Source of the DNA: Candidatus Dojkabacteria bacterium HGW-Dojkabacteria-1
GTDB taxonomy: Bacteria; Patescibacteriota; Dojkabacteria; SC72
Reading direction: 5' to 3'
DNA length: 64,000 nt
Assembly (NCBI GenBank): GCA_002840365.1
Contig: PHAO01000001.1
Location: 524,360-588,359 of the forward strand
Positions 1 through 64,000 of this stretch are shown one piece after another. Below the pieces are notes generated by a model. That model had not been told where the DNA came from. It ran no database searches and worked only from the letters and a program-made list of their open reading frames with translations. The position numbers were made by a program, and so were the translations under genes. The first letter of the stretch is position 1. The number at the start of each line of letters is the position of its first letter.

Positions 1-592
1 CTTCACATCTACAGTATGGGATTCAAATCAAACCTCTATATCTGCTATCTCAAATGGTGCAAGGTCACCTGATATCTCATATGGAGGAACACCTCTTGCT
101 CTTGATGGTACTTTGTATTACTGGAGAATTAAATTTTGGGATCAAGCAGGTACAGAAAGTTCTTGGTCGTCAACGGCAACCTTTAGAATGTCTGCAAACC
201 CATATGCACCAATAGAGTTGAAAGTAGATGGTAGAACAAATCCACCATTAATAGACAGTGCAAGACCAACCTTTTACGCTACACATAGAGATGCAAACGA
301 AGACAATGCAATATTTGTTGAGATAAATGTAAACAGTAATGCTTCCTTCACAGGAACAATCAAATGGAATACAGGAAAAGTTAGCATAGACCCAGTAGTA
401 CATGGAGCAGAATATACTGTTACATATGGTGGAACACAACTCTTAGGAGACAGTACAACATATTACTGGAGGATAAGGTTCTGGGATGTAGATGACAATG
501 TAAGTCCATGGTCTGCAACTGCTTCCTTTGTAGATTTATTCAAATATACAAGAATGAATGGTATAGGTATGGATGGATTGCAAATAAACTAG
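1..592 (+). CDS. C-terminal fragment of a large repeat-containing surface protein with fibronectin-III-like modules. The gene continues upstream of the window.
   Basis: The frame is open from position 2 to the stop at 592. The repeated modules are '...YYWRIKFWD', 'KWNTGKVSIDP' and 'YYWRIRFWDVDDNVSPW'. The tracker's Met at 113 is a TTG inside the open frame. Confidence 0.5.
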   Translation, partial: FTSTVWDSNQTSISAISNGARSPDISYGGTPLALDGTLYYWRIKFWDQAGTESSWSSTATFRMSANPYAPIELKVDGRTNPPLIDSARPTFYATHRDANEDNAIFVEINVNSNASFTGTIKWNTGKVSIDPVVHGAEYTVTYGGTQLLGDSTTYYWRIRFWDVDDNVSPWSATASFVDLFKYTRMNGIGMDGLQIN

Positions 593-608
593 TAAAATAC
601 ACGCTACA

Positions 609-1340
609 ATGAGTTTAAAATTCGATTCAGCTAAAAAATTAAGAAAAGAGAAAACCAAACATAAGGTAGAATCTTGGGAAGAGTATGAACAAAGAGAAGA
701 ATCTTTTATTAAAGAAAGACTTCAAAGCAAAGAACCAACCATATCTGCACAAGTAAGAATTACTGGTGGTAAAGCTAAAAACTTTCATATCGACATACCA
801 AGAACAACAAGACCTCTAACTGATAGGATGAAAGTAAGAATATTTGATTTACTCAGAGAAGATGTAAACAAGAAAACCGTACTAGATCTTTACGCTGGAG
901 CCGGCTCTTTTGGTTTAGAAGCACTTTCAAGAGGAGCAAAAGAAGCAACTTTTGTAGATGCTTCTAAACAAGCCTTCCAAGTTATAAGTGCAAATGTTGC
1001 TCACACTGGATTTTTACCAACATCAACAGTTGTTAAATCAAAAGTAGAGGAATACCTTTTCAAAAAGATTAAGGAAGATATTACCTTCGATATCATATTC
1101 ATGGATCCCCCATACAAGCTCTACAACACAAAAAGAGTATTTAAAATGCAGGAAGTCGTAAACCATGCATCGTATCTTTTACCGGGAGTAAGAAATCCTG
1201 AAAGCAAGAAATTTAAAGGTGTGTTAATAATAAAACACCCAAGAAGATATCCCATTGATAACTTACTTCTTGAATATGTAAAAAGAGTAGAAACATTCGA
1301 ATTTGGATTAAATTCAATATCTTTCTTCATTGTTAAATAG
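609..1340 (+). CDS. rsmD: 16S rRNA (guanine966-N2)-methyltransferase RsmD-like, with a Lys/Glu-rich N-terminal extension
   Basis: The SAM-binding motif is 'VLDLYAGAGSFGLEALSRGA' and the catalytic motif is 'MDPPY'. Size and motif order fit the RsmD family. Confidence 0.7.
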   Translation: MSLKFDSAKKLRKEKTKHKVESWEEYEQREESFIKERLQSKEPTISAQVRITGGKAKNFHIDIPRTTRPLTDRMKVRIFDLLREDVNKKTVLDLYAGAGSFGLEALSRGAKEATFVDASKQAFQVISANVAHTGFLPTSTVVKSKVEEYLFKKIKEDITFDIIFMDPPYKLYNTKRVFKMQEVVNHASYLLPGVRNPESKKFKGVLIIKHPRRYPIDNLLLEYVKRVETFEFGLNSISFFIVK

Positions 1341-1509
1341 TTTTAATTGCATAATTAATAGAAAAAGCATAAAATACTACAGATGTACAAGAAATTTGGC
1401 ATTAACAAAACAGAACTCGTTAAAGTTGTTTACACAACATCCTTCTAATGATGTTTTTCTTTTCAAGGAATTTTCCCAAAATATTTTTTAATTCAGTATA
1501 TATATCGTT

Positions 1510-3267
1510 ATGAAACAAGAAGAAGTAAGTAATTTAGAGAAAATGAGACATTCAGCTTCCCACGTACTTGCACAGGCAGTACTAAAATTATATCCCGATG
1601 CCAAATTGGGTATAGGGCCAGCAATTGAAAATGGTTACTACTATGATTTTGAATTCGCAGAACCATTAGAAGAAGAAAATCTAAAAGAGATAGAAGAAGA
1701 GATGAAAAAGATAATAAAGAAGAAACTACCGATAACTCAAACCTTTATGAAGCGAAAAGACGCTATCAAATATCTCAAGGATATCGGACAAGAGTACAAA
1801 TTAGAACTCCTTGAAGAAATTCCTGATGAACAGGTAAGTTTCTTTGTAACTGGGGATAGTGAATTTGTAGATATGTGTAGAGGACCTCATGTAGAAGATA
1901 CTGGTGATGTAGGTCCAATAAAGTTACTAAAAACTGCAGGAGCATACTGGAGAGGTGATGAAACCAAGAAGATGTTAACTAGAATATATGGAACAGCCTT
2001 TGAAACAAAGGAAGAACTCAAGGAATATCTTGAACAACTTGAAGAAGCAGAGAAAAGGAATCATAGGAAATTAGGTAAGCAATTAAAATTGTTTGCAATA
2101 ATACCTGAGATAGGGCAAGGACTTCCTGTTTGGTTACCAAGAGGATATATGATAAGAAGAATTTTAGAAGAATATATGTTAGACCTTGAAAGAAAACATG
2201 GATATCAACATATATTAACTCCTCATATTCATAGGGGACATCTCTTTGAAACCTCTGGTCACCTTGGTTTTTACAAAGACTCAATGTACGCTCCAATAAA
2301 GGTAGAGGAAGATGATTACTATCTAAAACCTATGAACTGCCCTGCAGGTATGATGGTATATAAGCTTGAACCAAAAAGTTACAGAGATTTACCTTACAAA
2401 CTAGGAGAGTTTGGTACTGTATACAGATTTGAAAAATCTGGAGAATTACACGGCTTACAAAGAGTAAGAGGTTTTACTCAAAATGATGCACATCTCTTTT
2501 GTACTCATGAACAACTTGAGAGTGTGATAAATGAAACCTTAGATTTGCTTGATACCTTTTACAAAGATATTGGATTTAACAAGTACAGATTTAGACTTTC
2601 TCTTTCAGACACTGAAAAAAATCCAGATAAATATGCCGGAGATCCAGAAAAGTGGAAAATAGCAGAAGATACACTAAGAAAGGTATTAGTAGATAGGGGA
2701 TTAGAGTTCGAAGAAATGCCTGGAGATGCAGCCTTCTACGGACCTAAGATAGATATACAAGCTGTTAATGTATTCGGTAAAGAGGATTCCGTATCTACAA
2801 TACAACTGGACTTTAACCTTCCAGAAAAATTTGAAATTACATATATAGATTCTGATGGGGTAGAAAAACAACCATTTGTAATACACAGAGCATTGATTGG
2901 TTCTTTTGAAAGATTCTTTGCATTCCTGATAGAGCACCATGGTGGAGATTTTCCTCTTTGGTTAGCTCCAGATCAGGTAACTGTAGTTCCAATATCAGAG
3001 AAACATATAAAATATGCAAATGAAATTCTTCTTGCACTTAAGAATGCTGATATTAGAGCTGAAATTGATGACAGAAATAAGAGTATGCAAGCAAAGATTA
3101 GAGATGCAGAAAAACTTAAAGTTCCATACTTAGTAATAATTGGAGATAAAGAAATTGAGACTGAAACTGTATCTGTAAGATCAAGAACCAACAAACAAAT
3201 TGGATTGATGAAAAAACAGGAATTCATAGACTACCTTGAGGAAGAAATTAGAAACAAAGGTAGATAA
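1510..3267 (+). CDS. thrS: Threonyl-tRNA synthetase lacking the N-terminal TGS domain
   Basis: The N2/editing-domain motif is 'RHSASHVLAQAV..GPAIENGYYYDFE'. The class II motifs are 'HRKLGKQLKLF' and 'RVRGFTQNDAHLFC'. The anticodon-binding C-terminus is present. The gene sits in the conserved thrS-infC-rpmI-rplT context. Confidence 0.9.
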   Translation: MKQEEVSNLEKMRHSASHVLAQAVLKLYPDAKLGIGPAIENGYYYDFEFAEPLEEENLKEIEEEMKKIIKKKLPITQTFMKRKDAIKYLKDIGQEYKLELLEEIPDEQVSFFVTGDSEFVDMCRGPHVEDTGDVGPIKLLKTAGAYWRGDETKKMLTRIYGTAFETKEELKEYLEQLEEAEKRNHRKLGKQLKLFAIIPEIGQGLPVWLPRGYMIRRILEEYMLDLERKHGYQHILTPHIHRGHLFETSGHLGFYKDSMYAPIKVEEDDYYLKPMNCPAGMMVYKLEPKSYRDLPYKLGEFGTVYRFEKSGELHGLQRVRGFTQNDAHLFCTHEQLESVINETLDLLDTFYKDIGFNKYRFRLSLSDTEKNPDKYAGDPEKWKIAEDTLRKVLVDRGLEFEEMPGDAAFYGPKIDIQAVNVFGKEDSVSTIQLDFNLPEKFEITYIDSDGVEKQPFVIHRALIGSFERFFAFLIEHHGGDFPLWLAPDQVTVVPISEKHIKYANEILLALKNADIRAEIDDRNKSMQAKIRDAEKLKVPYLVIIGDKEIETETVSVRSRTNKQIGLMKKQEFIDYLEEEIRNKGR

Positions 3268-3294
3268 ATAAATTAATAAATATAAATATATTAA

Positions 3295-3882
3295 ATGGAT
3301 TTTAACAGCAACAAACCTAAGAAAGAATTAGAAACAAGAATAAATGAATGGATTAGAGTTCCAGAGGTATTGGTAATAGATCAGAAGGGTAACAATTTAG
3401 GTAAGATGAGTACCACAGAGGCTGTAAGACTAGCAAAAGAAGCAGAACTAGATTTAGTAGAGGTAGGTGCTACATCTCAACCTCCTGTTTGTAGAATTAT
3501 GGACTATTCAAAATATGTATACGAACAGAACAAAAAGATGAGAAAGAATAAGGCTGGTAAAGCAAAAGATCTTAAGGAATTTAGATTTAGCACAGTAATA
3601 GATGAAGGAGACAAAAACACAAGGATAAGAAGAGCTCATGAATTTTTACAAAAAGATCATCCTGTTAGAATCACAGTACAAAGAAAAGGTCGTCAGACAC
3701 GAGAACAAGCATTAGCAGTTTTCAATGATATATTGACGAATTTTACGGAATATAGTACTATAGAGCCCGAACCAAAGAGTGAAGGTAATAGAATTACAAT
3801 AACGTTTAAGAAAAATGGCACGTCAAAAAACAAACAAAACAGCAGTGAAGAGAATAAAGCTATCGAATCCCAAGGGGAATAG
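3295..3882 (+). CDS. infC: Translation initiation factor IF-3 with a C-terminal extension of about 20 aa
   Basis: The N-domain is 'INEWIRVPEVLVIDQKGNNLGKMSTTEAVRLAKEAELDLVEV..PPVCRIMDYSKYVYEQ', followed by a conserved C-domain. It is followed by rpmI and rplT. Confidence 0.9.
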   Translation: MDFNSNKPKKELETRINEWIRVPEVLVIDQKGNNLGKMSTTEAVRLAKEAELDLVEVGATSQPPVCRIMDYSKYVYEQNKKMRKNKAGKAKDLKEFRFSTVIDEGDKNTRIRRAHEFLQKDHPVRITVQRKGRQTREQALAVFNDILTNFTEYSTIEPEPKSEGNRITITFKKNGTSKNKQNSSEENKAIESQGE

Positions 3883-4030
3883 AAAAGCTAAAATGATGTA
3901 CAACCAGAGTCACCAAGGTCACTTAAAGACTAAAAGAGCTTCTAGTTCAAAAAGAAGGCAAAGTGACAAAAGATTAGTATATGCTCCAACTCAAAAGAAT
4001 CTTAAAAGAGTAGTTGTTAACTTAAAGTAG
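3815..4030 (+). CDS. rpmI: 50S ribosomal protein L35
   Basis: The ORF is small and very basic. Its start 'MARQKTNKTAVKRIKLSNPKG' matches the L35 pattern (MPKxKTxxxAxKRxK). It lies between infC and rplT. The start overlaps the infC 3' end by 68 nt in another frame. Confidence 0.7.
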   Translation: MARQKTNKTAVKRIKLSNPKGNRKAKMMYNQSHQGHLKTKRASSSKRRQSDKRLVYAPTQKNLKRVVVNLK

Positions 4031-4037
4031 TAAAATA

Positions 4038-4376
4038 ATGAGAGTCAAAGGTGGAACAGTAAGAAAAAGAAGACATAACAAGATTTTAGCCTTTACAAAA
4101 GGATATAGAATGACCAAGAGCAAGCTGTATAAGGTTGCTCACGAAGCATACATGCATGCTGGACAGTATTCATACAACGATAGAAGAAAGAGATCTGGAC
4201 AAATGAGAAATCTATGGATTCAGAAGATAAATGCAGCATGTAAGAACAATGAAATTCAATACAAGGATTTAATTGGAGGATTGAAGAAAAAGAATATTGA
4301 ATTAGATAGAAAAGTATTAGCTGATATCGCAGTAAATGACCCTCAGGTATTTTCCTTTATAGTGAAATCTCTCTAA
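4038..4376 (+). CDS. rplT: 50S ribosomal protein L20
   Basis: The matching segments are 'RVKGGTVRKRRHNKILAFTKGY', 'AGQYSYNDRRKRSGQMRNLWIQKINAA' and 'LADIAVNDPQVF'. The alignment runs end to end with L20. Confidence 0.9.
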   Translation: MRVKGGTVRKRRHNKILAFTKGYRMTKSKLYKVAHEAYMHAGQYSYNDRRKRSGQMRNLWIQKINAACKNNEIQYKDLIGGLKKKNIELDRKVLADIAVNDPQVFSFIVKSL

Positions 4377-5236
4377 GACTTCCTTCTAATCTTAAAGACT
4401 TCAGGAAGAAGACCTCCTTCGTTAACACAAAGAACACTTTCAATTTTCCAATTTTTGAATACTTTTCGTAACAAAGTTTTTTCCTGTGTTAAAAGAACAA
4501 GTACTCCTCTCTTACGAAGTAATTTCTCCGCAACTTTTTCTAATTCATAATATATTTTCTCATTTTTATCATGACTACCCACCCTTATACCAAAGGGCAA
4601 GTTACTAACAATTTTATCTATATTCCTTTTATTCAATTTTAATTCTGAGATGTCACTTTTAAATAATTTGTAACGCCTTGTGGGGATTCCGGCCTTTTGG
4701 AAATTAGACAAACTAGAATCTATTGCCTTTCCACTGATATCCGATGAAATAGATTTCTTTATATTGAAATATTTTATGCCCGTAATTGGTATAGTCGAAG
4801 ATCCACAGAATGGATCTAAAAGAATATCCTCGCTTTTTAAATCTGCAATCATACATAGTATATAAGCTAATGAAGGATTAATTCCTGCAGATACGAAATC
4901 CTTTCTCCAAGGTCTCCTTGAAAGATTTAAAATTCTCCCACTTGAATCCTCTATGTGGGTAGGAGACAGAAGATTTCTAAAAATCTCAATATTATTATCT
5001 TTATATTGAAATATCAGACTACCTTCTGAAACTTTTACAACTTTAGATTCAGGGTACTTACTCATCAAATCCCTTAGGACATAATCTTTAGTACCTGGCA
5101 AAAATTTAAGCGTATACATTGATAAATACATACTAGGATAGTATACTACATGAAAGATGCAAATACCAAAAGGTATAATTGTTAGACAACTTGACAAATA
5201 TGCCCATCTACTCAATCCGTATACTGGAGATATCAT
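4373..5236 (-). CDS. Class I SAM-dependent RNA methyltransferase, probably N2-guanine, of the UPF0020/Trm14/RlmL type with a short N-terminal domain
   Basis: Motif I is 'LLDPFCGSSTIPI' (DPxCGSGT-like) and motif IV is 'SNLPFG' (NPPY-like). The true start is probably the internal Met in 'MYTLKFL' near 5119, which would remove the divergent overlap with the rSAM gene. Confidence 0.55.
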   Translation of the reverse strand: MISPVYGLSRWAYLSSCLTIIPFGICIFHVVYYPSMYLSMYTLKFLPGTKDYVLRDLMSKYPESKVVKVSEGSLIFQYKDNNIEIFRNLLSPTHIEDSSGRILNLSRRPWRKDFVSAGINPSLAYILCMIADLKSEDILLDPFCGSSTIPITGIKYFNIKKSISSDISGKAIDSSLSNFQKAGIPTRRYKLFKSDISELKLNKRNIDKIVSNLPFGIRVGSHDKNEKIYYELEKVAEKLLRKRGVLVLLTQEKTLLRKVFKNWKIESVLCVNEGGLLPEVFKIRRKS

Positions 5237-6371
5237 TTCTCTTCACAAGTCAGATTTCAAATCTTTAGAGAATGTAAAGGAAAAGGAGATTGATTCGGAA
5301 ATTATACAAGCACTACATTTACCAAGAGATAAAAAAATCTGCTCAAGAAACTTCCGAGCTAAACTCGTTGATCTAGGCGCATCCTACAGATTCCCTACTA
5401 TTGTCAACATAGAAATTACAAGAAGATGTCTACTTGATTGTAAGCACTGCTATATTTCTTCTCAGGAACATACTTCAATAGAGATTAAAGGTGTTGAAAA
5501 TATGACACGAAAAGAAGTAGACAAACTTATGCGAGATTTACATAGGATGGGAGTATTTCTCGTAGTCTTAACAGGAGGGGAACCAATGATTTCCAGAAAT
5601 TTCTCTTATTTCCTTGAAGCAAGTAAAAAGTACAACATGATTGTAGAAATTTTTTCTTGTTTACAAATTTTACCAAAGTCTGTAATCACACAGGAAGAAA
5701 ATAATATTGGAAGATTTCAGGTCTCTATATATTCACTAAAAGGTAGCATACATGATTCCATAACAAATCGAAGAGGGTCTTTGGAAAATTCATTAAAAAA
5801 TATAAAGGTATTAAAAGAAAAGGGATTTTACATTGAAATTGCAACTCCACTAATGAATATAAATTACAAAGAAAGAAATAATATTAAAAAATACTTCAAG
5901 AAGATTGGTATTGCACAAGATTTTTCTTGGCCGATTTTCAATGAATACTATACGGAAAGAACAAACAAATCGGAATTAAATATTGCAAACAAAGAATTTC
6001 TACAATTCGTAAAAGAAAATCCTTCTTTTTTGTTCAAATGTTCATACACTAATCCAGAAAATTCTCCATGCGTAGCAGGAAATTCTGTTTTTTCTATTGC
6101 TGCAGACGGAAGTGTCTTCCCGTGTAGTCAATTTCCCATGCAAATAGGGAATATCTTTACAAAGGGGGAAAATATAAAAGAGATATATGATGGACCAAAT
6201 ATGGATAAAGTAAGGCGATACAGGGTAAAAGATATTAAGGAGAACACAGATATATATAACTTCTGTATGGGAAACAATTTTTCTGAAACAGGGGATCCCT
6301 TAAAACAACCTTTATTTATAAAGGATTCTATAAATTATTGTCTGAAAAATCTCAAAAGAAAGGAGGTATAA
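5157..6371 (+). CDS. Radical SAM protein with a C-terminal SPASM/twitch-like Cys-rich extension and an N-terminal extension of about 85 aa that could be an RRE. It is a putative peptide-modifying maturase.
   Basis: The CX3CX2C motif is 'RRCLLDCKHCY'. The glycine-rich SAM motif is 'VVLTGGEPM'. The C-terminal Cys cluster is 'KCSYTNPENSPCVAGNS..DGSVFPCSQFP..NFCMGN'. Confidence 0.7.
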   Translation: MQIPKGIIVRQLDKYAHLLNPYTGDIISLHKSDFKSLENVKEKEIDSEIIQALHLPRDKKICSRNFRAKLVDLGASYRFPTIVNIEITRRCLLDCKHCYISSQEHTSIEIKGVENMTRKEVDKLMRDLHRMGVFLVVLTGGEPMISRNFSYFLEASKKYNMIVEIFSCLQILPKSVITQEENNIGRFQVSIYSLKGSIHDSITNRRGSLENSLKNIKVLKEKGFYIEIATPLMNINYKERNNIKKYFKKIGIAQDFSWPIFNEYYTERTNKSELNIANKEFLQFVKENPSFLFKCSYTNPENSPCVAGNSVFSIAADGSVFPCSQFPMQIGNIFTKGENIKEIYDGPNMDKVRRYRVKDIKENTDIYNFCMGNNFSETGDPLKQPLFIKDSINYCLKNLKRKEV

Positions 6372-6373
6372 GT

Positions 6374-6451
6374 ATGATAAAAGCTGTACAAAAGAAATCT
6401 ACACAAGTCTATAATTGCACAAAATGTGCTTCAAGAAGTTCGCAGCACTAA
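6374..6451 (+). CDS. Candidate 25-aa Cys-containing precursor peptide (MIKAVQKKSTQVYNCTKCASRSSQH), hypothetical
   Basis: The ATG is 2 nt after the rSAM stop. AGGAGG lies at 6361-6366, which is 7 nt upstream of the ATG. The peptide has two Cys in a C-x-K-C arrangement. It falls below the ORF-track size cutoff. Confidence 0.3.
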   Translation: MIKAVQKKSTQVYNCTKCASRSSQH

Positions 6452-6550
6452 GTAGAGCATAGGATCCCCTGAATCTGCTTACTATCAATTTCCCTTACCC
6501 TAAAGGAAAAAATATTGTATACTTTCTTCATAAAATCATAAGATTAATAT

Positions 6551-7570
6551 ATGAATCTTTCCGAAATTCTTAAACAAATTGATGACGATATACATTCTCT
6601 TTCCCCACAGGAATTAAAAAATAAATACCTTGCAAAAAATGGTCTTTTACCAAATCTTTTTGAGAATATCAAGAATATGCCTGTAGAAGAAAGAAAGGAT
6701 TTCGGCAGTAAAGTAAACGAAATAAAGAAATTAATTGAGGAAAATATAGAGAACAGAAAAACTGTAATAGAAGATATGAAATATGAAGAGATAGACCCTT
6801 CTGCACCATTTGATATAAATACAAAGGTAGAAAAAAGACCAAGAATACTCGACCTTAAAGGATCTTCCCATCCCCTTATGCAAGAATTAGAAAATATCTT
6901 AGATATCTTTCAAAGAATGGGATTTGATGTAATGGAAAGTAAACAATTAGATGATGATTTTCATATGTTTGAAAGTTTGAATTTCCCTAAAGGACACCCT
7001 GCAAGAGATATGTATGATACCTTTTGGACAGAGGATGGCTTTGTCTTACCTGCACACACATCTACAATGCAAAATAGGGCATTAAGAAGATATGGCCCAC
7101 CACCAATAAGGGTGGTATTGCCTGGAAGATGTTTTAGAAATGAAGCTACAGATGCAAGCCATGAACATACTTTCTATCAAATTGAAGGTATTTACGTAGA
7201 CAAAGGAATTTCACTTGCACATATGCAAGGCACTATTAAAGAATACCTTGAAAGATATCTTGAAACTGATTTAGAGATAAAGGTACAACCTTCGTACTTT
7301 CCTTTCACTGAACCAGATACAGAGTTTGTAATTAGTTGCCCATTCTGTGAAAAAAAAGGTTGTAGTACATGTGGATACACAGGATGGATTGAATTAATGG
7401 GTTGTGGAATGATACATCCTAATGTTCTCATTGCAGGTGGAATTGATCCAAAAGAGTATTCTGGTTTTGCATGGGGTGTCGGATTGGATAGATTAACTCT
7501 AATTAAAAGAGGAATAAATGATATTCGAAAACTTAGAGATGGAGATCTTAATTTCTTGAAACAATTTTAA
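6551..7570 (+). CDS. pheS: Phenylalanyl-tRNA synthetase alpha subunit
   Basis: The class II motifs are 'FPFTEPDTEF' and 'GWIELMGCGMIHPNVL'. It is followed directly by pheT. Confidence 0.9.
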   Translation: MNLSEILKQIDDDIHSLSPQELKNKYLAKNGLLPNLFENIKNMPVEERKDFGSKVNEIKKLIEENIENRKTVIEDMKYEEIDPSAPFDINTKVEKRPRILDLKGSSHPLMQELENILDIFQRMGFDVMESKQLDDDFHMFESLNFPKGHPARDMYDTFWTEDGFVLPAHTSTMQNRALRRYGPPPIRVVLPGRCFRNEATDASHEHTFYQIEGIYVDKGISLAHMQGTIKEYLERYLETDLEIKVQPSYFPFTEPDTEFVISCPFCEKKGCSTCGYTGWIELMGCGMIHPNVLIAGGIDPKEYSGFAWGVGLDRLTLIKRGINDIRKLRDGDLNFLKQF

Positions 7571-7572
7571 AT

Positions 7573-10032
7573 ATGAAATTACCAATTAAAGTAGCAGAAG
7601 ATTACACTGGGATAAAGATTGAAATAGAGGAGTTACTTCATATCCTAGCAAGTAAAATAGGGGAAGTAGAGGATGTAAACAATCTTTCAGAAATGTATAA
7701 AGGTATTTTCATTGCTCAGATAACAGGTAAGCAGGAACATCCTGATGCTGAAAAACTCGGTGTATACAAAATTACAATCGGGGAGGATGAAGATATTCAG
7801 GTTGTTGCAGGTGATAAGACCTTAGAAATAGGAGACAAAGTTGCGTATATTGTTCCAGGCAATATAGTTCCCTCTACATACAAAACTTCAGAAGAATTTG
7901 AAATAAAAGCAATAAAAATGAGAGGTATACTTTCCAATGGTATGCTCTGCTCAGAAAAAGAACTTAACATTGGACCTGACCATACAAAGGTATTAAAACT
8001 TGATACAAATGCTCCTGTTGGAGAAAGTTTTACTACATATTTTGGATTCGATGATACTGTTATTGATATAGAGAATAAAGCCTTAACAAATAGGGGAGAT
8101 CTTTTTGGAATATTAGGATTAGCAAGAGAAATAGCAGGAGCTAAGAATGTAAAATTTACAAGCCCAGATTGGTATAAAGGAGAAATATATACTGTAGAAG
8201 GAGAAAATATTAACCTTGAAATAGAGAATCAAGCTACAAATCTGTGCCCTCGATATGTAGGAGTAGTAATTGACAACATCACAGTACAAGAATCACCTGT
8301 TTGGCTTAAATCAATACTACTAAAATCCGGTATTAGGCCAATAAATAATATTGTAGACATTACTAATTACATCTCTATATTAGTAGGCCAACCATTACAT
8401 GCCTTTGACTATGACAAGGTTGTAGAAAAAGATTCTAAAAGTAATGGTAGTGCAAAGATTACAGTAAGGTTAGCAAAAGATGGAGAAACAATTCATACCC
8501 TAGATAACAATTTGGTTACACTAACTAGCAATACTCTAGTTATTGCAGATAGTACAAACCCAATAGCCATTGCAGGTGTAATAGGGGGATTAGATACAGA
8601 AATAGATAATAATACAAAAAGAATAATATTAGAGTCCGCAAATTTTGATAGATTCAATGTAAGAAAGACCTCTATGTCTCTGGGTATTTTTACTGATGCT
8701 GTAACTCGATTTACAAAAGCTCTAGATCCAAATCAATGTAAATATGCTCTTCAATATGCATGTTCTTTGATAAAAGAACTTTCAGGTGGAGATTTGGCAA
8801 GTAAAATTGTAGATATATACCCTGAAGTAATAGAACCAAAGGCTATAACCCTCTCAATTTCTAAGCTTAATGAGCATCTTGGAACAAGTTTAACAAAAGA
8901 AGAAATAACGAATATTTTAGAAAATATTGAATACAATATTTCTGAAAACAACGAAAGTGAGGATTTCCTTACTGTATTAGCTCCTACATTTAGAACAGAT
9001 ATTTCAATTCCAGAAGATATTCACGAGGATATTGGAAGAATATATGGATATGAAAATATATTACCTAAGCTTCCACTAAGAGATGTCTCTGCACCAAACA
9101 AGAACAGGATTGTAGGTATAAAATCAAAGATTAGAAGTATATTAAGTAATTCTGGAGCAAATGAAATAATTACATATAGTTTTGTAAGTAAAGATTTAAT
9201 CGAGAAAAGCAATCAGGATGTTAATATTGCTTTCCATTTAAAGAATGCTCTTTCTCCAGATTTAGCCTTTATGAGAACCTCCTTGCTTACCTCTATGCTT
9301 TCAAAGGCACAAGAAAATATTCAAAGAAATATTCCAACCTTTTGTATGTATGAATTCAATATCGCACATCAAAAGGGTAATATGGACAAATTTGAATTAC
9401 CACAAGAACAATGGAATATGTCATTACTTTTCTCAACTAGAGAAGATATTCTTGATGGAAACCCGTACTACCAAGTAAAAAGATATTTAGACAAGATCTT
9501 TAATACTCTTGGTATAGAGGGGGTGGAGTATAGCTTAGTCAGGAAGTCCTCAGAAAGAGACTTACCTGTATGGATTATGAATATAATTCCTACCTTCAGT
9601 GATAAGGGTAGTGCATTGATAATGTATAAGGGCAATGTGATTGGCATAATTGGTGACTTCAAAAATTCTGTTAAATCCAATTTCAAATTACCAACGTATA
9701 CAGCTGGACTAGAAATAAATATTGAGAAATTGGCAAAATTGAAAACTAATAAAAAAATTAAAAGGGATTCTTCTAAATACCCCTCTATTACACAAGATCT
9801 AACATTTGTTGTTGAGAAAGACATGGAATACAAAGATTTAGAGAAGATCCTCTATAAAGAGATAGATAGTAAAAATAGGAAAGCAAACATAGAGTGTATT
9901 GATATATATTCTAAGGATGGTATCCAAAAAAGTATAACTATAAGAATAACAATAGAACATATGGAAAAGACACTTAGTGATAAGGACTTTGAAAAGATAG
10001 TGGAAAAAATTACCAAAACTCTTAATAAGTAA
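7573..10032 (+). CDS. pheT: Phenylalanyl-tRNA synthetase beta subunit
   Basis: The protein is 819 aa and begins 3 nt after pheS. The tRNA-binding N-domain, the B3/B4 domain and the B5 domain are present ('TFRTDISIPEDIHEDIGRIYGYENI'). A C-terminal FDX-ACB-like domain is also present. Confidence 0.85.
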   Translation: MKLPIKVAEDYTGIKIEIEELLHILASKIGEVEDVNNLSEMYKGIFIAQITGKQEHPDAEKLGVYKITIGEDEDIQVVAGDKTLEIGDKVAYIVPGNIVPSTYKTSEEFEIKAIKMRGILSNGMLCSEKELNIGPDHTKVLKLDTNAPVGESFTTYFGFDDTVIDIENKALTNRGDLFGILGLAREIAGAKNVKFTSPDWYKGEIYTVEGENINLEIENQATNLCPRYVGVVIDNITVQESPVWLKSILLKSGIRPINNIVDITNYISILVGQPLHAFDYDKVVEKDSKSNGSAKITVRLAKDGETIHTLDNNLVTLTSNTLVIADSTNPIAIAGVIGGLDTEIDNNTKRIILESANFDRFNVRKTSMSLGIFTDAVTRFTKALDPNQCKYALQYACSLIKELSGGDLASKIVDIYPEVIEPKAITLSISKLNEHLGTSLTKEEITNILENIEYNISENNESEDFLTVLAPTFRTDISIPEDIHEDIGRIYGYENILPKLPLRDVSAPNKNRIVGIKSKIRSILSNSGANEIITYSFVSKDLIEKSNQDVNIAFHLKNALSPDLAFMRTSLLTSMLSKAQENIQRNIPTFCMYEFNIAHQKGNMDKFELPQEQWNMSLLFSTREDILDGNPYYQVKRYLDKIFNTLGIEGVEYSLVRKSSERDLPVWIMNIIPTFSDKGSALIMYKGNVIGIIGDFKNSVKSNFKLPTYTAGLEINIEKLAKLKTNKKIKRDSSKYPSITQDLTFVVEKDMEYKDLEKILYKEIDSKNRKANIECIDIYSKDGIQKSITIRITIEHMEKTLSDKDFEKIVEKITKTLNK

Positions 10033-12979
10033 CCGTTATTGGAGCACTCTGATATGTTTGACCTCCAGAAGCAGCAGAGGCAAGAATAGAGTAATTACCC
10101 CTTGATACTGTTTGTTCAAGTTGCCACATGACACTCCATCCATTGTTACCATTGTTGTCAGTTAATGTTTTACTGTATCCACCTCCAATTTTAGAGATTA
10201 AAAAATTTACCTGAGAAGGATTAATCCCCGTTATAGAGGCCTCAATTAACAGTGGAAAGGAAGGAATTGTTGTTCCATTTGAAGGTCTTGTAATATTTAT
10301 TGTTACAGCAGGGGGAGTAATTGTAAACACAACACTTTTAGTTGTTGTTTTATCATAGTTATCTTTTGTGAATACAGTCAATGTATGATTCCCAAAACTT
10401 AGCCCAGAGGTATTGTAATTTACAGTAAATTGACCACTACTTAATGAAGCTGGAACACTTGTACCATCAATACTAATTGTGAATTCCTTAACTGATTCCA
10501 AAACTCTTACACTTCCTTTTATCTCCATATTATCACCTTGTTTAAACTGTTGATTAACCGTTGGTTTTTCCACCTCAATTACTGGAGAATTACCTGGACC
10601 AAGTGGAAGGGTACACACACCTGAGCCCGGTTTTTCAAATATATACGAGCTACCCTCAGCACCAGCGAGATTTGCTTGATATGTTTCCCTTTGAAGAGCA
10701 TTCTCAAGCTTAAAGGTCATATATACTTTATCTACTACCAAGCCATATTGCCTTGCAGCCTCTAAGTTTGTAGGTATAAGGCCATTTAGAGTACAAATTG
10801 GAACAACCTCTCTTACATCTGCCTGAGGAGGCCTACCAGCAATATATACAGTAGCTTCCTTCTCACAATTTACTCCATCAGCAGGAACACCACCTGTATC
10901 TCTACATACAACCGCAGAAAGAATACCTGCAGGTCTAGTGAATGTTTCCACTTTATACCTATCTGCCAACCTATTTACAATGCTATGAGCGATAGGAAGG
11001 GGAACAGATACACCCCAAGCACCTGGTGTTACTGTATTGTCATTATTACCAGCCCATACACCTACAACTAAGTTCTTGTGATACATCATTGCAGTTAAGT
11101 CCTTAGGACCATCGGTAGTACCTGTTTTCATACAAATATTTACTCCCTTTACTCTTGTATATGCACCACCAATCCTATCTCCATGACCACCTAAATCACA
11201 AAGGATATAGTTGAGAAGATATATTTCTTTCTCATCTACAACTTGCTTACCAGTAAAATCTACTACCTCTTTAATTACATTACCCTTTGTATCCTCTACC
11301 TTAAGTACAGCCACTGTATCATGCCTTACACCTTCATTCGCAAACACTCCAAAGGCTGCAGTATGTTCAAGCAATTTCATTTCACCTGCACCTAGAGCTA
11401 GAGCCAATCCATAGTCAGCTTTGTTTTTAAGAGTTGTAATACCCAACTTGTCTGTTGTCTGTAAGAATGTATCTATACCTGCTAACTGAAGAGTATATAC
11501 TGAAGGCAAGTTTCTTGATCTACCAAGACCCTTTCTTGCAGTACCAATACCTTCAAATCCTTTATCCCAGTTAAGTGGTTTGTAATTACCAAAAGACATT
11601 GCTATGTCAGGTGCTAAAGTCCATGGTCCATATCCTTTTGAAAATGCAGCAAGATATACATATGGCTTTGCAGAAGAACCAACCTGCCTATTACTTGTTG
11701 TAATATTAACGTTTCCATCAACCTTAGGATTCTCAACATTCCAATAGTCGACAGATCCAACCATTGCAAGAATTTCACCAGTCTTTGGTTCCATCACTAC
11801 TGCAGCACCATTGTTCACTTTAAAAGGTAACCCATTTTTACCAATTCCATTCCTTACTTCCTCTTCTGCTATTTCTTGTATAGAGTAATCTAGTGTAGTA
11901 GTAACTTTAAGTCCACCTCTTTCTACACGATCAACACCAAACTCAGCTTCTAATTGCTGTTTGACAAAGAATACAAAATGAGGAGCCTTAATATCTATTC
12001 TCCTTGTTCTATATGCTATCTCCTCTGCCTTTGCTGCTTCTATTTCTTCTGAAGTTACACCTGTCAATTCCTTGTGCCTTAACATTTGATTAAGGACATA
12101 TTCTTGCCTTACCTTTGCCATTTCAGGCTGTGTACCAAAAAGAGGTGAGTATCTACCAGGACTTTGAATTAATCCTGCAAGTAGTGCACTCTCTGCAAGT
12201 GTTAAATCACTTACATTCTTACCAAAATATGCATTTGCTGCAGCTTGGAAACCATAATTAACACCACCAAGAGGTATTTCATTCATGTACATCTGTAAAA
12301 TTTCATCCTTCGTAAAAGTTTGCTCAACCTGCATTGTAATCAATACTTCCTTAATCTTTCTAGAATATGTTTGTTCGTATGCTTGTTCACCCAAAACATC
12401 AAAAAGTATTGTATTCTTGACCAATTGCTGAGTAATAGTACTTGCTCCTCTTACAATATTTCCTTTTCTGAGATTCTGAAATGCAGAACTTGCAATACTT
12501 AGGTAATCAATACCCTTATGCTGGTAAAATTCAATGTCTTCAGCTGCAAGTAAAGCCCATTTTGTATGCTCTGGAATCTTATCTATTGTAACAAACTCTC
12601 TGTTTTGATCACCATATACCGTATAGAGAAGCTGTCCATTTCTATCAAATATCTGAGTACTTTGATCTGAAGATCTCTCAACAAGCTTGTCTGGAGATGG
12701 TAGAGAGTTCTGTAAACCTTTAAGGTATACACCAACAGCGATTAGAACTGCACAGGCAAGAAAAAATCCTACTCCAACAACAATATACAATACCTTTCTA
12801 ATTTTTGACTTATCAAATCTACCACTTAAAAAACTTCCACCAATACCCTTTGGAGTTTTTCTTCTTACATTTGCACTATTATATTTCCTTACTCTATTAA
12901 ATCGATTTAAGGAAGTTGGTGTGTTCCTATTTACTCTTCTTTTTTTACTAGCTTTTGACATAGACATAGTATATTTCAT
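10022..12979 (-). CDS. Bifunctional penicillin-binding protein 1A (glycosyltransferase plus transpeptidase) with a basic cytoplasmic tail and C-terminal Ig-like repeats
   Basis: The GT51 motifs are 'GASTITQQLVKN' and 'RKIKE'. The transpeptidase motifs are 'GSSAKP' (SxxK), 'SRN' and 'KTGTT'. An N-terminal TM is present. The C-terminal 250 aa look like beta-sandwich repeats. The 3' end overlaps pheT convergently by 11 nt. Confidence 0.85.
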   Translation of the reverse strand: MKYTMSMSKASKKRRVNRNTPTSLNRFNRVRKYNSANVRRKTPKGIGGSFLSGRFDKSKIRKVLYIVVGVGFFLACAVLIAVGVYLKGLQNSLPSPDKLVERSSDQSTQIFDRNGQLLYTVYGDQNREFVTIDKIPEHTKWALLAAEDIEFYQHKGIDYLSIASSAFQNLRKGNIVRGASTITQQLVKNTILFDVLGEQAYEQTYSRKIKEVLITMQVEQTFTKDEILQMYMNEIPLGGVNYGFQAAANAYFGKNVSDLTLAESALLAGLIQSPGRYSPLFGTQPEMAKVRQEYVLNQMLRHKELTGVTSEEIEAAKAEEIAYRTRRIDIKAPHFVFFVKQQLEAEFGVDRVERGGLKVTTTLDYSIQEIAEEEVRNGIGKNGLPFKVNNGAAVVMEPKTGEILAMVGSVDYWNVENPKVDGNVNITTSNRQVGSSAKPYVYLAAFSKGYGPWTLAPDIAMSFGNYKPLNWDKGFEGIGTARKGLGRSRNLPSVYTLQLAGIDTFLQTTDKLGITTLKNKADYGLALALGAGEMKLLEHTAAFGVFANEGVRHDTVAVLKVEDTKGNVIKEVVDFTGKQVVDEKEIYLLNYILCDLGGHGDRIGGAYTRVKGVNICMKTGTTDGPKDLTAMMYHKNLVVGVWAGNNDNTVTPGAWGVSVPLPIAHSIVNRLADRYKVETFTRPAGILSAVVCRDTGGVPADGVNCEKEATVYIAGRPPQADVREVVPICTLNGLIPTNLEAARQYGLVVDKVYMTFKLENALQRETYQANLAGAEGSSYIFEKPGSGVCTLPLGPGNSPVIEVEKPTVNQQFKQGDNMEIKGSVRVLESVKEFTISIDGTSVPASLSSGQFTVNYNTSGLSFGNHTLTVFTKDNYDKTTTKSVVFTITPPAVTINITRPSNGTTIPSFPLLIEASITGINPSQVNFLISKIGGGYSKTLTDNNGNNGWSVMWQLEQTVSRGNYSILASAASGGQTYQSAPITVTY

Positions 12980-13089
12980 AAGGGGATATTCATTGTATCT
13001 TATTACTCTCTAAATATATATTATATAAAAACAATATTCAACCTCTAGGGCTTTCGAGAGAAATAGCTTAATGATATAATTTTCGTATT

Positions 13090-14382
13090 ATGATAAAAAC
13101 CAAATTATCAACACAACCATACAAAGGAACCATAGATATGTATCCTGAAGATGTACTTCAAAAAAACTATCTTTTTGATGTATGGAAAAGAGTAGCAAAA
13201 AGTTTTGGATATGAGGAGTATGATACTCCAATACTTGAAGAAGCTGATCTTTACAGAGTTAAGTCTGGAGACGAGCTTGCAAACAACCAGTTATTTAACT
13301 TCGTAGATAAAGGAGGTAGAGAGGTCTCATTACGACCTGAAATGACTCCTTCTTTAGCAAGGATCATTGCTGCAAAAAAATACTCCCTTATTCTACCCAT
13401 AAGGTGGTTTAATATTGGTCGCTTTTATAGATATGAGAAACCTCAAAAGGGAAGAACTAGAGAATTTGTACAATTAAATATTGATATTTTAGGAGTATCT
13501 TCAATAGAAGCAGAAGTAGAAATTATTCAGTTTGTAATGAAGGTTATGCAAGAACTTAAGGCAAAAGAAGGTACATATGAGCTCAAGATAAATAATAGAT
13601 ATCTCTTTGACTATTTAGTAAAGGATCTTCTTAAAATAGAGGGTGAGTTGAAAGATAAACTAGCAAAAGCAATTGACAACTATCTAAAGATGGAAAAATC
13701 GACCTTTAATGAATATCTCAAAGAGATAGGTCTAAGTGATTCTCAAAGAGACACTGTATTAGAATATCTTAATTGGGAAATAAAGGATTTAGTAAACATT
13801 AAAGATACCTCTAGAGGTGCACAAGAATTACTTGCTTTATTTGATAGATTAGAAGAATTAGGAGTAAAGAATGTAAGGTTTTGTCCCTATATAATGAGAG
13901 GATTAGCATATTACACGGGAACAGTAGTAGAAATGTATGATATTGGTAGTAAAGAAAATCCTAGAGCTCTCTTTGGAGGCGGAAGATATGATGATCTTTT
14001 AGAAATATTTGGACAAGAAAAATTACCTGCATTTGGTTTAGGATGGGGCGATGTTACAACATTGGACTATCTCAGAACATACAATTTGTTACCCGAATTA
14101 ACAACAGATGTAGATGTATTTGTTACCCTTATGGACGAATCTTTCTCATCAGATATTTCTGATATTGCAAATTACTTAAGAGAGAATGGTCTAAATGTTC
14201 AGGTTCAATTAACATCAACAAAGCTTGGTAAGCAGCTACAATATGCAGACAAAAAGGGTATAAAATGGGTAGTGATAGTAGGGGAAGAGGAAATAAAAGA
14301 AGGAATTGTTCAGCTAAAAGATATGAATACCAAGCAATCATACAAGCTTAAAAAAGAAGAACTTATTGACAGAATTGGGTAA
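13090..14382 (+). CDS. hisS: Histidyl-tRNA synthetase
   Basis: Motif 1 and motif 2 cover 'KGTIDMYPED', 'LRPEMTPSLARI' and 'RFYRYEKPQKGRTREF'. The HisRS-specific motif is 'FGGGRYDDL'. Confidence 0.85.
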   Translation: MIKTKLSTQPYKGTIDMYPEDVLQKNYLFDVWKRVAKSFGYEEYDTPILEEADLYRVKSGDELANNQLFNFVDKGGREVSLRPEMTPSLARIIAAKKYSLILPIRWFNIGRFYRYEKPQKGRTREFVQLNIDILGVSSIEAEVEIIQFVMKVMQELKAKEGTYELKINNRYLFDYLVKDLLKIEGELKDKLAKAIDNYLKMEKSTFNEYLKEIGLSDSQRDTVLEYLNWEIKDLVNIKDTSRGAQELLALFDRLEELGVKNVRFCPYIMRGLAYYTGTVVEMYDIGSKENPRALFGGGRYDDLLEIFGQEKLPAFGLGWGDVTTLDYLRTYNLLPELTTDVDVFVTLMDESFSSDISDIANYLRENGLNVQVQLTSTKLGKQLQYADKKGIKWVVIVGEEEIKEGIVQLKDMNTKQSYKLKKEELIDRIG

Positions 14383-14408
14383 CTTCTTTATACTCTTTTT
14401 GTTTATTT

Positions 14409-15053
14409 TTGATATCACTTAGCTCTATCAATACTACCCTTGTTATTGAAAGCTATCCAGAAATTCAAAAACTAACCAGTAAGTTACCTGAGAACACTAG
14501 ATACATATTTAAAAAGAATCTCTCTAATCTTGAGGATGTATTTAGTAACCACAATATCAAATTATTAATAATTAATAGTAAACAAATTCCCCTTAGCATC
14601 TCTGATATAAAAGCTTTTTATCCGAGCTTGAAAATCCTTGTAATAACTACAAAAGATATCTCTCATTTGAATTTTGTTGATGAACATATTGATAAATCAA
14701 AATTTAGGTCAAAATGTTTGAATTGTAAAATAAGGAAACTTCTTTCAATAAACAATGAAAATTTCTTGGAAATATATTCTAAAGGGAATATATATCTAAA
14801 CCCAGAGACAAAAATATTGTATATCTCAGAGAAATACATACACCTAACAACAAATGAAACGAATATAATAAAATACATACTAGAGAAAGATACTATTTGT
14901 TCTATAAATGAATTGAAAATGATTTTTGGTAACAGAATTAAAGAAAAATGTATTACAGTATTAATATCTAGATTAAGAAAGAAGCTAAGATATACGTTTG
15001 GATATACGATTATAAAGAATAGCTATGGTAAGGGTTACTATATTGAAATCTAA
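14409..15053 (+). CDS. Putative transcriptional regulator with an OmpR/PhoB-type winged-helix C-terminal domain and a degenerate receiver-like N-domain. The start codon is TTG.
   Basis: The C-terminus 'LTTNETNIIKYILEKDTICSINELKMIFGN..TVLISRLRKKL..GYTIIKNSYGKGYYIEI' follows the OmpR trans_reg_C pattern. The N-terminal part ('KLLIINSK...ILVITTKD') has the receiver topology but lacks the DD acidic pocket. Confidence 0.45.
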   Translation: MISLSSINTTLVIESYPEIQKLTSKLPENTRYIFKKNLSNLEDVFSNHNIKLLIINSKQIPLSISDIKAFYPSLKILVITTKDISHLNFVDEHIDKSKFRSKCLNCKIRKLLSINNENFLEIYSKGNIYLNPETKILYISEKYIHLTTNETNIIKYILEKDTICSINELKMIFGNRIKEKCITVLISRLRKKLRYTFGYTIIKNSYGKGYYIEI

Positions 15054-17671
15054 ACTTTTTTCTTCCACTCAGAGATCTTGTTCAAAGCTTCAAGAGGAGT
15101 AAGGTTATCTAAATCTATCTTTTGAATATCTCTTTCTATCTCAGAATCTTTTGAATAGAAGAGGGGGAATTGATATGTTCCATTTGTTTCTTCTTTTTTA
15201 CTTTTTTTACTATCTAATATGTTACTTTCTCTAATATCAGTTTCATTATTAAACATCTGTTCCTGTTCAAAACTTTCTAATATCTCATTAGCTCTCTTAA
15301 TTACTTTTTCTGGTAATCCTGCCATTTTAGCTACATAAATTCCATAACTTCTATCAGTTCCACCTTCAACTATCTTTCTTAGAAAGATTACACTTCCTTC
15401 TTCAATATCCTCTTCAACAAGTACGTTATAGTTTTTAACTCTACTGGAGATCTTTTCGGATAGCTTGAGTAACTCGTGATAGTGAGTTGCAAATAGGGTC
15501 CTAGCTTTTACATCATTAACTAAATACTCAGCTAGTGCCCATGCAATACTAACACCATCGTAGGTACTTGTACCTCTTCCAACTTCATCAAGTACAATGA
15601 GGCTGTATTTTGTTGCATTATTTACAATATTCGCGGCCTCATCCATTTCTACCATAAAGGTACTACGACCCCTAGAAAGATCATCTGATGCTCCAACTCT
15701 AGTAAATATTCTATCTACAATTGATAGCTTCATACTCTTTGCTGGAACAAAGCATCCAATTTGTGCCAAAAGCACTATGGTTGCAACCTGCCTAATATAT
15801 GTCGATTTACCCGACATATTTGGTCCCGTAAGTATTGCCATTGAGGAATTCGTAAAGTCTAAAGTCGTATCATTAGATATGAATTCTTCTTCAGAGATAT
15901 TCTCTATAATTGGATGTCTACCCCCCTTTATTTCTATAATTCCACTCTCTTCACCAATTTCATATAGAGTAGGTTTACAATATTTCTTCGTATATGCAAG
16001 ATATGAAAATCCTACTAAGATATCAAATCTTGCAATCGCCCTAGAGAGTTTTTGTAAAATTTCAATATACTCAAAAAGAGAATCTCTTAAATCAGTGAAT
16101 ATTTCGTATTCAAGTTGAGAGAGTTTGTCCTGAGCGGTAAGAATAATGCTTTCTTTGTTTTTTAATTCTTCCGTTATATATCTTTCACAATTAACCAATG
16201 TTTGTTTTCGAATATATCTATCTGGTACTTTATCTTGATGTGTTTTAGTTACTTCTATGTAATAGCCAAATACTTTGTTAAACCCTATCTTAAGACTAGT
16301 AATTCCTGTTTCTTTTTTCTCACTCTCTTCAAATTCTTTTATCCACCCCTTACTGTCACCTGAAAGAGATCGAAGCTCTCTTACTTCATCATTAAAAGAA
16401 CTTTTAATGATACCTCCTTCTGTAATTGATGTCGGAGGGGAATCAACTATACACTCCTCTATCTTTTCTGATATCTCTAAAATACTCGTTGCATATTCAT
16501 CAAAGGTTTTAGATACATTTTCAACATCCTCCATCTCTTTACTCAATCTAGAGATACTTTCAAGAGATATCTGTAATGCTTTCAAATCTCTAGCATTTGC
16601 CCTTGAAAGCCCTATCTTACCAACAATTCTTTCAATATCATTTACCTCAGAAAGTATTTCTCTCAAGCTTTCTACTTTCTCAAAATTGTTAAAAAGAATA
16701 TCAACAACCTTTAATCGTTCCTCAATATCTTTTTTTTGAATTAGGGGATTTAATATCCAAGAGTAAAGCATCCTTTTACCCATTAATGTAGAGGTGTAAT
16801 CTATTACACCAAAGAGGGAATCCTTTATATCACCATGATATGCATTGTTTACAAGCTCTAAATTTCTAATCGTTGACCTATCTAAAATCATTGTACCAGA
16901 AAGATTTATCTTTTTGGGTTTTTGAATATGCTTAGGATCCATTAATTGAGTTTCTTCAATATATTCCAATACCATTGCTAACGATGTATTTACGATATTC
17001 TCATTTGTTAATCCTAGTGATTCAAGATTCTTTACCTCAAAGAAATCCTTTATCTTTGAATTAGCATATTCCCTATTATTTAATGCTTTACTCAAAAATT
17101 GAACAGGAATATTTGAGAAAGAGAGTTCCTTTTCATTCTCGAGAATTAGTACTTCTACTGGTTCATATGATGTAAAAACAGATTCAATATTCTTTTTAGT
17201 ATTCTCAATTAATACATACAAAAGTTCTCCCGTAGATACATCACAAAGTGTTACTCCAAGATTTTTCTTCTCTATTGCAAATGCTACAAGGTAATTGTTC
17301 TTTATCTCACTTGCATTATCACCATCAAGAGTACCAGGGGTTACTATTCTTGTAACACCTCTTTTTACAATACCTTTTGCTAATTTAGGATCTTCAAGTT
17401 GATCAACAATGACAACACAGTAACCTGCACTGATTAGCTTGGCAAGATATTGATCAAGAGCCTTATGAGGAAATCCTGCCAAAGGAGTAGGGTTCGTATT
17501 TTTGTCTCTCGAAGTAAGGGTAATATTTAACACCTTAGATGTTATCTTTGCATCATCTCCAAAGGTTTCAAAAAAGTCACCCATTCTAAAAAGTACAACC
17601 TTATCTGGATACTGTCTCTTGAACTTCATATATTGACTCATCATTGGAGTCTCTTTAATTCCGTTTACCAT
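15050..17671 (-). CDS. mutS: DNA mismatch repair protein MutS
   Basis: The Walker A motif is 'TGPNMSGKSTYIRQVA' and Walker B is 'SLIVLDEVGRGTSTYDG'. Domains I-IV are present, and the N-terminal motif 'TPMMSQYMKFK' is found. Confidence 0.9.
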   Translation of the reverse strand: MVNGIKETPMMSQYMKFKRQYPDKVVLFRMGDFFETFGDDAKITSKVLNITLTSRDKNTNPTPLAGFPHKALDQYLAKLISAGYCVVIVDQLEDPKLAKGIVKRGVTRIVTPGTLDGDNASEIKNNYLVAFAIEKKNLGVTLCDVSTGELLYVLIENTKKNIESVFTSYEPVEVLILENEKELSFSNIPVQFLSKALNNREYANSKIKDFFEVKNLESLGLTNENIVNTSLAMVLEYIEETQLMDPKHIQKPKKINLSGTMILDRSTIRNLELVNNAYHGDIKDSLFGVIDYTSTLMGKRMLYSWILNPLIQKKDIEERLKVVDILFNNFEKVESLREILSEVNDIERIVGKIGLSRANARDLKALQISLESISRLSKEMEDVENVSKTFDEYATSILEISEKIEECIVDSPPTSITEGGIIKSSFNDEVRELRSLSGDSKGWIKEFEESEKKETGITSLKIGFNKVFGYYIEVTKTHQDKVPDRYIRKQTLVNCERYITEELKNKESIILTAQDKLSQLEYEIFTDLRDSLFEYIEILQKLSRAIARFDILVGFSYLAYTKKYCKPTLYEIGEESGIIEIKGGRHPIIENISEEEFISNDTTLDFTNSSMAILTGPNMSGKSTYIRQVATIVLLAQIGCFVPAKSMKLSIVDRIFTRVGASDDLSRGRSTFMVEMDEAANIVNNATKYSLIVLDEVGRGTSTYDGVSIAWALAEYLVNDVKARTLFATHYHELLKLSEKISSRVKNYNVLVEEDIEEGSVIFLRKIVEGGTDRSYGIYVAKMAGLPEKVIKRANEILESFEQEQMFNNETDIRESNILDSKKSKKEETNGTYQFPLFYSKDSEIERDIQKIDLDNLTPLEALNKISEWKKKV

Positions 17672-17713
17672 TGCATATTATACAAGAGAATATATAGTGA
17701 AAACTATATACTA

Positions 17714-20299
17714 TTATTTCTTACCAAGTATTAATTTCGCTTCTTCATCAGATACTAGTTTTCTACTTTCTTTGATATCTTGATAGTTTACAGATATACC
17801 ATATACACCTGCTTGTACACAGTACTTTATCAAATCCCTGTTGTTCTCAGCGATAACGATTACCTGCCTAGAGGTATTTCTAGTAATATCCTTTAGAGCA
17901 TCAACTATCTTAAATGAGCTATTGATACCAAGATTGTACTTAGCATCTACTTCATCCATTCCAAAGCCCTGCATTACTCTTACTATTCTAGGCATATTTA
18001 GGACAACACCATCTATTTTTGATTCAAAGATTTCGTCAGCTAGTATTACCTCAGTAGGATTATCTATTATTGCATATATTCCAAAAGTAGAGGTTCTCCT
18101 TAAACCTGAAGCTGAAAGGCTCTTTTTGAAATCCTTCATAAAGGAACCATTCATAGGGGAGTGCATCGCTATATGAACATTTCTTTTTTTGTAAACATTT
18201 CTCACTCTTCTCACAATCATTAATACCCTCTTAAGAAGCTCTTTGTTTGCCATGTAATGGGGCAACCCATGTACTGAATTATCTATATCATGAGCTTCAA
18301 ATTCCTTTCCTCTTGTAAGTGCTCTGAATTCACCAATTGTACTTGATCCGATTGAAAGTATTACTTGATTACCCTGTGCTAAGTCAACTATTTCACAAAT
18401 CTTTTCAGATATATCTTTGGAATATTCAACAAATTTCTTGTCTTCAACAAAGGCAAGGGTATGTCTTCCTACTGAAAGTAGTATTCTATCCAAATCTACA
18501 TATACAAGACCATGAGAATTACCAACGTAATCAACCATCTCATTTACTTTCCCGGTTGGATTTACAAATACCTTTGTAGCCGAAGGGGCTAGGGACATAT
18601 CTTTTGGTATTTTCAAACCAGATGCTTCTTCTACCTTCACAGGTTCTGCTTGTACACTCCTTAACAAATCAATACCAGCTAAATCCTCCTCTTTATATGC
18701 TTCTACAACTGGATGTTGTAGGGTAGATTCCTTGCTCTCTACCTGCTCTTTGACCTCTTCACTTCTCTCTTTGTATACACTTCCGCTATTGCCATCTATC
18801 CTTACAATATCTCCATTTTTTAATATACTAGAAGCATTCTCAGTGCCAACAATAGCGGGAATATCAAACTCTCTACAAAGGATTGCGGTATCACTTGTTA
18901 CTCCACCTGTGTCCATGATTACACCACCACAGTGAACTATCAAAGCTTCCATTTCAGATGCGTATTTTTTAATAACGAGAATATCATTCTTACTAATAGC
19001 AATATCCTTATCATTTTCTAAAAGAATTACTTTTCCAACAGCTTGACCAAAACTTGCACCAATACCTGAAACAAGTAAATCCTCTTTTTTCTCTGCCATT
19101 GTTACATTTTCAACCTTTGGTTTACTTGCAACTTGATTCTTAGCAATATTGATAAGTTTTTCTGTTAAAGAAGGTGTATGCTTGTTACCTTGTACTATCT
19201 TTCTTGCATGTTCAACTGCTTTACTTTCTAACATTCCAATACCAGAGTATTTATCTATTGTCCATTTAAGAACTTCGGCCAAAGTATCAAAATCTCTATT
19301 ATCAATAACTACTGCTGGTTCATATGATTTCTCATAAAGATCCTTACTCTGAAGTATCCAAATCTTACCACCTGCTAATACCCATTCAATATTTTGTGCT
19401 AATCGAACTTTGTTCTCAACAATTAATGCAATCTTAGATATTTCTTTCAAATACTTATCTTCAACCTTCTGCCTATGACTCCAGTTATTTGAAATTCTGA
19501 TCTTTTGTACTGCAGGTTTACCATTAGTAGCACTCATCATTCTTACTTTCATCCATTCTTGAGGGGCAATTCTCTTTTCTAATATATTCAAATCTTTCTT
19601 GTTAAGAAGATATGTATCTGGAGTTAATTCTCCGAGAGAAATTGTCTCTCCTAAACCGAATACAGCCTCTATACTTAACTTGCTTGGATCTTGAGTAATA
19701 GGGTCAACAGTAAATGCGACTCCAGAGACTTCGGCTTGGACCATTCTTTGGACTACTATTGCCAATCTTACATCTGAGAGATTTATCCCCTTTGATGCCG
19801 CATATGCAACTACATCATCTGTAAAGAGTGATGCATAGATTCTCTTAATCGAATCTATTAAGTTTCTCACTCCTCTTACGTTTAATTCTGTAGAAAATAC
19901 CCCACTAAAAGATACTTCTGGGGCAGAAGGAAATACTACAGAAGATCTTACAGATACCCATGCATCAGTAAATCCTGAAAGTCTTGTATATGCAGTTACT
20001 AATTCCTCAAGAAATCCTTCTTCAAAGTCTGTTTTAGAAAAAGAAGCAACTATTTCAGATTCTTCGGGATTTCTACCTCCCTCTAACAATTTTTCAGAAT
20101 CTCTTAGAAGAGCTAAAGAGACAAATTTATCAAATACAGATGAGGAAACAACGAAATATTCTGGTATAGGGACATCCATATCTTTAAGTTGGAAAAGACT
20201 CAAACCTTTTCTTCCAACGGAGGATTCTTTTAGATTTTTAAATTGGAAATCTTCCCAATAGTAGATAGACCTGTTTATTTTCGAAGCAGTAGATGACAT
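17714..20299 (-). CDS. PEP-utilizing enzyme of the PEP synthase / pyruvate phosphate dikinase family, with the catalytic His replaced by Asp
   Basis: It has an N-terminal PPDK_N-like ATP-grasp domain and a central mobile domain 'GGVTSDTAILCREFDIPAIVG'. This aligns position for position with the GGrTSHaAIiARelGiPaVVG consensus, with D at the His position. The C-terminal barrel lacks a recognisable NDLTQ motif. Confidence 0.6.
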   Translation of the reverse strand: MSSTASKINRSIYYWEDFQFKNLKESSVGRKGLSLFQLKDMDVPIPEYFVVSSSVFDKFVSLALLRDSEKLLEGGRNPEESEIVASFSKTDFEEGFLEELVTAYTRLSGFTDAWVSVRSSVVFPSAPEVSFSGVFSTELNVRGVRNLIDSIKRIYASLFTDDVVAYAASKGINLSDVRLAIVVQRMVQAEVSGVAFTVDPITQDPSKLSIEAVFGLGETISLGELTPDTYLLNKKDLNILEKRIAPQEWMKVRMMSATNGKPAVQKIRISNNWSHRQKVEDKYLKEISKIALIVENKVRLAQNIEWVLAGGKIWILQSKDLYEKSYEPAVVIDNRDFDTLAEVLKWTIDKYSGIGMLESKAVEHARKIVQGNKHTPSLTEKLINIAKNQVASKPKVENVTMAEKKEDLLVSGIGASFGQAVGKVILLENDKDIAISKNDILVIKKYASEMEALIVHCGGVIMDTGGVTSDTAILCREFDIPAIVGTENASSILKNGDIVRIDGNSGSVYKERSEEVKEQVESKESTLQHPVVEAYKEEDLAGIDLLRSVQAEPVKVEEASGLKIPKDMSLAPSATKVFVNPTGKVNEMVDYVGNSHGLVYVDLDRILLSVGRHTLAFVEDKKFVEYSKDISEKICEIVDLAQGNQVILSIGSSTIGEFRALTRGKEFEAHDIDNSVHGLPHYMANKELLKRVLMIVRRVRNVYKKRNVHIAMHSPMNGSFMKDFKKSLSASGLRRTSTFGIYAIIDNPTEVILADEIFESKIDGVVLNMPRIVRVMQGFGMDEVDAKYNLGINSSFKIVDALKDITRNTSRQVIVIAENNRDLIKYCVQAGVYGISVNYQDIKESRKLVSDEEAKLILGKK

Positions 20300-20322
20300 T
20301 TCAAGGGCAGTTATATTAACTA

Positions 20323-21480
20323 CTAAATGCTACCTTTAGCCTTCAGTTTTTGCAAGTCTATGTAGAACTCATAGCATATACGAAGTATTACAATAGCGGG
20401 AACCGCAAGTACTGCACCCCATACTCCAAAGAGTATGAAAAAAGATGCTGCAGTAAACATGACAAAGATTGGTTTTAATCCCATAACATTTCCCATTACT
20501 TTAGGGATAATGATATTGTTCTCTATTTGTTGATATATGAAAAACAGGACAATAATAATTAATGCTGTAACAGGACCATGTATTACTAATGCTACAAATA
20601 GTGGGGGAATTGCACCAAGAGTTGCACCAAGAGTTGGTATTGCTGACATCAATGCCACGAATACTCCCATAGGGAGTGCAAATGGAACTTTTAGGACTAC
20701 AAGTATTACTCCCATCGTTATACCAGCTATTGTACTTACCAATGCTTGTCCTAATAACCATCTTCCAAGCTTATGTTCTACATCTAATATTAATTTCTTT
20801 ACTCTGTTTCTTTTTGTATCTGATGTAATCCTAATTAATCCAAGCTCTAAGATATTGTCATGATCAATTACTAGATATATAGAGAATATGATACATGCTA
20901 ATACAAGGGCTGTTGAACTAAAGAGCGCTCCAATAGTACTAGCAATATTTTCAAAACTCTCAAACATACTTAATCTTTCGATAAAGTCGGTAGTCATTTT
21001 GTTAATAAGGGTAGGATCTACTATATATCCGAAGATATTAATCTCCTCAAAATCTGAAGTTAAAGTCTTTATCCAACCTGGAATTGCTCTAATCAATCCA
21101 TCTATTTGATCTATAAAGGGTAATATTACAACAGAAATAATTGCGGTAAGCAGGATAATACCCAGGAGATATGTAAAGAAAACAGAGAGACCTTTACTCA
21201 ATTTTTTTGACATAAGATAGGAAACAATTGGTCTAGCTGCTGACATAAATACAAATCCACCGAATAGGAATATAAATACTGTTAGAAGTTGCTCACCCAA
21301 AAATGCTACCATTAGAGCTAGTACAACTAGTAATACTAATTTCCAGGAAAACTCAACCACAATAACAGGTTTAGGAGATTCTTTCTTCTGTTTATACTTC
21401 TCTATCTCTTGTAGCTCTTTAATAATATCTACTTCTTTTTCTTCAGTTTTGCGAGAATTCATATTGAATGTCTTTGACAT
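20323..21480 (-). CDS. AI-2E family (PerM/YdiK-like) membrane transporter
   Basis: The protein is a polytopic membrane protein of about 8 TM. The characteristic C-terminal motif is 'PFALPMGVFVALMSAIPTLGATLGAIPPLFVAL'. Confidence 0.6.
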   Translation of the reverse strand: MSKTFNMNSRKTEEKEVDIIKELQEIEKYKQKKESPKPVIVVEFSWKLVLLVVLALMVAFLGEQLLTVFIFLFGGFVFMSAARPIVSYLMSKKLSKGLSVFFTYLLGIILLTAIISVVILPFIDQIDGLIRAIPGWIKTLTSDFEEINIFGYIVDPTLINKMTTDFIERLSMFESFENIASTIGALFSSTALVLACIIFSIYLVIDHDNILELGLIRITSDTKRNRVKKLILDVEHKLGRWLLGQALVSTIAGITMGVILVVLKVPFALPMGVFVALMSAIPTLGATLGAIPPLFVALVIHGPVTALIIIVLFFIYQQIENNIIIPKVMGNVMGLKPIFVMFTAASFFILFGVWGAVLAVPAIVILRICYEFYIDLQKLKAKGSI

Positions 21481-21522
21481 ACTTAAAGGGTATTAATTAA
21501 TGCCTAGATTATAACATTTTAG

Positions 21523-22620
21523 CTATTTAGTATTCAATTTCCCTCGAGGGATAAGGTAAGAGGCAATAAAGGATGTAATAGGGACAATGAGAAGTATTCC
21601 TGTGCTTGCCGCAAGAGTTCTTACAATCTCCTCTGCAATTGCATCTGTTCTCAAAATATTACCTATACCACCACTGTTGTAAGTTAGAAGAATTACTAGT
21701 GCAAAACTAGAACCAGCATAAGCAATAAAGAGTGTATTAACCATTGAAGACAGATGATCCTTACCAATATTCATTGCTTGAGAAAACAGTTTCCTACTTG
21801 AAAGGGTAGGGTTTGCAAGATGTAATTCTTGAATAGATGATACTTGGCTCATTACAACATCATCTAACACACCAACAGCACCTATTAAAATACTGATAAA
21901 GAAAACTGCAGCTAAATCTATACTACCTCCAGTTTGACTAAGTAACAAAAATGCCTCTTCACTACCTGATCCATCAACACGAACCATTGAGATAAATAAT
22001 TTAGCAAGAAGAGCAACGATTACTACACCGATTAGGGTAGAAAGTACTGCGATACTACTCTTCCTATTAAACCCATGCGATACATACATTATCATAACCA
22101 ATGTAATAGATACTGTTACTACTCCAATGAGGAGTACATCTCCTCCATCCAGTATTCTTGGTATAGCCCATCCATAAAGAATCATTACTGTAAAAGCGAG
22201 ACTTAATAACGAACCAAACCCCTGTCTTTTACCAATTATGATAGCTGCTAATGCAAATATCACTACCATTATTAATATAGCTCCCTCCCTTACAAATCCT
22301 GTAATAGCCCAACTCTCATAGTCAAACCCATCGGTCATATACGTTGTATACACCCTATCTCCAATATTAAATTTTGATTTCCCATCTTCAGATAGAATAG
22401 GAATAGAAGTTCTTACACTTTCATCAGTTTCATCAATCCTGATTAAGTACTCAAAACAGGTATATCCATCATCTAATACATCAGAGCATGGAACATTAAA
22501 AACCTCCTCAACAACTCCCTTAAAAGTTTCTTCTGTTTCTTGGGCATAGATATTTAATGGAAAAAGAAACAGGAAAAGTGTAAACAATATTGTTGTAATT
22601 TTCATAAACCCATTATACAA
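21523..22620 (-). CDS. Membrane protein with a signal peptide, an extracytoplasmic N-domain and a polytopic C-terminal half, possibly of the YibE/F type
   Basis: The N-terminus 'MKITTILFTLFLFLFPLNIYAQ' is followed by multiple hydrophobic segments. The family assignment rests on topology only. Confidence 0.35.
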   Translation of the reverse strand: MYNGFMKITTILFTLFLFLFPLNIYAQETEETFKGVVEEVFNVPCSDVLDDGYTCFEYLIRIDETDESVRTSIPILSEDGKSKFNIGDRVYTTYMTDGFDYESWAITGFVREGAILIMVVIFALAAIIIGKRQGFGSLLSLAFTVMILYGWAIPRILDGGDVLLIGVVTVSITLVMIMYVSHGFNRKSSIAVLSTLIGVVIVALLAKLFISMVRVDGSGSEEAFLLLSQTGGSIDLAAVFFISILIGAVGVLDDVVMSQVSSIQELHLANPTLSSRKLFSQAMNIGKDHLSSMVNTLFIAYAGSSFALVILLTYNSGGIGNILRTDAIAEEIVRTLAASTGILLIVPITSFIASYLIPRGKLNTK

Positions 22621-22661
22621 AAAAAGAGGGGCATATGCCCCTCCTAACGAATTCTTTCTAA

Positions 22662-23588
22662 CTATCTTTCTTTCTTGTACATATATACAAAGCTAGTACC
22701 AAATGCCACAATTGCAATCAATCCAAATATTAACATTAGTTGATTACCAAAGAGAGCATCTAATTCTCCAGATGCCTGAGGAATATCTCCATCTACCACA
22801 GCATCACCATTTACATCTCCTGCAGGATTGTAAGTTACACGAATTTTTTCTTCTAATGTAATTTCATTACCCGCTTGATCTTTAATAGACATTGTAAATA
22901 CATTTCTTCCTTCCTCTAATTCAATACCTTCCAATCTAAATTCTCCTTCAGAGCTAGCTATTGTCTCATAACTAAGTATTCCTCTCTTTACAATTATTGT
23001 ACTTAAAGGTTCGGCTGTTCCTGCAATCACAAATGTCTCTTTGTTTGTTTCCTCACCATATTTGAATTCTACTGCTTCAGGATCTGGGTCTGTCCAGTCT
23101 ACAGCAGCCATTTTTACTTCACTTCTTGGTCCCATAACCCTATTTGGGAAACCTTTCACACCTGCAACATTAATTGCATATTCGCCTTCATTCTCTACTG
23201 TATATTCATATGAGAAGTTTGCTTCCCCATCAACCTTTGCACTTCCGACCTTAACATCATTAACATATACAAAGACATCGTCAAAGCCCTCAGCACTTCC
23301 TCTTATTAATATCTTGTCACCATTTGTAAGAGAAGTAACTTCACTCAATACAGGAGCCTCTAAATCAATATCGATTGCAGGCTCTTCTCTAAATCTAATA
23401 AAGGAATATATTCCGAATGCAACAAGCAATACTCCAAGACCAATAAAGATAGATCCAACAATTCTGGACATCTTTTCTTGATTCCTTTCAGGTTGCTTTA
23501 TCTCAACCTTACTTTTCATATTTTCTTGTTTCTGTTGCTTAGCAACATCTGTTTGGGCAGCACTTTTTGTATTTTTTTTCTTAGCCAC
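22662..23588 (-). CDS. Surface protein with Ig-like domains and a C-terminal cell-wall sorting-signal-like tail. It is a candidate sortase substrate.
   Basis: The C-terminus is 'GDIPQASGELDALFGNQLMLIFGLIAIVAFGTSFVYMYKKER'. That is a motif, then a 25-aa hydrophobic stretch, then a basic tail. The N-terminus is K/E-rich. The likely true start is the internal Met in 'MSRIVGSIFIGLGVLLVAFG' near 23471, which would give a signal peptide. Confidence 0.5.
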   Translation of the reverse strand: MAKKKNTKSAAQTDVAKQQKQENMKSKVEIKQPERNQEKMSRIVGSIFIGLGVLLVAFGIYSFIRFREEPAIDIDLEAPVLSEVTSLTNGDKILIRGSAEGFDDVFVYVNDVKVGSAKVDGEANFSYEYTVENEGEYAINVAGVKGFPNRVMGPRSEVKMAAVDWTDPDPEAVEFKYGEETNKETFVIAGTAEPLSTIIVKRGILSYETIASSEGEFRLEGIELEEGRNVFTMSIKDQAGNEITLEEKIRVTYNPAGDVNGDAVVDGDIPQASGELDALFGNQLMLIFGLIAIVAFGTSFVYMYKKER

Positions 23589-23678
23589 TCCAACCTATAT
23601 TAAAATTTATATACTCATATACTGATAGAATAGAATAAAATTTTACAGAGTGCAAGAAAAATATATAATATATATATT

Positions 23679-24377
23679 ATGCTCAAGAAGAAACTCTTAA
23701 AAATCTCTATTACAACAGTACTTTTGTTGTTTTTTCTCATTCCTCTTTTTGTATTTCTCATATACCCAAATTACAATCAAATTGTTGGACCTATAAAGAG
23801 ATTAAATATACAAAGAAGTACGGAAGAATTCACATTCCAAGTCCTCACTATGATATCTCCACCCAAGGACAGAGTAATGGGAATTTCAGATACAACAAGT
23901 ACAAGTGGGAGCATAGAAGAGAGTCTTGGAACAAATTTTAAACTTGAACAAAAAATTTTAGAAGAACTAAAAACAAAGATTAAGATATCCTCAATAGAGG
24001 TTGAAGGATATATCTTTGAAGGAACAGATGCAAAAACAATGGATACTGGTTTTTGGCATTTTCCAATATCACATCATCCAGGACAAAGAGGAAACTCTGT
24101 AATAATTGGGCACAGGTATGCCAAACTTCCACCGGACAAAGATACTTTTTTTAATCTAGATAAGGTAAAAATTGGTGATAGGATTACTGTCGAACAATAC
24201 AATAACTCCTTTACATACATTATCACTGATACAAAGGTCGTAGAAAAGAATGATATCTCTGTGTTACAAAACTACGATGATTACAGAATAACATTGATAA
24301 CATGTACTCCGCTTTGGACAGCAGATCAAAGACTTGTCATAATAGGAAAGCTGGACAAATTGTACAAAAACACTTAA
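23679..24377 (+). CDS. Sortase family transpeptidase
   Basis: There is an N-terminal TM anchor. The catalytic His is in 'VIIGHRY' and the catalytic Cys is in 'ITLITCTP' (TLxTC). A downstream Arg is in 'ADQRLVIIG'. Confidence 0.8.
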   Translation: MLKKKLLKISITTVLLLFFLIPLFVFLIYPNYNQIVGPIKRLNIQRSTEEFTFQVLTMISPPKDRVMGISDTTSTSGSIEESLGTNFKLEQKILEELKTKIKISSIEVEGYIFEGTDAKTMDTGFWHFPISHHPGQRGNSVIIGHRYAKLPPDKDTFFNLDKVKIGDRITVEQYNNSFTYIITDTKVVEKNDISVLQNYDDYRITLITCTPLWTADQRLVIIGKLDKLYKNT

Positions 24378-24411
24378 AATTCAATACTTTTAAATAATCT
24401 TTAGATATTTT

Positions 24412-25458
24412 TTGATGAACGACTTCTATACAAGAAAGGATGTTAATGATCATACAGTAGATATAACCATTACTATTCCAAAAGACAATTTTAAACATTC
24501 ATATGATCTTTTAGTAAAAGACTATGCAAAGGATACTGATATAAAGGGTTTTAGAAAGGGGAAAGTTCCTACAGATTTAATTAGTAATCAAATGAGAGAG
24601 GTAATAAAACTTGAGACATTTGAAAGAGTTGCTCCTCTTTACATAAATACAGCACTTAACAAGGAAAGTCTTGAGCCAATTGCTCCTCCAGAGTACACAG
24701 ATATTCCAAAACTTCTTGATGATTTAGATGTTTCTTTCACAATAAAAGTAACTTTAATGCCTAAATTTAAATTAGGAGATGTAAGTAAGATAAAGATTAA
24801 GAAAGAAAAGTTAGCAGTAGAAGAGAAGGAAGTAGAGAGTGCAGTTGAGGAGCTTAAGAATACTCAACAAACTAAAGAGAAAGATGTTAATGATAAATGG
24901 GCACAAGAGGTTGCAAAAATAATTAATGCAGAAGATGTAAAAAGTCTAAAAGATTTAAGAATAAAAATTAAGGATGCTCTACAGAAGCAGAAAGATCACT
25001 ACCAACTTCATCAATTACAAGATGAGGCATTAAGAAAAGGTATAGAGATATCAAAAATAGAAATACCCGAACCAGCTATTAAGTTTGAAGCTAGTGAAAG
25101 AGAAAAAGCCTTTGTAGAAGACATGAAAAATAGGGGAGTTAAGATTGAGGACTTCCTTAAGGCAAACAATATAACCATTGAGAAAATGAGAGAGCTCTGG
25201 ATGAAGGATGCAAAGGATGCACTTGAAGCAGACACATTTTTAAATTTGTATTCAAGAGAAAAGAGTGTAGAGATAACTGATGAAGAATTAGAAAAAAAGA
25301 TAGAAGCAATAAAGGCAAGTCAACCGAATGCTGATAAAAGTATATTTAGTAATCCTCAATGGAAAGAGTATATTAAAAATGTAGAGAGAAAAGAGAAAGG
25401 TTTTAGACTTTTTGTAGAAGAAGTCTTAGGTAAAGATTTCTTAGATGAGCATAACTAA
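24412..25458 (+). CDS. tig: Trigger factor, short form apparently lacking the PPIase domain
   Basis: The ribosome-binding signature is 'GFRKGKVP'. The gene lies immediately upstream of clpP, which is the conserved tig-clpP synteny. At 348 aa it is shorter than the roughly 430 aa that is typical. Confidence 0.7.
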   Translation: MMNDFYTRKDVNDHTVDITITIPKDNFKHSYDLLVKDYAKDTDIKGFRKGKVPTDLISNQMREVIKLETFERVAPLYINTALNKESLEPIAPPEYTDIPKLLDDLDVSFTIKVTLMPKFKLGDVSKIKIKKEKLAVEEKEVESAVEELKNTQQTKEKDVNDKWAQEVAKIINAEDVKSLKDLRIKIKDALQKQKDHYQLHQLQDEALRKGIEISKIEIPEPAIKFEASEREKAFVEDMKNRGVKIEDFLKANNITIEKMRELWMKDAKDALEADTFLNLYSREKSVEITDEELEKKIEAIKASQPNADKSIFSNPQWKEYIKNVERKEKGFRLFVEEVLGKDFLDEHN

Positions 25459-25477
25459 TATTTAAGTAAATATTACA

Positions 25478-26065
25478 ATGTCTCTTTTAATACCAATGGT
25501 TGTTGAAAAAGATAGGGAAGGAGAGAGAGCATATGATATATACTCTAGACTTTTAAAAGATAGAATCGTTTTTGTTAGTGGCCCTATAGAGACAGATATG
25601 GCTAATACTGTTGTAGCACAGCTTCTCTTTTTAGAAAAAGAGAATCCTGATGAAGATATCCAAATGTTTATTAACTCCCCAGGTGGTGTAATAAACGCAG
25701 GGATGGCAATATTAGATACAATGAACTATATCAAGTGTGATGTATCTACAATAGCGGTAGGTTTAGCAGCATCGATGGGTTCATTCTTGCTAGCACATGG
25801 TACAAAAGGTAAAAGATATGCATTACCAAATAGCAAGATACATATTCATCAGCCACTTGGTGGAGTAGAAGGACAAGCTAGTGATATAGCAATTGAAGCT
25901 CAAGAGATATTAAAGATAAGAGAGAAGCTTTACAAAATGTTAGCTAAGCAAACAGGGCAGAGTATGAAACAAATAGAGAAAGATGCAGATAGGGACAAAT
26001 ACTTTACAGCTGATGAAGCAAAAGAGTATGGTTTAGTAGATAAAGTTATTACAAAAAGAGAATAA
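25478..26065 (+). CDS. clpP: ATP-dependent Clp protease proteolytic subunit
   Basis: The Ser motif is '[11 protein letters not shown]' and the His motif is 'IHQPLGG'. The Asp region is 'DIAIEAQEI'. The N-terminus '[25 protein letters not shown]' is present. Confidence 0.9.
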
Positions 26066-26568
26066 TGTTTAGGTCAACAGATCCAATACATGATAATGCA
26101 AGAGAAAGAGCAATTGAGTTTGTACGTTCCCAAATTATTAACATGATTGAAAATGGGGATGAGGGAGATGTCGTAGATGCAATAGTTCAAGAGATTTCTC
26201 TAAGCGATATCTACACATATATGACCTATCTTAAAACAGATCAAAGTCTTCCCTTTAAATTACCATTAATAAGGTATGCAAATATAACAGATGAGAATCA
26301 ATATGCAATGGTTTGTGATTATGTAAGTGCATATAGAACAGAACTTCCGCCTAGAGATATGAGAAGGGTATACTTTATTGAGACTGCAGATTTCGCGATT
26401 ACCTTTATTCCTATACAATTAGATGGGGAGGAGATAAATATTCATATAGAGCCTCTTGATTGTTCTCCTGACTTTATACTTGAGATGTGGGATAAAGTTA
26501 GCAATCCAAAAAGTCTAGATGATATTGAGTGGGTTAAATTTGATAATATAGATGGTGAGGGCGATTAG
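26065..26568 (+). CDS. Hypothetical acidic protein sitting in the usual clpX position, translationally coupled to clpP
   Basis: The start overlaps the clpP stop as TAATG. No recognisable motifs were found. The 3' end overlaps the tRNA-Val 5' end by about 10 nt. Confidence 0.4.
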   Translation: MFRSTDPIHDNARERAIEFVRSQIINMIENGDEGDVVDAIVQEISLSDIYTYMTYLKTDQSLPFKLPLIRYANITDENQYAMVCDYVSAYRTELPPRDMRRVYFIETADFAITFIPIQLDGEEINIHIEPLDCSPDFILEMWDKVSNPKSLDDIEWVKFDNIDGEGD

Positions 26569-26635
26569 CTCAGCTGGTTAGAGCATCACATTGACATTGT
26601 GAAGGTCACAGGTTCGAGTCCCGTATCGCCCACCA
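26559..26635 (+). tRNA. tRNA-Val (anticodon GAC)
   Basis: The acceptor stem is GGGCGAT/ATCGCCC. The D-arm is GCTC-AGCTGGTTA-GAGC. The anticodon stem-loop is TCACA-TTGACAT-TGTGA, with GAC at positions 34-36. The T-loop is TTCGAGT. The discriminator is A, followed by an encoded CCA. Confidence 0.85.
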
Positions 26636-26684
26636 CTTTCCACCAATATTGTATAATTCTTTATTAATATATTTTTTTGTTTAT

Positions 26685-26966
26685 ATGGACGAACTTCAAC
26701 TTAAAGTTAAGAAGATGTACAAAGATAATGGATGAGATACCGCTCCTGAATTATTACTTATCGCTATGCAAGAAGAATTGGGAGAAATAAGTGGAAGATT
26801 TTTAGCAGAACACCCAGGATACAAAAAAAGTCTTGGTGATACCGATCCTATTCCAGAAGAGATTGGAGATTTAATCACACTGATATTTGCATTTTGTAAT
26901 AAAATGGATATTAATCCAGAGGAGTGGGTTAACAACACTATTCAGAAAAGAAGTAAACAAGGGTAG
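26685..26966 (+). pseudogene. MazG-like nucleotide pyrophosphohydrolase domain ORF interrupted by an in-frame TGA at 26733-26735
   Basis: The in-frame translation is 'MDELQLKVKKMYKDNG*DTAPELLLIAMQEELGEISGRF...EEIGDLITLIFAFCNKMDINPEEWVNNTIQKR'. The EExGE and E..GD MazG motifs are present. The TGA falls where MazG-like proteins carry a conserved Trp (..RgW..). Confidence 0.5.
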
Positions 26967-26971
26967 CTCTA

Positions 26972-27008
26972 TTTTTAAGTTTCATGCCAGAAAGTGTAGC
27001 CTACCATT
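26972..27008 (+). repeat. Copy A of a 37-nt direct repeat (TTTTTAAGTTtCATGCcaGAAAGTgTAGCCtACCATT) that is related to the tRNA-Val 3' end
   Basis: This is the first of three copies. In place of the tRNA's 13-nt 3' end gTATCGCCCACCA (itself present exactly in copy B) this copy carries the diverged gTGTAGCCTACCA. Confidence 0.7.
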
Positions 27009-27110
27009 TCCCTTAATATCTTGATTTAACAACAGATTTTATATACAATAAAGTGCTGAAGTAGCTATGCTACGTTCTTTCAAAACTGGGTCCAAAGAAA
27101 GGAGATTACC

Positions 27111-27332
27111 ATGGGTCCCAAAGATCGCAAAACCGTTGAACGAGAAGATAAAGATGGCTGGAAGCATAGCACCACCTATGACCCTGAAACCAATAATCGC
27201 TGGAGTGTAGATTATAAAGATACAGGTCTTGGTGGAGTCGGGTCAAACTGGTTTGAAGTTAAAAATGCACATCACACAGATCAGGATGACAACACCCATG
27301 ACGACAATGTTCGTTTTGGAGAATCTACTTAG
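27111..27332 (+). CDS. Hypothetical small hydrophilic protein (73 aa) in a GC-rich foreign-looking segment
   Basis: An AAAGGAGA ribosome-binding site lies upstream and a strong hairpin follows the ORF. Local G+C is clearly higher than the window average. Confidence 0.3.
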   Translation: MGPKDRKTVEREDKDGWKHSTTYDPETNNRWSVDYKDTGLGGVGSNWFEVKNAHHTDQDDNTHDDNVRFGEST

Positions 27333-27346
27333 TTTTCTTTTTACCC

Positions 27347-27394
27347 AGAAGAGAGGAGTCTTCACACTGTTTTTAAACAGAAACTCCTCTCTTC
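27347..27394 (+). terminator. Hairpin with a 12-bp perfect stem (GAAGAGAGGAGT / ACTCCTCTCTTC) and a nested palindrome CTGTTTTTAAACAG in its loop. It is a putative terminator after the 73-aa ORF.
   Basis: The inverted repeat was read directly from the sequence. A T-rich stretch 'ACTTTATTAT' follows it. Confidence 0.4.
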
Positions 27395-27544
27395 ACTTTA
27401 TTATGTAGGTCGGTTGTGAGTTGGTAGAAGCTCACATTGCAAGTTCCTGCTTATACGCTGTAAAAGGCGAAGATAAGGTGGGGCGTTTAGCAATCTAGCG
27501 GTGCAAGTCCGACGGCCTACAAATTCATATACAATGTGATAGGC

Positions 27545-27581
27545 TTTTTGAGTTCCATGCCTGAAAGTATCGCCCACCATT
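27545..27581 (+). repeat. Copy B of the 37-nt direct repeat (TTTTTGAGTTCCATGCCTGAAAGTATCGCCCACCATT)
   Basis: It contains GTATCGCCCACCA, which is identical to the 13 nt at the 3' end of tRNA-Val (26623-26635). It sits immediately upstream of the UDG-family gene. Confidence 0.75.
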
Positions 27582-27610
27582 ACTATCAATTTCCATATAT
27601 AATTATCTCA

Positions 27611-28273
27611 ATGAATAAACGAGATAATCTACAAAAAATCTTTGATGAAATCTTCAATCTTAATGTCTGTGGTAAAGACTCTTTGAAAATACCAAGAGAT
27701 ATCTCTAAAACAAATATTAATGCAAAAGTAATGATTATTGCAGAAGCTATGGCACCAGAACAGGTTAGACTCTCTGGTGTAAACTACTTCTACAGGGATG
27801 GAAGAATAGGGAATACAGGCAAATCATTAGAAAAATTCCTAAGTCTTTTTAACCATAGCGTTTATCCCGACAATTCCAACTGTGTATACCATACTGAAAT
27901 AGTACATAGCTTCCCAGGATATGTAATAAAAGGAAGCAAGAAATCAATAAGGAGACCAACGAAGAGAGAGATAGAGAAGTCTATTAATAGTGGAATACTT
28001 CAAAAAGAAATAGTTATTATCAAACCCAAAATAATATTGCTAATGGGTAACACCGCCTACACAGCCTTTTACAATTATTTCTTGAATATAACGCCTTACA
28101 GAAACCTTACAAAAGAAATAGACTATATCTCTAGTACAAAAACTTTTAATCGCTACAACAATATTCCAATCATTCCAATACAACATAGTTCTGGGGCTAA
28201 TCCAAGATTTAACAATATGCTAAAGAATATGGATTTAATAAAAATAATATCTAACATATTAGAGAATGAATAA
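27611..28273 (+). CDS. Uracil-DNA glycosylase superfamily protein (family 4/5-like)
   Basis: Motif A is 'VMIIAEAMAPEQ' (GEAPG-like). Motif 'ILLMGNTAYTAF' is present. The C-terminal motif is 'PIQHSSGANPRFN' (HPSxxN-like). The start was reassigned to the internal Met at 27611, because the tracker's N-terminus runs through repeat B. Confidence 0.6.
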   Translation: MNKRDNLQKIFDEIFNLNVCGKDSLKIPRDISKTNINAKVMIIAEAMAPEQVRLSGVNYFYRDGRIGNTGKSLEKFLSLFNHSVYPDNSNCVYHTEIVHSFPGYVIKGSKKSIRRPTKREIEKSINSGILQKEIVIIKPKIILLMGNTAYTAFYNYFLNITPYRNLTKEIDYISSTKTFNRYNNIPIIPIQHSSGANPRFNNMLKNMDLIKIISNILENE

Positions 28274-28706
28274 TATCTTAATCTATACATTCAGAACATT
28301 CCCTTGGATAGAAGATATTAAAAGTATTTCTAAAGATATCGTTGTACTAGATACATTGAAAATAGATATCATTGAGGTTGAAAAGAAATTAAAACAAAAC
28401 AAATATGTCTTTGTATTAGGTATTGCAAAGGGTAGGCATAGTTCTGTATTTGAAACAAAGGGTGTTAATCAATTTAACAAAGGGAAGATACTAACAGATG
28501 GGAAGGAAGAATATCCTTTATACTTTCCTAAGCAAGGATTTGAAAATATAAAAGTTAATAAAGGCTATACAACATCTTTTTGTAATTGGGGAATGTATAG
28601 GGTTAGTAAGTTAATAGAGGAGAGTAGTCATGAGAGCAAACATATGTTTGTTCATATAAAAGAAGAAGACATACCTGTTCTTAGTAGATATATAACATCA
28701 GAGTAA
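28266..28706 (+). CDS. Hypothetical protein (146 aa) overlapping the UDG gene by 8 nt
   Basis: It is an intact ORF coupled to the upstream gene. No recognisable motifs were found. Confidence 0.35.
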   Translation: MNNILIYTFRTFPWIEDIKSISKDIVVLDTLKIDIIEVEKKLKQNKYVFVLGIAKGRHSSVFETKGVNQFNKGKILTDGKEEYPLYFPKQGFENIKVNKGYTTSFCNWGMYRVSKLIEESSHESKHMFVHIKEEDIPVLSRYITSE

Positions 28707-28711
28707 TCCTG

Positions 28712-28748
28712 TTTTTAAGTTCCATGCTAAAAAGTATAGCCCACCATT
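28712..28748 (+). repeat. Copy C of the 37-nt direct repeat (TTTTTAAGTTCCATGCTAAAAAGTATAGCCCACCATT)
   Basis: It matches the tRNA-Val 3' end at 12 of 13 positions (GTATAGCCCACCA). It lies immediately after the 146-aa ORF and abuts the stop of the minus-strand 179-aa ORF. Confidence 0.75.
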
Positions 28749-29286
28749 ATATCTTCTCAATCGGGTACTTCTTTTCATCCCAATCACTTCTCTTCATCTG
28801 AATTACAATAAATGGTTTAATTGGTTCTTTTGATATATGTTCAAGACCCTCTGATTTATCTACTACTGATTTTGGAAAGATATAAATATATCCCTCATTT
28901 CTGATATTTTCAGGTTTACTTACTCCAAAAAAAGTATCCGTGTAGGTATACTCACCTTCAGGACTAATCTTTGTAACCTTAGAATCTCTTCTTTCTCCCA
29001 CATTTGCACCACCAACTAATGCACAGAATTTTGCAACAATAGGGTTGGAAGTTAAATATACTGCCTTTGCATTACCAAACTCTTTTGAGGAATCATTAGC
29101 TTCTTGTGGAATAAGTTCTACTAATTTCCTAGTACTACCATGTAGTACATATCCATTGTTAACTGCTAGTGTAATAATCCTATCAAGATTATCTATGATT
29201 ACATATTCAAACAGTTCCCCATTTAGTAACTTCTCGTATTTGAATTTTCCCCCTTTGTCCATTATTTCCTTTTTTAAATCTATCAT
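28747..29286 (-). CDS. Hypothetical protein (179 aa)
   Basis: It is an intact ORF with no recognisable motifs. It borders repeat C. Confidence 0.35.
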   Translation of the reverse strand: MIDLKKEIMDKGGKFKYEKLLNGELFEYVIIDNLDRIITLAVNNGYVLHGSTRKLVELIPQEANDSSKEFGNAKAVYLTSNPIVAKFCALVGGANVGERRDSKVTKISPEGEYTYTDTFFGVSKPENIRNEGYIYIFPKSVVDKSEGLEHISKEPIKPFIVIQMKRSDWDEKKYPIEKI

Positions 29287-29414
29287 ACTGTTAATATATC
29301 AATTACAGATTATCAAGATAATTTTAACACTAATTATTTCTTTTTTAGAAGGGATGAAAAATTAAGTTCTATTTCACCCATATATTCCATCTCTAACAAT
29401 CTTGGATATTCTTT

Positions 29415-30005
29415 CTACAATATCTTTATTAATATAACTGTTAGTATTCCCAGTATCATAAAAGGTACAAAAGGAATATGCAAACCCTTTAATTTCCCTT
29501 TTTTCTTACCTATAAATAGTGCATATGCTATAGCTGAAAAAACAGTAATATATGACCAAAACATGAGATTACTGTAACCTATGAGTAATCCTGTAATCAA
29601 AGCAATCCTTACATCTCCTTGACCAAGTGCTTTTTCCTTTGAAACTAAGACTATTAATTGAAATATACTACCAAGTAAAAGTGCTCCAAGAAAATTATTG
29701 TATGGAGAATATACAAAATTATTTCCTAATATATATTCGAACTCACTACCTAGTACAAGAAATAAAATTATATTAAATGCAAAGAGAAATAGAAGTAGGG
29801 ACAAAGAAGAGACATTGTGTACTTCCATATGTTTGAAATCATACTTTGCTAAACATATTAAGACTCCAGAAACTATTGAAACAGTAACATATATTACTAA
29901 GTTTAAGAATGAAAAGTAGTAGAAGAGAAAAAAAATACCAAAGAGAAGAAGGAAAAGAAGAAATATCAAATAGTGTAGGTTTTTTAAAGAAATAATTTTT
30001 CTCAT
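29415..30005 (-). CDS. pilD: Type IV prepilin peptidase (A24 family), short form without the N-terminal zinc-finger domain
   Basis: Motif 'AKYDFKHMEV' holds the first catalytic Asp. Motif 'LGQGDVRIALITGL' is the GxGD box. Motif 'HIPFVPFMILG' is present. The protein is polytopic. Confidence 0.7.
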   Translation of the reverse strand: MRKIISLKNLHYLIFLLFLLLFGIFFLFYYFSFLNLVIYVTVSIVSGVLICLAKYDFKHMEVHNVSSLSLLLFLFAFNIILFLVLGSEFEYILGNNFVYSPYNNFLGALLLGSIFQLIVLVSKEKALGQGDVRIALITGLLIGYSNLMFWSYITVFSAIAYALFIGKKKGKLKGLHIPFVPFMILGILTVILIKIL

Positions 30006-30379
30006 TGAATATTAGTTAGCTCGAATGGATTAGTACTTGTATTAAGCTCTCTTTTTAATGTTAATTTTGTATTGTTATTATCAGTTGTTACTATTGTCAT
30101 AATCTTTACACCACTGAATCCTATTTTGTTTTGTATATCTACATTACAATTCCAATTAGTTTGATTAATTTGAAATATTCCTGTAAACGAGGGGTTTCTT
30201 TTAATCATATATACTGTCTCCTCCAAACAAGTTTCAGCATTGGTCCTTAAAATTTGAGAGTCATAGTTCATTTTTGTAATTGATAGAGTTGTAATATTTT
30301 CATACAAAGAGTTAACCCCTGTAAGAAGAAGTAGGGGAACTATTACTAGAATTGCTGTTAATGCTACATATCCTTTCAT
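30002..30379 (-). CDS. Putative minor pilin-like protein lacking Glu5
   Basis: The N-terminus 'MKGYVALTAILVIVPLLLL' is pilin-like but without the G-F-T-L-x-E signature. The gene sits between pilD and pilin genes and overlaps them by 4 nt. It ends with a TGA stop. Confidence 0.3.
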   Translation of the reverse strand: MKGYVALTAILVIVPLLLLTGVNSLYENITTLSITKMNYDSQILRTNAETCLEETVYMIKRNPSFTGIFQINQTNWNCNVDIQNKIGFSGVKIMTIVTTDNNNTKLTLKRELNTSTNPFELTNIQ

Positions 30380-30849
30380 CTAATTGTAAACAACATATTA
30401 ATTCTCTCACTCAAGGAATTATCCTTGTTTGAGATGAGATCTACCTTTAGTATAACCCCAAGTATATCCTCTTTGCCTTGATATACAGGTTCTAGATAAA
30501 ACCTTGTAACAGAAATACTTGGAGGAGTAATTGCTACTCCATCATAATACAATCTTGAATTTATTAAGGAGTACTGCTTTGCTCCAACTTCTGATATTAA
30601 TTCTAATCTCCCATTATCATCTTCAAATACCGAATTCATATCATTCACTCTCAATGCAGAGTTAAAGCTCTCTTCAAAATGCTGAACAACTAAGGTAGAG
30701 GAGTGATGTAAATTGCTCTTACGAATATTCCTTAATGTACTTTCTTGAGCTGAGAGCATGAAGTTTAGAATCATGATTATTATGATTGCAAAAAGACCTA
30801 TGTATACTAGCGATTCTATTAAGGTTATTCCTTTTAATCTATTTTTCAT
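30376..30849 (-). CDS. Type IV pilin-like / pseudopilin
   Basis: The class III signal sequence is 'KGITLIESLVYIGLFAIIIIM' (G|ITLIE). Confidence 0.6.
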   Translation of the reverse strand: MKNRLKGITLIESLVYIGLFAIIIIMILNFMLSAQESTLRNIRKSNLHHSSTLVVQHFEESFNSALRVNDMNSVFEDDNGRLELISEVGAKQYSLINSRLYYDGVAITPPSISVTRFYLEPVYQGKEDILGVILKVDLISNKDNSLSERINMLFTIR

Positions 30850-32743
30850 AGTTAATTACTATTTCTTCAACTAAAGGTGTAACAACTGTATTAGATTCCA
30901 TAATCACTCGATATTGAAGGTATCTACCTCTTAGATTGCTAGGAAGCTCATGAATACCTGAGATAGAGTAATATGTATCAGCTGTACCATCAGGACCTAC
31001 CCATACAGAACCTGCCATATTAGAAAAGTCACTGACTCTAAATTGTAATCTTAAAGAGGTGCCCTCAGGAACAGTCGTTGTTAGGCCAAGTATATAGTAG
31101 GTAGAAGATTGAGATTCAGAATCATATATTGGAGATGTATATACTCCATATGGAAGATATCCATTACCATCAGCTCCACCACCACCTGGACCTCCCTGTA
31201 TTATCTTAAACTCCTGACTAGCATCCTTTGTTACAACATATGTGTAGTATTTCACTCCATTTGTGACAAGTGCTAAGGCATTAACTCCACTATCTACATT
31301 TAATCCTCCACATCTTACAGGTGCACTTTCATTAGTAATATCTAGTACTAGATATTCTTCACCACTTGTTCCAACAATTATCGCTCTGTTATCTATGGCC
31401 GCAACATTTAAGGGATTCATTGTTGAAACATTGTAAGAACCAATTAAAGAAGGAGATGTCTTGTTTGTAATATCTAAAATGAAGAACTCGTGACCTGTAT
31501 TTTGCACAGTTGTAACATATGCTCTTTGAGTATCTTCAGAAATATACAAAGAGGTAGCATTTGCACTGTTTAAAGTAAAAGATGCTCTCTGGACAATACT
31601 GTTTGAAGTATATTCAAATATTCTAAATTGATTACTACTAGCTCCAACAGCAGCATATATATATTTATCACCAACAAACATATCTGTTACAGCTCCAGAT
31701 GAAATAGTAGTAACAGATGGGCGAACCCCTTCGAACGAGGAAATATCAAACATTGTTATATCACTACCATGCGCTACAAAGCCTCTGTTTCCATATGCGG
31801 ATACTGAGTTACCATCTTGGGAACCACTTGAGTCAAATCTGCCTATTAATGCAAATGGTGTTACACCTGTATCAATTATCGCAACTTCTGCATCATTCCT
31901 ATCTGTAGCTAGTAATACAATATTCCCAATACCAAAAACATCATTTACTTTGTAATTTTGATTAAACTCTCCTTGTACTGATACAGAGGGAGGATCACCA
32001 TTTACATGTATTTTCATAAAGTCTAAACCAGATGCATTACCACCTGTTCCCATAAAGACATTTTCTCCATATACAGAGATATTTGATGCAACTCCCTGAC
32101 CTGGAAGATTGTAAGCTGACATGCTAAGAGAAGGGTTACACCAGTCAGCATAGAACATTGACTGCAGTCTAATCTCTCCGCCTGTAATATTTACAGCTAT
32201 TGTTCCGTCATGTTCACCTGGAGTAAAGTCTTCTAATGTTGTATACACAATGGAATTTGTATCCCAGTCATTGATAAAGATAACGGGATTAACAGTATTT
32301 ATCCTACCAAGAAAATCTCTCCATTCTATGCTTACTAATACCATTCTTGTATGTGGATCATTTGTTCCACCAGATAGTACTACCATTCCATTACTATCTC
32401 TGTGTGCAGGTTCAATTGAGAAAGAATATGTAAATCCATTTATTTCTCCTTGACCTTCGTTAATGGTATATTCTCCATTTTCAAATACAAAGTGTTTCTC
32501 TCCTTCACCTGTATATCTAGCAACTCCATACCAAGATGCAGATTTAATCATCAAAAGAGTACTGTTAATATCTTCAACAATATGTGCTGCTTTTATCCTT
32601 GCTCTACTGTTTTCTAATGTTCTTGTTGAGTCTACCACAAGAAGTAGTAAAGTGGAGGACATAATAGCAAATATCCCTATTGCTAAAACTAACTCTGTTA
32701 ATCCAAAACCTTTTAACTTTTTCTTAAAGAGTTTCATAGTCAA
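30839..32743 (-). CDS. Large pilin-like protein (634 aa) with a prepilin N-terminus and a big beta-rich extracellular domain. It may be a tip or adhesin subunit.
   Basis: The N-terminus is 'KGFGLTELVLAIGIFAIM' (G|FGLTE). The C-terminus carries a Gly-rich stretch 'GGPGGGGADGNG'. Confidence 0.55.
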   Translation of the reverse strand: MTMKLFKKKLKGFGLTELVLAIGIFAIMSSTLLLLVVDSTRTLENSRARIKAAHIVEDINSTLLMIKSASWYGVARYTGEGEKHFVFENGEYTINEGQGEINGFTYSFSIEPAHRDSNGMVVLSGGTNDPHTRMVLVSIEWRDFLGRINTVNPVIFINDWDTNSIVYTTLEDFTPGEHDGTIAVNITGGEIRLQSMFYADWCNPSLSMSAYNLPGQGVASNISVYGENVFMGTGGNASGLDFMKIHVNGDPPSVSVQGEFNQNYKVNDVFGIGNIVLLATDRNDAEVAIIDTGVTPFALIGRFDSSGSQDGNSVSAYGNRGFVAHGSDITMFDISSFEGVRPSVTTISSGAVTDMFVGDKYIYAAVGASSNQFRIFEYTSNSIVQRASFTLNSANATSLYISEDTQRAYVTTVQNTGHEFFILDITNKTSPSLIGSYNVSTMNPLNVAAIDNRAIIVGTSGEEYLVLDITNESAPVRCGGLNVDSGVNALALVTNGVKYYTYVVTKDASQEFKIIQGGPGGGGADGNGYLPYGVYTSPIYDSESQSSTYYILGLTTTVPEGTSLRLQFRVSDFSNMAGSVWVGPDGTADTYYSISGIHELPSNLRGRYLQYRVIMESNTVVTPLVEEIVINYEK

Positions 32744-33188
32744 TTAACCCCTCCCTATTTATATACAACAGCACTGAAAATGTTCCATCTGTTAACACTA
32801 ATGATCCGTATACAGATGGTTTAAATTTACCTGCAGGAAAAAGTATTTCATTGCCTAAAGTCAAATTTATTGATGTAATATACATATTCGCTGGTAGATT
32901 CTTTGATTGAGTCTCAGAAGCTACAGAGAATGACTCTCCATCAAAAATTGTATACCCGTTATTTCTAATATACACACCTCCGGGAATTTCTTTGTACGCA
33001 CTTCTTTGTTGTTGATAGTAGATGTCCGTTTTTAATTGATTAGCATATGACTCTAGTTTAGTTTTTTGTGCTTTTTGTAGTGTAATAGGGAAGACTAATA
33101 CGGACAATATTAAAAGAATACCCATGACAACAAGTATTTCAAAGAGGGAAAAACCTTTAGGATTGTTTTTAGATATATCTCTATTCAT
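32724..33188 (-). CDS. Type IV pilin-like / pseudopilin
   Basis: The N-terminus is 'PKGFSLFEILVVMGILLIL' (G|FSLFE). Confidence 0.6.
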   Translation of the reverse strand: MNRDISKNNPKGFSLFEILVVMGILLILSVLVFPITLQKAQKTKLESYANQLKTDIYYQQQRSAYKEIPGGVYIRNNGYTIFDGESFSVASETQSKNLPANMYITSINLTLGNEILFPAGKFKPSVYGSLVLTDGTFSVLLYINREGLIDYETL

Positions 33189-34287
33189 TTATACTTCCCA
33201 TCAATTGATAAATTGGCATAAGGATAGTTACACCTAGTAAGCCAATTATTACCCCGACGAGAATTAAAAGTAATGGTTCTACTAAAGTAACAATATTGTT
33301 GCTCATCTCAGTTACATCATCGGAGTAATAGTCATGAAGATACATCATATTTTCTTCTAATGTACCACTCATTTCTCCTATCTCAACCATTTTTACAAAG
33401 GATTTGTTAAAGTATTGGTCATGTATAGCGAGAGATGAAGCTAAATTCTCCCCTCTATCAATTCTTCCATGTACATCTTTTAATATTTCAGCATATATGT
33501 AGTTACTCATGGTTGAAGAGGAGATAAGCATTGCCTTAGAAAGAGGTAAACCACTTGCTAAAAGAACCCCCAAGGTTCTTGAGAATGTAGCAAGTATATT
33601 ACTGATAAAGAGATTCTTTAATATTGGGAATCTAATGGAAAGTAAGCTAGTAAACTTTTTACCTGGTTTTGTATTAAGAAAGAGAATAAAACCAATGATT
33701 AGTAGCACTATAATACCAAATATTAATATCCAGTTATCCCTAATAGCTTGAGCAGTATTCATAATGAATATTGTAAAAGCTGGAACATTTGGGAATGATG
33801 AATACAAATCTTCCATTTTTGGAAGAACAATAAAAATCATACCTATAAATTCTGCAATGGTCAGAGATACAATAATTGCTGGATATATAACTGCACCTTT
33901 CATCTTTCTGTTTAATTCGTATGATTTCTTTATTGATTCAGCAATAAAGAGGAGATTGTTCTCTAAAGAGGCTCCTCGTTCACCAGCTTCTACAACTGAT
34001 ACCATAGTTTCTGGGAATATCTTTGGAAATAGTCTCATTGCCTCAGAAAGGCTTGATCCTTGTTCTATCTCTCTATGTAAGTATGCATAAATCATATTAA
34101 GATTTTTGTCATTAGATTGCTCAGACATTGTTTTAATAGAGTCTGAGAGAGAAATACTTGCTCTTAAAAGTGCCGCAAGGGACTTAATTGATATCAATAG
34201 ATTAGATGTTGATACTCTAATTCTTTGAAGTTTTTTTAATTCCTTCTGCTTCAATGTATCCTGTTGTGATAATTCTGCTTTCTTCAT
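33181..34287 (-). CDS. pilC: Type IV pilus / T2SS platform protein (GspF/PilC family)
   Basis: Two T2SSF-like repeats are present, with three TM segments. The motifs are 'AGERGASLENNL' and 'IGEMSGTLEENMMYL'. Confidence 0.75.
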   Translation of the reverse strand: MKKAELSQQDTLKQKELKKLQRIRVSTSNLLISIKSLAALLRASISLSDSIKTMSEQSNDKNLNMIYAYLHREIEQGSSLSEAMRLFPKIFPETMVSVVEAGERGASLENNLLFIAESIKKSYELNRKMKGAVIYPAIIVSLTIAEFIGMIFIVLPKMEDLYSSFPNVPAFTIFIMNTAQAIRDNWILIFGIIVLLIIGFILFLNTKPGKKFTSLLSIRFPILKNLFISNILATFSRTLGVLLASGLPLSKAMLISSSTMSNYIYAEILKDVHGRIDRGENLASSLAIHDQYFNKSFVKMVEIGEMSGTLEENMMYLHDYYSDDVTEMSNNIVTLVEPLLLILVGVIIGLLGVTILMPIYQLMGSINE

Positions 34288-35660
34288 TATTCTTTAATAG
34301 CTACAACTCTCATTAATTCCTCCATAGAGACAACACCTTTCTTTAATTTGAGAATTCCATCCTCCATCATTAACTTAAATCCTTGTTTTTTAGCAATCGC
34401 ATATATATTGTCTGTTGTTGGTTCACTAATTATGACATCCCTTATCTCTTTGTTTGTTCTTAGTATTTCATATATACCAATTCTTCCTGAATATCCTGTG
34501 TTATCACATTTACTACAACCATTTGCTTTGAAGAGCTTGTCTGTAGAGTTCATATGTTTTGCAATATCAGGTCTAAGTTTTAGCATTTCACGATGTTCCT
34601 CATCCTTTGCTAATACATATTCACTCTTACAGTTATCACAAAGTCTTCTTGCTAATCTTTGGCTTATGATAATATTAACAGTAGAAGCGACCAAAAATGG
34701 TTCAATACCCATATCAATGAGTCTTGGAATAGCACTAATTGCATCATTTGCATGAATAGTAGAGAGTACTAAGTGACCAGTAAGAGCAGAATTAACAGTA
34801 ATTCTTGCTGTTTCTGTATCTCTAATTTCTCCTACCATGATGATGTTAGGATCTTGCCTTAATATTGACCTTAATCCATTAGCGAAGGTCAAATCACTTT
34901 TAGTATTAATCTGTATATGATTTACTCCCTCAATATTGTATTCTACTGGATCTTCAATAGTAGTAATATTTACATTTCTTGTATTGAGGATTTTAAGAAT
35001 GGAGTAAAGTGTAGTAGTTTTTCCACTTCCTGTAGGACCAGTTGCAAGAATCAATCCATATGGCTCTCTATAACTTGCTTCTACTTTTGCCAAATCATCA
35101 GGCTCAAATCCCAAATCAGCAAGACCAAAAGCCCTGTTGTTTTGAGATAAAAGTCTAATTACAACCTTCTCTCCAAAAGTTACTGGAAGTATAGAGATTC
35201 TAGCATCTATTTTACATACACCATCATCTAACACAGAGGGTACTGGACATGCATCTCCTTTTTTAATTTCCTCCTCCTTTTTCTCAACCTTCTTTTCTTC
35301 TTTTTCGTCCTTTTTCTTCTCTACCTCTTTCTCTTCGACTGGTGGTACTGGTTTCTGGGGAACCTTAAAAGAGAAGAGTATCTTTCCATCTTGAGGAGCA
35401 AAGTGAATGTCCGTTCTAAGCTTTGCTCTTACTTTTATAATGAAAAGAATACTCTCCTCTAGATTATTACCTATGGTAACAATGTCCCTTAACATTCCAT
35501 CTATTCTGTATCTAACCAAAAGATTGTTTCCTTCTCGAGCTTCAAGATGAATATCAGAGGCCTTTCTTTCGAATGCTTCCTGAACAATTATGTCTAGTAG
35601 TTCTGATACATTCAGCTTTCTTTTAGACACATCATCTATAGCTTTTAGAAGTTCAACCAT
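34287..35660 (-). CDS. pilB: Type IV pilus assembly ATPase (GspE/PilB family) with a Lys/Glu-rich insertion
   Basis: Walker A is 'LATGPTGSGKTTTLYS'. The Asp box is 'TIEDPVEY'. The His box is 'RQDPNIIMVGEIRD'. The tetra-Cys motif is 'CDNCK...CSKCDNTGYSGRIGIYE'. The insertion is 'VEEKEVEKKKDEKEEKKVEKKEEEIKKGD'. Confidence 0.85.
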   Translation of the reverse strand: MVELLKAIDDVSKRKLNVSELLDIIVQEAFERKASDIHLEAREGNNLLVRYRIDGMLRDIVTIGNNLEESILFIIKVRAKLRTDIHFAPQDGKILFSFKVPQKPVPPVEEKEVEKKKDEKEEKKVEKKEEEIKKGDACPVPSVLDDGVCKIDARISILPVTFGEKVVIRLLSQNNRAFGLADLGFEPDDLAKVEASYREPYGLILATGPTGSGKTTTLYSILKILNTRNVNITTIEDPVEYNIEGVNHIQINTKSDLTFANGLRSILRQDPNIIMVGEIRDTETARITVNSALTGHLVLSTIHANDAISAIPRLIDMGIEPFLVASTVNIIISQRLARRLCDNCKSEYVLAKDEEHREMLKLRPDIAKHMNSTDKLFKANGCSKCDNTGYSGRIGIYEILRTNKEIRDVIISEPTTDNIYAIAKKQGFKLMMEDGILKLKKGVVSMEELMRVVAIKE

Positions 35661-35721
35661 AATAGTAGGACAGTAATACTATGTCGAATAGATTAATATA
35701 TTAAGACCGAAATAACCAAGG

Positions 35722-36195
35722 TTATCTCTTTACAACAATCTCTTTGTTGTTCTCTCTAAGTGGAGCGCTTACTTGTACTCTACCACCTGTTGTTACACAG
35801 ATATTGTATCCTGTACCTTCAGCAGAAGCTGCTCTACTTGGATCTCGAGGGATTGCAACGATAAATTCATCTACTAATACTGTAGACAGATTTACCATTC
35901 CTGTACCAGTTCCAATCTCTGTACCTGCATATGCATTTGCAGAATCGCATGTTGCAATTGTTCCAGCAAGGGCTGACAATCCTGCTACAGAGTTTCCTTC
36001 CTCAGAAGTATACTGTGTTACAGCATTAAGAATCTGTGTTACATCAGCACTTCTTTGAGCATTTCTGGTATCTCTGAAGTTCTTTCCTGGGTTGATAGCA
36101 ACCAAGGTTATTGTAGCCAAAATGATAATCAAGGCTACTACGACTAGGATTTCTATAAGAGAGAATCCTTGGTACTTTCTTTGATCTCTAACCAT
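35722..36195 (-). CDS. Type IV pilin (candidate major pilin)
   Basis: The N-terminus is 'QGFSLIEILVVVALIIILATITLVAI' (G|FSLIE). The protein is 157 aa. It is the first gene of the leftward cluster. Confidence 0.7.
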   Translation of the reverse strand: MVRDQRKYQGFSLIEILVVVALIIILATITLVAINPGKNFRDTRNAQRSADVTQILNAVTQYTSEEGNSVAGLSALAGTIATCDSANAYAGTEIGTGTGMVNLSTVLVDEFIVAIPRDPSRAASAEGTGYNICVTTGGRVQVSAPLRENNKEIVVKR

Positions 36196-36317
36196 TTATA
36201 TTAAATATAAATTTATATATACCTAAAATATACAAGCATGGATTATGAGTGTCAATTAACTTCCGTATTAACCTTTGGTTTGGCTTTTCATTAATTTTGG
36301 TATAGAATAATGATTAT

Positions 36318-37250
36318 TTGTTAAAACATAAACAAATGGACCCACACGATCCAATAAAAGAGAAGTCCACTATTGCGGAAGTGTTTGACAGAAATGACTT
36401 CACTGAACCGGAAATAGAAGGTCTTTCGTGCGCAATTTCTGTATATGTAAAAGTTTTTTCAAGACCCCCATTTAGTGAAAACTGGACTATTGAACAGGGG
36501 GGAGATTCTCTTGCTTTTTTAACTGATAATGAAATAGAGAACTTTAACCCTGATGATGAAACACATTTGTACAGAGCAATAAAATACATGTTAATGAATC
36601 CAGACAAAGTAAGTACAGAACAACAGGGAGAAGAAGAAATATTAGAAATAGAAACACCTACAGGAGAATTTAGTTCAATTAGAACAATATATCCCTTTAC
36701 AAGTATTTTGCATGCATACAGTAGAGAGGCAAAAGACCCTAATTCAATGGTTTTAATAGGATATTACGATACAAACGAAAAGCAACATATAATTGATATT
36801 ACTGAGCAGTCACCAACTGATTTTGCGAAACCAAAGAGTGTAACAAGAGTAAGGCATATGGAAAGCCAAATAGGGGATAAGATTATAGAAGAAATAGGAT
36901 ACTATCTTCCTGAAGGTGGGGAAGAGGAAATTAGGTTATTACTTAAAGAAACTCCAACAGCTTACCTAGGAGAAATCGCTACAATAACAGAAGGCGGATT
37001 TATGTTTGAGTCTATTAAGAGAGCCGCAAAGAAATTCGCTCCGCTACCTGATCAATTTGTTATGTTCACGAAAGAGGGTTCTGCAACTATTAGAACTGCA
37101 GAGGAAGAAGACAGGCTGCTTGCTCTCTTCTCTAAAGTACTGTATTTAGGAAAGGAGCTTACACTTCAGAGAAAACAGTATTTGGATGACAATGGAAAGA
37201 ATGTTTTCGTTAATATTTATCAAGTAAAAAATGACCAACTTCAAAACTAG
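36318..37250 (+). CDS. Hypothetical acidic protein (310 aa)
   Basis: No recognisable motifs were found. It overlaps the downstream decarboxylase gene by 20 nt. Confidence 0.4.
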   Translation: MLKHKQMDPHDPIKEKSTIAEVFDRNDFTEPEIEGLSCAISVYVKVFSRPPFSENWTIEQGGDSLAFLTDNEIENFNPDDETHLYRAIKYMLMNPDKVSTEQQGEEEILEIETPTGEFSSIRTIYPFTSILHAYSREAKDPNSMVLIGYYDTNEKQHIIDITEQSPTDFAKPKSVTRVRHMESQIGDKIIEEIGYYLPEGGEEEIRLLLKETPTAYLGEIATITEGGFMFESIKRAAKKFAPLPDQFVMFTKEGSATIRTAEEEDRLLALFSKVLYLGKELTLQRKQYLDDNGKNVFVNIYQVKNDQLQN

Positions 37251-38340
37251 TCATAAAAGAACTCCATCCTACCACTACCTACCTCAAAATACCGAAAAAA
37301 ATATCAAAATATTTAAATCCCTCCAATATAGTGACATAAAAATATTCTATGCCTTGAAAGCAAATAATTATGAACCAATGATAAGGAAATTCATTGAGGC
37401 TGATTATGGTTTTGATATAGCCTCAAGACAGGAATTGGAATATTTAGTTTCCCTTGGTGCAGATCCTACAAAAACATCCTTTTCAGCGCCTACCAAACTA
37501 GTTGAAGATTTAAGGTATGCTTCATCTGTTGGAGTCAGATATTATGCTTTTGATACAGAATCCGAGGCCAGAAAGATACTTGCAAATACTAAAAATCCTT
37601 TATTAATTGCAAGAACAGTGGCAAAGAACAAGGATGCAGAATTCAACCTCTCGGATAAATTTGGTATGACAGACACATACTTAAGATACATTTTCACTGT
37701 AGCCAAGAAAGAGAAATGGCCACTCCATGGAATAACTTTCCACGTAGGCTCTCAAAACAAATCTATTAATTCATGGAGAACTGCACTACAAAACATAGAG
37801 GCAGATATTAATGATGCCCAACAACTTGGGATAGATATAAAGTGTATTAATCTAGGTGGCGGTATTCCTGTTAAGTATGAGAATGGGGTTAAATCTGTTG
37901 AATTCTATATAGAAAATATAATTAACTTTGTGAGATCTATTCGTAGAAGAACAGATATTGAAGAATTCATTATTGAACCAGGGAGATCTCTTTCTGCCAA
38001 TACAATGGTATTACTTACTAAGGTAATAAATATAAAAACATATAAAAGTCCACAGATAGTAGTAACTGATTTAAGTGTTTTTAATGGATTAATAGAACCA
38101 TTAGAACATTTTGAATATCCTGTATACAAATATGGTAAATTTAGCTGTAAAAATGTTGAAAAAAAGAGATTTTATAAAATAGTAGGTTTATCATGTGATG
38201 GATATGATATTATAAACAGGAGATGTTTGCTGCCCGCAGATTTGAAGATAGGTGACTATCTAATTATACCGAATGCAGGAGCATACAGTTTCGTCTATGA
38301 AAACTTCCATATGAGGAAGTATCCTGAAATTATTGGTTAA
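37231..38340 (+). CDS. PLP-dependent decarboxylase, fold III (Orn/DAP/Arg decarboxylase family 2)
   Basis: Motif 'FYALKANN' carries the PLP-binding Lys. Motif 'FHVGSQ' is present. Motif 'GGGIPVKY' is present. Motif 'IIEPGRSL' is present. Motif 'GLSCDGYD' is CxxGD-like. Confidence 0.65.
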   Translation: MTNFKTSHKRTPSYHYLPQNTEKNIKIFKSLQYSDIKIFYALKANNYEPMIRKFIEADYGFDIASRQELEYLVSLGADPTKTSFSAPTKLVEDLRYASSVGVRYYAFDTESEARKILANTKNPLLIARTVAKNKDAEFNLSDKFGMTDTYLRYIFTVAKKEKWPLHGITFHVGSQNKSINSWRTALQNIEADINDAQQLGIDIKCINLGGGIPVKYENGVKSVEFYIENIINFVRSIRRRTDIEEFIIEPGRSLSANTMVLLTKVINIKTYKSPQIVVTDLSVFNGLIEPLEHFEYPVYKYGKFSCKNVEKKRFYKIVGLSCDGYDIINRRCLLPADLKIGDYLIIPNAGAYSFVYENFHMRKYPEIIG

Positions 38341-38346
38341 TTAAAA

Positions 38347-40566
38347 ATGCTGAATCTATATATAATCTATATCTTCATCTTTAGTACTCTTCTTTCCAAC
38401 TTCTGGATTTTTTTTAAACTAAGAGAGAAGTTAACTAAGAGGGAGAAAATACAGTATTTGTATCTTTTGATATCTATTTTCGGTTGGGCAATTACAAATG
38501 CCCTGGCAGACCTCATTAAAATTGATAACATAGCTTTACTATCCGCCCAACTGTCTATACTCTTTCCTCTTAACATTCTTAATGCACTAATAAATATTGT
38601 GAGTAATTTCCCGAGAGTAATCACGAAGGATATTCGAAACATTTCTTTTAAAATTAGCTCCTTTTTAACAGTTATTTTTTCTATTGTTTCAGTTTTTCTA
38701 TTGAAATCGAGATTTAATATCTCCTTTTTCTCAATCAGTGAGAATGCACCTTCGGACTTCACTCCCGGACATTTATACTACCTATTAATCTTAATTGCGG
38801 TATTGTTCCTAATTCTCATTATTAGACACTGGAGAAAGAGAATGCCCCTGTATACGCCTACACAAAGAAAACAAGTAGCCACAATTTCGTTTACTCTTAT
38901 CTTTGTTTATATTTCAATGACCTTTGGACTAATCATTTTCCCCTTATTAGGTCTCTCTATTTACAGTCCCTTTATGTTCCTGTCGCTATCTTTGTTAGCC
39001 TTTGTAATAAACAAGAGCTTATGGATAAAAATAGCGGTAGTAGATATTGTAGAAGAGATTAACAAATTGTTAGGAATGTTTGCTTCTGCTTTTGTAATCT
39101 TTTCCCTATGGACCCTCACCGGAAGTGTAACTCTTGATCTTAATATTGTTGGAAAGTTCTTGGCATCCCTTTCTATAGTCATACTCATCAATGGTATCTA
39201 TAGCTACTTTCAAAGAGTTTATAACAATAAGAGAATACAAGCCCAGGGAGAAGTACTCAATTTTATTGATATTACTACAAAGATAATTAACAGAGAGGAA
39301 TTGGTTAAGCTAACAAAGGAAAGTATATACAGTATTCTAAAACCTGAAAGAATAGAATTTGAGTTTTTTCATAATGAAAATCTTACTCCGATACAAACCC
39401 AATTTACCAAATGGTGGTCATTAAGATCTAAAACTATAATCATTAATAAAGAGACCCTTATAGAATCATATTTCGATAGAGAAAATAACAAAGAAATAAC
39501 AAAAGAATTGTACGAATACCTTCAGAAAGAGAAAATTAGTGTAATGATTCCTCTCACAAACAAGGACTCATTAATAGCATTAATAAATATATATAATACA
39601 AACGATGTTCTTGATGAAACACAGTATAATAATTTGTCTTTACTCTCCAGTACTCTTTCTGTTTCTCTAAATAGGGCACTTCTTTACGAAGAATTACAGG
39701 ATTTTAATAAGACCTTGCAGAAAAAGGTTGATTCTCAAACAGCAGAATTACAAGAAAAAGTAAAACTCTTGGAAGAGGCGAGAAAAAAGGAAGCTGACAT
39801 GATAGATATAATGGGGCATGAATTAAGAACACCAGCAACAATAGTGAAGTTAAATACAGATTTACTCAGCCAATTTTCTGAAAATAATTCTGTAGAAAAC
39901 GAAGAAACATATAAGAAATATGTATCAAGAATAAAGCATGCAGTTGAGACTGAAATCACATTAATAAATACCTTGCTAAGTAGTGCGAAACTAGAGGGAG
40001 ATAAGGTTGAACTAAATATGGAAAGAATTGATATATACAAGGAGGTAGAAATGTCTATGCATGCAGAGGAAGATTTAGCAAAAGAGAAGGGCTTAGAATT
40101 TACAAATTTAATACCAGAAAATATCTCTAACATTTATGCTGACCGCACAAGAGTGGCTGAAATATTAAATAACTTAATAAGTAACGCAGTAAAATATACT
40201 GAGAAGGGAAGTGTAACTGTAAGTGGAAGTGAGGATGAAAAATATGTTCATATTGAAGTCCAAGACACTGGAAGAGGAATATCTAAAGAGGATCAAAAAA
40301 ATCTTGGAACAAAATTCTTTAGAACTAAAACATACATTGATTCAGAAATAAGAGATGACTTTGACATTGTAAGACCAGGAGGTACAGGGTTAGGACTATA
40401 TGTGACTTTTGGTTTATTAGAGAAAATGGGAGGAAAGATTAATATAGAGAGTGAGATTGGGAAGGGAAGTACATTCACAGCAAGTTTTGCAAAGTATACT
40501 AATCAACAGGAACATAAAATCGAAGAGGGAACTCGAGATATGTTCTCTAAGCTAGGCCTTAGATAG
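38347..40566 (+). CDS. Membrane-bound sensor histidine kinase
   Basis: The N-terminal half has about 8 TM segments, followed by a coiled coil. The H-box is 'MGHELRTP'. The N-box is 'NLISNAVKYT'. G1 is 'DTGRGIS' and G2 is 'GGTGLGLYV'. Confidence 0.8.
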   Translation: MLNLYIIYIFIFSTLLSNFWIFFKLREKLTKREKIQYLYLLISIFGWAITNALADLIKIDNIALLSAQLSILFPLNILNALINIVSNFPRVITKDIRNISFKISSFLTVIFSIVSVFLLKSRFNISFFSISENAPSDFTPGHLYYLLILIAVLFLILIIRHWRKRMPLYTPTQRKQVATISFTLIFVYISMTFGLIIFPLLGLSIYSPFMFLSLSLLAFVINKSLWIKIAVVDIVEEINKLLGMFASAFVIFSLWTLTGSVTLDLNIVGKFLASLSIVILINGIYSYFQRVYNNKRIQAQGEVLNFIDITTKIINREELVKLTKESIYSILKPERIEFEFFHNENLTPIQTQFTKWWSLRSKTIIINKETLIESYFDRENNKEITKELYEYLQKEKISVMIPLTNKDSLIALINIYNTNDVLDETQYNNLSLLSSTLSVSLNRALLYEELQDFNKTLQKKVDSQTAELQEKVKLLEEARKKEADMIDIMGHELRTPATIVKLNTDLLSQFSENNSVENEETYKKYVSRIKHAVETEITLINTLLSSAKLEGDKVELNMERIDIYKEVEMSMHAEEDLAKEKGLEFTNLIPENISNIYADRTRVAEILNNLISNAVKYTEKGSVTVSGSEDEKYVHIEVQDTGRGISKEDQKNLGTKFFRTKTYIDSEIRDDFDIVRPGGTGLGLYVTFGLLEKMGGKINIESEIGKGSTFTASFAKYTNQQEHKIEEGTRDMFSKLGLR

Positions 40567-40574
40567 GATTAGAA

Positions 40575-41528
40575 TTAAATATTTTTTAATTCTTCGTCGA
40601 TAATATTCGAGACCTCCCCAAAATCATTACAGCTCATTAATCTGCTTCGTAAGAGAGCACTACCTCCAAAATCATTTACATATGCCTTAAAGAATTTCTT
40701 TAAAGAATGAAAGTCCTTACTTTCTCCCCATGTCTTTTCAAAGAGTTGTAAATGTTTCTCGAATAAAATGAATTTCTCCTTTTGAGAAATTTCTTCCCTT
40801 TCGGAGAATACCCAAGGGTTATAAATAGCTTCTCTTCCTATCATTACACCATCAATCTTGTATTTTTCAGATAACTCTTTGCCCTGTTTTATACTTTTAA
40901 TATCCCCATTTCCAAAGAGTAGAGTAGAGGAATTTTTCTGATTTCTTAATTTTACAATCTCCTCCGTATATTCCCAATTAGCATGTATTGCTCCTTCTCC
41001 CTTTGCAGTTCTCATATGAACAGTAAGTAAATCCAATTGTTGTTCCAAAAGAAATCCTATCCATCCCTCTATATCAGGATATTCAAACCCCAATCTTGTC
41101 TTAACAGATACCGGGATATCTTGAGCCCCTTCCTTGGTAGCCTTAATTATATCTACAACTAATTGCCTATCTGCATTTATCAATCCACTTCCAGCATTAT
41201 TCTTTACAACATTCTTTACAGAGCAACCCATATTTATATCTACACCCTCAAAACCCATTTCCTTAACTAATTTAGCTCCATACAAGAAGTTTTCTGGTTT
41301 TACTCCCCAAAGCTGTGCAACTATTGGTTTTTCCTCTTTTGTATATTGTAATCTATGTATTACCTTTTCTTTTCCCTTACTGTTTAATCCTTCTACGTTT
41401 ACAAATTCTGTAAAGAAAACATCTGGTCTTCCTACAGACATCACTATCTGTCTAAAGACTGTATCTGTAACATCTTCCATAGGGGAAAGAGCTATGATAG
41501 GTTTTTTAATCTCATCGTATATGTTCAT
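40575..41528 (-). CDS. tRNA-dihydrouridine synthase (Dus family)
   Basis: The motifs are 'IIALSPMEDVTDTVFRQIV' and 'GVDINMGCSVKNVVKNNAGSGL', the latter with the catalytic Cys. A TIM-barrel FMN-binding core is present. Confidence 0.75.
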   Translation of the reverse strand: MNIYDEIKKPIIALSPMEDVTDTVFRQIVMSVGRPDVFFTEFVNVEGLNSKGKEKVIHRLQYTKEEKPIVAQLWGVKPENFLYGAKLVKEMGFEGVDINMGCSVKNVVKNNAGSGLINADRQLVVDIIKATKEGAQDIPVSVKTRLGFEYPDIEGWIGFLLEQQLDLLTVHMRTAKGEGAIHANWEYTEEIVKLRNQKNSSTLLFGNGDIKSIKQGKELSEKYKIDGVMIGREAIYNPWVFSEREEISQKEKFILFEKHLQLFEKTWGESKDFHSLKKFFKAYVNDFGGSALLRSRLMSCNDFGEVSNIIDEELKNI

Positions 41529-41580
41529 AAATACGATTTTAACATATTTGACCCAGGTCTCCTTTTTTTGGTTATCAAAT

Positions 41581-41596
41581 AGTCCAAAATTGGACT
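41581..41596. promoter_or_regulatory. Perfect 16-nt palindrome AGTCCAAAATTGGACT followed by a GGTCCAA half-site. It is a candidate operator in the dus / clp divergent intergenic region.
   Basis: The inverted repeat was read directly. It lies 53 nt upstream of the dus start. It is about 75 nt upstream of the membrane-protein/Clp ATPase operon. Confidence 0.3.
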
Positions 41597-41667
41597 AGGG
41601 TCCAACCCGATTACTTGAATTTATCTTGAAATTACAATAAACTTACAATGTATTACTGCCCTAAGGT

Positions 41668-42072
41668 ATGGAACAAAAGAATATACTAACAAGCAATGGC
41701 GGACAAAAGGTCCTAAATGAATCCCAGGTTGATAACCTCCTTGTTATTTTCACATATACATTTAAAGAATTCCTTTATTGGTGGTATATAAGAATGCCTC
41801 TGTGGCATTTAAGGATGCTTTCAAGAATATCTACCTTTGTAGATGACAACTTCTCAATGTCCTTACTTTTAAAAAATTTCTTCATACCTTGGCATAGGGA
41901 TTTCTCTTTCATTGGTTATACATTTGGAATAATTATTAAAATCATATATTTACCGATTGCAATTTTCGCTTACATATTCATATGTTCCTTGTATTTACTT
42001 GTAATACTAGTATGGTTACTACTACCACCAGCAACAATTCTTTTTATTCTTAGATCAATATTGAGCATATAA
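41668..42072 (+). CDS. Small polytopic membrane protein (134 aa), translationally coupled to the downstream Clp ATPase
   Basis: Hydrophobic segments make up the C-terminal half. Its stop overlaps the start of the next gene as TAATG. Confidence 0.4.
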   Translation: MEQKNILTSNGGQKVLNESQVDNLLVIFTYTFKEFLYWWYIRMPLWHLRMLSRISTFVDDNFSMSLLLKNFFIPWHRDFSFIGYTFGIIIKIIYLPIAIFAYIFICSLYLLVILVWLLLPPATILFILRSILSI

Positions 42073-44789
42073 TGGCAATAGATTACGGATGGCAAAACAG
42101 AACACTAATAGGATCGCACTCTAAAGATAGTAATATATTCAGTGTTGTACAAAAGGAGTATCCAATATTAGCAAAAGAATCAGATGCCTTGTTTTTGTTG
42201 ACTAGGGATCAATTTTTTACAGTATCTACACCACAGATAAGTAATGTACTAACAAATTACCTTAGATATCAAAAATACTATGACAATGTGAGACTTCTGG
42301 CTAACGTATTACTAGTTCCAGGTTTAGTAATAGCAATAGGGTATTTGTTAAGACAAATAGGGGTATTAGAGAGCATTACAATAGTGAAAGATTTCCTATC
42401 GAGTGGAATCTCAGATACTCTTTTTGGGATATCTCTCTTTAGTGTCTTTATACTTTGGCACGACTATTACAAAGACAAGAGTCACCCTGTTAGACTTCCT
42501 ACTGCAGAAACAATTCCACTAAACGATTTAGAAGAAATTAAGGCAACAGGTTTTAAGTTTGGTAGATATGCACATTTAGAAGCAATTAACTACATGAATG
42601 ATCTTTCTCTAGATGTAATATGTGGTAATACTGCTAATGATGAAATAAATACTTTAACTCTCTTTACAGAGTTAATCCAATATCCTCAGGCAGTTGAAAT
42701 CTTCAGAAGAGCTAATATATCCGTAAATGAGGAAACTCTCTCTAGTAGTGAAGTTACAAAAGATTCTTTACCAAAATATCCTTCTACTGCTATAAGAAGC
42801 TTCGTTATTTATGCACTAAACGAAGCATTACTTACATCCTCAAAAGAGATAAGACCTGAACATATACTACTAGCGCTTTTTAATGTATTTCCAACACTAA
42901 AGAAATTCCTTCTTACGCAGAATAGCTCAATAGATATTTTACGAGAGGTTGTTAGATATCAATCATATGAGCAAGAGAAAGCACTACAAACAAATCCTCT
43001 TAACCTAAATGCTCCATATTACAAACGAGGGGGAATAGCGGAATCATGGATATATGGCCACACCTTTATTCTTAACAAATTTAGTAAGAATGTAAATGAA
43101 TATGTAGCAAGATATGATGATATCTTTGGTATCGGACACGAAGAGGAAATAGAGACTTTAGTCTCTGTATTAGGAAAAGTTTCGAACAAAAATGCCTTGC
43201 TAATTGGAGAACCTGGTGTTGGTAAATCTAGCCTAATACTTGGTATAGCCCAAAGAATTAATAGGGGAGATGTTCCAATACAGATTAAAGATAAGAGAAT
43301 ACTTCAATTGGATATTAATGGATTAATAGCATTTGCGGCTAGAGAAAAATCTGTTGAAGAGTTAGTTGCAAAAGCTATTCAGGAATTAGAAAATGCTGGT
43401 GATACAATTTTGTATATTGATGAGATGCAAGAGTTAATTCCTGCAAAAGCCCAAGATTCTGGGCATTCTCTTGCAGGTATTTTGCTTCCATATATTTTAA
43501 ATAGTAAATTCCCAATAATTGGAACAGTTAATCATGCAGATTACAAAAAATACTTCTATAGCTCAGAATCTTTAAGGCAAACCTTTACTAATATTGAAGT
43601 AAGTGAGATATCTGCAGATGATGCATTAGTAATACTTGAAACAAAAATATCTCAACTTGAAAAGAATTTTGGAATATATATAACTCTCCCTGCGTTAATT
43701 AGCGCAGTGGAATTAGCACAAAGATATGTTAAAGACAGAAAATTACCAAGTAGTTCTGTACAACTACTTGAGAGTTCGTGTTCATGGGCACAAAGTAGTG
43801 GCGTACAACTTTTGACCGAGGAACATGTTGCAAAGGTTCTTTCCAATCAAAAGGGTGTTTCAATAGCTGGAGTAAATGCGGAAGAAAGTACAAAATTAAT
43901 GCAACTAGAGGAAAATATTAAAAACAGAGTAATAGGGCAAGATGATGCAATTAAAGCAATTGTTGAATCATTAAGAAGAGCACATACAGATATTAGAAAT
44001 CCTCAAAAACCAATAGGTACGTTCCTCTTTATGGGACCCACAGGAGTAGGTAAGACATACTTGGCAAAGGTTGTTTCAGAGGAATATTTCGGAGGAGAGA
44101 ATGAGATGATTAGAGTTGATATGTCAGAGTATCAGGATATAGCTAGTATTGAAAAATTTTTAGGAGAGACAGGAAAGACTAATACAATGGGACAGACTGC
44201 TGTTTCCTTGATTGATAAAGTTAAATTAAACCCATATACCGTTATACTTTTTGATGAAATAGAGAAAGCTCATCCCCAGGTATTAGATTTGTTTCTTCAG
44301 ATGTTTGATGAAGGAAGATTAACAAGTAATTTGGGCGAGGTTATAGATTTCACACACAGTATAATTGTTTGTACAAGTAATATTGGAAGTTTAATTCTTC
44401 TTGAATCTCTAAGTGATGGAAAAACAACATGGGGAGAAGCAAAAGATAGAGCTTTAATAGAGTTAAGACAATCTATAAGGCCTGAATTACTAAATAGATT
44501 TGATAAGGTAATAGTATTCCATCCTCACGATATTGATCATCTTTCGGAAATATCAACAATACTTCTAACAGAACTATCAAAACGATTAGGTGAGAAAAGT
44601 ATAACGCTTACTTGGAATGCTTTAATTCCACAACTCATCGCAAGTAAGGCTCATGAACCAGGCTTAGGAGCCAGACCAATCAAAAGATATATTCAAGAAA
44701 ATATAGAGGGAAATATCGCAAAAGAGATGATAGAAGGTCAAATTCAACCCGGAGAAGAGATAGAGATAAAGGAAAGCTGGATAATATAG
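42072..44789 (+). CDS. Clp/Hsp100 family AAA+ ATPase (ClpC/ClpA/ClpB-like, two AAA modules) with an atypical N-terminal region of about 330 aa containing hydrophobic segments
   Basis: AAA-1 has Walker A 'GEPGVGKSSL' and Walker B 'ILYIDEMQEL'. AAA-2 has 'GPTGVGKTYLAK' and 'ILFDEIEKAHPQVLDLFLQMFDEGRLT'. A Clp_N-like repeat is 'EHILLALFNVFP'. The N-terminal hydrophobic stretches are 'LLANVLLVPGLVIAIGYLL' and 'LFGISLFSVFILW'. Confidence 0.75.
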   Translation: MAIDYGWQNRTLIGSHSKDSNIFSVVQKEYPILAKESDALFLLTRDQFFTVSTPQISNVLTNYLRYQKYYDNVRLLANVLLVPGLVIAIGYLLRQIGVLESITIVKDFLSSGISDTLFGISLFSVFILWHDYYKDKSHPVRLPTAETIPLNDLEEIKATGFKFGRYAHLEAINYMNDLSLDVICGNTANDEINTLTLFTELIQYPQAVEIFRRANISVNEETLSSSEVTKDSLPKYPSTAIRSFVIYALNEALLTSSKEIRPEHILLALFNVFPTLKKFLLTQNSSIDILREVVRYQSYEQEKALQTNPLNLNAPYYKRGGIAESWIYGHTFILNKFSKNVNEYVARYDDIFGIGHEEEIETLVSVLGKVSNKNALLIGEPGVGKSSLILGIAQRINRGDVPIQIKDKRILQLDINGLIAFAAREKSVEELVAKAIQELENAGDTILYIDEMQELIPAKAQDSGHSLAGILLPYILNSKFPIIGTVNHADYKKYFYSSESLRQTFTNIEVSEISADDALVILETKISQLEKNFGIYITLPALISAVELAQRYVKDRKLPSSSVQLLESSCSWAQSSGVQLLTEEHVAKVLSNQKGVSIAGVNAEESTKLMQLEENIKNRVIGQDDAIKAIVESLRRAHTDIRNPQKPIGTFLFMGPTGVGKTYLAKVVSEEYFGGENEMIRVDMSEYQDIASIEKFLGETGKTNTMGQTAVSLIDKVKLNPYTVILFDEIEKAHPQVLDLFLQMFDEGRLTSNLGEVIDFTHSIIVCTSNIGSLILLESLSDGKTTWGEAKDRALIELRQSIRPELLNRFDKVIVFHPHDIDHLSEISTILLTELSKRLGEKSITLTWNALIPQLIASKAHEPGLGARPIKRYIQENIEGNIAKEMIEGQIQPGEEIEIKESWII

Positions 44790-44855
44790 CAATTTATGTT
44801 GCAAGAATACGAATATTAAAATATAATACAAGGTCATAAAATAGTTTAAAAAGAT

Positions 44856-45038
44856 ATGGGAGCATTACCAAAAAGAAAAATATCAAAAGGAAGAAAGAAT
44901 AGAAGGAGAGCAAATGATTCCTTAAAAGCACCAAAGATGTCTAAATGTCCAAAATGTGGAAAGACAAAAAGACCACACTTCGTATGCGAATTTTGTGGTT
45001 ACTATGGTGATGGTAAAGATTTAAAGAAAAATAAATAA
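44856..45038 (+). CDS. rpmF: 50S ribosomal protein L32 (zinc-ribbon type)
   Basis: The L32 start is 'MGALPKRKISKGRKNRRRANDSLKAP'. The zinc-ribbon motif is 'CPKCGKTKRPHFVCEFCGYYG'. Confidence 0.75.
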   Translation: MGALPKRKISKGRKNRRRANDSLKAPKMSKCPKCGKTKRPHFVCEFCGYYGDGKDLKKNK

Positions 45039-45052
45039 GTACTCTTTAAATA

Positions 45053-45502
45053 ATGAAAAAAGCAACTGACCCTAGGCATTTATCCAGAGAATTAGCTTTA
45101 CAAACACTTTTCTCTAAAGACTTTAATGGTACAAAGGATGGTGTAATAGATTTTGAAGTTTCAGATCTTTCAGAGATAGATGAAATAGAGGATTACAACA
45201 AAGATTTATACAATGATATTGTAAATGGTGTTCCTCAAAAAAAGGAAGAAATTGACCAAGTTATTACTCAATTTGCACCTCAATGGCCTATTTCTCAAAT
45301 GAAATTAGTTGATTTACAAATTCTTCGGATTGCAATATATGAAGGTTTTTTAGCAAAAATTACTCCTCCAAAAGTAGCAATAGACGAGGCAATTGAAATT
45401 GCAAAAGAGTTCGGAGGTGACACTAGTAGTAAATTTGTAAATGGTGTCCTTGGAGCTATATATGAAATAAACAAACAAGAAGATGATAAATCAGATAAAT
45501 AG
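45053..45502 (+). CDS. nusB: Transcription antitermination factor NusB
   Basis: The motifs are 'RELALQTLFS' and 'DLQILRIAIYEGFL...PPKVAIDEAIEIAKEFGGDTSSKFVNGVLG'. Confidence 0.8.
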   Translation: MKKATDPRHLSRELALQTLFSKDFNGTKDGVIDFEVSDLSEIDEIEDYNKDLYNDIVNGVPQKKEEIDQVITQFAPQWPISQMKLVDLQILRIAIYEGFLAKITPPKVAIDEAIEIAKEFGGDTSSKFVNGVLGAIYEINKQEDDKSDK

Positions 45503-46178
45503 TTTGGAACAAAATATTGAGATTGAGTTTACAGATAAGGTATTACTTGAAACATCTGTTACACATAGGTCATATTTAAATGAACACAGAGAAATTCCTG
45601 AACATAATGAAAGATTAGAATTTCTTGGAGATGCTGTATTAGAATTAATAGTTTCTGACTATCTTTACAAAGAATTTTTAGATAGGGCTGAAGGAGAACT
45701 AACGAGTTTTAGATCTGCCCTTGTAAGAACAGACAGTCTTGCAGAGAGTGCAAAAAATTTAAGAATTGGAGAATTTCTTCGCTTATCTAGAGGAGAAGAA
45801 GATAGTGGAGGAAGAGAAAAAGATTACCTTTTAGCTAACGCTTTTGAAGCAGTATTAGGAGCGATATATTTAGATAAAGGATATGAAGAGGCGAAGAATT
45901 TTGTATATAGAACCCTCATTCCAAAGTTAGGAGAAATTGTAGAGTATAGGCTTGATATTGATAACAAAACTAAGATACAGGAATTAGCACAATCAGAGTA
46001 TAAGACAACTCCAACATATGAGGTAATAAATGAACAGGGACCAGATCATGACAAGACTTTCACTGTAGTAGTAAAGATTGATGACAAAATAATTGGGGAG
46101 GGAACAGGCAGTAGTAAGCAGAAGGCAGAGGAAAGGGCTGCAGAGGTTGGAATAGAGTATATAGAAAGCAAGAAATAG
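45483..46178 (+). CDS. rnc: Ribonuclease III
   Basis: The RNase III signature is 'ERLEFLGDAVLELIVSDYLY'. A C-terminal dsRBD is present ('KTKIQELAQ...GEGTGSSKQKAEERAA'). Confidence 0.9.
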   Translation: MINQINSLEQNIEIEFTDKVLLETSVTHRSYLNEHREIPEHNERLEFLGDAVLELIVSDYLYKEFLDRAEGELTSFRSALVRTDSLAESAKNLRIGEFLRLSRGEEDSGGREKDYLLANAFEAVLGAIYLDKGYEEAKNFVYRTLIPKLGEIVEYRLDIDNKTKIQELAQSEYKTTPTYEVINEQGPDHDKTFTVVVKIDDKIIGEGTGSSKQKAEERAAEVGIEYIESKK

Positions 46179-46217
46179 CTTGAATATTAATTTCTCATCT
46201 GTTAAAATAACAGCGCT

Positions 46218-46517
46218 ATGTTAAAGATTAGATTAAAAAGAATAGGTAAAAGAGGTCAACCTCATTACAGAATCGTTGTAATGGAATCTGCTTCCCCAAG
46301 AAGTGGTAAGACTGTAGAGGAGATTGGTATTTATAATCCAAGAACAAAACCATCCACATTTGAAGTTGATAAAGAGGCTGCAAAGAAATGGTTAGAGAAT
46401 GGAGCAAAACCTACAGACACTATTGCACAATACTTTGTAAAAATCGGTTTACTTAAATCTCTAAAAAGAGGTTCAAAAAAACCAAGTACCGAAAAGAAAA
46501 CTGAGGAGAACAAATAA
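46218..46517 (+). CDS. rpsP: 30S ribosomal protein S16
   Basis: The N-terminus is 'MLKIRLKRIGKRGQPHYRIVV...EEIGIYNP'. Confidence 0.9.
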   Translation: MLKIRLKRIGKRGQPHYRIVVMESASPRSGKTVEEIGIYNPRTKPSTFEVDKEAAKKWLENGAKPTDTIAQYFVKIGLLKSLKRGSKKPSTEKKTEENK

Positions 46518-46537
46518 TTCAATTTAACCCTTCGAAT

Positions 46538-46566
46538 AGACCTTTTACAAGGTCTGTTTTGTTTTA
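46538..46566 (+). terminator. Rho-independent terminator after rpsP
   Basis: The hairpin is AGACCTT-TTAC-AAGGTCT (7-bp stem) and is followed by GTTTTGTTTTA. Confidence 0.6.
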
Positions 46567-46641
46567 TCCACGCTTCTGGTAAAATTCATACTGTAGGAGT
46601 ATAATTTATGTAATCATATTTTAAATTCATAACCCTAAAAA

Positions 46642-46932
46642 ATGAAAGAATTACTAGTACACATCATTAAATCAATAGTTAACTATCCCGATGATGTTTC
46701 TGTAGAAGAGAGAGATAGTGTAGATTTTCCTGGATTAACAATTCTTACAATAGATGTGAACGAATCAGATAAAGGGGTAATAATTGGAAGAAAAGGAAGA
46801 ACTATCAATTCAATAAGAGATATAGTTACCATTAGTGCAATAAGAAATAACAAGAGAGTAAGAGTATTGCTAAAGGATGATAGGGGTGAACATCACTCTG
46901 AAGATGAGGATATGTTAAGAGACGAAATTTAA
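46642..46932 (+). CDS. KH-domain RNA-binding protein (UPF0109/YlqC-like)
   Basis: The KH GxxG motif is 'VIIGRKGRTINSIRDIV'. It is in the conserved position after rpsP. Confidence 0.7.
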   Translation: MKELLVHIIKSIVNYPDDVSVEERDSVDFPGLTILTIDVNESDKGVIIGRKGRTINSIRDIVTISAIRNNKRVRVLLKDDRGEHHSEDEDMLRDEI

Positions 46933-47630
46933 AGATTTTTAGCTTTTTCTTCAAATATATCCAGTATGTCTCGATAATCGGTATATGCCTTAAATGGTTT
47001 GTATATGTTTAAATTCCCTGTTCTATCTGCCATATAATAACCGCTTACTACTAATGATATTGTCCATTGTCCAGTAATAGATTGTGCTACTTCAACATTT
47101 TGTATTCTAATTATATATGGAGAAATACTTTGTACTTCATCAAGGAAGGAAACAACATTACTGTATTCCCCTTGATATGAAATAGGACCAGAGACTCCTG
47201 CTCCACTGTTTTCTGATGGAGAAATCCTTCCTCCCATATCTCCAGCCGAAAGCTCTCTAATGATTAAACTCTTCTCTTTGGCTAAATTATCTACATAGTA
47301 GATGAAATCAGATACCTTAAGTACTTTTGGTATTACACTCTTTGCAAGTACTATATCATCACTTAATTGATTCTCATCTAGTAGGGAAAGCTTTCTATCT
47401 AGTTCGTTTAATTGTTCTATCTTTTGATCTGTTTCTTTAATTTCCTCCTGATAATCTAGTGCTGCATTAACCATTGGAATAAAGACGAAAATTGAGAGTA
47501 GAAGAAGTATTACAGCAACAGAAATAGGTATTATCAAATCATTCAAATTCAATCGCGTTTTTTTCATCTTCTCACTTATTGCTGCAATTTCTTTACTTGT
47601 TTTTTGTGTATTGGTTGCTAATCTAGACAT
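46929..47630 (-). CDS. pilO: Type IV pilus assembly protein PilO-like
   Basis: The architecture is a short cytoplasmic tail, one TM 'LIIPISVAVILLLLSIFVFIPMV', a coiled coil and a periplasmic domain. It is third in the M-N-O order. Confidence 0.5.
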   Translation of the reverse strand: MSRLATNTQKTSKEIAAISEKMKKTRLNLNDLIIPISVAVILLLLSIFVFIPMVNAALDYQEEIKETDQKIEQLNELDRKLSLLDENQLSDDIVLAKSVIPKVLKVSDFIYYVDNLAKEKSLIIRELSAGDMGGRISPSENSGAGVSGPISYQGEYSNVVSFLDEVQSISPYIIRIQNVEVAQSITGQWTISLVVSGYYMADRTGNLNIYKPFKAYTDYRDILDIFEEKAKNL

Positions 47631-47632
47631 AT

Positions 47633-48286
47633 CTATTTATTAAAAAAATTTTTACCATTTAATTTCCCTTCAAAAGAAAAAGTTACCCTGTTATCACCTT
47701 TTCCAACAGATTGTAAATTAATTCTTTCAATATTTTCATCTGTTCCTAGTAAATACCATAACTTAGAAACCTGTTCTAAGCTTACTGAATATCCAGAATA
47801 TGTGAAATCTAGATTTTCAGATATCATTACACTTCTCATTTGTATATCACCAATCTTTGTACCCATTCTGCTCAAAAATTCAATTATCTCTTTGTGAGAG
47901 AAAGCACCATTTCTTACATTAGTATAGAGAACTGCCCTATCTACAATTTCATCATTTGATATTAAAGTATCTTCTTGTTGAGTTATCTTATTCTCTATCC
48001 TAAAAAGTTCTGCTTTTTTTACATTTAGGATCTGTCTAGAGATAATATTGAAACCAACAATTACCAAAATTACAACAACAAGGATAATTAGACTTACAAC
48101 AGAACCTATACTTACTCTGCTCTTTGTCTTCTCAACAACTTTTTCCTCTTCAGACATTGAAGGTATTAGATTGAACCCTTCACTTATATCAGGTTGTGGG
48201 GAGGGTGGTGGTGGAGGAGTAGTCGGAGTTGGTACTACTTTTACTTCCTCTTTTGCTACTTGTGGCTGTGTCGTTTCGTTATTCAT
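47633..48286 (-). CDS. pilN: Type IV pilus assembly protein PilN-like with a Pro-rich N-terminus
   Basis: A single TM 'VVSLIILVVVILVIVGFNII' is followed by a coiled coil. The gene lies between the pilM-like and pilO-like genes. Confidence 0.5.
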   Translation of the reverse strand: MNNETTQPQVAKEEVKVVPTPTTPPPPPSPQPDISEGFNLIPSMSEEEKVVEKTKSRVSIGSVVSLIILVVVILVIVGFNIISRQILNVKKAELFRIENKITQQEDTLISNDEIVDRAVLYTNVRNGAFSHKEIIEFLSRMGTKIGDIQMRSVMISENLDFTYSGYSVSLEQVSKLWYLLGTDENIERINLQSVGKGDNRVTFSFEGKLNGKNFFNK

Positions 48287-49307
48287 CTTTTAGTGCTAAA
48301 CCTATTGCAACAGAGTAGGATGGTCCTCCCTTGGCAATAATGTCTTTAAACTTATTATCAACAGTTATACCTGTCCAAGGATTAGCTATTTGTGCATTCA
48401 CACCTAAATATTTTGAGACAAACTCTCCCAAACCTGGGAGTAGAGCACCATCACCATTTAATAGGTAGTCTGATGGAGATGCACTTGCAGTTTTGTTTTT
48501 ATAAAACTCTATACCTCTTTGTACCTCCATTAATATAGATTCAACAATCGGAGAGAGAGCTCCATAAATTTTTCCTTCCAATACATTTGGTACTAGACCA
48601 TAGTTTCTCTTAAATTCTTCAGCACGACTATATTCAAAACTGAATTTGTTAACAATAGCCTGTGTTAGAGAGTCTGAACCAATGGCAATACTTTGTGAGA
48701 ATACAAGATATCCATTAGACATAATACTCATGTCTGTACTGTTTGCCCCAAAGTCTAACATAACTAAGTCTCTCTTTTGGGTAGCCTTAAACATTGCTCT
48801 TCCCATAGCGACTGACTCTGTTTCGATAGCTATTAAATCTAAATCTGCTAAGTTTGCTATTTCTGTATATATTGAAATAATCTTTTTTGGAGCAGCAACA
48901 AGTAATACTCTAGGTGCGTTCTTTTCTTCATTAAAGCCTATTGTAACAAAACTCATATGTACATCGTTAATAGACATAGGGATATACTGCTTTGCTTCAA
49001 AGAATACTGCATCTTTAAGTTCCTCTTTTTTTACTCCAGGGAATTCTAAGAATCTAGTGAAAACAGAAAACTCTGGTAGAGCCATCACAACATTCCTATT
49101 CTTTATCTTAGAATCATCGTAAAGTTTCTTTAGCACATCAGCAAGTTTCTTCTGATCTTGCTTTTCTTCACTATTAATTACTCCTTTAGGAGTAAGTTGG
49201 CTTCCTAAGTTGATTAATTCAGGAGTAGAGCTAACGTTTTTTAATTCAACAGCTTTTACTGAATGTGTACCGAAGTCTATTCCTACATGGTCAGGCAGTT
49301 TAGCCAT
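48279..49307 (-). CDS. pilM: Type IV pilus assembly ATPase-fold protein PilM (actin-like)
   Basis: The N-terminus 'VGIDFGTHSVKAVEL' is PilM/FtsA-like. The protein is 342 aa. It overlaps pilN by 8 nt. Confidence 0.7.
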   Translation of the reverse strand: MAKLPDHVGIDFGTHSVKAVELKNVSSTPELINLGSQLTPKGVINSEEKQDQKKLADVLKKLYDDSKIKNRNVVMALPEFSVFTRFLEFPGVKKEELKDAVFFEAKQYIPMSINDVHMSFVTIGFNEEKNAPRVLLVAAPKKIISIYTEIANLADLDLIAIETESVAMGRAMFKATQKRDLVMLDFGANSTDMSIMSNGYLVFSQSIAIGSDSLTQAIVNKFSFEYSRAEEFKRNYGLVPNVLEGKIYGALSPIVESILMEVQRGIEFYKNKTASASPSDYLLNGDGALLPGLGEFVSKYLGVNAQIANPWTGITVDNKFKDIIAKGGPSYSVAIGLALKDE

Positions 49308-49351
49308 ATTCTTTGGACGGTTAAATTATGACTACTTTATAATATCAGAAT

Positions 49352-52300
49352 CTAGTAAGGTTTGAAACCTAATTCTGTCTTTAGTATATCAACCTGACTT
49401 CCAAATACAAGATTACTTAGTACTGAATATTTGGAGTGGTATTTTACTACTAAAGCAGGATATATGTTTCTATCTACTAGTTTTAAGCTTCTGTTCATTT
49501 GTAAACCTCCAAGAGAGTGTAATCCTCCTTCTACAAAAAGTCCATCATACTTTGGAGAGAGACCCAGTTCTGGATCAATTGTAATATGGCCATCGGCTAA
49601 TATATATGATCTTACTTGATCATATTGTAATTGTCCTGCTGTGGATGCTTTTGCCCCTTCTTTTATGTTTACATTTCCACTTACTACAAATATACATGCA
49701 TCTTTGTTAGCATTCGATGTTCTAATTTCCCTATGTATTGTTAAATCACCATCTATGAAGAATACTCCCCAACCATCACATACAAAATTACTAATATTTC
49801 CTACTTGAAAATCCCCAGAATGCTTTAGAATACAGACGCTTGAGCTTAAATTGCAACCACCAATATTTCTTAAACTACCATTTAAGCTTGTTACTTGTGG
49901 AAGGGCCTTCGTCATATCCACTTTTCCTTCTATTTCCCTATCATTGTATGCTTTTCTTAGTTCTTCATACAGACTCTTAATATTAGTGTTCATACTAAAT
50001 GGACGCATATGGAAAGATTTGAGTAATACACTTGTATTAAGTGCAGAAGGGTTAGTTCCTCCAACGTTATCACCAAATACTTCAGTAGAGACATCCGCAT
50101 GCAATGGATTCATTCCTGCAAGAACAGGCACGGCATTCCATGCTGTAGGACTTCCAATTACTTTCATTTCATAGTCTCGACCATTGGAAGAGTAGGCTAA
50201 ACCTCCGTGTGTTATTATCCAATCCCCAAGAGAGAAGGTAAGACTTCTAATATGCATATTTCCCGCCTTATCAAAAACAGTTAAGTATACAATTAGGCTT
50301 CCTTCTTTGTTTTCTCCAATATTAATATCAACACTTCCACTATATGTTGTTCCACCAACATTTAATTTCCTAAATGCATATCCTGTGTTTAATTTTCCTA
50401 AATTAGTATCATCCGTTATTAAGTTGAAAGGTGAATTAATTTCTAACCCTGTACCTGTCATAGTGATTGCAGGTGGGTTAGGTGGCATTGTAATAGAGGC
50501 ATATATATTTCCTACAATAGCATATATTTCCTTTGTATCAGCGACAGTCCAACTAAGTCTTAGGTTTGTATCCCCAATTACAGTCATATTAAGAGTTCCT
50601 ACTTCTGGCAATCCTTTATCTATAGTCCATGGATATCCTGTTGTAGCCCACTGCCTTGCATACAGCTGAGCAACTGTAGGAGTAGTTCTGTATCTTAATT
50701 GACCTGGTGACCAGTAATCACCAATTTTAGAGTTAATATCTGGATATGCAGTATAGTTGTCATATGGTGTAAAACTAAATATGTCATTACCCATGAGGAA
50801 AGTGTTGTATGTTACCTGTGCTACATTCTCATAACCACTTGCGAAGTTGAAACTTAACTGGAATGGCATTACGACATTATTTCCCGACCTAGTAATACTT
50901 GCTTGTAGGTTATGCCCTATGGTTACTCTAACCATTTGTAAGCCTCCAGGACCAGAAATTACAAATGAATTACTTGAAAATACTGCTCTTACCCATTTTG
51001 CCGTTGCTCCTGTATAGCTTGGTACATATGGTCTCCATGCAGAGCTTTCCCATCTCATCATAAAGCCCCAGCTATTAGCACTTGGTGCTTGAGGAGGTTG
51101 AGAAGGATTGGTTGCAGTATCTATCCATAGGGGAGTTGCAACCTCTCCAGTAAGAGTATTTTCTCTAAACCATACAGAGACAGCTTCAATATCTGTTGCA
51201 CCATTTACGTCAGTATATGTTGCAGTCATACGAATTGGATCGTTTAAGTTGTAAAGCGTAGTTCTAGTACCTGAGTGCGTACTACTAGAGAATCCATATG
51301 TATTTTCTGCATCAGGATGTACCTGCAAGCTTGTTGTTGGCTGTGGACTGATAGGTTCATAACAGGAACGATAGTTGGGAGGACCACCACAAGGTGATGT
51401 TCTTGTACATGAAGTAAAGTTTGAAAGTATCATATTAGGATTACCCGGTGAAGTTGCAGTAAGTGGAGATGGACAGCTTGGAGGAGTACAGTTAGAACAT
51501 CTATCTACATAACAGGTTCTCGTTCCTGTAACACCACACGCATTATTACATGCTAAGGTAACCGAACCAAATCCGTAATTTGTATCACTGTATGTAGGTG
51601 TACAGCTTGGTACACAAGGATTTGCACAGTAACAAGTCCTACTTTCAGAGCCACACTGTGAAGGGCTATTGCTACATGTATATACCTGTGTTCCGTATCC
51701 TGTTGGAGTACTAGTATATGTCGGACCTACACAAGCAGTCGGAGTACAAAGAGGAGTACAGTGATCTTGGTAGAAGACACATGGTACTTCAGGCAAAGAC
51801 CATGGACGATCATTTAAGGCATAGTACGCATTTATCTGCAAACTTTTTACTCTTTGGCCTCCCCAGTTTGCATCATTTACAAAGATAGTATTTGCTGGGA
51901 AAGTAGTAGTATCTGTAGTCCTAGTTGTAGCATATGTATTTACTCTTACAAGTTGATATGAACCACTCGGACATGTTCCTTGGTTTGTTGCCCATCCTGC
52001 GATATACAGTGTTGAACAAACAATAGCATTTCCGTTATCCCTATTATAAAAGTTATATGCAAATTGATTTACTGGAGTATTAGAAGTAGATGTAATGGTT
52101 GCAGACTCTCCACTCTTCAGATATCTTTTAGAGGTAGTAGCACTTGAACAGTAATTTTGTCTTTGATAGTAACAGGTAAGATAGTTATGGCTTGGGCTAC
52201 ACCCATCTCCTCTGTAACAACTAGCAGTTGTTGAATATCCAGTATTGGGAGATGTTGCAGTACCAGAAGGACATGTAGGAGTACAATCATTACATGATGG

Positions 52301-52633
52301 TGGAGGAGGAGTAGTTTCTCTTTGACAACATCCGTGATTTATACGTAAACGGGTCCCATCACAGTTAAAACCTGACCAGGTATTAACATAGTCTTCCCTA
52401 CAGTTATTGTTCTGACCATTACATGAATATCCGCTTAACCATCTACAGGTACCATTACTTCCAGTAGTACCTCTTTCAGAAGGAGAAAAATTTACATTAT
52501 TATTACTACAGTAGTATCCTGATGCACAAATTATTGCATTAACATCTTCTTTCCCATAATCAAGAAAAAATAGACTTAAAAAAGGTGTTAACAGAAGAAA
52601 GAAAAGTTTTAAATATTTAAAATTTTTACTCAC
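49352..52633 (-). CDS. Giant secreted Cys-rich protein (1093 aa), paralog of 53671..55962. It may be a pilus-associated adhesin or tip protein.
   Basis: It has a signal peptide. The N-terminal 400 aa are Cys-, Thr-, Ser- and Pro-rich. The central and C-terminal 600 aa are shared with the paralog ('PIRMTATYTDVNGATDIEAV', 'DACIFVVSGNVNIK', C-terminal '...ELGFKPY'). Confidence 0.5.
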   Translation of the reverse strand: MSKNFKYLKLFFLLLTPFLSLFFLDYGKEDVNAIICASGYYCSNNNVNFSPSERGTTGSNGTCRWLSGYSCNGQNNNCREDYVNTWSGFNCDGTRLRINHGCCQRETTPPPPSCNDCTPTCPSGTATSPNTGYSTTASCYRGDGCSPSHNYLTCYYQRQNYCSSATTSKRYLKSGESATITSTSNTPVNQFAYNFYNRDNGNAIVCSTLYIAGWATNQGTCPSGSYQLVRVNTYATTRTTDTTTFPANTIFVNDANWGGQRVKSLQINAYYALNDRPWSLPEVPCVFYQDHCTPLCTPTACVGPTYTSTPTGYGTQVYTCSNSPSQCGSESRTCYCANPCVPSCTPTYSDTNYGFGSVTLACNNACGVTGTRTCYVDRCSNCTPPSCPSPLTATSPGNPNMILSNFTSCTRTSPCGGPPNYRSCYEPISPQPTTSLQVHPDAENTYGFSSSTHSGTRTTLYNLNDPIRMTATYTDVNGATDIEAVSVWFRENTLTGEVATPLWIDTATNPSQPPQAPSANSWGFMMRWESSAWRPYVPSYTGATAKWVRAVFSSNSFVISGPGGLQMVRVTIGHNLQASITRSGNNVVMPFQLSFNFASGYENVAQVTYNTFLMGNDIFSFTPYDNYTAYPDINSKIGDYWSPGQLRYRTTPTVAQLYARQWATTGYPWTIDKGLPEVGTLNMTVIGDTNLRLSWTVADTKEIYAIVGNIYASITMPPNPPAITMTGTGLEINSPFNLITDDTNLGKLNTGYAFRKLNVGGTTYSGSVDINIGENKEGSLIVYLTVFDKAGNMHIRSLTFSLGDWIITHGGLAYSSNGRDYEMKVIGSPTAWNAVPVLAGMNPLHADVSTEVFGDNVGGTNPSALNTSVLLKSFHMRPFSMNTNIKSLYEELRKAYNDREIEGKVDMTKALPQVTSLNGSLRNIGGCNLSSSVCILKHSGDFQVGNISNFVCDGWGVFFIDGDLTIHREIRTSNANKDACIFVVSGNVNIKEGAKASTAGQLQYDQVRSYILADGHITIDPELGLSPKYDGLFVEGGLHSLGGLQMNRSLKLVDRNIYPALVVKYHSKYSVLSNLVFGSQVDILKTELGFKPY

Positions 52634-53658
52634 GGTCTTAACATCAAAAATGCAAATATTAGTTTATCAAAATTAACAACACCATCTTCTGAGCTTTTTC
52701 TTACATCTTCAATATATTTATCTATATCTTTTACTTTAAATTCACTGATATTTCTAGTTTCAGCTATTGTACACAGTGCTATAGAATCGAAATCTGTTTC
52801 CTCTTTACTACAATATTCTAAAATATCAGCATTTGTAATATTGCTTTTTTCATCTAAATAAAAGAACATTACCTGTGTAATGCCATCCATGTCATAATCT
52901 TTAAAGTTCGATAAAGAAAGTTCCCTTGTACTCCTATCCATTTCTTTTTCATAAGATAATTTTTGTGCAGAAAGAGTAGTTAAAAATTCCTCTCTATTTA
53001 TGTTAAGTTTAAGATCAAATACCATTTCAGACTCTTCAATCTTTGCATCCATAATCTCGCCTAAGTAAAAGAATACTCTTTTAACTGTTTTTCCATCAGC
53101 AATAATTAAATCATTTGCAGGATAATATCCTGCTTTTTTCACTTCCTCTAGAGCGTTTCTCCTTATGTTCATTTGAGGAGCACCATTAGGATATACCTTA
53201 TCTAATAGTTCAAATATTTCTTCATCCATAAGTAGGCTTAATTCAAATTTTTGAAGGTTATATTCACCAAACAGGATTCTTGTATAATAAAAGTTCAATT
53301 CTATGGGTACCATTTGCTCTGTAATCATTTCCTCCCTATCAAACTCTACAACTCCTTTTTCTTCACAAATAGTAATTGGTTGTAATTTGTAATCTTTATC
53401 AACTAAAGCCATGAAAAAACATTCTGTATTCTCCTCTCTCTCCTCATATCTTTCTAAAAGCGCACTACATTTGAAAGAGATTTTCCCAAATGAATTTGTT
53501 TGTTCACAATTTTCTGCAATATCTTGGAATTTATTCAAAGAGAAAGAACCATTAACTTGGTTATATCTTTCAGAAAAGAAAAATACTGAAAAAACAATTA
53601 CTAGTAGTAATATTATTCCAGGAACTATTAAATTACTCTTCTTTATTTTAATTTTCAT
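52630..53658 (-). CDS. Hypothetical membrane-anchored protein (342 aa)
   Basis: An N-terminal TM 'LIVPGIILLLVIVFSVFFF' is present. It overlaps the downstream giant gene by 4 nt. Confidence 0.4.
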   Translation of the reverse strand: MKIKIKKSNLIVPGIILLLVIVFSVFFFSERYNQVNGSFSLNKFQDIAENCEQTNSFGKISFKCSALLERYEEREENTECFFMALVDKDYKLQPITICEEKGVVEFDREEMITEQMVPIELNFYYTRILFGEYNLQKFELSLLMDEEIFELLDKVYPNGAPQMNIRRNALEEVKKAGYYPANDLIIADGKTVKRVFFYLGEIMDAKIEESEMVFDLKLNINREEFLTTLSAQKLSYEKEMDRSTRELSLSNFKDYDMDGITQVMFFYLDEKSNITNADILEYCSKEETDFDSIALCTIAETRNISEFKVKDIDKYIEDVRKSSEDGVVNFDKLIFAFLMLRP

Positions 53659-53670
53659 TCTTTTTAGTTA

Positions 53671-55962
53671 TTAAAATGGCTTAAATCCTACTTCTACCTT
53701 TACCATGTCTATTGGATTCCCTATCAGTGTACTACTAAAGATTCCATATTTGGAATGATGATTTACTACAAGTAGTGGGTGAGTATTTCTATAATTAAGA
53801 CCTAAATATCTATCAACAAATATTCCACCAAGACTTTGGATTCCACCACTTACATACAATCCGTCAAATGTAGGATCAGTATTTAAAGTTACACTACCAT
53901 TAGTCAGTATATATGCATTAATTTCATCATATCCTACAGAACCACCAGAGGAATTTGCCCCTGGATTGATTACAACATTGCCTGCTACTACAAATATACA
54001 TGCATCATGATTGTAGTTACTATTGAGTATCTTATTGTTTACAACCAAATTTCCAGATACAAAGAAAAGACCCTTACCATTACATACAAATGGATTAGCA
54101 TCACCAACTGTCAAATTACCACTCCTATCCAATACTTTTATTCCTCCTGCTCCCAAACTACCTGTAAGTGTTGAAGTGTTTGGGTTTAATCTCTGTACAC
54201 CAGAGATTCCTACTTCTCTTCTCTCGAATGTATTCTTTACATCAGAGTAAAAATCCACCGTTCTGTATGCTTTAAAAGGACTTACACTAAATGATTTTGT
54301 AGTATTACTCTTTGTAAGAACTGTAGGGTTACTTAAACCGGTTCCATACAGTTCGGTAGAGAGGTCTGCCATAGCAGGACTTATCTTGTTCAACAATGCT
54401 ACTGGGTTCCACAGGGCAGGATCTTCTACATTTTTAACTGCAAAATCTACTCCTGTTGAAGAGTACATTAGCCCTCCATATGTGATAATCCAACCTTCAA
54501 GGTTGTAAAGAGAGTAGGACTGATTGTAGTTACATGCATTGTCAAAGGCTGTAACATAGTAGAGTAAGCTTCCTTCTCTGTTTCCACCTACATTCATTTC
54601 TAAGCTACCATTCTTTGAGACTCCTCCAACATTCACAGCTCTAGCTATATACCCATTAGACATGTGTCCAATTGTGCTATTACCCTGTGGCTGAGGTAAG
54701 TAGGGAGTTACAACTGTTTTGTTACCATCACTTGTAAGAACTACCTGAGTAATGTTTTCTGATTCTGTTACTCCATCAGATAGATAGGTATTTCCTACCA
54801 ATCCAAATATTCCTAGCAAATCACCAATATTCCATGAGAACTTAATCTTTGTTGGACCTGTTACCTCTGAATTGACAGCATTAACAACAGGTGGGGTAAA
54901 ATCTTTAACCCAATCCCTGTTACTGTCTGTCCAGTTTTGATAGAAACGAATCTGTTCAGGGTTGAAGTAATCACCGATTTTAGTTACTCCTGGACCATAG
55001 TTATCGTATGGTGTAAATCCAAAGACGTCATTTGCCATTACAAATATATTGTAACTACCTTCGATAACTCTGTTTACTTCAGAAATATTTCTAAAATCTA
55101 AGTTAAAATCAAAGTTCACACTGTTTCCTGCTTCTGACACTCCATTAACTTGTACAAATACCATATCTTGAGAACTAGGACCTTTAATTGCGAATCGTCC
55201 TCCACCATATGTAGCCTTTATCCACTTATCATTTCCACCACCAACTAAACTAGGAATATATGGTACCCAATTAGCACCTTCTCGATGCATCATAAAGCCA
55301 TAGCTATTTCTTGTATACGTTCTTCCAGTTTGACCAGATGAACTATCTAAATCGATGTATTGTGGAGTGTTAGGAATAGCTCCATCAATTTTTAACCAAA
55401 TATATATTGCCTCAATATCACTTGAACCATCAGGATCTGTATGAGTACTAACCATTCTAATAGGGTTGTTTACTTCAATACCTGTGTGAGTAGAAGATGT
55501 ACATCCTAGTTGGGTAGGGTTTCCTGTTGGAAATATCTGAATTGATGAAGTTGGTTGTGGGCTAGGGGTTTCATAGCAATCTCCATACTTCCAACCATCA
55601 TCACAGTATTGCCCATTTTGACAGCTTCTGTAATTAGACAATCTGTAGGCTGGGTCTCCAGTATTAGTAAGAGGAGCAGGGCAATTACCAAGTGTACACT
55701 CTTCACAAGGAGGATCATCAGGTACACAGTTTGGACATGGGATAAGACCTTCACATCCAGACGCGATTGCATCCCCTAACGAACAGCAGTTATTTCCACC
55801 TCCACCAGAGTAACAACATCCATTCCATAGGGTACCACTCCATTGAGAAGATGGTGAACAGCAGCCATTCCATGCTTCAACATTCTTTGCAAAAAAGACC
55901 ACACTAAATACAGTTATCAATGAAAAGACTAATATTTTAAAGTAAATACTCCCTTTATTCAT
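53671..55962 (-). CDS. Giant secreted Cys-rich protein (763 aa), paralog of 49352..52633
   Basis: A signal peptide and an N-terminal Cys-rich region are present. It shares central blocks 'PIRMVSTHTDPDGSSDIEAI' and 'DACIFVVAGNVVINPG' with the paralog. The C-terminus is '...EVGFKPF'. Confidence 0.5.
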   Translation of the reverse strand: MNKGSIYFKILVFSLITVFSVVFFAKNVEAWNGCCSPSSQWSGTLWNGCCYSGGGGNNCCSLGDAIASGCEGLIPCPNCVPDDPPCEECTLGNCPAPLTNTGDPAYRLSNYRSCQNGQYCDDGWKYGDCYETPSPQPTSSIQIFPTGNPTQLGCTSSTHTGIEVNNPIRMVSTHTDPDGSSDIEAIYIWLKIDGAIPNTPQYIDLDSSSGQTGRTYTRNSYGFMMHREGANWVPYIPSLVGGGNDKWIKATYGGGRFAIKGPSSQDMVFVQVNGVSEAGNSVNFDFNLDFRNISEVNRVIEGSYNIFVMANDVFGFTPYDNYGPGVTKIGDYFNPEQIRFYQNWTDSNRDWVKDFTPPVVNAVNSEVTGPTKIKFSWNIGDLLGIFGLVGNTYLSDGVTESENITQVVLTSDGNKTVVTPYLPQPQGNSTIGHMSNGYIARAVNVGGVSKNGSLEMNVGGNREGSLLYYVTAFDNACNYNQSYSLYNLEGWIITYGGLMYSSTGVDFAVKNVEDPALWNPVALLNKISPAMADLSTELYGTGLSNPTVLTKSNTTKSFSVSPFKAYRTVDFYSDVKNTFERREVGISGVQRLNPNTSTLTGSLGAGGIKVLDRSGNLTVGDANPFVCNGKGLFFVSGNLVVNNKILNSNYNHDACIFVVAGNVVINPGANSSGGSVGYDEINAYILTNGSVTLNTDPTFDGLYVSGGIQSLGGIFVDRYLGLNYRNTHPLLVVNHHSKYGIFSSTLIGNPIDMVKVEVGFKPF

Positions 55963-57619
55963 TCGAGAACTTCTTTAGTAAATTTATAAAGTGGTAGGAA
56001 TCAGATATATTTGCAGAATGAGTTGTATATTCTTCCTGTGTATCAATGATTGTAAAATATCCATATTCACTTAGCTTTTGTAAAGACTTTGGATTGTTGT
56101 TACTAAATGGTGAGAATCTCCAATTTTCATAGGTTACAATTTTACTGGAACCAGGACTCTCAAAGTAATGCCTATAAAAGATATCTGCCAAAAGATTTTT
56201 TGCTTCATTAGTTCTGTACCCAAGAAGAGATTCTGCACATATGAGTTTCTCAGCCATAGTTACTTCACAATATGGATTTGATGGGTCTGTATCACATATG
56301 CTAGGTATTTTTTGAATTTCAGGATAAAGAAGCTCCATGTCTGATAGAAGAGAATCATTTGGATATTCAGAATATATATCCTTGGCAGATCTCATTTGAT
56401 AGCACTGAGGTAATATTCCACCTTTTTCTGCAAGAATTACCTTTCCTTTTTGGTAATAAGAGAGGATTTCTGTATCCGTAAATCTTGTATCGTTTGATTC
56501 CATTAAATCCGCAATTTTGTTAAATTCAATCATTTCTGATGATATCCCAAAAAGATACCCCCTTAATATGGAGTTTTTTGTGTATCCTGAAAAGGTGTTA
56601 GCAGTAGAATCATATTTCTGTATACCCTTATTTAATGTTTGTTTACAATATTCATAGGCATGATTTTTTACACTAATACATTCGTTTGTATTACACTCTT
56701 TGAGATTTGATATTGTATATGAAGCGACTTTACAATTCTGAAAATATGCTTCTCCATAGTTGTCACCAGAGATATAGTTTGAAATATTTCCAATATACTC
56801 AGGGATATCTATTACCTGAGAATCATAAATTGCAGAAACTCCAGAGAGTAGAGTAAATACCACTGGAAGATTCATTTGTGATTCTTGAGCATTGGTAACA
56901 AAGTTTGATGCAAAGCTAAATGTTCCATCACTTCTTGATATTTGACCTGAGATGAATCTAAAGCTTGTTGGATTGAAGTATCCAAAATCATCCGTCATAA
57001 AGAAGTAGGTTAATTTGTTAATCAATTCTTCTTTATCAAAGCCTTCAAAATATTCAACTTTCTCAGATACTTCCGTAGATGGAATTTCCATTGTCCAAAG
57101 ATATACATTCCTGTTTACTTCACAATTTCCTCTACCACATGATAAATCTAACTTAAACATATCTGAATATATCTTCTTTACTGTACATACAGAATATTCG
57201 GTAAAATACCTTATATTCTGAGGTATATTGTATTCAAGTTTTAATATTGCAGAAGTGCCACTTTCGATTTCGTTAAGGGCAACTCTTCCTTCATACTTAC
57301 CCTTAGGTAAAGAGTATTCGAAAGAATCTGTATTACCACTTACAGAAAAAGCTGGGAATAGAGTCATTACCATTGAATCTCCTGTCTCACGTATATTTTC
57401 AACCCTAATGGGGAAGGAGTATATTATCTTGTTACCATCTCTTTCAGGAAAATCATTTCTAACATTGTTTGCTAAAATATCCTCTTCTAGATTAACAAAC
57501 ATTGTCAAATGACTCCCATTTGATGTTTTCATAAGGTAGAAGGTGTATGACAAAAAGCCGATAAAGAATACAAGTATTACAATTGGTATAGTTATCAATA
57601 TTTTCTTTAAGGCAGTCAT
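55955..57619 (-). CDS. Hypothetical membrane-anchored extracellular protein (554 aa)
   Basis: An N-terminal TM 'ILITIPIVILVFFIGFLSYTFYL' is present. It overlaps the downstream gene by 8 nt. Confidence 0.4.
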   Translation of the reverse strand: MTALKKILITIPIVILVFFIGFLSYTFYLMKTSNGSHLTMFVNLEEDILANNVRNDFPERDGNKIIYSFPIRVENIRETGDSMVMTLFPAFSVSGNTDSFEYSLPKGKYEGRVALNEIESGTSAILKLEYNIPQNIRYFTEYSVCTVKKIYSDMFKLDLSCGRGNCEVNRNVYLWTMEIPSTEVSEKVEYFEGFDKEELINKLTYFFMTDDFGYFNPTSFRFISGQISRSDGTFSFASNFVTNAQESQMNLPVVFTLLSGVSAIYDSQVIDIPEYIGNISNYISGDNYGEAYFQNCKVASYTISNLKECNTNECISVKNHAYEYCKQTLNKGIQKYDSTANTFSGYTKNSILRGYLFGISSEMIEFNKIADLMESNDTRFTDTEILSYYQKGKVILAEKGGILPQCYQMRSAKDIYSEYPNDSLLSDMELLYPEIQKIPSICDTDPSNPYCEVTMAEKLICAESLLGYRTNEAKNLLADIFYRHYFESPGSSKIVTYENWRFSPFSNNNPKSLQKLSEYGYFTIIDTQEEYTTHSANISDSYHFINLLKKFSNE

Positions 57620-57649
57620 TTAAATATTCTGTTTGAAGTTACTGTTTTC

Positions 57650-58036
57650 TTAACCTAGGAATTTATCTAATTCCTTCATTAATCCCTCATAGTCTAGGTC
57701 TGTCTTTACAAGATATGAGGATGCTCCAATGTTAAAGGCTTCTTTTACTACTGATTCACTGGTCATATTGGTAAGAATAATGATTGGCATTGTACCGTAT
57801 TTTTCTTCATTCCCTTTAACTGTTTTTAGCACTTCCAAACCATCTACTCCTGGCATCATAAGGTCGAGTAGAACAAGATCTATCTGTCCTACGTTATTAG
57901 CCAATATATCCAATCCTTGATATCCATCAAGCGCTTTTAATGGTGTAAAACCAGCTGCTTGTACCAACTCTGCATATGAATCTAGTAAGGGAGCCTCATC
58001 CTCAACTATTAAAATCTTTCTAACTTGATCAGCCAT
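57650..58036 (-). CDS. Single-domain response regulator (CheY-like receiver), similar to PilH/PilG
   Basis: The receiver motifs are 'KILIVEDEAPLL', 'DLVLLDLMMPGVDG', 'IIILTNMTSES' and '...SSYLVK'. The gene is embedded in the pilus locus. Confidence 0.8.
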   Translation of the reverse strand: MADQVRKILIVEDEAPLLDSYAELVQAAGFTPLKALDGYQGLDILANNVGQIDLVLLDLMMPGVDGLEVLKTVKGNEEKYGTMPIIILTNMTSESVVKEAFNIGASSYLVKTDLDYEGLMKELDKFLG

Positions 58037-58053
58037 TTCTATATTTATTTAAA

Positions 58054-59031
58054 TTAATTATTTGGTCTTAGTGTACCTATATTGTAAATAGTATAGTCGA
58101 AAAGAGATGAGTATCCAAGGCTATCTACACCTGGAACCATAATTTGTTTCTCTCTAAAGGAACCATAACAGTTAACTGCGGCATTCACTTTCATATATGT
58201 AAATTTCTTTGCTGAACAAATAGGATTTGTTGGGAAGCTATGTGCAACACCTAATGTAAGATTTAATGGAATTATCCTTATTTGATACAAAGGATATCCA
58301 CCCCTAGATCTATTAAGATTAATTGTTAATTTTTTCCCCGCTTCAAGTCCATTAAAAGAACCTATTGGTGCAGCAATACCAGTTAGATCGCCAGCACTAC
58401 AGGAATCCCCATTTGGTTTAAAACAGTACGCCTTTATATCGTCTGTTGTTCCGTCATTTTGATATTCTGCAATTTCATCACTGCTATTTCCATATATTTC
58501 CTTTATTGCAAATATTGTTGGTGCATTATCCCTTGCTTCGAATTGTAAAACCATATTACATGGGTTTACAGTATATGAATTATCTTTTAAATTGAACACT
58601 CTCGTTGATCCTACTCTTACATCTACAAAATCAGTTGGTTCAGCTTCTGCTATTGTTAATTTCAAATTTGAACTTGGGTTGTTCTCAATATGATACTGAC
58701 ACCAATTTTGTTGTTCTAAAATACTAGAATCGACTCCATATTCATCTAATATTGATTTAATATCTGCAATACTTGTGTATTCTTTTGTTCCCTCTTGTTG
58801 AACTTTTACCGATAAATCTTGAAGGAATTGAAACTCTGCTCTGACAAACAAGTCTAGTAGACTATCTGCTTGCTCAATTGCCATCATAGAATCTTTGGTA
58901 TTTATAGCAGCTTCTTTGTTTTTTAATGTTCTTGAATACAAAGATGCCCCCAGTACAGTAGCTACAACAAGTATAACCATAATAATAGCGATAGCTTGTG
59001 CAGGATACATTCTTTTAAAACTATTTCCCAT
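58054..59031 (-). CDS. Hypothetical membrane-anchored protein, possibly an atypical minor pilin
   Basis: The N-terminus 'RMYPAQAIAIIMVILVVATVLGA' is hydrophobic but lacks the G-F-x-x-x-E prepilin signature. Confidence 0.3.
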   Translation of the reverse strand: MGNSFKRMYPAQAIAIIMVILVVATVLGASLYSRTLKNKEAAINTKDSMMAIEQADSLLDLFVRAEFQFLQDLSVKVQQEGTKEYTSIADIKSILDEYGVDSSILEQQNWCQYHIENNPSSNLKLTIAEAEPTDFVDVRVGSTRVFNLKDNSYTVNPCNMVLQFEARDNAPTIFAIKEIYGNSSDEIAEYQNDGTTDDIKAYCFKPNGDSCSAGDLTGIAAPIGSFNGLEAGKKLTINLNRSRGGYPLYQIRIIPLNLTLGVAHSFPTNPICSAKKFTYMKVNAAVNCYGSFREKQIMVPGVDSLGYSSLFDYTIYNIGTLRPNN

Positions 59032-59051
59032 ATATAAAAATTAACAATTAA

Positions 59052-59750
59052 CTAATACCAAGTCAAACCCTGCGATGAAACAGTAATTTGCCTTGTTATT
59101 TCTTTATTAACAGGGACACTAAACCCTGTAGGCCAATTTACGGGTGTAACGACAGAATTGATTATAAACATGTTGTCAGCGTCATCTCCAACAACTAGAT
59201 ACTCTACACTGAAATCCACAACATTGACTGTATAACTGTGTAGTACTGCTACATATGAATTTGCTCTTTCTGAGTTAAAACATTCATAAGGGTCACTCAT
59301 ATTGTAATTTGTTGTTTTCAATAGGTATCCAATCGTTGGATCATCTTTGTCTTTAAAAAAACCTATACAACTCCAAACATTGTAGCCATATGATCTAACA
59401 TGCATTTCATTTGCTGGAGTACCAATTAAGAGAGTAGGGTTATCATATACATTTCCTACACTTTGTATATCCTCGACTTTCATTGTTTCCTTATTGAACG
59501 CTCTTACTGTATTTGAATTGTATAAGGTTATATCACCGACATTAGAATTTCCAAGAGATCTGTTCATGAGTTCCATCATGAAGTTAACATCATTTCTTGC
59601 TTGATTTTTGTTATTTGCAACAAGAGATACTTTTATCAATGTTGTTAATGTTGTAGCAACAAGTAAGGTAATAATTCCTAAGATTGCTATTGTTAGCAAC
59701 ATCTCAACCAAGCTAAATCCTTCGTATTTTTTATTTTTTGTAAGAATCAT
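59052..59750 (-). CDS. Type IV pilin-like protein
   Basis: The N-terminus is 'YEGFSLVEMLLTIAILGIITLLV' (G|FSLVE). Confidence 0.6.
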   Translation of the reverse strand: MILTKNKKYEGFSLVEMLLTIAILGIITLLVATTLTTLIKVSLVANNKNQARNDVNFMMELMNRSLGNSNVGDITLYNSNTVRAFNKETMKVEDIQSVGNVYDNPTLLIGTPANEMHVRSYGYNVWSCIGFFKDKDDPTIGYLLKTTNYNMSDPYECFNSERANSYVAVLHSYTVNVVDFSVEYLVVGDDADNMFIINSVVTPVNWPTGFSVPVNKEITRQITVSSQGLTWY

Positions 59751-60292
59751 AGATTTATTATCGCAAAGTATTGATAGTCCCTAATATCAGTAGTAGTACT
59801 AAACATTCCTTCTACTTTGTTGAATCCTACTATAACTTTTATTAACATTTTTTTGGTCCCACTCGGTTGGTTAGAAGCTATACAGATTATCCTAAAGTAA
59901 TCTTCTTCGTTATCATTAACACCATCATCAATTACCGCATCTACTTTGTATGTCTCTCTTTCACCAATTTGATATGATTGAGTTTTATCTATTTCATAGT
60001 TATCCTCTGATTTTCTTAATATGTAGCATCTATCTTTTTGAAGCTGAGTCGGTGCAAAATACTCACTATCTTCCTTTAGCCTTTCTCTATTTGCAATATT
60101 CTGAACAATTACTGCAGCAGATCTTGCTTGATGAGCCTGTGCGTCTTCAATATCTAGTCTTACTAATTCTCTCATAGCTACAACTGAGATATTAATTAGT
60201 ACTGTAGCAACGATACCGGAAACCATAATGGCGATTAGCGCTTCTACAAATCCTAAAGCTTCATATTTTGTATTTAGTTCTACTTTTTTCAT
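59747..60292 (-). CDS. Type IV pilin-like protein with an atypical cleavage region
   Basis: The N-terminus is 'KYEALGFVEALIAIMVSGIVATVLI'. Glu is at +5 if cleavage follows the Ala. The gene overlaps its neighbours by 4 nt. Confidence 0.45.
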   Translation of the reverse strand: MKKVELNTKYEALGFVEALIAIMVSGIVATVLINISVVAMRELVRLDIEDAQAHQARSAAVIVQNIANRERLKEDSEYFAPTQLQKDRCYILRKSEDNYEIDKTQSYQIGERETYKVDAVIDDGVNDNEEDYFRIICIASNQPSGTKKMLIKVIVGFNKVEGMFSTTTDIRDYQYFAIINL

Positions 60293-61029
60293 CTTTCTTC
60301 AATATCATGAGATACTGCACCAGAGAGAGGATATACTTTAATTACATCCGCTATCATTCCTCTATTTCTTAATATTTCTACTGCAAATAGCTTGTTGGGT
60401 ATATATACACCGTTTGGACTATAGCTAACAGGCATACCATCACTATCATACAGAAAGACTCTACCAGTTACTGTTTCAAAAACTATATATGAAGCATCTC
60501 CGATAAGGGCGATATTAAATCCTGCATGTATTTTACCCTCTTCTATACCTGGCATAATCGTTAGGTATGAAGAGATTGGAATATCAGGAAATCCAGCATT
60601 TCTATTACAAAGACTACTTGGCTCCCACTCATCTAGTGGTAATTTGGCATTGGGTCCATATGGAGTAGGGACTCCGATAATCTGTCCTGAGTCATATGCA
60701 AGGATTTCAGATCTTGTCCTTATATCCCCATATGCTGTAAATGGAGAACACCATTTAAAGAAAGTGTATTTGCCATCAGAGATTTCTGTAAAATCAATAC
60801 CTATACCATATATCCATCCTTCACCATCTCTCTTTTCTAAAAGCATTGCCTTTTGTTGTACCAATTGTAAATCCTGCTTTATTTCTTCAATGTTCTGTTT
60901 TACTAGAACAGAATCCCTCAATCCACTAAAGGAATATGCACCAATACCTCCTAATATGATTACTATCATGAGAACAACCAAGACCTCGGCGAGAGTATAG
61001 CCTTGATACTGGGCAGACTTTTTTCTCAT
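60289..61029 (-). CDS. Type IV pilin-like protein
   Basis: The N-terminus is 'YQGYTLAEVLVVLMIVIILGGIGA' (G|YTLAE). Confidence 0.6.
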   Translation of the reverse strand: MRKKSAQYQGYTLAEVLVVLMIVIILGGIGAYSFSGLRDSVLVKQNIEEIKQDLQLVQQKAMLLEKRDGEGWIYGIGIDFTEISDGKYTFFKWCSPFTAYGDIRTRSEILAYDSGQIIGVPTPYGPNAKLPLDEWEPSSLCNRNAGFPDIPISSYLTIMPGIEEGKIHAGFNIALIGDASYIVFETVTGRVFLYDSDGMPVSYSPNGVYIPNKLFAVEILRNRGMIADVIKVYPLSGAVSHDIEER

Positions 61030-61076
61030 CTTATACTGTTTATAACTAAGTTACATACAGATTAACAAAAAATGTG

Positions 61077-61646
61077 TTACTTGTTAACAGCAAAACCTCT
61101 CTTTAAATACCAGTCAGAAGCATCAAAGCCCCTGATTATATTAACATCGGCAACATCCCCACTGTTTACTGATCCAACATACTTTTTCTTTATCGGATTT
61201 CCTACAGGTTGATTACCAATTCCATCACCAGTACAGTAGTGTCCTTTATTATTCTCATCATCTATACCACCCAAAGATACACATACAACAACAAATTGAG
61301 CGGAGATTGGTTCTACATAGTAATAGTAGGTCGCGTCTGTACCACCATCGAATACATCTTTTTCAAAATACCCTTTTATGGCTGGAATTGTTCCTTTGAA
61401 TCCCAAGGCTTCTGCAAAAAATTGTTCCTGAATACAGCCCGAACAACTCCCCATTCTTGGGTATTCCTTATTATCCAACTTGTATTTGACTAGTGCATTG
61501 TATAGCTGTTCTGCTGCATCTTGATGTTGTATTCTATCTGCCCTCTCTAATGCATATCTTCCAACAGCAATCCCTATTGCCATGAGAATAATTAAGATCC
61601 CCATTACAATCAATACTTCAATCAATGTAAAACCTTTGTATCTCAT
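61077..61646 (-). CDS. Type IV pilin (189 aa), paralog of 62481..63050
   Basis: The N-terminus is 'YKGFTLIEVLIVMGILIILMAIGIA' (G|FTLIE). It shares the block 'GGTDATYYYYVEP...VVVCVSLGG' with the paralog. Confidence 0.7.
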   Translation of the reverse strand: MRYKGFTLIEVLIVMGILIILMAIGIAVGRYALERADRIQHQDAAEQLYNALVKYKLDNKEYPRMGSCSGCIQEQFFAEALGFKGTIPAIKGYFEKDVFDGGTDATYYYYVEPISAQFVVVCVSLGGIDDENNKGHYCTGDGIGNQPVGNPIKKKYVGSVNSGDVADVNIIRGFDASDWYLKRGFAVNK

Positions 61647-62407
61647 ATAAATAGAATTTTTTCTAAGATAAGGAATAATTGCTCTTTAAATATTAACACT
61701 AATGAGAAGGAAATGAACATAAGGGGAAGTAGGGGTATAGAGGTTCTTATAGTGGCTTTCTTAAGAGCTATTAAAATTAAAGAATATATTAGAGCTATAA
61801 ATAGGAATACATACAAGAAGGAAAGGTAGAAGGGTAGAGAAAGTAAAAAGCCAAGAGAAAACATTACAAGAAGATCTCCTAAGCCAAATTTTTTCTTAAG
61901 AGTCTTACTCAGGAGAAAAACAAAAGATGCAAAAATTGTTGCAAATATAATTGAATTCTCCTGTATTTCTTTATAAACAACTGTATATATTACAAAAGAT
62001 ACAAAAGAGTATAGTAGGAATATATGTACAATATCTTTTGGAATTCCTTTGTATATCCTGTCAAAATATGACATAGAAAAGAAAAATAGTATCAATATGT
62101 AGAAGGTAATAGGAAGAGAGAAATAGTAAATTGAAGCGATAGATAGTCCTAGGAAAAATTCTGTAATAGGGTAATAAAGTGGTACTTTGTAACCACATTG
62201 GGTGCATTTTGCCTTAAATATGAAAAAGGAGAGTATTGGTATTAGTTCATACCAATGTAGCTGTTTATTACATTTTTCACAATGAGAACCCTTTAAAAAT
62301 ATCTCTGGATATTTATATCCGTTATCTATTCTATATAGTAGGGCATTCAAAAAACTCGCTACTGCTAATCCAAGAAAAAATATTACAACTGTTATATATA
62401 AATGCAT
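61643..62407 (-). CDS. pilD: Type IV prepilin peptidase with an N-terminal zinc-binding domain
   Basis: The N-domain is 'SFLNALLYRI...SHCEKCNKQLHWYELIPILSF..KCTQCGYKV'. The C-terminus is polytopic and carries 'GLGD'. Confidence 0.65.
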   Translation of the reverse strand: MHLYITVVIFFLGLAVASFLNALLYRIDNGYKYPEIFLKGSHCEKCNKQLHWYELIPILSFFIFKAKCTQCGYKVPLYYPITEFFLGLSIASIYYFSLPITFYILILFFFSMSYFDRIYKGIPKDIVHIFLLYSFVSFVIYTVVYKEIQENSIIFATIFASFVFLLSKTLKKKFGLGDLLVMFSLGFLLSLPFYLSFLYVFLFIALIYSLILIALKKATIRTSIPLLPLMFISFSLVLIFKEQLFLILEKILFI

Positions 62408-62480
62408 ACTCCATTATATATATAACTCTCTAAAAGAAAACCCCCTCAAAGGAGGGGGTTAAGATTACTAAGAAATCAGC

Positions 62481-63050
62481 TTAGGATGGTGCGCTCCATG
62501 ATTTTGAGCTACCTACCCAGTTTTGAGTAAGTGACCAACTTCCCACAGCTCCTGGATTGTCATGATTCAAGGTAGTACTATTTTCAACATCTTTTGTTGT
62601 GATGGAACCTGGTCCTGAAGCAGCTAATCCAAATGCATTTCCTGTACAGTAGAAGCCTCTTCTAGTCGCATCAGCATGTCCACCTTTTGATACACAAATC
62701 ATTACTTCCTGTTGCCTATTAGGTTCTACATAGTAATAGAAGGTTGCATCTGTTCCACCAGTAAATTCACCGTCTCCCATATATGTATTTATACAGTTAA
62801 GGGATGGTCCTGGAGTACAGTTTCTTGCCATCGAGTCACCAAAGCTTGCAATAGTAGGGAACTCTCTATTATCTGTATAGTATGCTTGGAGTGCAGTATA
62901 TATCTGGTCCGCAGCATTTTGATGTGCTACATCATTAGCTCTATTGATAGCAAATCTACCTGCAGTAATACCTACAGCCATAAGGATTATAAGGATACCC
63001 ATGACGATAAGCATTTCTACGAGTGTAAATGCTGAATATTTTCTATCCAT
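62481..63050 (-). CDS. Type IV pilin (189 aa), paralog of 61077..61646
   Basis: The N-terminus is 'KYSAFTLVEMLIVMGILIILMAVGI' (A|FTLVE). It shares the block 'GGTDATFYYYVEP..VMICVSKGG' with the paralog. Confidence 0.7.
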   Translation of the reverse strand: MDRKYSAFTLVEMLIVMGILIILMAVGITAGRFAINRANDVAHQNAADQIYTALQAYYTDNREFPTIASFGDSMARNCTPGPSLNCINTYMGDGEFTGGTDATFYYYVEPNRQQEVMICVSKGGHADATRRGFYCTGNAFGLAASGPGSITTKDVENSTTLNHDNPGAVGSWSLTQNWVGSSKSWSAPS

Positions 63051-63109
63051 ATTAGGTTAAAAAGTATAAATAATTTATATAAATTAAATGTAATTTATCT
63101 AAATAAAAA

Positions 63110-64000
63110 TTACACAATGGTTGTAACAATGTCAACAACCATTGTCATAACATCTGACAATTGGAACATAGGCATATATACTGCGAGAGCTATAAATGCG
63201 ATAACTAGTCCCATTACTATAAGAAATACTGGTTCTAATGTAGTAGACATATTTGATGTTGCAACATCTACTTCATCTTTGTAATATTCTGCTACTTTGT
63301 TTAATACATTGTCTAACTCTCCTGTTTCTTCTCCTACTGCAATCATGCTACTTACAATTAATGGAAAGTACTCACTTCTTGCAACTGGTATCGCAAGGGA
63401 GCCTCCTTTCTCTACATCATTTCTAGATTCTAGTACTACTTCTTTAAACATTTGATTGCTTAAAGATTGGGCTGTTAATTCTAGCGCTCTAATAATTGAC
63501 AGACCACTACTTAGAAGTAGGGCAAGTATTCTTGTAAATTGTGCTAATTGCATCTTTGTAACAATATTTCCTACAATCGGTAGCTTAAGCATTACTTTGT
63601 CTTTGTTTCTTTTACCTGTTGGTGTATCAAAGTATGCTTTACCACCGAAGATAAGGATTGCAATAATTAGTAGTAATGCCCACCAATATGCAAGCGTGAA
63701 GTTACTAAGATTTATAAGAAATGTTGTTACCCAAGGAAGATCTGCTCCGAATTCAGAATATATTTCTGCCATTGATGGTACAAGAACAAACATGAGTAAT
63801 GCTACAACTGCAACAATAACTACTAAGATAATAACTGGGTATATTAGGGCTCCCCTAAGTTTGTCATTCAATTTTTTACTCTCTTCTAATTCCACTGCTA
63901 ATTTTGTAAGAATTATATCTAAATTACCACTAGATTCTCCCGCTTCAATAAGGTTTAAAGTAATGTCATCAAAGACTTCACCTGCTTGTCTGAAAGAATC
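63110..64000 (-). CDS. pilC: Type IV pilus / T2SS platform protein (GspF/PilC family). It is 5'-truncated by the window edge. The tracker's Met at 63895 is a GTG inside an open frame.
   Basis: The frame stays open up to position 64000. The upstream translation '...FRQAGEVFDDITLNLIEAGESSGNLDIILTKLAVELEESKK' is a GspF signature. Downstream the protein has 3 TM and 'AVGEETGELDNVLNKVAEYY'. Confidence 0.75.
   Translation of the reverse strand, partial: DSFRQAGEVFDDITLNLIEAGESSGNLDIILTKLAVELEESKKLNDKLRGALIYPVIILVVIVAVVALLMFVLVPSMAEIYSEFGADLPWVTTFLINLSNFTLAYWWALLLIIAILIFGGKAYFDTPTGKRNKDKVMLKLPIVGNIVTKMQLAQFTRILALLLSSGLSIIRALELTAQSLSNQMFKEVVLESRNDVEKGGSLAIPVARSEYFPLIVSSMIAVGEETGELDNVLNKVAEYYKDEVDVATSNMSTTLEPVFLIVMGLVIAFIALAVYMPMFQLSDVMTMVVDIVTTIV

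Follow-up and report, generated by a model that had tools for sequence, protein, structure and literature searches.

Related maturases and the present locus

The described systems closest to the locus reported here are radical SAM (rSAM) enzymes with short peptide substrates. SkfB (PDB 6EFN), the twitch-type sactisynthase of the sporulation killing factor, has ~400 aa in three modules, an N-terminal β3-α3 peptide-binding domain, a core with CX3CX2C and, at the C-terminus, a twitch domain; its short, Cys-containing substrate SkfA is encoded beside it. Its auxiliary cluster has three visible ligands and an open site, and in CteB the open site of the cluster Aux I is filled by a Cys of the substrate (PMC6231123). 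CteB, acting on SCIFF (thermocellin), as well as AlbA, StsB and PapB combine an RRE, an rSAM core and auxiliary clusters and have short, Cys-rich substrates; they carry a full seven-Cys SPASM domain with two auxiliary clusters. Sactipeptides have a thioether from the Cys sulfur to an α-carbon, and ranthipeptides one to a β- or γ-carbon, made from precursors with CX3D-type or six-Cys motifs. SuiB, the RiPP maturase of streptide, likewise has a full SPASM domain and forms a Lys-Trp C-C crosslink. PqqE and MftC, finally, are rSAM-SPASM enzymes with the very short precursors PqqA and MftA, in which the core is at or near the C-terminus; no exporter is involved, and a separate RRE protein (PqqD or MftB) and further enzymes are conserved with them. 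[quoted passage not shown] 2022, PMC8939145).

The locus considered here lies in the window, by which we mean the entire stretch of 64,000 nucleotides analysed from Candidatus Dojkabacteria bacterium HGW-Dojkabacteria-1 (contig PHAO01000001.1), and is, with a probability of roughly 0.7, a two-gene cassette for a ribosomally made, rSAM-modified peptide (Table 1). The original prediction, which had been made from the letters of the window and had taken the two genes for a candidate RiPP pair, is thus supported, and the coordinates, sequences, length of 404 aa, CLLDCKHC motif, 2-nt gap and 25-codon ORF that it gave were all correct. In length, domain order and the presence of a short Cys-containing peptide gene beside it the enzyme resembles SkfB, and its three invariant auxiliary Cys are predicted to hold, as there, a single cluster with an open site. 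Identity to SkfB, on the other hand, is ~16%, the SkfB model TIGR04403 yields 52 bits against a cut-off of 300, and the auxiliary Cys are spaced CX17C...C as compared to CX33CXC in SkfB (PMC6231123). SkfA differs from the window peptide in being a 55-aa precursor with an unrelated motif, encoded upstream and not downstream of its enzyme, and in having dedicated genes for cleavage, cyclisation and export, none of which is found here.

The enzyme also shares the overall architecture of CteB (fold match E 1e-12), AlbA, StsB and PapB, but scores far below the cut-offs of the AlbA (71 vs 850 bits), StsB (51 vs 625) and PapB models (NF047865; 44 vs 340), and no curated sactipeptide or ranthipeptide family reached its cut-off with it. 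The core like those of sactipeptides or ranthipeptides in the original prediction may be taken as a reasonable guess. In contrast to SCIFF with six Cys in ~45 residues, the peptides described below have two Cys in 24-35 residues; the window peptide has no Asp/Glu acceptor motif and matches no precursor model in NCBIfam or Pfam. SuiB leads the Foldseek matches, with an alignment that spans the whole protein and takes in the N-terminal domain (E 1e-14), but at 15% identity. Like PqqA and MftA, the peptide is very short with its core at the C-terminus; unlike with MftA, its last residue varies within the family, and the enzyme scores 47 bits with MftC against a cut-off of 265. Compared by description with the CPR 'graspetide branch 2' loci, a single one of the ~50 loci of the present family (L011, Ca. 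Wolfebacteria) carries, ~2-3 kb upstream, an MvdD-type ATP-grasp gene together with a Tiki/TraB-like gene, whereas the others have no ATP-grasp gene nearby and the window has none.

Table 1. Position of the cassette, its sequence motifs and the adjacent gene in the window
Feature	Position	Strand	Basis or remark
UPF0020/Trm14-like SAM-dependent (RNA) methyltransferase, 252 aa	4373..5131	-	divergent; 25 bp from rSAM start
rSAM peptide-maturase candidate, 404 aa	5157..6371	+	ORF and translation; GenBank PKN02927.1, 'hypothetical protein'
RRE-like N-terminal domain (predicted fold), aa 1-78	5157..5390	+	three beta-strands, then three helices; H17 and N20 invariant
CX3CX2C motif CLLDCKHC (C91, C95, C98)	5427..5450	+	sequence; unchanged across 41 family members
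Twitch-like auxiliary-cluster region, C305-x17-C323 (G318-x4-C323 hairpin) and C370	6069..6266	+	alignment A1, Pfam, SkfB/BtrN alignments
Shine-Dalgarno sequence AAAGGAGGT	6359..6367	+	inside last codons of rSAM gene
Precursor-peptide gene (putative), 25 aa, MIKAVQKKSTQVYNCTKCASRSSQH	6374..6451	+	position, frame and sequence kept in ortholog loci
Conserved peptide core CTKCASRSSQH	6416..6448	+	34 distinct core DNA sequences

A conserved peptide gene downstream of the enzyme

The stop codon TAA of the rSAM gene (6369-6371) is followed, after 2 nt, by the ATG of the micro-ORF at 6374, and the hexamer AGGAGG (6361-6366) lies exactly 7 nt before this ATG, as predicted. The argument that this is the strongest Shine-Dalgarno (SD) sequence in the window did not survive, since AGGAGG occurs 25 times in the window with 23.2 occurrences expected, and by itself therefore carries no evidential weight; AAGGAGGT is found 7 times, with 2.4 expected. 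As the first 14 kb contain 176 ORFs with a length of 20 aa or more, a micro-ORF preceded by AGGAGG is, within the window alone, no better than chance. These counts are what speaks for a chance ORF, or for a conserved element that is non-coding, a terminator or an RNA for instance, and open by accident.

The significance of the micro-ORF comes instead from comparison, that is, from its substitution pattern and from the recurrence of the same SD sequence, start and peptide after each ortholog with downstream sequence. In all ~50 orthologous loci that retain downstream DNA, without exception, it is present at the same place, as the original prediction would have it, and codes for 36 distinct peptides of 24-35 aa, 35 of which contain exactly two Cys. 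Their N-terminal part is basic and contains a conserved [PA]-[IV]-[WK]-[KR]-[ST]-type motif (median net charge of the whole peptides, +7), and they close with a core C-x-x-C-[AS]-[ST]-R-S-S-x-[HYK], which is always exactly C-terminal and ends in H, Y or K. Frame, start, stop and amino-acid motif are kept across 34 distinct DNA versions of the core, in which Cys1, Cys4 and Arg7 are invariant, the Arg being written with six different codons, and the entropy at codon positions 1, 2 and 3 amounts to 0.80, 0.43 and 1.55, respectively, so that variation is concentrated at third positions. Judged by these substitutions, the peptide is under purifying selection at the protein level, and this coding signature effectively refutes the notion of a chance ORF or non-coding element; in addition, the only Rfam match over the window is a tRNA, with none at the micro-ORF.

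In most ortholog loci the peptide start is preceded by (A)AAGGAGG(T), which is degenerate in a few, and in many of them the enzyme stop and the peptide start overlap as ATGA. A terminator-like hairpin directly 3' of the peptide gene is found in 29 of 37 distinct loci, and none was found in the window itself. Enzyme and peptide are thus inherited together, and linked in translation, in divergent CPR bacteria. An independent test of this prediction, which started from the nucleotidyltransferase-like (NTase-like) family introduced below, succeeded: a locus not encountered until then comprises, in this order, an NTase-like gene, an rSAM gene (39% identity) and the peptide MKKFTPIRKASDKKDTLCPGCASRSSSH. 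As expected from the outset, default annotation misses the gene: it is called in none of the nine distinct loci with gene tables, and among ~15 billion predicted proteins only one of ten peptides was found. Against Pfam and NCBIfam the peptide gives chance-level matches only (e.g., S14 at E 0.03). By all sequence comparisons, then, this is a real and strongly conserved gene that is almost never annotated.

In having a short adjacent ORF that is co-conserved with the enzyme and composed of a putative recognition part and a core, the pair conforms to what is generally required of RiPP precursors and their maturases. The conserved micro-ORF, its coding signature, the SD sequences and ATGA overlaps and the terminator-like hairpins together suggest that the peptide is very probably the substrate of the enzyme.

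The enzyme and its auxiliary domain

With 64.4 bits against a cut-off of 29.5 for Pfam Radical_SAM (PF04055) the enzyme belongs to the rSAM superfamily, and 55 homologs were found at 38-70% identity. Its AF2 model (pLDDT 89.8), the core of which superposes on rSAM structures, is built of three parts: N-terminal domain, CX3CX2C core and auxiliary domain. The latter had been described as a C-terminal Cys cluster typical of SPASM/twitch domains, of which the twitch half holds. PF13186 (SPASM) is matched with 31.4 bits against a cut-off of 21.5, but over aa 305-358 only, and in alignment A1 of 41 family members C305, C323 and C370 are the only invariant auxiliary Cys, C294 and C384 of the window protein being unconserved. 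The CX2CX5CX3C block is absent from this alignment, and with it the full seven-Cys pattern of SPASM domains (CX9-15GX4C ... CX2CX5CX3C ... C; PF13186/TIGR04085). Twitch domains such as those of BtrN, MoaA and SkfB bind one cluster and comprise the first SPASM half, with a Cys on each side of a β-hairpin, and one or two additional ligands. Both sequence and model display these elements, namely the C305-x17-C323 hairpin and C370; the hairpin region aligns to the twitch hairpin of SkfB, and the BtrN twitch matches profile positions 301-371. Because only three Cys are invariant, the auxiliary domain is, as far as its sequence tells, twitch-like and not a full SPASM domain.

A precursor located downstream of its maturase and translationally coupled to it is unusual for RiPPs, and with this position and coupling the peptide could equally be a substrate or a partner in stoichiometric amounts. 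The micro-ORF might accordingly encode a small subunit, with a CxxC that makes up in trans for the Fe-S ligands missing from a truncated SPASM domain. The enzyme does lack the CX2CX5CX3C block, the CX2C of the peptide is invariant, translational coupling implies expression at ~1:1, and a single locus, L048, encodes the peptide as an in-frame extension of the enzyme's C-terminus. We nevertheless consider such a subunit very improbable: one auxiliary cluster is enough for twitch enzymes to function, AF2 yields a complete and confident model of the enzyme with no peptide added, no role would be left for the conserved [ST]-R-S-S-x-H tail and N-terminal motif of the peptide, the N-terminal domain of the enzyme resembles leader-binding RREs, and the L048 fusion, set apart from its relatives by a single base of an A-run, still has its SD sequence and ATG. 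To our knowledge there is no precedent for a subunit that provides SPASM Fe-S ligands in trans.

The closest solved relatives of the enzyme are peptide maturases. The best sequence match among solved structures is SkfB (PDB profile search, E 5e-16), and Foldseek ranks SuiB, SkfB and CteB, aligned over nearly the full length, ahead of MoaA and anSME; the clustering with anSME- or QueE-like families that would have spoken against the original prediction was not seen. Weak matches include the epimerase YydG/EpeE, anSME, MftC and WgkB (74 bits). Of the curated NCBIfam rSAM/SPASM families, which included TIGR04053, ACGX, WgkB, AhbD, NirJ, MoaA and MftC, 71 were matched and none came near its cut-off, the best being TIGR04053 with 89.5 against 395 bits. 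Among the nearest out-group proteins, nine have matches in NCBIfam, and for each of these the top-scoring family is likewise below its cut-off; the sole score above cut-off is that of the double-domain protein P0084 with the mycofactocin model, and P0100 matched no NCBIfam family. Neither the enzyme nor the peptide can hence be assigned to a Pfam or NCBIfam family of its own, and as all curated peptide-maturase families remain far below cut-off, the chemistry is not transferable by homology.

The N-terminal extension had been proposed as an RRE. RREs of the PqqD type have a winged-helix fold, in which a three-stranded antiparallel sheet precedes three helices. PF05402 (PqqD) matched none of 25 N-terminal domains at E<=10, a PDB profile search with the domain returned no RRE, and an hhalign comparison with the N-terminus of P0056, a distant homolog with a precomputed PF05402 match, was negative. 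The model, however, places three strands followed by three helices ahead of the catalytic domain, and RRE structures are its top structural matches by two methods, at marginal scores; the domain may thus be called RRE-like by predicted fold only.

Proposed chemistry

In the mechanism that we propose, the three-strand, three-helix domain would bind the N-terminal part of the peptide, as RREs do. The CX3CX2C cluster would cleave SAM to the 5'-deoxyadenosyl radical, which would abstract a hydrogen atom from a residue of the core, while the single auxiliary Fe-S cluster, held by C305, C323 and C370 only, would bind the thiolate of a substrate Cys at its open iron site, an arrangement described for CteB and also suggested for SkfB. 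Quenching of the radical by C-S bond formation would then yield one or two intramolecular thioether crosslinks from the two invariant Cys to the [ST]-R-S-S tail. The matches to SkfB, SuiB and CteB, the three invariant auxiliary Cys, the two-Cys peptides and the RRE-like topology all point in this direction, and thioether formation is the likeliest chemistry, with chances that we put at a little under even.

Enzymes of this architecture also catalyse C-C crosslinking, epimerisation, decarboxylation and Cys oxidation. The same enzyme-substrate pair could therefore carry out a different reaction, candidates being a C-C or C-N crosslink at the invariant Arg or the terminal His/Tyr, L-to-D epimerisation, an anSME-type Cys oxidation and an MftC-type C-terminal oxidation. 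All of these are known from the rSAM-SPASM/twitch superfamily, the weak matches to YydG/EpeE, anSME, MftC and WgkB are in line with them, and that the Arg is invariant and the core keeps a constant distance to the C-terminus suggests a role for residues other than the Cys. Nevertheless, no residues of the peptides are conserved more strictly than the two Cys, the best sequence match is a sactisynthase, and an auxiliary cluster with three Cys and an open site suits thiolate binding. MftC-like chemistry at a constant last residue fits poorly with an end that may be H, Y or K. As for anSME, its motif C-x-[PA]-x-R is unmatched by the core C-[AS]-[ST]-R, where the Arg is at +3 and not at +4, a full SPASM domain is lacking, anSME ranks in the middle of the fold matches, and there is no sulfatase gene near the rSAM gene in the window. 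Non-thioether chemistry is thus unlikely on balance, though it is the most serious competitor to the thioether.

Neighbouring and partner genes

The divergent neighbour of the rSAM gene is a methyltransferase (Pfam UPF0020, 102 bits; Trm14 3tlj, E 1e-19), which adjoins the rSAM gene in 10 loci and in two orientations. It has more than 200 homologs, with 56-68% identity among the 120 listed, and the named ones all come from Dojkabacteria/WS6. In the neighbourhoods of three sampled methyltransferase orthologs the rSAM gene was absent each time. As a common Dojkabacteria gene, the methyltransferase was rejected as a dedicated third component, and it is probably not part of the system. The cassette is located among housekeeping genes and has the local GC content; a recent horizontal transfer was also rejected, the 31% GC of the cassette being that of its surroundings.

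Some branches of the family add a dedicated NTase-like gene and others an APH-type kinase gene. The branch of the window has neither, and no homologs of the two occur elsewhere in the window. These proteins may act on the Ser-rich tail of the peptide, either in tailoring or in self-protection.

No leader protease, exporter or immunity gene was found in the window, and no protease or exporter linked to the cassette was seen in the ortholog loci. The peptide might hence be the precursor or scaffold of an intracellular product, i.e., of a PQQ- or mycofactocin-like cofactor or a modified basic mini-protein, and not be secreted. Its size and conserved C-terminal core, which we take to resemble those of PqqA and MftA, its highly basic character, as in nucleic-acid- or ribosome-binding peptides, the genomic setting of the cassette and the reduced genome of the host would fit such a product. 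Unlike an essential cofactor, however, the family is rare and patchy even within Dojkabacteria, and no further cofactor-processing enzymes are conserved nearby, which renders this alternative improbable.

Distribution

Among 1.84 billion representatives the enzyme family forms only ~15 clusters at 50% identity. The family is small, its named hosts belong to the CPR bacteria, and within Dojkabacteria the cassette was missing from all three sampled methyltransferase-ortholog neighbourhoods. In a scan of GTDB genomes with the single enzyme protein the matches listed came from two unrelated rSAM loci (L001 and L002), and no relatives of the enzyme were found on viral contigs. In the literature on CPR/Patescibacteria nothing specific to the family was found; a listing in the supplement of an rSAM-RiPP compendium (PMC10288494) is possible. 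Together, the two genes appear to represent a family of enzyme-modified peptide natural products that has not been described before.

Implications

If the peptide is indeed the substrate, a very small and defined one of 25 aa is at hand together with a 404-aa enzyme, and both can be tested in E. coli. The new precursor motif is usable in genome mining, and the gene itself exemplifies a real gene that gene callers overlook almost everywhere. A twitch enzyme with three Cys furthermore bears on the role of auxiliary clusters in thioether formation, and two uncharacterised partner families, the NTase-like protein and the kinase, come into view, of which the peptide may be the substrate.

By analogy, a wider picture can be drawn, which is speculative and in our judgement decidedly unlikely to hold. 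The CPR family would produce minimal, rSAM-crosslinked and strongly basic peptides (24-35 aa) with no protease or exporter devoted to them, and the invariant Ser-rich tail would be targeted by the lineage-specific NTase-like or APH-type partners as self-immunity or as an on/off switch, the peptide being an effector or antibiotic of the episymbiont, possibly with a nucleic-acid or ribosomal target, or else an intracellular regulator. The idea of the partner as an immunity factor derives from the phosphotransferase-based self-resistance to peptide antibiotics. Were rSAM-crosslinked basic peptides with tail-targeting partners to prove true, they would make up a new RiPP class, and the logic of modification would be new as well.

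CPR bacteria are not culturable alone, and their genomes of ~1 Mb have little spare capacity. As the cassette is kept in such small genomes across Dojkabacteria, Wolfebacteria and other lineages, it probably serves their episymbiotic lifestyle.

A conserved micro-ORF downstream of the radical-SAM gene

The radical-SAM (rSAM) gene with its CLLDCKHC motif, the AGGAGG near its end and the 25-codon micro-ORF behind it were all found where the original prediction had placed them (see table). The rSAM protein is identical to GenBank PKN02927.1 of Candidatus Dojkabacteria bacterium HGW-Dojkabacteria-1, annotated as 'hypothetical protein', and the genes around the cassette are housekeeping genes (thrS, infC, rplT and a divergent methyltransferase gene, then pheS and pheT), the cassette having the same G + C content (31%) as the surrounding DNA. 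The Shine-Dalgarno sequence, held to be exceptional in the window, is not so by count (25 AGGAGG observed against 23 expected), and short ORFs abound in this AT-rich DNA (176 of 20 aa or more in 14 kb). Judged by the window alone, the micro-ORF and its AGGAGG are not beyond chance, and the case for them is the comparison with relatives. At the left edge of the window, an ORF fragment (113-592, + strand) with two copies, about 100 aa apart, of a 'YYWRI(K/R)FWD...SxW' motif resembles a surface protein with tandem domains that enters from that edge.

Coordinates of the cassette and of its recurrent neighbours (window, or loci of relatives with L-numbers)
Feature	Location	Strand	Remarks
rSAM gene	5157-6371	+	404 codons, includes CLLDCKHC; stop TAA at 6369-6371
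AGGAGG (Shine-Dalgarno)	6361-6366	+	within final codons of rSAM ORF
Micro-ORF	6374-6451	+	25 codons, ATG two bases past rSAM stop; product MIKAVQKKSTQVYNCTKCASRSSQH
UPF0020/Trm14-like methyltransferase	window 4373-5131	-	divergent neighbour, 25 bp from rSAM gene
NTase-like gene	L012:3462-3926; L013:3476-3934; L057:4001-4471; others		beside rSAM-peptide pair
NTase-like gene	L030:5359-5859	-	beside rSAM-peptide pair
APH-type kinase gene	L010:5531-6466; L011:5353-6309; L034:1585-2517; L043:2866-3792; L048:1346-2272		downstream of peptide gene

A protein search returned 55 homologs of 38-70% identity, all of about 400 aa, and their contigs were compared together with 38 further metagenome loci. 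A micro-ORF is present at the equivalent place in every locus keeping DNA downstream of the rSAM gene, preceded in most by (A)AAGGAGG(T), which is degenerate in a few, and in about a dozen distinct loci the rSAM stop and peptide start overlap as ATGA. The 36 distinct peptides have 24-35 aa and a median net charge of +7, and 35 of them contain exactly two cysteines. Every peptide has C-x-x-C-[AS]-[ST]-R-S-S-x-[HYK] as its C-terminus, with invariably seven residues between the second Cys and the stop, and the basic N-terminal part (leader) shares a [PA]-[IV]-[WK]-[KR]-[ST] motif. Searching the loci with the C-terminal motif gave one match per locus and none elsewhere, nor was there a match in two unrelated rSAM loci.

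Among 34 distinct DNA versions of the core, i.e., the C-terminal 11 codons, both Cys and the Arg are invariant, with six codons in use for Arg and both TCN and AGC codons for Ser9, and positional entropy is 0.80, 0.43 and 1.55 at codon positions 1, 2 and 3, respectively. This signature indicates a translated and selected peptide and not an RNA element; no Rfam family matches the region. Together with the presence of the micro-ORF behind every ortholog that could be followed downstream, it supports the proposal of a candidate RiPP pair. As anticipated, gene callers miss the peptide: it is absent from all nine distinct gene tables obtained, of ten peptides sought among about 15 billion proteins only one was recovered, and no Pfam or NCBIfam model matches it.

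Operon architecture

A terminator-like hairpin with a T-run follows within about 50 nt of the peptide stop in 29 of 37 distinct loci (none was found behind the window's own peptide gene), which indicates that rSAM and peptide genes form a bicistronic operon. Since the Shine-Dalgarno sequence of the peptide falls inside the rSAM coding sequence (window 6358-6371, and equivalent positions in other loci) and gives rise to the conserved C-terminal tail of the enzyme family ('KKGG' or 'RKEV' in the alignment consensus), this stretch is under a dual coding and ribosome-binding constraint. On one metagenome contig (Ga0210018_1020287, L048:608-1258), the peptide forms an in-frame C-terminal extension of the rSAM protein (...TKRKEVKMKKLGKKSIKTVWSS...CMGCPSRSSSK-stop). 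In its nearest relatives, L043, L045 and L046, the A-run behind GGAGGT is longer by one base and the two genes are separate with an ATGA overlap; the fusion could be genuine or come from a homopolymer error in sequencing.

Domain composition of the enzyme

Pfam assigns aa 85-243 to Radical_SAM and aa 305-358 to the first part only of SPASM. While 71 NCBIfam families match the enzyme, it fails every curated model by a wide margin, the best being TIGR04053 (89 bits, cut-off 395), and ACGX, WgkB, AlbA, AhbD, NirJ and MoaA being among the others below cut-off. In an alignment of 41 sequences, the invariant cysteines are C91/C95/C98 and, beyond these, only C305, C323 (in G318-x4-C323) and C370, and there is no CX2CX5CX3C block, with which SPASM proteins build their second auxiliary cluster. 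Therefore, of the SPASM/twitch domain originally proposed, the full SPASM form falls away, whereas a twitch-like domain, i.e., a shortened SPASM-type auxiliary domain, is indicated, with room for one Fe-S cluster and at most three Cys ligands. In a profile search of PDB sequences the twitch sactisynthase SkfB ranked first (E 5e-16; profile positions 79-354, Cys-hairpin-Cys element included), and the twitch domain of BtrN was also matched. With a confident AlphaFold model (pLDDT 89.8, pTM 0.90), Foldseek ranked SuiB, SkfB and CteB highest, aligned over nearly the full length, followed by MoaA, BlsE, TigE, anSME and viperin; the former three are structurally characterised RiPP maturases bearing an N-terminal recognition domain.

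The N-terminal 78 residues, suggested to be a RiPP recognition element (RRE), resemble one in predicted fold but not in sequence searches: PF05402 matched none of 25 members, a PDB profile search gave chance matches only, and hhalign found no match to the N-terminal part of the distant homolog P0056, for which a PF05402 match is precomputed. Modelled separately by AF2 (pLDDT 89), the domain has three strands followed by three helices, the topology defining RREs (PMC6231123), and in Foldseek TbiB1 took the first five places (E 0.04, probability 0.89), with CteB behind it. The two methods are in agreement about the likeness, though at marginal scores, and the domain may be called RRE-like, not a proven RRE.

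The lack of the SPASM Cys block, the CX2C of the peptide, the tight coupling of the two genes and the one in-frame fusion would also fit a peptide acting in trans as an Fe-S-ligand subunit of the enzyme. We consider this very improbable; it would account neither for the RRE-like domain nor for the conserved tail and leader motif of the peptide.

Proposed mechanism

The two genes are co-inherited and translationally linked, the peptide is under selection and the domain composition of the enzyme is established. We consider the peptide to be the substrate of the enzyme with a probability of about 0.8. The RRE-like domain would bind the leader at its conserved motif, the SAM cluster would generate a 5'-deoxyadenosyl radical abstracting hydrogen from the core, and a substrate Cys may coordinate the auxiliary cluster at the position that its three Cys leave free. 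The SkfB twitch domain has three visible ligands and one open site, and a substrate Cys takes up the open Aux I site of CteB (PMC6231123). In the peptide, the invariant Cys might then be joined to the [ST]-R-S-S tail by one or two thioether bonds, a tentative assignment to which we give somewhat less than even odds. Its main rival, another chemistry on the same enzyme-peptide pair (C-C crosslinking, epimerisation or Cys oxidation), seems rather unlikely. By analogy, the system would work in a manner like SkfB/SkfA and CteB/SCIFF; however, it belongs to neither, and its precursor motif is new.

Neighbouring genes

Clustering of all ORFs in the loci revealed three recurrent neighbours. The first, a protein of about 155 aa, has no Pfam family, but it bears the G-S...D-x-D signature and weakly matches nucleotidyltransferases (TM1012, NTP_transf_5, DUF2204, ANT(2'')). 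It is encoded beside the pair in 16 loci and two arrangements, and no more than 47 members of its family occur among 5.8 billion clusters. As a test, a member from outside the compared loci (P0365) was examined; its contig carries the NTase-like gene, an rSAM gene (39% identity to the window's enzyme) and a peptide gene (MKKFTPIRKASDKKDTLCPGCASRSSSH) in this order. The NTase-like protein is a dedicated partner in the branches having it. The second, an APH-type kinase with H-G-D-x4-N and D-F-D motifs kept, directly follows the peptide gene in 10 loci (5 distinct), separated from it by a strong terminator-like hairpin.

The third, the methyltransferase, adjoins the rSAM gene in 10 loci and two orientations, but is probably not a cassette partner: its family is large (more than 200 homologs; among the 120 listed, identity is 56-68% and named ones are from Dojkabacteria or WS6), and none of three sampled orthologs has an adjoining rSAM gene. 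It is therefore treated as a common, probably RNA-modifying gene adjacent to the cassette by happenstance. Its longest ORF (4373-5236, - strand, 287 aa, ATG at 5236) extends into the beginning of the rSAM gene; with the start at 5131, as in orthologs and in the deposited protein (252 aa, P0210), the 25-bp intergenic region results. The spacing is also 22-25 bp in L004, L006 and L008, and a promoter-like TTGATA-17-TATACT is located at 5119-5147 (+ strand) of the window.

No NTase-like or APH homolog occurs in the 64-kb window, and the lineage of L016 and L017 (Ga0268284_1002748, Ga0268280_1001956) has none of the three neighbours despite ample flanks; enzyme and peptide alone make up the minimal conserved unit. 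In these two loci the pair adjoins large genes for a coiled-coil protein (658 aa visible, from the contig end) and for proteins of 370 and 565 aa. A second rSAM/SPASM homolog lies a few kb from the pair in some loci (L012:114-1433, L030:8072-9190, L037:1328-2689), and an M16 peptidase, a possible candidate for a processing protease, in two NTase-type loci (L012:1649-2935, - strand; L057:6600-7865).

Family size and distribution

When 1.84 billion representatives were searched exhaustively by HMM, about 15 clusters (fragments counted) scored 270-628 bits and everything beyond the family 230 bits or less, indicating that the enzyme family is sharply bounded. Of ten out-group proteins, nine match NCBIfam families, with no top-scoring family at its cut-off, and one matches none; only P0084, a double-domain protein, exceeds a cut-off, that of the mycofactocin model, which is not the one it matches best. 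A peptide-derived intracellular product would fit the absence of an exporter and a protease, yet is at odds with this rarity and appears improbable.

Named members come from Dojkabacteria, Wolfebacteria and 'uncultured bacterium' groundwater assemblies, and viral contigs hold no relatives of the enzyme. Literature searches found no description of the family, which may still have been listed in a large rSAM-RiPP compendium. SPASM genes have been noted in ATP-grasp loci of the candidate phyla radiation (CPR), and the precursors belonging to them might be small ORFs that gene prediction overlooked (PMC8939145). In Ca. Wolfebacteria (JACRPK010000006.1, L011:1-1966), genes for an MvdD-type ATP-grasp and a Tiki/TraB-like protein (PF04187) are located 2-3 kb upstream of the rSAM-peptide-kinase unit, an arrangement resembling the CPR 'branch 2' graspetide loci in which the precursor was not found (PMC8939145). 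The enzyme and its peptide constitute a radical-SAM peptide family that is new, clearly delimited and almost entirely unannotated, and whose named members are exclusively from the CPR.

Follow-up and report, generated by a model that had tools for sequence, protein, structure and literature searches.

What does a row of short direct repeats behind a tRNA gene record: the passage of mobile elements, the growth of a cassette array, or an intergenic signal? The question arises from the window, that is, the whole 64-kb stretch of DNA from Candidatus Dojkabacteria bacterium HGW-Dojkabacteria-1 that was analyzed here. A preliminary description of this window had recognized a tRNA-Val gene followed by three 37-nt direct repeats and had suggested either integron-like accretion or decayed tandem islands.

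Repeats and cassettes in the window

The tRNA-Val(GAC) gene (26559–26635, + strand; called by ARAGORN and Rfam) encodes its CCA end, and the array is anchored at the tRNA 3′ end, the attB-side half-site. Repeats A (26972–27008; TTTTTAAGTTTCATGCCAGAAAGTGTAGCCTACCATT), B (27545–27581; TTTTTGAGTTCCATGCCTGAAAGTATCGCCCACCATT), and C (28712–28748; TTTTTAAGTTCCATGCTAAAAAGTATAGCCCACCATT) follow on the + strand exactly where they had been placed, with pairwise identities of 31 to 32 of 37 positions (84–86%), slightly above the earlier figure of about 80%. Repeats A and B each comprise a P half-site and a core, which in A ends in CCTACCA; over 30 positions, A has 3 mismatches to the family consensus, and C forms the last junction of the array. 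The final 13 nt of B equal the 3′ end of the tRNA, and 12 of these 13 positions match in C, both as described before, and 10 in A. A degenerate 29-nt pattern, searched with up to three mismatches, matched only these three copies in 64 kb, all on the + strand (0 matches expected from 100 shuffles of the window), and no further copy with up to 10 mismatches in 30 was found in the window. The cargo between the tRNA and the successive repeats amounts to 336, 536, and 1130 nt. No integrase or recombinase had been noticed here, and this holds: tblastn with the large serine recombinase (LSR) of relatives gave no homologue in the window, and a Pfam scan of ten further window ORFs gave no recombinase domain.

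To the left of the tRNA lies a conserved gene of 167 aa (ORF167; 26065–26568, + strand) without a Pfam match. In relatives, ORF167 is the final gene of a block (sortase, trigger factor, ClpP, ORF167) that precedes tRNA-Val(GAC); members of the ClpP family were seen in 17 loci, those of the ORF167 family in 12. Cassette 1 (26636–27008, + strand) measures 373 nt including its terminal repeat; none of the other fetched loci contains a homologue. It carries an ORF resembling the MazG/YpjD NTP pyrophosphohydrolases (26685–26966, + strand), which matches YpjD (Protein Data Bank entry 2gta) with E = 3.6e-4 and the Pfam MazG family with E = 0.0018, below the family cut-off. The in-frame TGA reported earlier, at 26733–26735, is present identically in two independent assemblies; TGA is a stop codon in this host, and the ORF is probably a pseudogene.

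Cassette 2 (27009–27581, + strand) is a widely shared mobile cassette, composed of ORF73 and a structured-RNA candidate. At its start is a promoter-like site, TTGATT-N17-TACAAT (27021–27049, + strand), which is a consensus match only and is kept in three other loci (L007, L017, and L021). ORF73 (27111–27332, + strand) encodes a small hydrophilic protein without a family match, and its exact sequence is present on 52 contigs. Downstream, a 10-bp inverted repeat read from the sequence (AGAGAGGAGT and ACTCCTCTCT; 27350–27392, + strand) is kept in cassette 2 copies. The segment formerly called GC-rich and foreign-looking corresponds to the RNA candidate, 119 nt long (27405–27523, + strand), found in 20 loci with 91 to 98% identity. 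Its predicted folding energy is −42.6 kcal/mol (z = −3.06), and the consensus structure has 37 pairs, three of them with compensatory changes; no Rfam family matched. Cassette 2 is 94.7% identical to its copy in L017 and 96.3% identical to that in L023, against about 70% for the flanking chromosome, and this comparison indicates recent horizontal transfer. In L017, the ORF73 cassette stands directly behind the tRNA and the MazG cassette is absent.

Two genes make up cassette 3 (27582–28748, + strand): a member of the UDG superfamily (27614–28273, + strand; PF03167, E = 3.9e-13) and ORF146 (28266–28706, + strand), which has no family match but has homologues in L036 and L078. The right-flank gene (179 aa; 28747–29286, − strand) has a stop codon that overlaps the end of repeat C, and its homologue in L099 occupies the same position, after a degenerate repeat. 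Elsewhere, the window has type IV pilus and T2SS-E/F genes (PF01478, PF00437, PF00482, and PilM_2), which may have a role in DNA uptake.

Distribution of the repeat family

Pattern scans of Dojkabacteria-like genomes and metagenomes yielded 206 repeat copies in 91 loci, arranged in tRNA-anchored arrays and co-oriented within each locus except one. A generic dispersed intergenic element, the outcome against which the preliminary description had warned, is not what these counts describe. The median spacing is 714 nt, and 81 of 115 inter-repeat intervals contain exactly one ORF of at least 60 aa; of all cassette ORFs (n = 137), 90 lie on the + strand and 47 on the − strand. Wherever upstream sequence exists, a tRNA heads the array: a + strand tRNA precedes the first repeat in 32 loci, and 28 of these anchors are tRNA-Val (22 Val-GAC and 6 Val-TAC), the others being Lys (2), Pro (1), and unassigned (1). 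Conservation of the repeat stops sharply after CCACCATT and fades gradually on the left. The P arms are near-identical (0–1 mismatches in 30) between genomes that share just 42 to 63% identity in trigger factor, and degenerate repeats with 5 to 10 mismatches are also common in arrays. Many copies lie at contig ends, and the repeat thereby accounts for contig breaks in Dojkabacteria MAGs.

Each inter-repeat interval is a discrete cassette, usually with a single accessory gene. Individual cassettes reappear in varying order, bounded identically each time directly after CCACCA; those carrying ORF73, DUF5655, or CAAX genes start right after this motif behind a tRNA or a repeat alike, and gene orientation is fixed within each cassette family. 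The cargo includes Erm-like, APH-like, GNAT, NUDIX, Ham1, and UDG genes, of which the Erm-like and APH-like ones are of resistance type; enzymes that sanitize nucleotides, restriction systems, and a conserved unknown RNA also belong to the accessory cargo at the locus. Secondary insertions at tRNA-Pro and tRNA-Lys have their junction exactly at ACCA. No conserved P′ half-site was found in the small cassettes.

A serine recombinase at the orthologous locus

A recombinase outside the window, which the preliminary description had suggested seeking, occurs in the very same locus of sister genomes. There, an LSR gene (domains Resolvase, Recombinase, and Zn_ribbon_recom) stands directly after the same tRNA-Val, convergent with it, and heads an island of 8.5 to 13 kb. 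It occupies the orthologous ClpP-(ORF167)-tRNA-Val(GAC) slot in L027, L028, L029, and L031, abuts tRNA-Val(GAC) in L026 and L030, on contigs without the upstream flank, and adjoins tRNA-Val(TAC) in L091, L101, and L105. The island ends in the repeat in L026, L027/L028, L029, L091, L101, and L105; in L031, the 10 kb fetched contained no such end, and the contig of L030 is too short to tell.

An empty site, a kind of evidence that had also been proposed as a check, exists for an LSR-bearing island in one pair of relatives. In L018, the tRNA ends in CCACCA and is followed directly by YecM and NUDIX genes. In L029, the same tRNA end is followed by the 10.1-kb LSR island, then by a P arm ending in ATCGCCCACCA, and then by YecM and NUDIX. 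The pair thus displays two hybrid sites that share a short core, together with the uninterrupted target in a relative.

The LSR is the sole recurrent recombinase of these loci: no other recombinase family recurs in them, and the scanned ORFs that recur or adjoin arrays included no tyrosine recombinase or IntI. We infer that this LSR acts on the repeats and the tRNA end. Several observations count against an origin of the repeats from LSR elements: no recombinase was found in the window, the small cassettes have no conserved P′ half-site, most arrays have no LSR within the available sequence, and no attP junction or circular contig, i.e., no recombination product, was found in any collection searched.

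Position of the crossover

In L026, L027, and L091, the attR core (GTGTAGCCC) does not match the 3′ strand of the local tRNA, and neither does that of L101 (GTGTCGCCC); the tRNA needs this strand for pairing with its 5′ strand. The tRNA-Pro and tRNA-Lys anchors are intact through ACCA. These comparisons confine the crossover to ACCA or just after it. The preliminary description had read the repeats as duplicated tRNA 3′-end att cores. Their reading as att-type relics of insertion at the tRNA 3′ end is supported, but the 13 matching nucleotides are not all tRNA-derived: because four of the six LSR islands differ there from the local tRNA 3′ end, only the last bases (ACCA) can derive from the crossover, and the rest of the match belongs to the half-site of the element.

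Further findings count against reading the repeats as LSR attR sites. The repeats of L105 carry the local tRNA variant ending in TCGTCCACCA, which a far-right crossover does not predict, and repeat quality has no gradient from tRNA-proximal to distal positions in arrays. The palindromic symmetry of reconstructed attP sites is weak as well: the best axis lies between CCCA and CCA in three islands, with 12 to 13 of 26 positions matching, and 30% of shuffled sequences score as high at one axis or another. Good agreement is confined to the outer arms, TAAGTTCCATGCCTG and TAAGTTACAGGCAGA, with 10 of 15 positions matching.

Discussion

We consider it likely that the repeats are attR-type junctions left by one family of elements, which insert site-specifically at the 3′ end of tRNA-Val in Dojkabacteria, and that the window holds an LSR-less array of this kind. 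Each repeat would have two parts, a P arm (the half-site of the element, about 28 nt, TTTAAGTTCCATGCC..GT.T..CCCA) and, behind it, the crossover region ACCA that it has in common with the tRNA. The autonomous members would be the 8.5- to 13-kb islands, with the LSR next to the tRNA and the same repeat at the far end. A co-oriented array would then arise when elements insert one after another at the tRNA or when the part with the LSR is lost. Each of its cassettes would have its own consensus-predicted promoter, a P arm at the end, and one or two accessory genes between them; the window of Candidatus Dojkabacteria bacterium HGW-Dojkabacteria-1 would hold three such cassettes and no LSR. For the movement of single-gene cassettes without a P′ arm, our preferred guess is a shuttle, whereby an LSR island would excise together with downstream cassettes, using a distal P-arm junction as attR, and after transfer would excise alone via its own junction, so that the passengers stay beside the tRNA. 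Such behavior would mirror that described for composite SCC elements.

The likeness to SCC extends further. The staphylococcal and enterococcal cassette chromosomes (SCCmec, psi-SCC, and ECC elements, moved by CcrAB) also depend on large serine recombinases and insert at the very 3′ end of a conserved housekeeping gene, which is not inactivated; they share direct-repeat att sites (about 50 bp), multiple attR sites, recombinase-less tandem remnants, and highly variable cargo. Multiple attR sites were reported in 16 of 32 ECCs, and an ECC remnant without ccr was seen in a recipient strain (PMC6222049). Compared against that study, LSR-driven 3′-end insertion with tandem, recombinase-less, att-flanked units is a trait that the present loci have as well. 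In contrast, SCC targets rlmH with a TATCATAA core, whereas the target here is a tRNA (Val-GAC or Val-TAC, occasionally Lys or Pro) with the core CCCACCA; SCC uses a ccrA/ccrB pair, or ccrC, where the present islands have one LSR gene each; its elements measure 20 to 80 kb and those here are mostly single genes of 0.4 to 1.8 kb, and the host here is an ultra-small CPR bacterium. Ccr and this LSR were compared by shared Pfam domains only. Tandem tRNA islands likewise insert at tRNA 3′ ends, leave the tRNA intact, carry a partial tRNA-like copy at the far end, and build up in tandem. They use a tyrosine integrase, however, whereas a serine integrase with a crossover in the last bases (ACCA) is indicated here; the tRNA-like part here is mostly the own half-site of the element and no displaced tRNA fragment, and typical islands are far larger than the present units.

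Integrons and CALINs (clusters of attC sites without an integrase) resemble the arrays in their co-oriented, mostly single-gene cassettes, each ending in a recombination site, in growth from one fixed anchor, in the frequency of recombinase-less arrays, and in accessory cargo including resistance-type genes. They differ in their IntI tyrosine recombinase, which was not found in the ORFs scanned here; in attC sites that vary in sequence but conserve a single-strand hairpin (R″/L″-L′/R′ symmetry), where the present repeat is conserved in sequence and forms no hairpin; in cassettes that are generally promoterless and expressed from Pc, compared with predicted own promoters and 47 of 137 ORFs running against the array; and in an anchor, attI, that lies beside intI and not at a tRNA 3′ end. 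A strict integron is rejected on the four counts of recombinase, hairpin, promoters, and gene orientation. The two possibilities raised at the outset, active accretion and decayed tandem islands, are narrowed by these data but only partly separated; what stands is an integrase-less array of att-delimited small cassettes or islands.

A true integron analogue, in which each small cassette leaves the array as a circle and an LSR acting in trans returns it to the 3′ end of the tRNA (the attI analogue), with the 37-nt P arm as the sole cassette-side site (the attC analogue), seems unlikely to us, even though exact boundaries, fixed polarity, and reshuffled order of single-gene cassettes, their integron-like cargo, P arms that stay near-identical between divergent genomes, and secondary insertions joined exactly at ACCA would all fit it. 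Serine integrases bind two half-sites per site; by this canonical rule, small cassettes without a conserved P′ half-site are not expected to be substrates as free circles. Moreover, no circular junction or tandem self-junction was seen in the collections, and the LSR is missing from most arrays sampled. If instead the cassettes were only the leftover right ends of decayed LSR islands, reshuffled by homologous recombination via the tRNA and repeats after DNA uptake and with no site-specific mobility of their own, one would understand the imperfect repeats of the window (3–4 mismatches), the probable pseudogene in cassette 1, the common degenerate repeats, the cargo beside the P arm at the ends of LSR islands, and perhaps the pilus and T2SS-E/F genes, given their presumed role in DNA uptake. 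Random deletions, however, should not leave one ORF in 81 of 115 intervals with a promoter-like site right at the left boundary. Cassettes also begin with the same base after CCACCA behind tRNA-Pro, tRNA-Val, and repeats, where the homology of at most 7 nt is too short for RecA-type exchange, and LSR pseudogene fragments were not found in the arrays. We give this explanation little credence.

An intergenic element with a regulatory or structural function and no role in recombination (a terminator, a REP-like, protein-binding, or UP element) is a very improbable explanation of the repeat. A weak hairpin and a T5 run often precede the core, and a −10-like box often follows it, with TGnTATAAT-like sequences, as consensus matches only, after many repeats. 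Such an element should nevertheless not keep one orientation (in all loci but one) whatever the orientation of the genes, nor be absent elsewhere in 64 kb, nor occur in arrays anchored at tRNAs, with the identical sequence ending LSR islands. Folds of the repeat DNA on both strands were no better than those of shuffles (z from −1.0 to +2.0), and a terminator scan found none at the repeats; a REP element or intrinsic terminator is thus rejected for want of a stable hairpin, a terminator at the repeats, and dispersal in 64 kb.

We regard the locus as a hotspot of gene acquisition because the repeat, in related candidate-phyla bacteria, ends LSR-inserted mobile islands at the same tRNA; no earlier description of such a hotspot was found in the literature open to search. 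In annotation, the repeat can serve as a simple marker for the variable region. The tRNA-Val 3′ end and the attP of about 56 bp are compact and well delimited, and would be candidates for genome engineering if the cassettes are individually mobile.

CPR bacteria (Patescibacteria) have tiny genomes, and how they gain genes is little understood. The locus appears to be a dedicated and widely conserved entry point for accessory genes, linked to a clade of serine integrases that target universally conserved tRNA ends without damage. It is possible, although we put this forward tentatively, that Dojkabacteria and perhaps other CPR have a serine-recombinase functional analogue of the integron, with the tRNA 3′ end as acquisition site and a double-stranded half-site of about 37 bp as cassette signal, in which a tRNA-targeting LSR clade acting in trans would capture, reorder, and export self-expressed single-gene cassettes. 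If the cassettes are individually mobile, the system would be integron-like but based on another family of recombinases, and ultra-small bacteria would, if this is true, have evolved cassette-based gene acquisition independently.

The repeat family and its tRNA anchor

The sole tRNA gene in the window, tRNA-Val(GAC) at 26559–26635, encodes its own CCA and is followed by three 37-nt repeats, A (26972–27008), B (27545–27581), and C (28712–28748). The preliminary description had placed these repeats exactly; their mutual identity, estimated there at about 80%, is 84–86% pairwise. As also described, the 3′ end of repeat B equals the last 13 nt of tRNA-Val and repeat C matches 12 of these 13 positions; repeat A matches 10. 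Searched with a degenerate 29-nt pattern tolerating 3 mismatches, the 64 kb gave only these three sites, all on the + strand, and 100 shuffles gave none. Weaker copies (up to 10 mismatches of 30) were not found elsewhere in the window.

The surrounding sequence is chromosomal DNA of a CPR bacterium and encodes MutS, PPDK, sortase, a short trigger factor, and ClpP, in addition to type IV pilus genes, PheS, and Dus. Two of the cassette proteins are identical to proteins of Candidatus Dojkabacteria bacterium HGW-Dojkabacteria-1 that are encoded on a 734-kb contig. TGA is a normal stop codon here, terminating 5 of 50 long ORFs. ORF167, a conserved left-flank gene of 167 aa, runs as called 10 nt into the tRNA gene (26559–26568). 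Logan contigs of SRR3546457 break within the 5′ part of the tRNA (L001 ends at 26587 and L004 starts at 26558, a 30-nt overlap), which could reflect the common 5′ sequence of tRNA-Val isoacceptors or strain variation at this site.

The repeat also occurs in related genomes. An exact-pattern scan of a species-representative genome set yielded 21 loci, 20 of them in MAGs labelled Dojkabacteria or Saccharibacteria and one labelled Muribaculaceae; other exact matches came from one IMG/VR contig and 69 metagenome contigs (sludge, digesters, and fermenters). A second scan of these loci, with a Hamming threshold, recovered 206 copies in 91 loci, the comparison material being MAG or metagenome fragments throughout. 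The family consensus is TTTTTAAGTTCCATGCCTGAAAGTGTAGCCCACCATT, or in short form AAGTTCCATGCC..CCCACCA. Across the 91 loci, repeat strand is uniform within each locus with a single exception; L062 is the sole locus with the exact pattern on both strands, at 1388–1416 (−) and 1749–1777 (+). Spacing has a median of 714 nt (5–95% range, 436–1762 nt), and the densest array holds 11 copies in 12 kb of one contig. Many copies lie at contig ends, as expected because repeats break assemblies. The arrays were also examined for a gradient of repeat decay along their length, and none was seen.

An upstream + strand tRNA was seen before the first repeat in 32 loci, those reaching far enough upstream. This anchor is tRNA-Val in 28 of the 32 (GAC in 22 and TAC in 6), tRNA-Lys in two, tRNA-Pro in one, and unassigned in one, and the left flank is a ClpP block of the window type in 17 loci. 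The repeat is thus a conserved family restricted to tRNA-anchored arrays. In L069 (oriented), the anchor tRNA-Val(GAC) at 1027–1100 lacks an encoded CCA, and the first cassette begins right after ..GCCCA.

Information content is at background level directly past CCACCATT and decays gradually leftward over about 30 nt. The left part often carries a weak TAGA..TCTA hairpin before a T5 run. Single-strand folds of the repeats on both strands were no better than those of shuffled sequence (z −1.0 to +2.0), and a terminator scan gave no match at the repeats. An attC-like or terminator hairpin was therefore rejected, and the repeat is conserved as sequence rather than as a hairpin.

Cassettes and their cargo

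Just one ORF of 60 aa or more is present in 81 of the 115 intervals between consecutive repeats. Cassette ORFs lie on both strands (90 + and 47 −), with gene orientation constant per cassette family; the Erm-like rRNA adenine dimethylase cassette, for example, is on the minus strand in all 22 loci that carry it. This cassette (PF00398, E = 5e-38) is the commonest (L013, L014, L016, L021, and 18 further loci), and APH-like and GNAT cassettes are recurrent as well. The cargo is accessory and varied; it includes NUDIX, Ham1, UDG, MazG-like, Erm-like, APH-like, GNAT, CAAX protease, SDR, cupin, amidohydrolase, alginate lyase, M23 peptidase, HAD, GDSL, and ASCH proteins and a radical SAM + S41 pair; PHROGs gave no useful match for cassette proteins. 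A TGnTATAAT-like sequence, identified by consensus match only, is common just after repeats, and a promoter scan of the window remained at chance level.

The same cassettes stand behind different neighbors, with the first base after ..CCACCA unchanged. The ORF73 cassette comes directly after the tRNA in L017, whereas in the window it comes after repeat A, and in L007 and L021 after other repeats. In L013, the DUF5655 cassette stands behind tRNA-Val(TAC); in L006 and on contig CAZZPP010000002.1, it stands behind repeats. The CAAX cassette has tRNA-Pro(GGG) as its left neighbor in L006 but a repeat in L023. Cassette 2 of the window, compared over 26999–27603, shares 94.7% identity with L017 and 96.3% with L023, whereas the adjacent chromosome (21572–26062) is just 70% identical to L017; movement of this cassette between diverged genomes has therefore been recent. 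The cassettes are modular and horizontally mobile.

In cassette 1, the MazG-like ORF is interrupted, as previously noted, by an in-frame TGA (26733–26735). The codon is the same in two independent Logan assemblies and is therefore not a sequencing error; it falls where YpjD has an aromatic residue. Because the host stops at TGA, this MazG/YpjD-like ORF is either a pseudogene or a read-through gene. With this interruption and repeats that carry 3–4 mismatches each, the window array looks old.

A conserved RNA candidate in cassette 2

The segment first described as GC-rich and foreign-looking consists mostly of a 119-nt conserved structured-RNA candidate (27405–27523, + strand) found in 20 loci at 91–98% identity. 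The candidate lies directly upstream of a repeat in every case, and several loci have a TATAAT box 6–7 nt upstream of it. Four helices are predicted for it (MFE −42.6 kcal/mol, z = −3.06), and the consensus structure contains 37 pairs, 3 of them with compensatory changes. Rfam, run on the window and on the GC-rich segment, recognized the tRNA only and assigned the candidate to no family. We also considered and rejected the possibility that the segment together with repeat B is a tRNA, a tRNA-like gene, or a tmRNA: ARAGORN finds none there, and the GGGGCG-to-repeat pairing is not conserved in other copies. Shorter, diverged RNA copies in L086 (1609–1689) and L093 (1250–1330), both on the − strand, lack nt 36–80, the long middle hairpin, and are followed by a degenerate repeat; they are probably decayed copies.

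Large serine recombinase islands at the same site

The IMG/VR contig L026 begins at tRNA-Val(GAC), followed by an opposite-strand ORF of 601 aa whose final codons extend into the tRNA 3′ end. The encoded protein has Resolvase, Recombinase, and zinc-ribbon domains and is hence a large serine recombinase (LSR). Genes for an FtsK/SpoIIIE-like protein, a small-terminase-like protein, and a type IIG restriction-modification enzyme come next, and a repeat ends the island 12.5 kb on. Homologues of this LSR show 56–91% identity. In L027, L028, L029, and L031, the gene order is MutS, PPDK, AI-2E, sortase, trigger factor, ClpP, (ORF167), tRNA-Val(GAC), and LSR, which places the LSR gene in the slot held by cassettes in the window. 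The islands of L027/L028 and of L029 span about 10 kb and have the repeat at their end; the 10 kb of L031 that was retrieved contained none. More distant LSRs (41–61% identity) adjoin tRNA-Val(TAC) in L091, L101, and L105, and their islands close with the same P arm, the element-side half-site of the repeat. A Levybacteria LSR (L103/L104, ~9931–10004, reverse-complemented; 41% identical) adjoins tRNA-Lys(CTT) and is likewise convergent and overlapping.

The LSR ORF also crosses the junction into the tRNA in L027, L029, L030, L031, L091, and L105, as it does in L026 (oriented, 71–1876). The residues ..GWWAIRDSNL at its C-terminus come from translating the tRNA-Val 3′ end on the reverse strand, so the protein would end in other residues in the excised form than in the integrated one. 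An ORF of 133–136 aa with no family match accompanies the LSR every time (L026, 1894–2301 (−), and homologues in 6 loci) and is a candidate recombination directionality factor.

An empty and an occupied site are seen in L018 and L029: L018 reads tRNA, YecM, NUDIX, versus tRNA, LSR island, repeat, YecM, NUDIX in L029. The L029 repeat before YecM ends in ATCGCCCACCA, and the flank after CCACCA is the same as in L018. The window itself contains no LSR, in line with the earlier remark that no integrase or recombinase is visible there, and no other recurrent recombinase family occurs among the 739 ORFs of these loci. The divergence of the LSRs was also set against that of host proteins, a comparison that did not distinguish vertical from horizontal inheritance.

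Position of the crossover

The repeats had been read as att cores duplicated from the tRNA 3′ end. Their nature as site-specific junctions holds, but the tRNA-like inner part belongs to the element's own half-site. The core of the attR-type junction (P arm plus the ACCA crossover region shared with the tRNA) is GTGTAGCCCACCA in L026, L027, and L091, versus an adjoining tRNA end of GTATCGCCCACCA, or GTGTCGTCCACCA in L091; in L101, the core is GTGTCGCCCACCA versus a tRNA end of TATCGCCCACCA. Since tRNA 5′ strands need their own 3′ strands, the differing bases are not a displaced tRNA fragment. The classical placement of the crossover, where the 13-nt identity begins on the left, was thus rejected: in 4 of 6 LSR islands, the attR core is unpairable in the local tRNA, and the tRNA-Pro and tRNA-Lys anchors are intact (..CACCCCGACCA and ..CCTCACCA). 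The intact anchors narrow the exchange to ACCA or the TT just after it. Together these observations indicate that most of the repeat is the element's own half-site, which explains why the tRNA is never damaged.

In L105 (reverse-complemented), all three repeats (18494, 19199, and 20691) carry ..TATCGTCCACCA and match that genome's own unusual tRNA-Val(TAC) end, ..GTCGTCCACCA, not the common ..CGCCC or ..AGCCC. An ACCA-confined crossover does not explain this co-variation.

The excised-element site, attP, was reconstructed from the repeat and the sequence after the tRNA as 56 bp comprising P arm, core, and TCCATCTTTTTCTGCCTGTAACTTA. Its best symmetry axis is CCCA|CCA, with outer arms TAAGTTCCATGCC and TGCCTGTAACTTA, a weak statistic. 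The excised junction (P arm, core, and LSR-side arm) was absent from IMG/VR and the loci fetched by then, and a looser prefix check (core then TCCA) in later metagenome loci gave one chance match. The outer P arm best resembles the tRNA T-arm at a 4-bp shift (10/18). In serine integrases, attP and attB half-sites are offset from each other, and the shift recalls this offset, a likeness that is only suggestive.

Discussion

The repeats mark junctions formed by site-specific insertion at the 3′ end of the tRNA, and LSR-bearing islands use them. We infer that the LSR is the acting enzyme and that the internal junctions are attR-like, with a P arm and an arbitrary right side. Cassette starts show no positional conservation past TT, that is, no conserved P′ arm. 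Because the small cassettes lack this arm, we favor a shuttle, in which an LSR island would excise together with downstream cassettes via a distal junction, the island and its passengers would transfer, and the island would then depart alone, leaving the passengers beside the tRNA. Alternatively, cassette circles could be mobilized directly in trans, or there could be pure decay of islands combined with homologous exchange. No circular contigs were found, and no recombination product was observed in the collections searched.

The closest known system is the SCC/ECC cassette chromosome, whose LSRs target the 3′ end of rlmH; its att repeats measure about 50 bp, and it shows multiple attR sites as well as remnants that lack a recombinase (PMC6222049). 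The array here differs in targeting a tRNA, in having single genes as units, and in its host. Integron-like accretion of cassettes, one of the two readings in the preliminary description, captures the outcome, but not the defining features: IntI and attC hairpins are both missing from the array, and the cassettes have promoters of their own, as consensus matches. The literature searched contained no published description of such an array or of tRNA-targeting LSRs in CPR bacteria, and nothing relevant on integrons and their attC sites, on serine recombinases, or on islands at tRNAs in Dojkabacteria or Patescibacteria.

Targeting of tRNA 3′ ends may be general to this CPR-wide LSR clade. The Erm-like, APH-like, and GNAT cassettes are possible antibiotic-resistance-type genes in CPR bacteria.

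Follow-up and report, generated by a model that had tools for sequence, protein, structure and literature searches.

Little is known about the means by which bacteria of the CPR/Patescibacteria locate a host and stay on it. In the Saccharibacteria, the only studied lineage, host binding and competition are the work of a type IV pilus and of one large protein associated with it; PilX2 is required for host binding, and the authors of that work propose that it is a PilY1-like adhesin (PMC12206443). PilX2 (and PilX1), which are pilus associated and combine a non-canonical signal with a C-terminal domain of large size (PMC12206443), are the nearest studied case in the superphylum to the proteins that concern us here. 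PilY1 itself, of which there are several paralogues per genome, is conserved at its C-terminus, near the pilus, and variable at its N-terminus, and the published model seats the former on the minor-pilin complex and leaves the latter at the extreme tip (PMC7541494). Another arrangement is that of Streptococcus sanguinis, where monoderm type IV pili take their adhesive specificity from modules grafted onto pilins, PilB being a type IV pilin with a VWA module (PMC8179133).

We set beside these systems a pilus locus of Candidatus Dojkabacteria HGW-Dojkabacteria-1, an uncultured, ultrasmall bacterium. The window (the whole stretch of DNA analysed, 64,000 nucleotides) ends in a single tight operon, all of its genes on the (-) strand and separated by 0-73 nt or overlapping at their ends, in the order pilC, pilin, pilD, pilin, four minor-pilin-like genes, CheY, a 554-aa anchored protein, a 763-aa protein, a 342-aa anchored protein, a 1093-aa protein, pilM, pilN and pilO. 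This array, with its coordinates and lengths, is as a sequence-only reading of the same DNA had described it, and Pfam backs the naming of pilC, pilD, pilM, CheY and the pilins. The platform protein gene pilC (63110..64000; T2SSF, 3.8e-33) is truncated by the end of the window; its orthologues are 413 aa at full length and lie downstream of pilB and pilT in L001, L002, L033 and L034. In orthologous loci these two genes are directly upstream of pilC, a place that here falls past position 64000. The first 189-aa pilin (62481..63050; N_methyl 3.4e-6; N-terminus SA|FTLVEML) is probably the major pilin, and a terminator-like hairpin (62439-62460; 9 bp, 6 of them GC, and a T-run) follows its gene. 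The prepilin peptidase gene pilD (61643..62407; A24_N_bact 3.5e-23) encodes an N-terminal CxxC...CxxC zinc-finger domain, present as CEKC...CTQC, and a GLGD motif, with a Peptidase_A24 match (5e-4) that is below the Pfam cutoff. The second 189-aa pilin (61077..61646; N_methyl 1.2e-6; KG|FTLIEVL) is a paralogue of the first.

The four genes that follow (58054..61029; 246, 181, 232 and 325 aa) were recognised by N_methyl matches and N-terminal helices, Pfam finding N_methyl motifs in four pilin-like genes of the operon. The sequence-only reading had called them simply pilin-like. They are a conserved, H-I-J-K-like set, kept in all loci compared, in which the 246-aa product is GspH/ComGD-like and the 232-aa product GspJ/ComGF-like (weak NCBIfam matches to ComGD, GspH, ComGF and GspJ), and in which two members are non-canonical: the 181-aa product has its Glu at +3, and the 325-aa product, in the GspK/PilX position, has a hydrophobic N-terminal helix and no G/FxxxE motif (no Glu5), its family profile finding no match among PDB sequences. 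A single-domain CheY-like receiver (57650..58036; Response_reg 5.2e-20) comes next and is at the same position in all loci, with identities of 62-95% between them. At the far end of the operon, pilM (48279..49307; PilM_2 4.3e-52) precedes two bitopic products that were named PilN and PilO and that we keep as candidates by position and topology: the first (47633..48286) also has an invariant G-x-N-L-x-P motif in a Pro-rich cytoplasmic N-terminus, and the second (46929..47630) has a coiled-coil-like segment and a weak GspM match (E 0.005). Neither matches Pfam or PDB sequences. A platform protein, a prepilin peptidase, PilM and pilins with class III signals thus occur together, the ATPases lie upstream in orthologous loci, and this is a type IV pilus system; no secretin-like component was found in the locus.

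Between the CheY-like gene and pilM lie the two large genes on which we concentrate, one for protein A (53671..55962, (-) strand; 763 aa) and one for protein B (49352..52633, (-) strand; 1093 aa, GTG start). Both products begin with a signal-peptide-like N-terminus of the ordinary kind (MNKGSIYFKILVFSLITVFSVVFFAKNVEA|W). They have ~680 aa in common at 38% identity (E 3e-157), considerably more than the ~450 aa first estimated, and they end as had been noticed in GFKP[YF], namely ...VEVGFKPF in A and ...TELGFKPY in B. In the AlphaFold model of protein A, which is a confident one (pLDDT 82.5 for the whole protein, 92.6 for residues 480-763), the signal peptide (1-30) is followed by a "CC-CC-CC" head (~31-75), a Cys module (86-131), two Ig-like sandwiches (~138-312 and ~345-490), a beta-solenoid domain (491-752) and a flexible tail (753-763). 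Protein B has a signal peptide, a "CSGTD-type" head (34-104), a Pro linker, Cys modules at 113-155, 288-335, ~336-375 and 379-425, a beta-rich insert (~160-285) and, at 426-1093, a core and tail like those of A. The N-terminal regions are 9-14% Cys and the cores 0.6%, which agrees with the earlier description of unique Cys-rich N-termini except in the matter of uniqueness: that of B is a head plus four copies of a ~45-aa Cys module plus an insert, and the module occurs once in A. A beta-helix, the structure to be looked for in the core, was predicted for its last ~180 aa only, the rest being Ig-like.

Neither large protein had a match in Pfam, NCBIfam or PDB sequences. The C-terminal domain is modelled as a triangular solenoid, right-handed and flanked by a helix, that weakly resembles ice-binding proteins of the IBP-1 fold; its best Foldseek matches are DUF3494 ice-binding solenoids (TM <=0.47) and Thermus ComZ, and by sequence there are weak matches to Pfam DUF7305 (E 0.028, in the solenoid of B, and 7e-4). 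Sequence gives no sign of membership of the ice-binding family, the isolated C-terminal domains failing to hit Pfam Ice_binding (DUF3494) even at E up to 5, and the pilus-operon context has no link to ice. ComZ of Thermus thermophilus (PDB 6QVI), a protein of the competence pilus, pairs a large triangular beta-solenoid of the ice-binding type with a type IV pilus, as the large proteins may do; an ice-binding protein that is also among our best matches is its closest structural relative, and a location at the pilus tip is argued for in the paper on it (PMC6561018). The Foldseek match between ComZ and our C-terminal domain is weak (E 0.8, TM 0.21). Moreover, ComZ is pilin-like, with its solenoid inserted in the pilin fold, and binds DNA, whereas the large proteins here have ordinary signal peptides and no pilin domain in the model, which speaks against a ComZ-like tip pilin with a class III helix. 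A modular type IV pilin like those of S. sanguinis does not fit either, there being no N_methyl match (Pfam) and no G-F-x-x-x-E or Glu5 motif in either sequence; in S. sanguinis, the modules (VWA in PilB, a lectin module in PilC) ride on true PilD-processed pilins, and here the carrier is not a pilin.

PilY1, the Neisseria version of which is called PilC, is a system that these proteins resemble in layout. In Pseudomonas, Neisseria and Myxococcus, where it is a non-pilin adhesin associated with the tips of type IVa pili, the gene for this large Sec-type protein directly follows four core minor pilins; in Dojkabacteria, large genes with a conserved C-terminus and a variable N-terminus are encoded with the core minor pilins in ~35 loci. 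In both cases there are several paralogues per genome, and a VWA module occurs in PilY1 and in some members of the Dojkabacteria family. In sequence, however, there is no similarity, and the lack of a Pfam or NCBIfam match speaks against membership of the PilY1/PilC family (PF05567). In structure, a C-terminal seven-bladed beta-propeller stands in PilY1 where we find a beta-solenoid after Ig-like sandwiches. PilX2 of the Saccharibacteria differs in being pilin-like and, again, in having a beta-propeller C-terminal domain, and no cassette partner has been described for it. Finally, the organism differs, since an outer membrane is believed to be missing from Dojkabacteria, as from other CPR bacteria.

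All of the Dojkabacteria pilus loci that we examined (~35) have the family of A and B in the same position, including the most distant at 28-31% identity, and no named member among those found lies outside Dojkabacteria/WS6. Together with the failure to find sequence homology to enzymes or S-layer proteins, this is the opposite of what would have spoken against a pilus-associated role. In the loci examined, the genes, 1 to 3 per locus, are flanked by the minor-pilin/CheY block on one side and pilMNO on the other; L003 has Fic and HisRS genes ahead of pilM, and the large gene is still with the minor-pilin block. From the Cys module to the C-terminus the core is constant (~650-680 aa), and its flexible tail, KxEVGFKP[YF], is the best-conserved segment (77% mean identity). 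What precedes the core ranges from 109 to 540 aa with 11-53 Cys, and among 41 long members some, though only some, carry Laminin_G_3, Pentaxin, VWA, F5/8 type C, DUF2341, Listeria-Bacteroides repeat or Ig_Rha78A_N modules there. These include the kinds of module that confer adhesive specificity in S. sanguinis (PMC8179133).

Taken by itself, such a conserved position would fit a component of the pilus machine, or a co-regulated surface protein, as well as a tip protein. One could imagine that, in a cell without an outer membrane, the large proteins line the way through the wall or S-layer as an extracytoplasmic collar or conduit, or stop retraction, in place of PilP, PilQ or TsaP. The core always adjoining pilMNO, the want of a secretin-like component in the locus and the fact that PilY1 also acts as a machine plug (PMC7541494) would all be in keeping with this. 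A scaffold would not be expected, though, to vary from one to three copies per locus, nor to carry hypervariable N-termini with lectin or VWA modules that are swapped as cassettes from strain to strain, and in L003, it is the minor pilins and not pilM that the gene stays with. We hold a machine part to be quite unlikely.

Each large gene is preceded, as the sequence-only reading had it, by a gene for a protein with an N-terminal membrane anchor. The first accessory (55955..57619, (-) strand; 554 aa) is anchored by a hydrophobic segment at 1-31, and its stop codon lies in an 8-nt overlap with the beginning of the 763-aa gene; the alignment of its family, hyp554, has a conserved ~150-aa domain, a ~370-aa extension that occurs in long forms only and no match in Pfam. 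The second (52630..53658, (-) strand; 342 aa) consists of the anchor and a ~300-aa ectodomain, and the end of its gene has 4 nt in common with the beginning of the 1093-aa gene; in its family, hyp342, Cys51, 64, 80, 283 and 296 are invariant and Cys98 nearly so, and there is no match in Pfam or the PDB. Relatives of the latter are 18-30% identical to the window protein, and alleles of strains with 80-94% identical flanks are only 18-23% identical. The two accessories are non-homologous (hhalign probability 37%) and belong to unrelated families, so that what had been taken for a paired duplication is not a duplicated gene pair. No accessory precedes about one-third of large proteins, as a rule the second copy where two are adjacent, and a partner is therefore not a general requirement.

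The new finding here is that the head and its partner are swapped as a cassette between close strains. That is, between strains that are 80-94% identical in DNA, similarity (blastn) vanishes in exactly two blocks, each made up of an accessory gene and the N-terminal head of the large protein downstream, with boundaries at the start of the accessory gene and the end of the head or Cys region. Cassette 1 (55592..57660, (-) strand; blastn breakpoints) comprises the hyp554 gene and codons 1-124 of protein A; compared with strain L033/L018, whose flanks are 87-92% identical, it shows no similarity in DNA, and in its position L033 has a 341-aa hyp342-type gene and a different head. Cassette 2 (52297..53657, (-) strand; blastn breakpoints and a per-50-column identity profile) takes in the hyp342 gene and, from the gene for protein B, the first ~100-112 codons; its DNA is without similarity to that of L033, L034 or L008, the block reaching 51600 (~345 codons) in the last comparison, and the window's allele recurs in other samples at 86-98% identity. 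The earlier suggestion of a diversifying surface-interaction module thus gains these sharp replacements and loses its paired duplication.

Between loci, the type of accessory predicts the type of head. A CSGTD head follows 10 of 11 hyp342-type accessories and a CCx3 head all 7 of the hyp554-long ones, and such heads occur in 1 of 13 large proteins with no such accessory called upstream, although the loci are phylogenetically related and these counts overstate the number of independent events. The lone exception, L008, does have a hyp342-type gene upstream that was missed by the script. The pair of CSGTD head and hyp342 occurs with cores of either type, A or B. Within an allele class, selection on all parts is purifying (dN/dS 0.02-0.21), and the sequences indicate that diversity comes from the exchange of old, deeply divergent alleles and not from fast point mutation. 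To our knowledge, nothing like an exchangeable head with an upstream partner has been described for PilY1. Phages offer a parallel, in that a receptor-binding protein and its cognate assembly chaperone, i.e., a distal binding domain and the small gene beside it, vary in step and pass as a unit between genomes that are otherwise similar. The analogy is one of logic only, with no homology, a viral fold search giving nothing beyond generic FN3/Ig matches, and the partner here is membrane anchored and upstream, and the variable end is N-terminal.

Strict co-inheritance of two genes, co-swapped in discrete allele classes, with Cys-rich products that are both predicted to be extracytoplasmic and both under purifying selection within a class, brings to mind a polymorphic recognition pair. 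By analogy with Ids, TraA/B or toxin-immunity cassettes, the pilus-borne head might bind the membrane-anchored accessory that belongs to its own allele, whether in cis or from one cell to another, for kin or self recognition or for self-protection. In a lock-and-key form, which we find very doubtful, a pilus ligand would meet its accessory receptor on cells of the same allele and bring about kin recognition (aggregation or DNA exchange), or the accessory would act as a cis-mask that spares the producer's own surface. We know of no description of a polymorphic recognition system on a type IV pilus. Toxin, peptidase and nuclease domains were absent from the 41 family members and from the hyp554 and hyp342 families, and a variable N-terminal part with an upstream partner is unlike known polymorphic-toxin layouts; a polymorphic toxin or CDI-type cassette does not fit these features, nor the partner's membrane anchor. 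A chaperone or co-adhesin is a simpler account of the same co-variation, and a recognition pair is, in our estimation, a long shot.

Could the accessories instead be anchors? The large proteins might be cell-surface adhesins or envelope proteins, co-regulated with the pilus and never mounted on it, that are held by the accessories or the cell wall. The accessories are membrane anchored and do pair with heads, in the Saccharibacteria further adhesins, of short range, have been proposed to come into play once the pilus has tethered the cell (PMC12206443), and the Foldseek matches of the Ig-like domains include cell-wall adhesins and an S-layer protein. These matches are weak and generic (TM <=0.37). 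Anchoring by the head, the most variable and distal part, would leave no role for the invariant C-terminus and tail, and many large-protein copies have no accessory to be anchored by. Neither A nor B has an LPXTG motif, lipobox, S-layer-homology domain, C-terminal anchor or hydrophobic C-terminal segment, and an MSCRAMM-type, cell-wall-anchored Ig-like adhesin does not fit, both proteins ending in ...EVGFKPF or ...ELGFKPY where LPXTG and a hydrophobic segment would be. Linkage to the minor-pilin block, moreover, is strict throughout the class. Unmounted surface proteins therefore seem improbable to us.

The explanation we favour, at about an even chance, is that the large proteins are functional analogues of PilY1, and not homologues, that sit on the pilus tip and carry exchangeable head-plus-partner cassettes. 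The adhesin or tip-protein reading offered from the sequence keeps its footing in the constant core, the variable modular N-termini and the place next after the H-I-J-K-like minor-pilin set, from which we infer association with the pilus. Weak Foldseek matches of the tandem Ig-like domains to MSCRAMM, Als, AgI/II and integrin-leg adhesin domains, and of the solenoid to ComZ, count in the same direction. On this view, both large proteins would be exported through Sec and would serve the type IV pilus of Dojkabacteria as accessory proteins other than pilins, filling the role of PilY1/PilC and unrelated to them. The constant C-terminal part, a triangular beta-solenoid with its KxEVGFKP[YF] tail, would dock on a complex of the four minor pilins, which would prime the pilus and end up at its tip. 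The two Ig-like domains would serve as a stalk, from which the Cys-rich modules and outermost head would face outward from the fibre to bind a target, be it a host cell, a surface or a glycan. Each head would be matched to a specific membrane-anchored partner, encoded directly upstream and translationally coupled, that is most likely a head-specific folding or holding factor or a co-receptor subunit. Recombination would exchange head and partner together, between strains and between A-type and B-type cores, and give new binding specificity with the pilus-docking core left untouched. The pair would then plausibly be a module for recognition of a host or surface.

The same docking step could end in release. 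TcpF and CofJ, the soluble colonisation factors of type IVb pili, bind through a flexible N-terminal segment, and the large proteins might, by analogy, be cargo that the pilus pushes out or releases, with the tail as the signal that binds a tip minor pilin. A flexible, conserved terminal peptide on an otherwise folded protein would suit this, as would genes within the pilus operon. If there is no outer membrane, however, a Sec-exported soluble protein can leave the cell without a pilus, and a long stalk with distal binding modules is better suited to a tethered adhesin than to a free factor. We consider secreted cargo rather unlikely; its sole difference from the tip-mounted PilY1 analogue that we prefer is whether the protein stays attached.

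What would such tip proteins mean for these bacteria? The locus is a candidate specificity determinant in a second, uncultured CPR lineage, in which a carrier protein unrelated to PilY1 may present exchangeable heads, either rich in disulphides or of the lectin type, with a separate partner gene for each. If this is true, unrelated folds gave type IV pili a tip-adhesin function at least two times; the cassette of head and partner would be a metagenome marker for host range or strain identity, and the conserved C-terminal tail would be a testable docking signal for the loading of non-pilins onto pili in cells without an outer membrane.

From position 46929 to the end of the window, on the minus strand of DNA that is about 33% GC, runs a single array of genes separated by gaps of no more than 73 nt, with stop and start codons frequently overlapping. 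The array starts with pilC, which is truncated at the end of the window, and goes on with a 189-aa pilin, pilD, another pilin of 189 aa, and four minor-pilin-like genes of 246, 181, 232, and 325 aa. Next come a CheY-like receiver of 128 aa, a membrane-anchored protein of 554 aa with secreted protein A (763 aa) behind it, another membrane-anchored protein of 342 aa followed by secreted protein B (1093 aa), then pilM, and, at the places of PilN and PilO, two bitopic proteins. In the gene calls on this strand, both the order and the lengths of the two large proteins and their upstream neighbors are as the sequence-only reading had described them. Protein A shares 100% identity with a protein of Candidatus Dojkabacteria bacterium HGW-Dojkabacteria-1, to which the window corresponds. 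Pfam gives us pilC, pilD, the CheY-like receiver, and pilM, and it backs the N-methylation motif of four pilins. The PilN and PilO candidates were assigned from position, topology, a weak GspM match, and an invariant G-x-N-L-x-P at the N-terminus of the PilN candidate, which resembles the PilM-binding INLLP peptide known in other systems; profiles of these two and of the 325-aa protein had no meaningful match among PDB sequences.

A strong terminator-like hairpin (62439–62460, minus strand; a AACCCCCTCC...GGAGGGGGTT-type stem followed by a T-run) separates pilD from the first 189-aa pilin. Terminator hairpins are common after major pilin genes, and this one suggests that the first pilin is the major one and highly expressed, and that transcription reads through in part into the genes downstream. 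About 17 kb away from the operon's orphan CheY, a 739-aa histidine kinase (HisKA plus HATPase_c; 38347–40566, plus strand) is possibly its cognate kinase. The rest of the window is otherwise housekeeping (PBP1, MutS, PPDK-like, PheT, ThrRS, and ClpB), and the sole large unannotated ORF there, of 634 aa with a TTG start (30839–32743, minus strand), has no Pfam match at E ≤1e-5.

What, then, are the two large proteins? They are paralogs, 38% identical over ~680 aa (E 3e-157), which makes their common region longer than the core of ~450 aa first ascribed to them, and neither has a match in Pfam, NCBIfam, or, by phmmer, PDB sequences. For protein A, an AlphaFold model from 34 homologs is confident (mean pLDDT 82.5, pTM 0.69). 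It predicts a signal peptide, a disordered Cys-rich segment (25–82), a small disulfide module (~86–131), two beta-sandwich domains (~138–312 and 345–490), a C-terminal domain in which the last ~180 aa would be a beta-helix with a flanking helix, and an 11-residue tail of low confidence. That is, the beta-helix for which the sequence-only reading proposed examining the shared core is predicted for these last ~180 aa, and the part upstream is modeled as beta-sandwiches. A separate model of the C-terminal domain, made from 94 sequences, has pLDDT 92.6 and pTM 0.89. Protein B differs from A mainly at the N-terminus, where a head (34–104) and a Pro linker are followed by four copies of a ~45-aa Cys module, present once in A, arranged around a beta-rich insert.

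Foldseek with the whole protein against PDB gave only tandem-Ig matches that are weak and generic (MSCRAMMs, Als, AgI/II, integrin legs; TM ≤0.37) and, among viral structures, FN3/Ig proteins at low TM; generic and low as they are, we did not accept these tandem Ig/FN3 matches as homology. For the isolated C-terminal domain, the best matches were ice-binding beta-solenoids of the DUF3494 type (E 0.02–0.8, TM up to 0.47), and further down the same list was ComZ, a Thermus competence-pilus protein (E 0.8). The nearest relative of the ComZ solenoid is reported to be the same ice-binding protein, and a place for ComZ at the pilus tip has been argued on steric grounds (PMC6561018). A solenoid associated with a pilus is what ComZ and the large proteins would have in common, but ComZ is a pilin and the large proteins are not. 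The ice-binding Pfam family does not match the domain, for which a sub-threshold DUF7305 is the sole Pfam signal, and we keep the modeled likeness to ice-binding proteins and ComZ as a lead and do not call it homology.

The family is large, and the members named in the searches that follow belong to one lineage. A word-indexed search found 35 relatives, every named one from Dojkabacteria, and an exhaustive profile search of a library of 50%-identity representatives found 672 clusters at E ≤1e-3 (230 at E ≤1e-30), ~750 to 1558 aa long; among the matches listed (150 of the 672), the more distant ones align at the C-terminal ~420 profile positions. In a second profile search, Dojkabacteria/WS6 were again the only names. 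Scanning one genome per species with a profile from an alignment narrower than the broad one of 104 sequences gave 29 loci, all from Dojkabacteria/WS6 or generically labeled MAGs, and we take the records labeled “uncultured Candidatus Saccharibacteria” to be of the latter kind, since their loci show synteny and as much as 94% identity. Wherever a locus is long enough to judge, its genes come in one order: pilB, pilT, pilC, pilin, pilD, (pilin), four minor pilins, CheY, [accessory], large protein, [accessory], [large protein], pilM, pilN, pilO, KH-domain protein, S16, and RNase III. Absence of the large proteins from the pilus loci of relatives, one of two things that the sequence-only reading had set against itself, is contradicted by this shared order, large protein included; the other, homology to unrelated enzymes or S-layer proteins, was not found, and an S-layer or glycosidase identity has no support.

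Most loci have two large-protein genes, and four (L003, L029, L030, and L035) have one. Between CheY and pilM, a MAG locus (L004, 4849–16600 of CAZULJ010000005.1) has three consecutive accessory-plus-large pairs (342+796, 555+761, and 344+1086 aa), so tandem duplication of the unit is possible. In the most divergent locus (L003, 13485–15819), genes for a Fic-domain protein and histidyl-tRNA synthetase have come to lie between the single large protein and pilM, but the insertion has not parted the large protein from the block of minor pilins. Individual loci have their own peculiarities. In L035, a distant relative, a sulfotransferase gene (Sulfotransfer_1; 3510–4298) takes the place of the second pilin between pilD and the minor pilins and may modify pilins or glycans. 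Large-protein genes in L017, L027, and L031 are broken into many short ORFs, either as pseudogenes or through assembly or frameshift errors in the MAGs, and a masked run in L021 reads as X. Some members of 1285–1558 aa (L026, 4400–14900; P0051, P0052, P0059, and P0063) continue beyond the point, ~740 of 809, at which the profile match stops; either the tail is displaced or one sub-lineage has C-terminal extensions.

In 34 members of the family, the core, which starts at the Cys module and runs to the C-terminus, is constant in length, its tail (K-x-E-V-G-[FY]-K-P-[YF]) is the most conserved segment of all, and the region before the core ranges from 109 to 540 aa with 11 to 53 cysteines. Among 41 long members, the N-terminal modules include Laminin_G_3, Pentaxin, VWA, F5/8 type C, DUF2341, Gly_rich_2, the Listeria-Bacteroides repeat, and Ig_Rha78A_N. 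We infer that the large proteins are modular adhesins associated with the pilus, built on a carrier fold unrelated to that of PilY1. By analogy, the functionally nearest system would be PilY1/PilC, which likewise joins a constant carrier to interchangeable binding modules and is encoded right after a minor-pilin set like H-I-J-K. In the model drawn up for Myxococcus, PilY1 rests with its conserved C-terminus on the minor-pilin complex and has its variable N-terminus at the extreme tip, and several PilY1 paralogs are thought to yield tips of differing specificity (PMC7541494). The large proteins differ in lacking, by Pfam and in the AlphaFold models, the beta-propeller domain that defines PilY1/PilC. 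The monoderm Streptococcus sanguinis has reached the same end with a VWA module fused to a pilin (PMC8179133), and host binding by Saccharibacteria requires PilX2, a large protein associated with the pilus (PMC12206443).

Other accounts of such genes can be given. They might encode a structural part of the pilus machine, but variation in copy number, heads of the lectin or VWA kind, and swaps between strains speak against a scaffold of that sort. They might encode a surface adhesin co-regulated with the pilus and never mounted on it; the invariant, free C-terminal tail, together with the absence of anchor motifs from the proteins, argues against a simple wall-anchored adhesin. By analogy with TcpF and CofJ (PMC6048534, PMC9565799), they might instead be cargo secreted in a pilus-dependent manner.

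The swapping is seen when the window is compared with its close relatives L033 (89–92% DNA identity), L034 (80–83%), and L008/L018 (87–94%), with which it is collinear except in two blocks that have no detectable DNA similarity. The first (55592–57660) starts in the last CheY codons and comprises the 554-aa gene and codons 1–124 of protein A; in L033 and L018 its place is taken by a different head together with a gene of 341 aa from the other accessory family. The second (~52297–53657, extending to 51600 against L008) starts just past the stop of protein A and comprises the 342-aa gene and the first 100–345 codons of protein B. The accessory alleles that stand in their place share only 18–23% identity with those of the window and keep the membrane anchor, five invariant cysteines, and a sixth that is nearly invariant, and downstream of the breakpoint identity leaps to 80–100%. 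The window's second block recurs, accessory and head together, at 86–98% DNA identity in several other samples, and thus, the alleles form discrete classes. Within a class, dN/dS (Nei-Gojobori) is 0.02–0.21 in every part, rough values with dS near saturation, except in an anchor segment whose 30 codons are too few for interpretation. These ratios point to purifying selection on every part within a class and do not support diversification by fast point mutation or positive selection; the diversity is therefore one of allele exchange. Several independently assembled Logan contigs of 2.0–2.6 kb (L038–L042) end at almost identical places, one where protein A stops and one inside the N-terminal region of protein B, as would be expected if strains differed at the cassette borders.

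Across all loci, the type of accessory gene predicts the type of head. In counts that are not independent trials, because the loci are related to one another, a gene of the 342-aa family (hyp342) is followed by a “Y-x-C...YC...C-S-G-T-D-x-x-C...GCC” head in 10 of 11 scored cases (more by eye); the long form of the 554-aa family (hyp554) by a “W-x-G-CC...GCC...CC” head in 7 of 7, plus one truncated case; the short form of hyp554 (~180 aa) by other head types in 7 of 8, the exception being that same truncated case, a long form; and where none was called upstream, either of the first two heads occurs in 1 of 13, in L008, where a hyp342-type gene does stand upstream and was missed by the script. 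The hyp342/CSGTD pair is found on A-type and B-type cores alike, so it has moved between carriers as a unit. In the window and its relatives, the accessory stop overlaps the large-protein start by 4 or 8 nt, which suggests translational coupling. Neither accessory family matches anything in Pfam or PDB, and the two are unrelated to each other. A polymorphic ligand–receptor pair serving kin recognition is a rival reading of these pairs. A polymorphic toxin was dropped as the main explanation because no toxin domain was found and the polarity is wrong.

How might the parts work together? The Sec pathway would export the large proteins, whose solenoid domain and tail would dock on the minor-pilin priming complex; the pilus would carry them at its tip, where the Ig-like stalk would hold the Cys-rich modules and head out toward a target; and the accessory would be a membrane-anchored partner specific to the head. 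For these proposals taken jointly, we put the chances at about even. The sequences themselves show the architecture and its conservation, the diversity of modules, where the cassettes begin and end, and which heads go with which accessories; export, a place on the pilus, docking, binding, and what the partner does are proposed on that basis. The partner could be a folding or holding factor for the disulfide-rich head (of use where there is no outer membrane and an exported protein could diffuse off before loading), a co-receptor subunit, or a mask against self-binding, and all three roles fit the data. In the literature that we searched, no paper treats these proteins or ties Dojkabacteria pili to such genes, and we found no description of a head-plus-partner cassette organization. 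Read from the genes of an uncultured lineage, the finding bears on host recognition in CPR bacteria; in this lineage, heads and their partners may be exchanged together on a constant carrier that is probably associated with the pilus.
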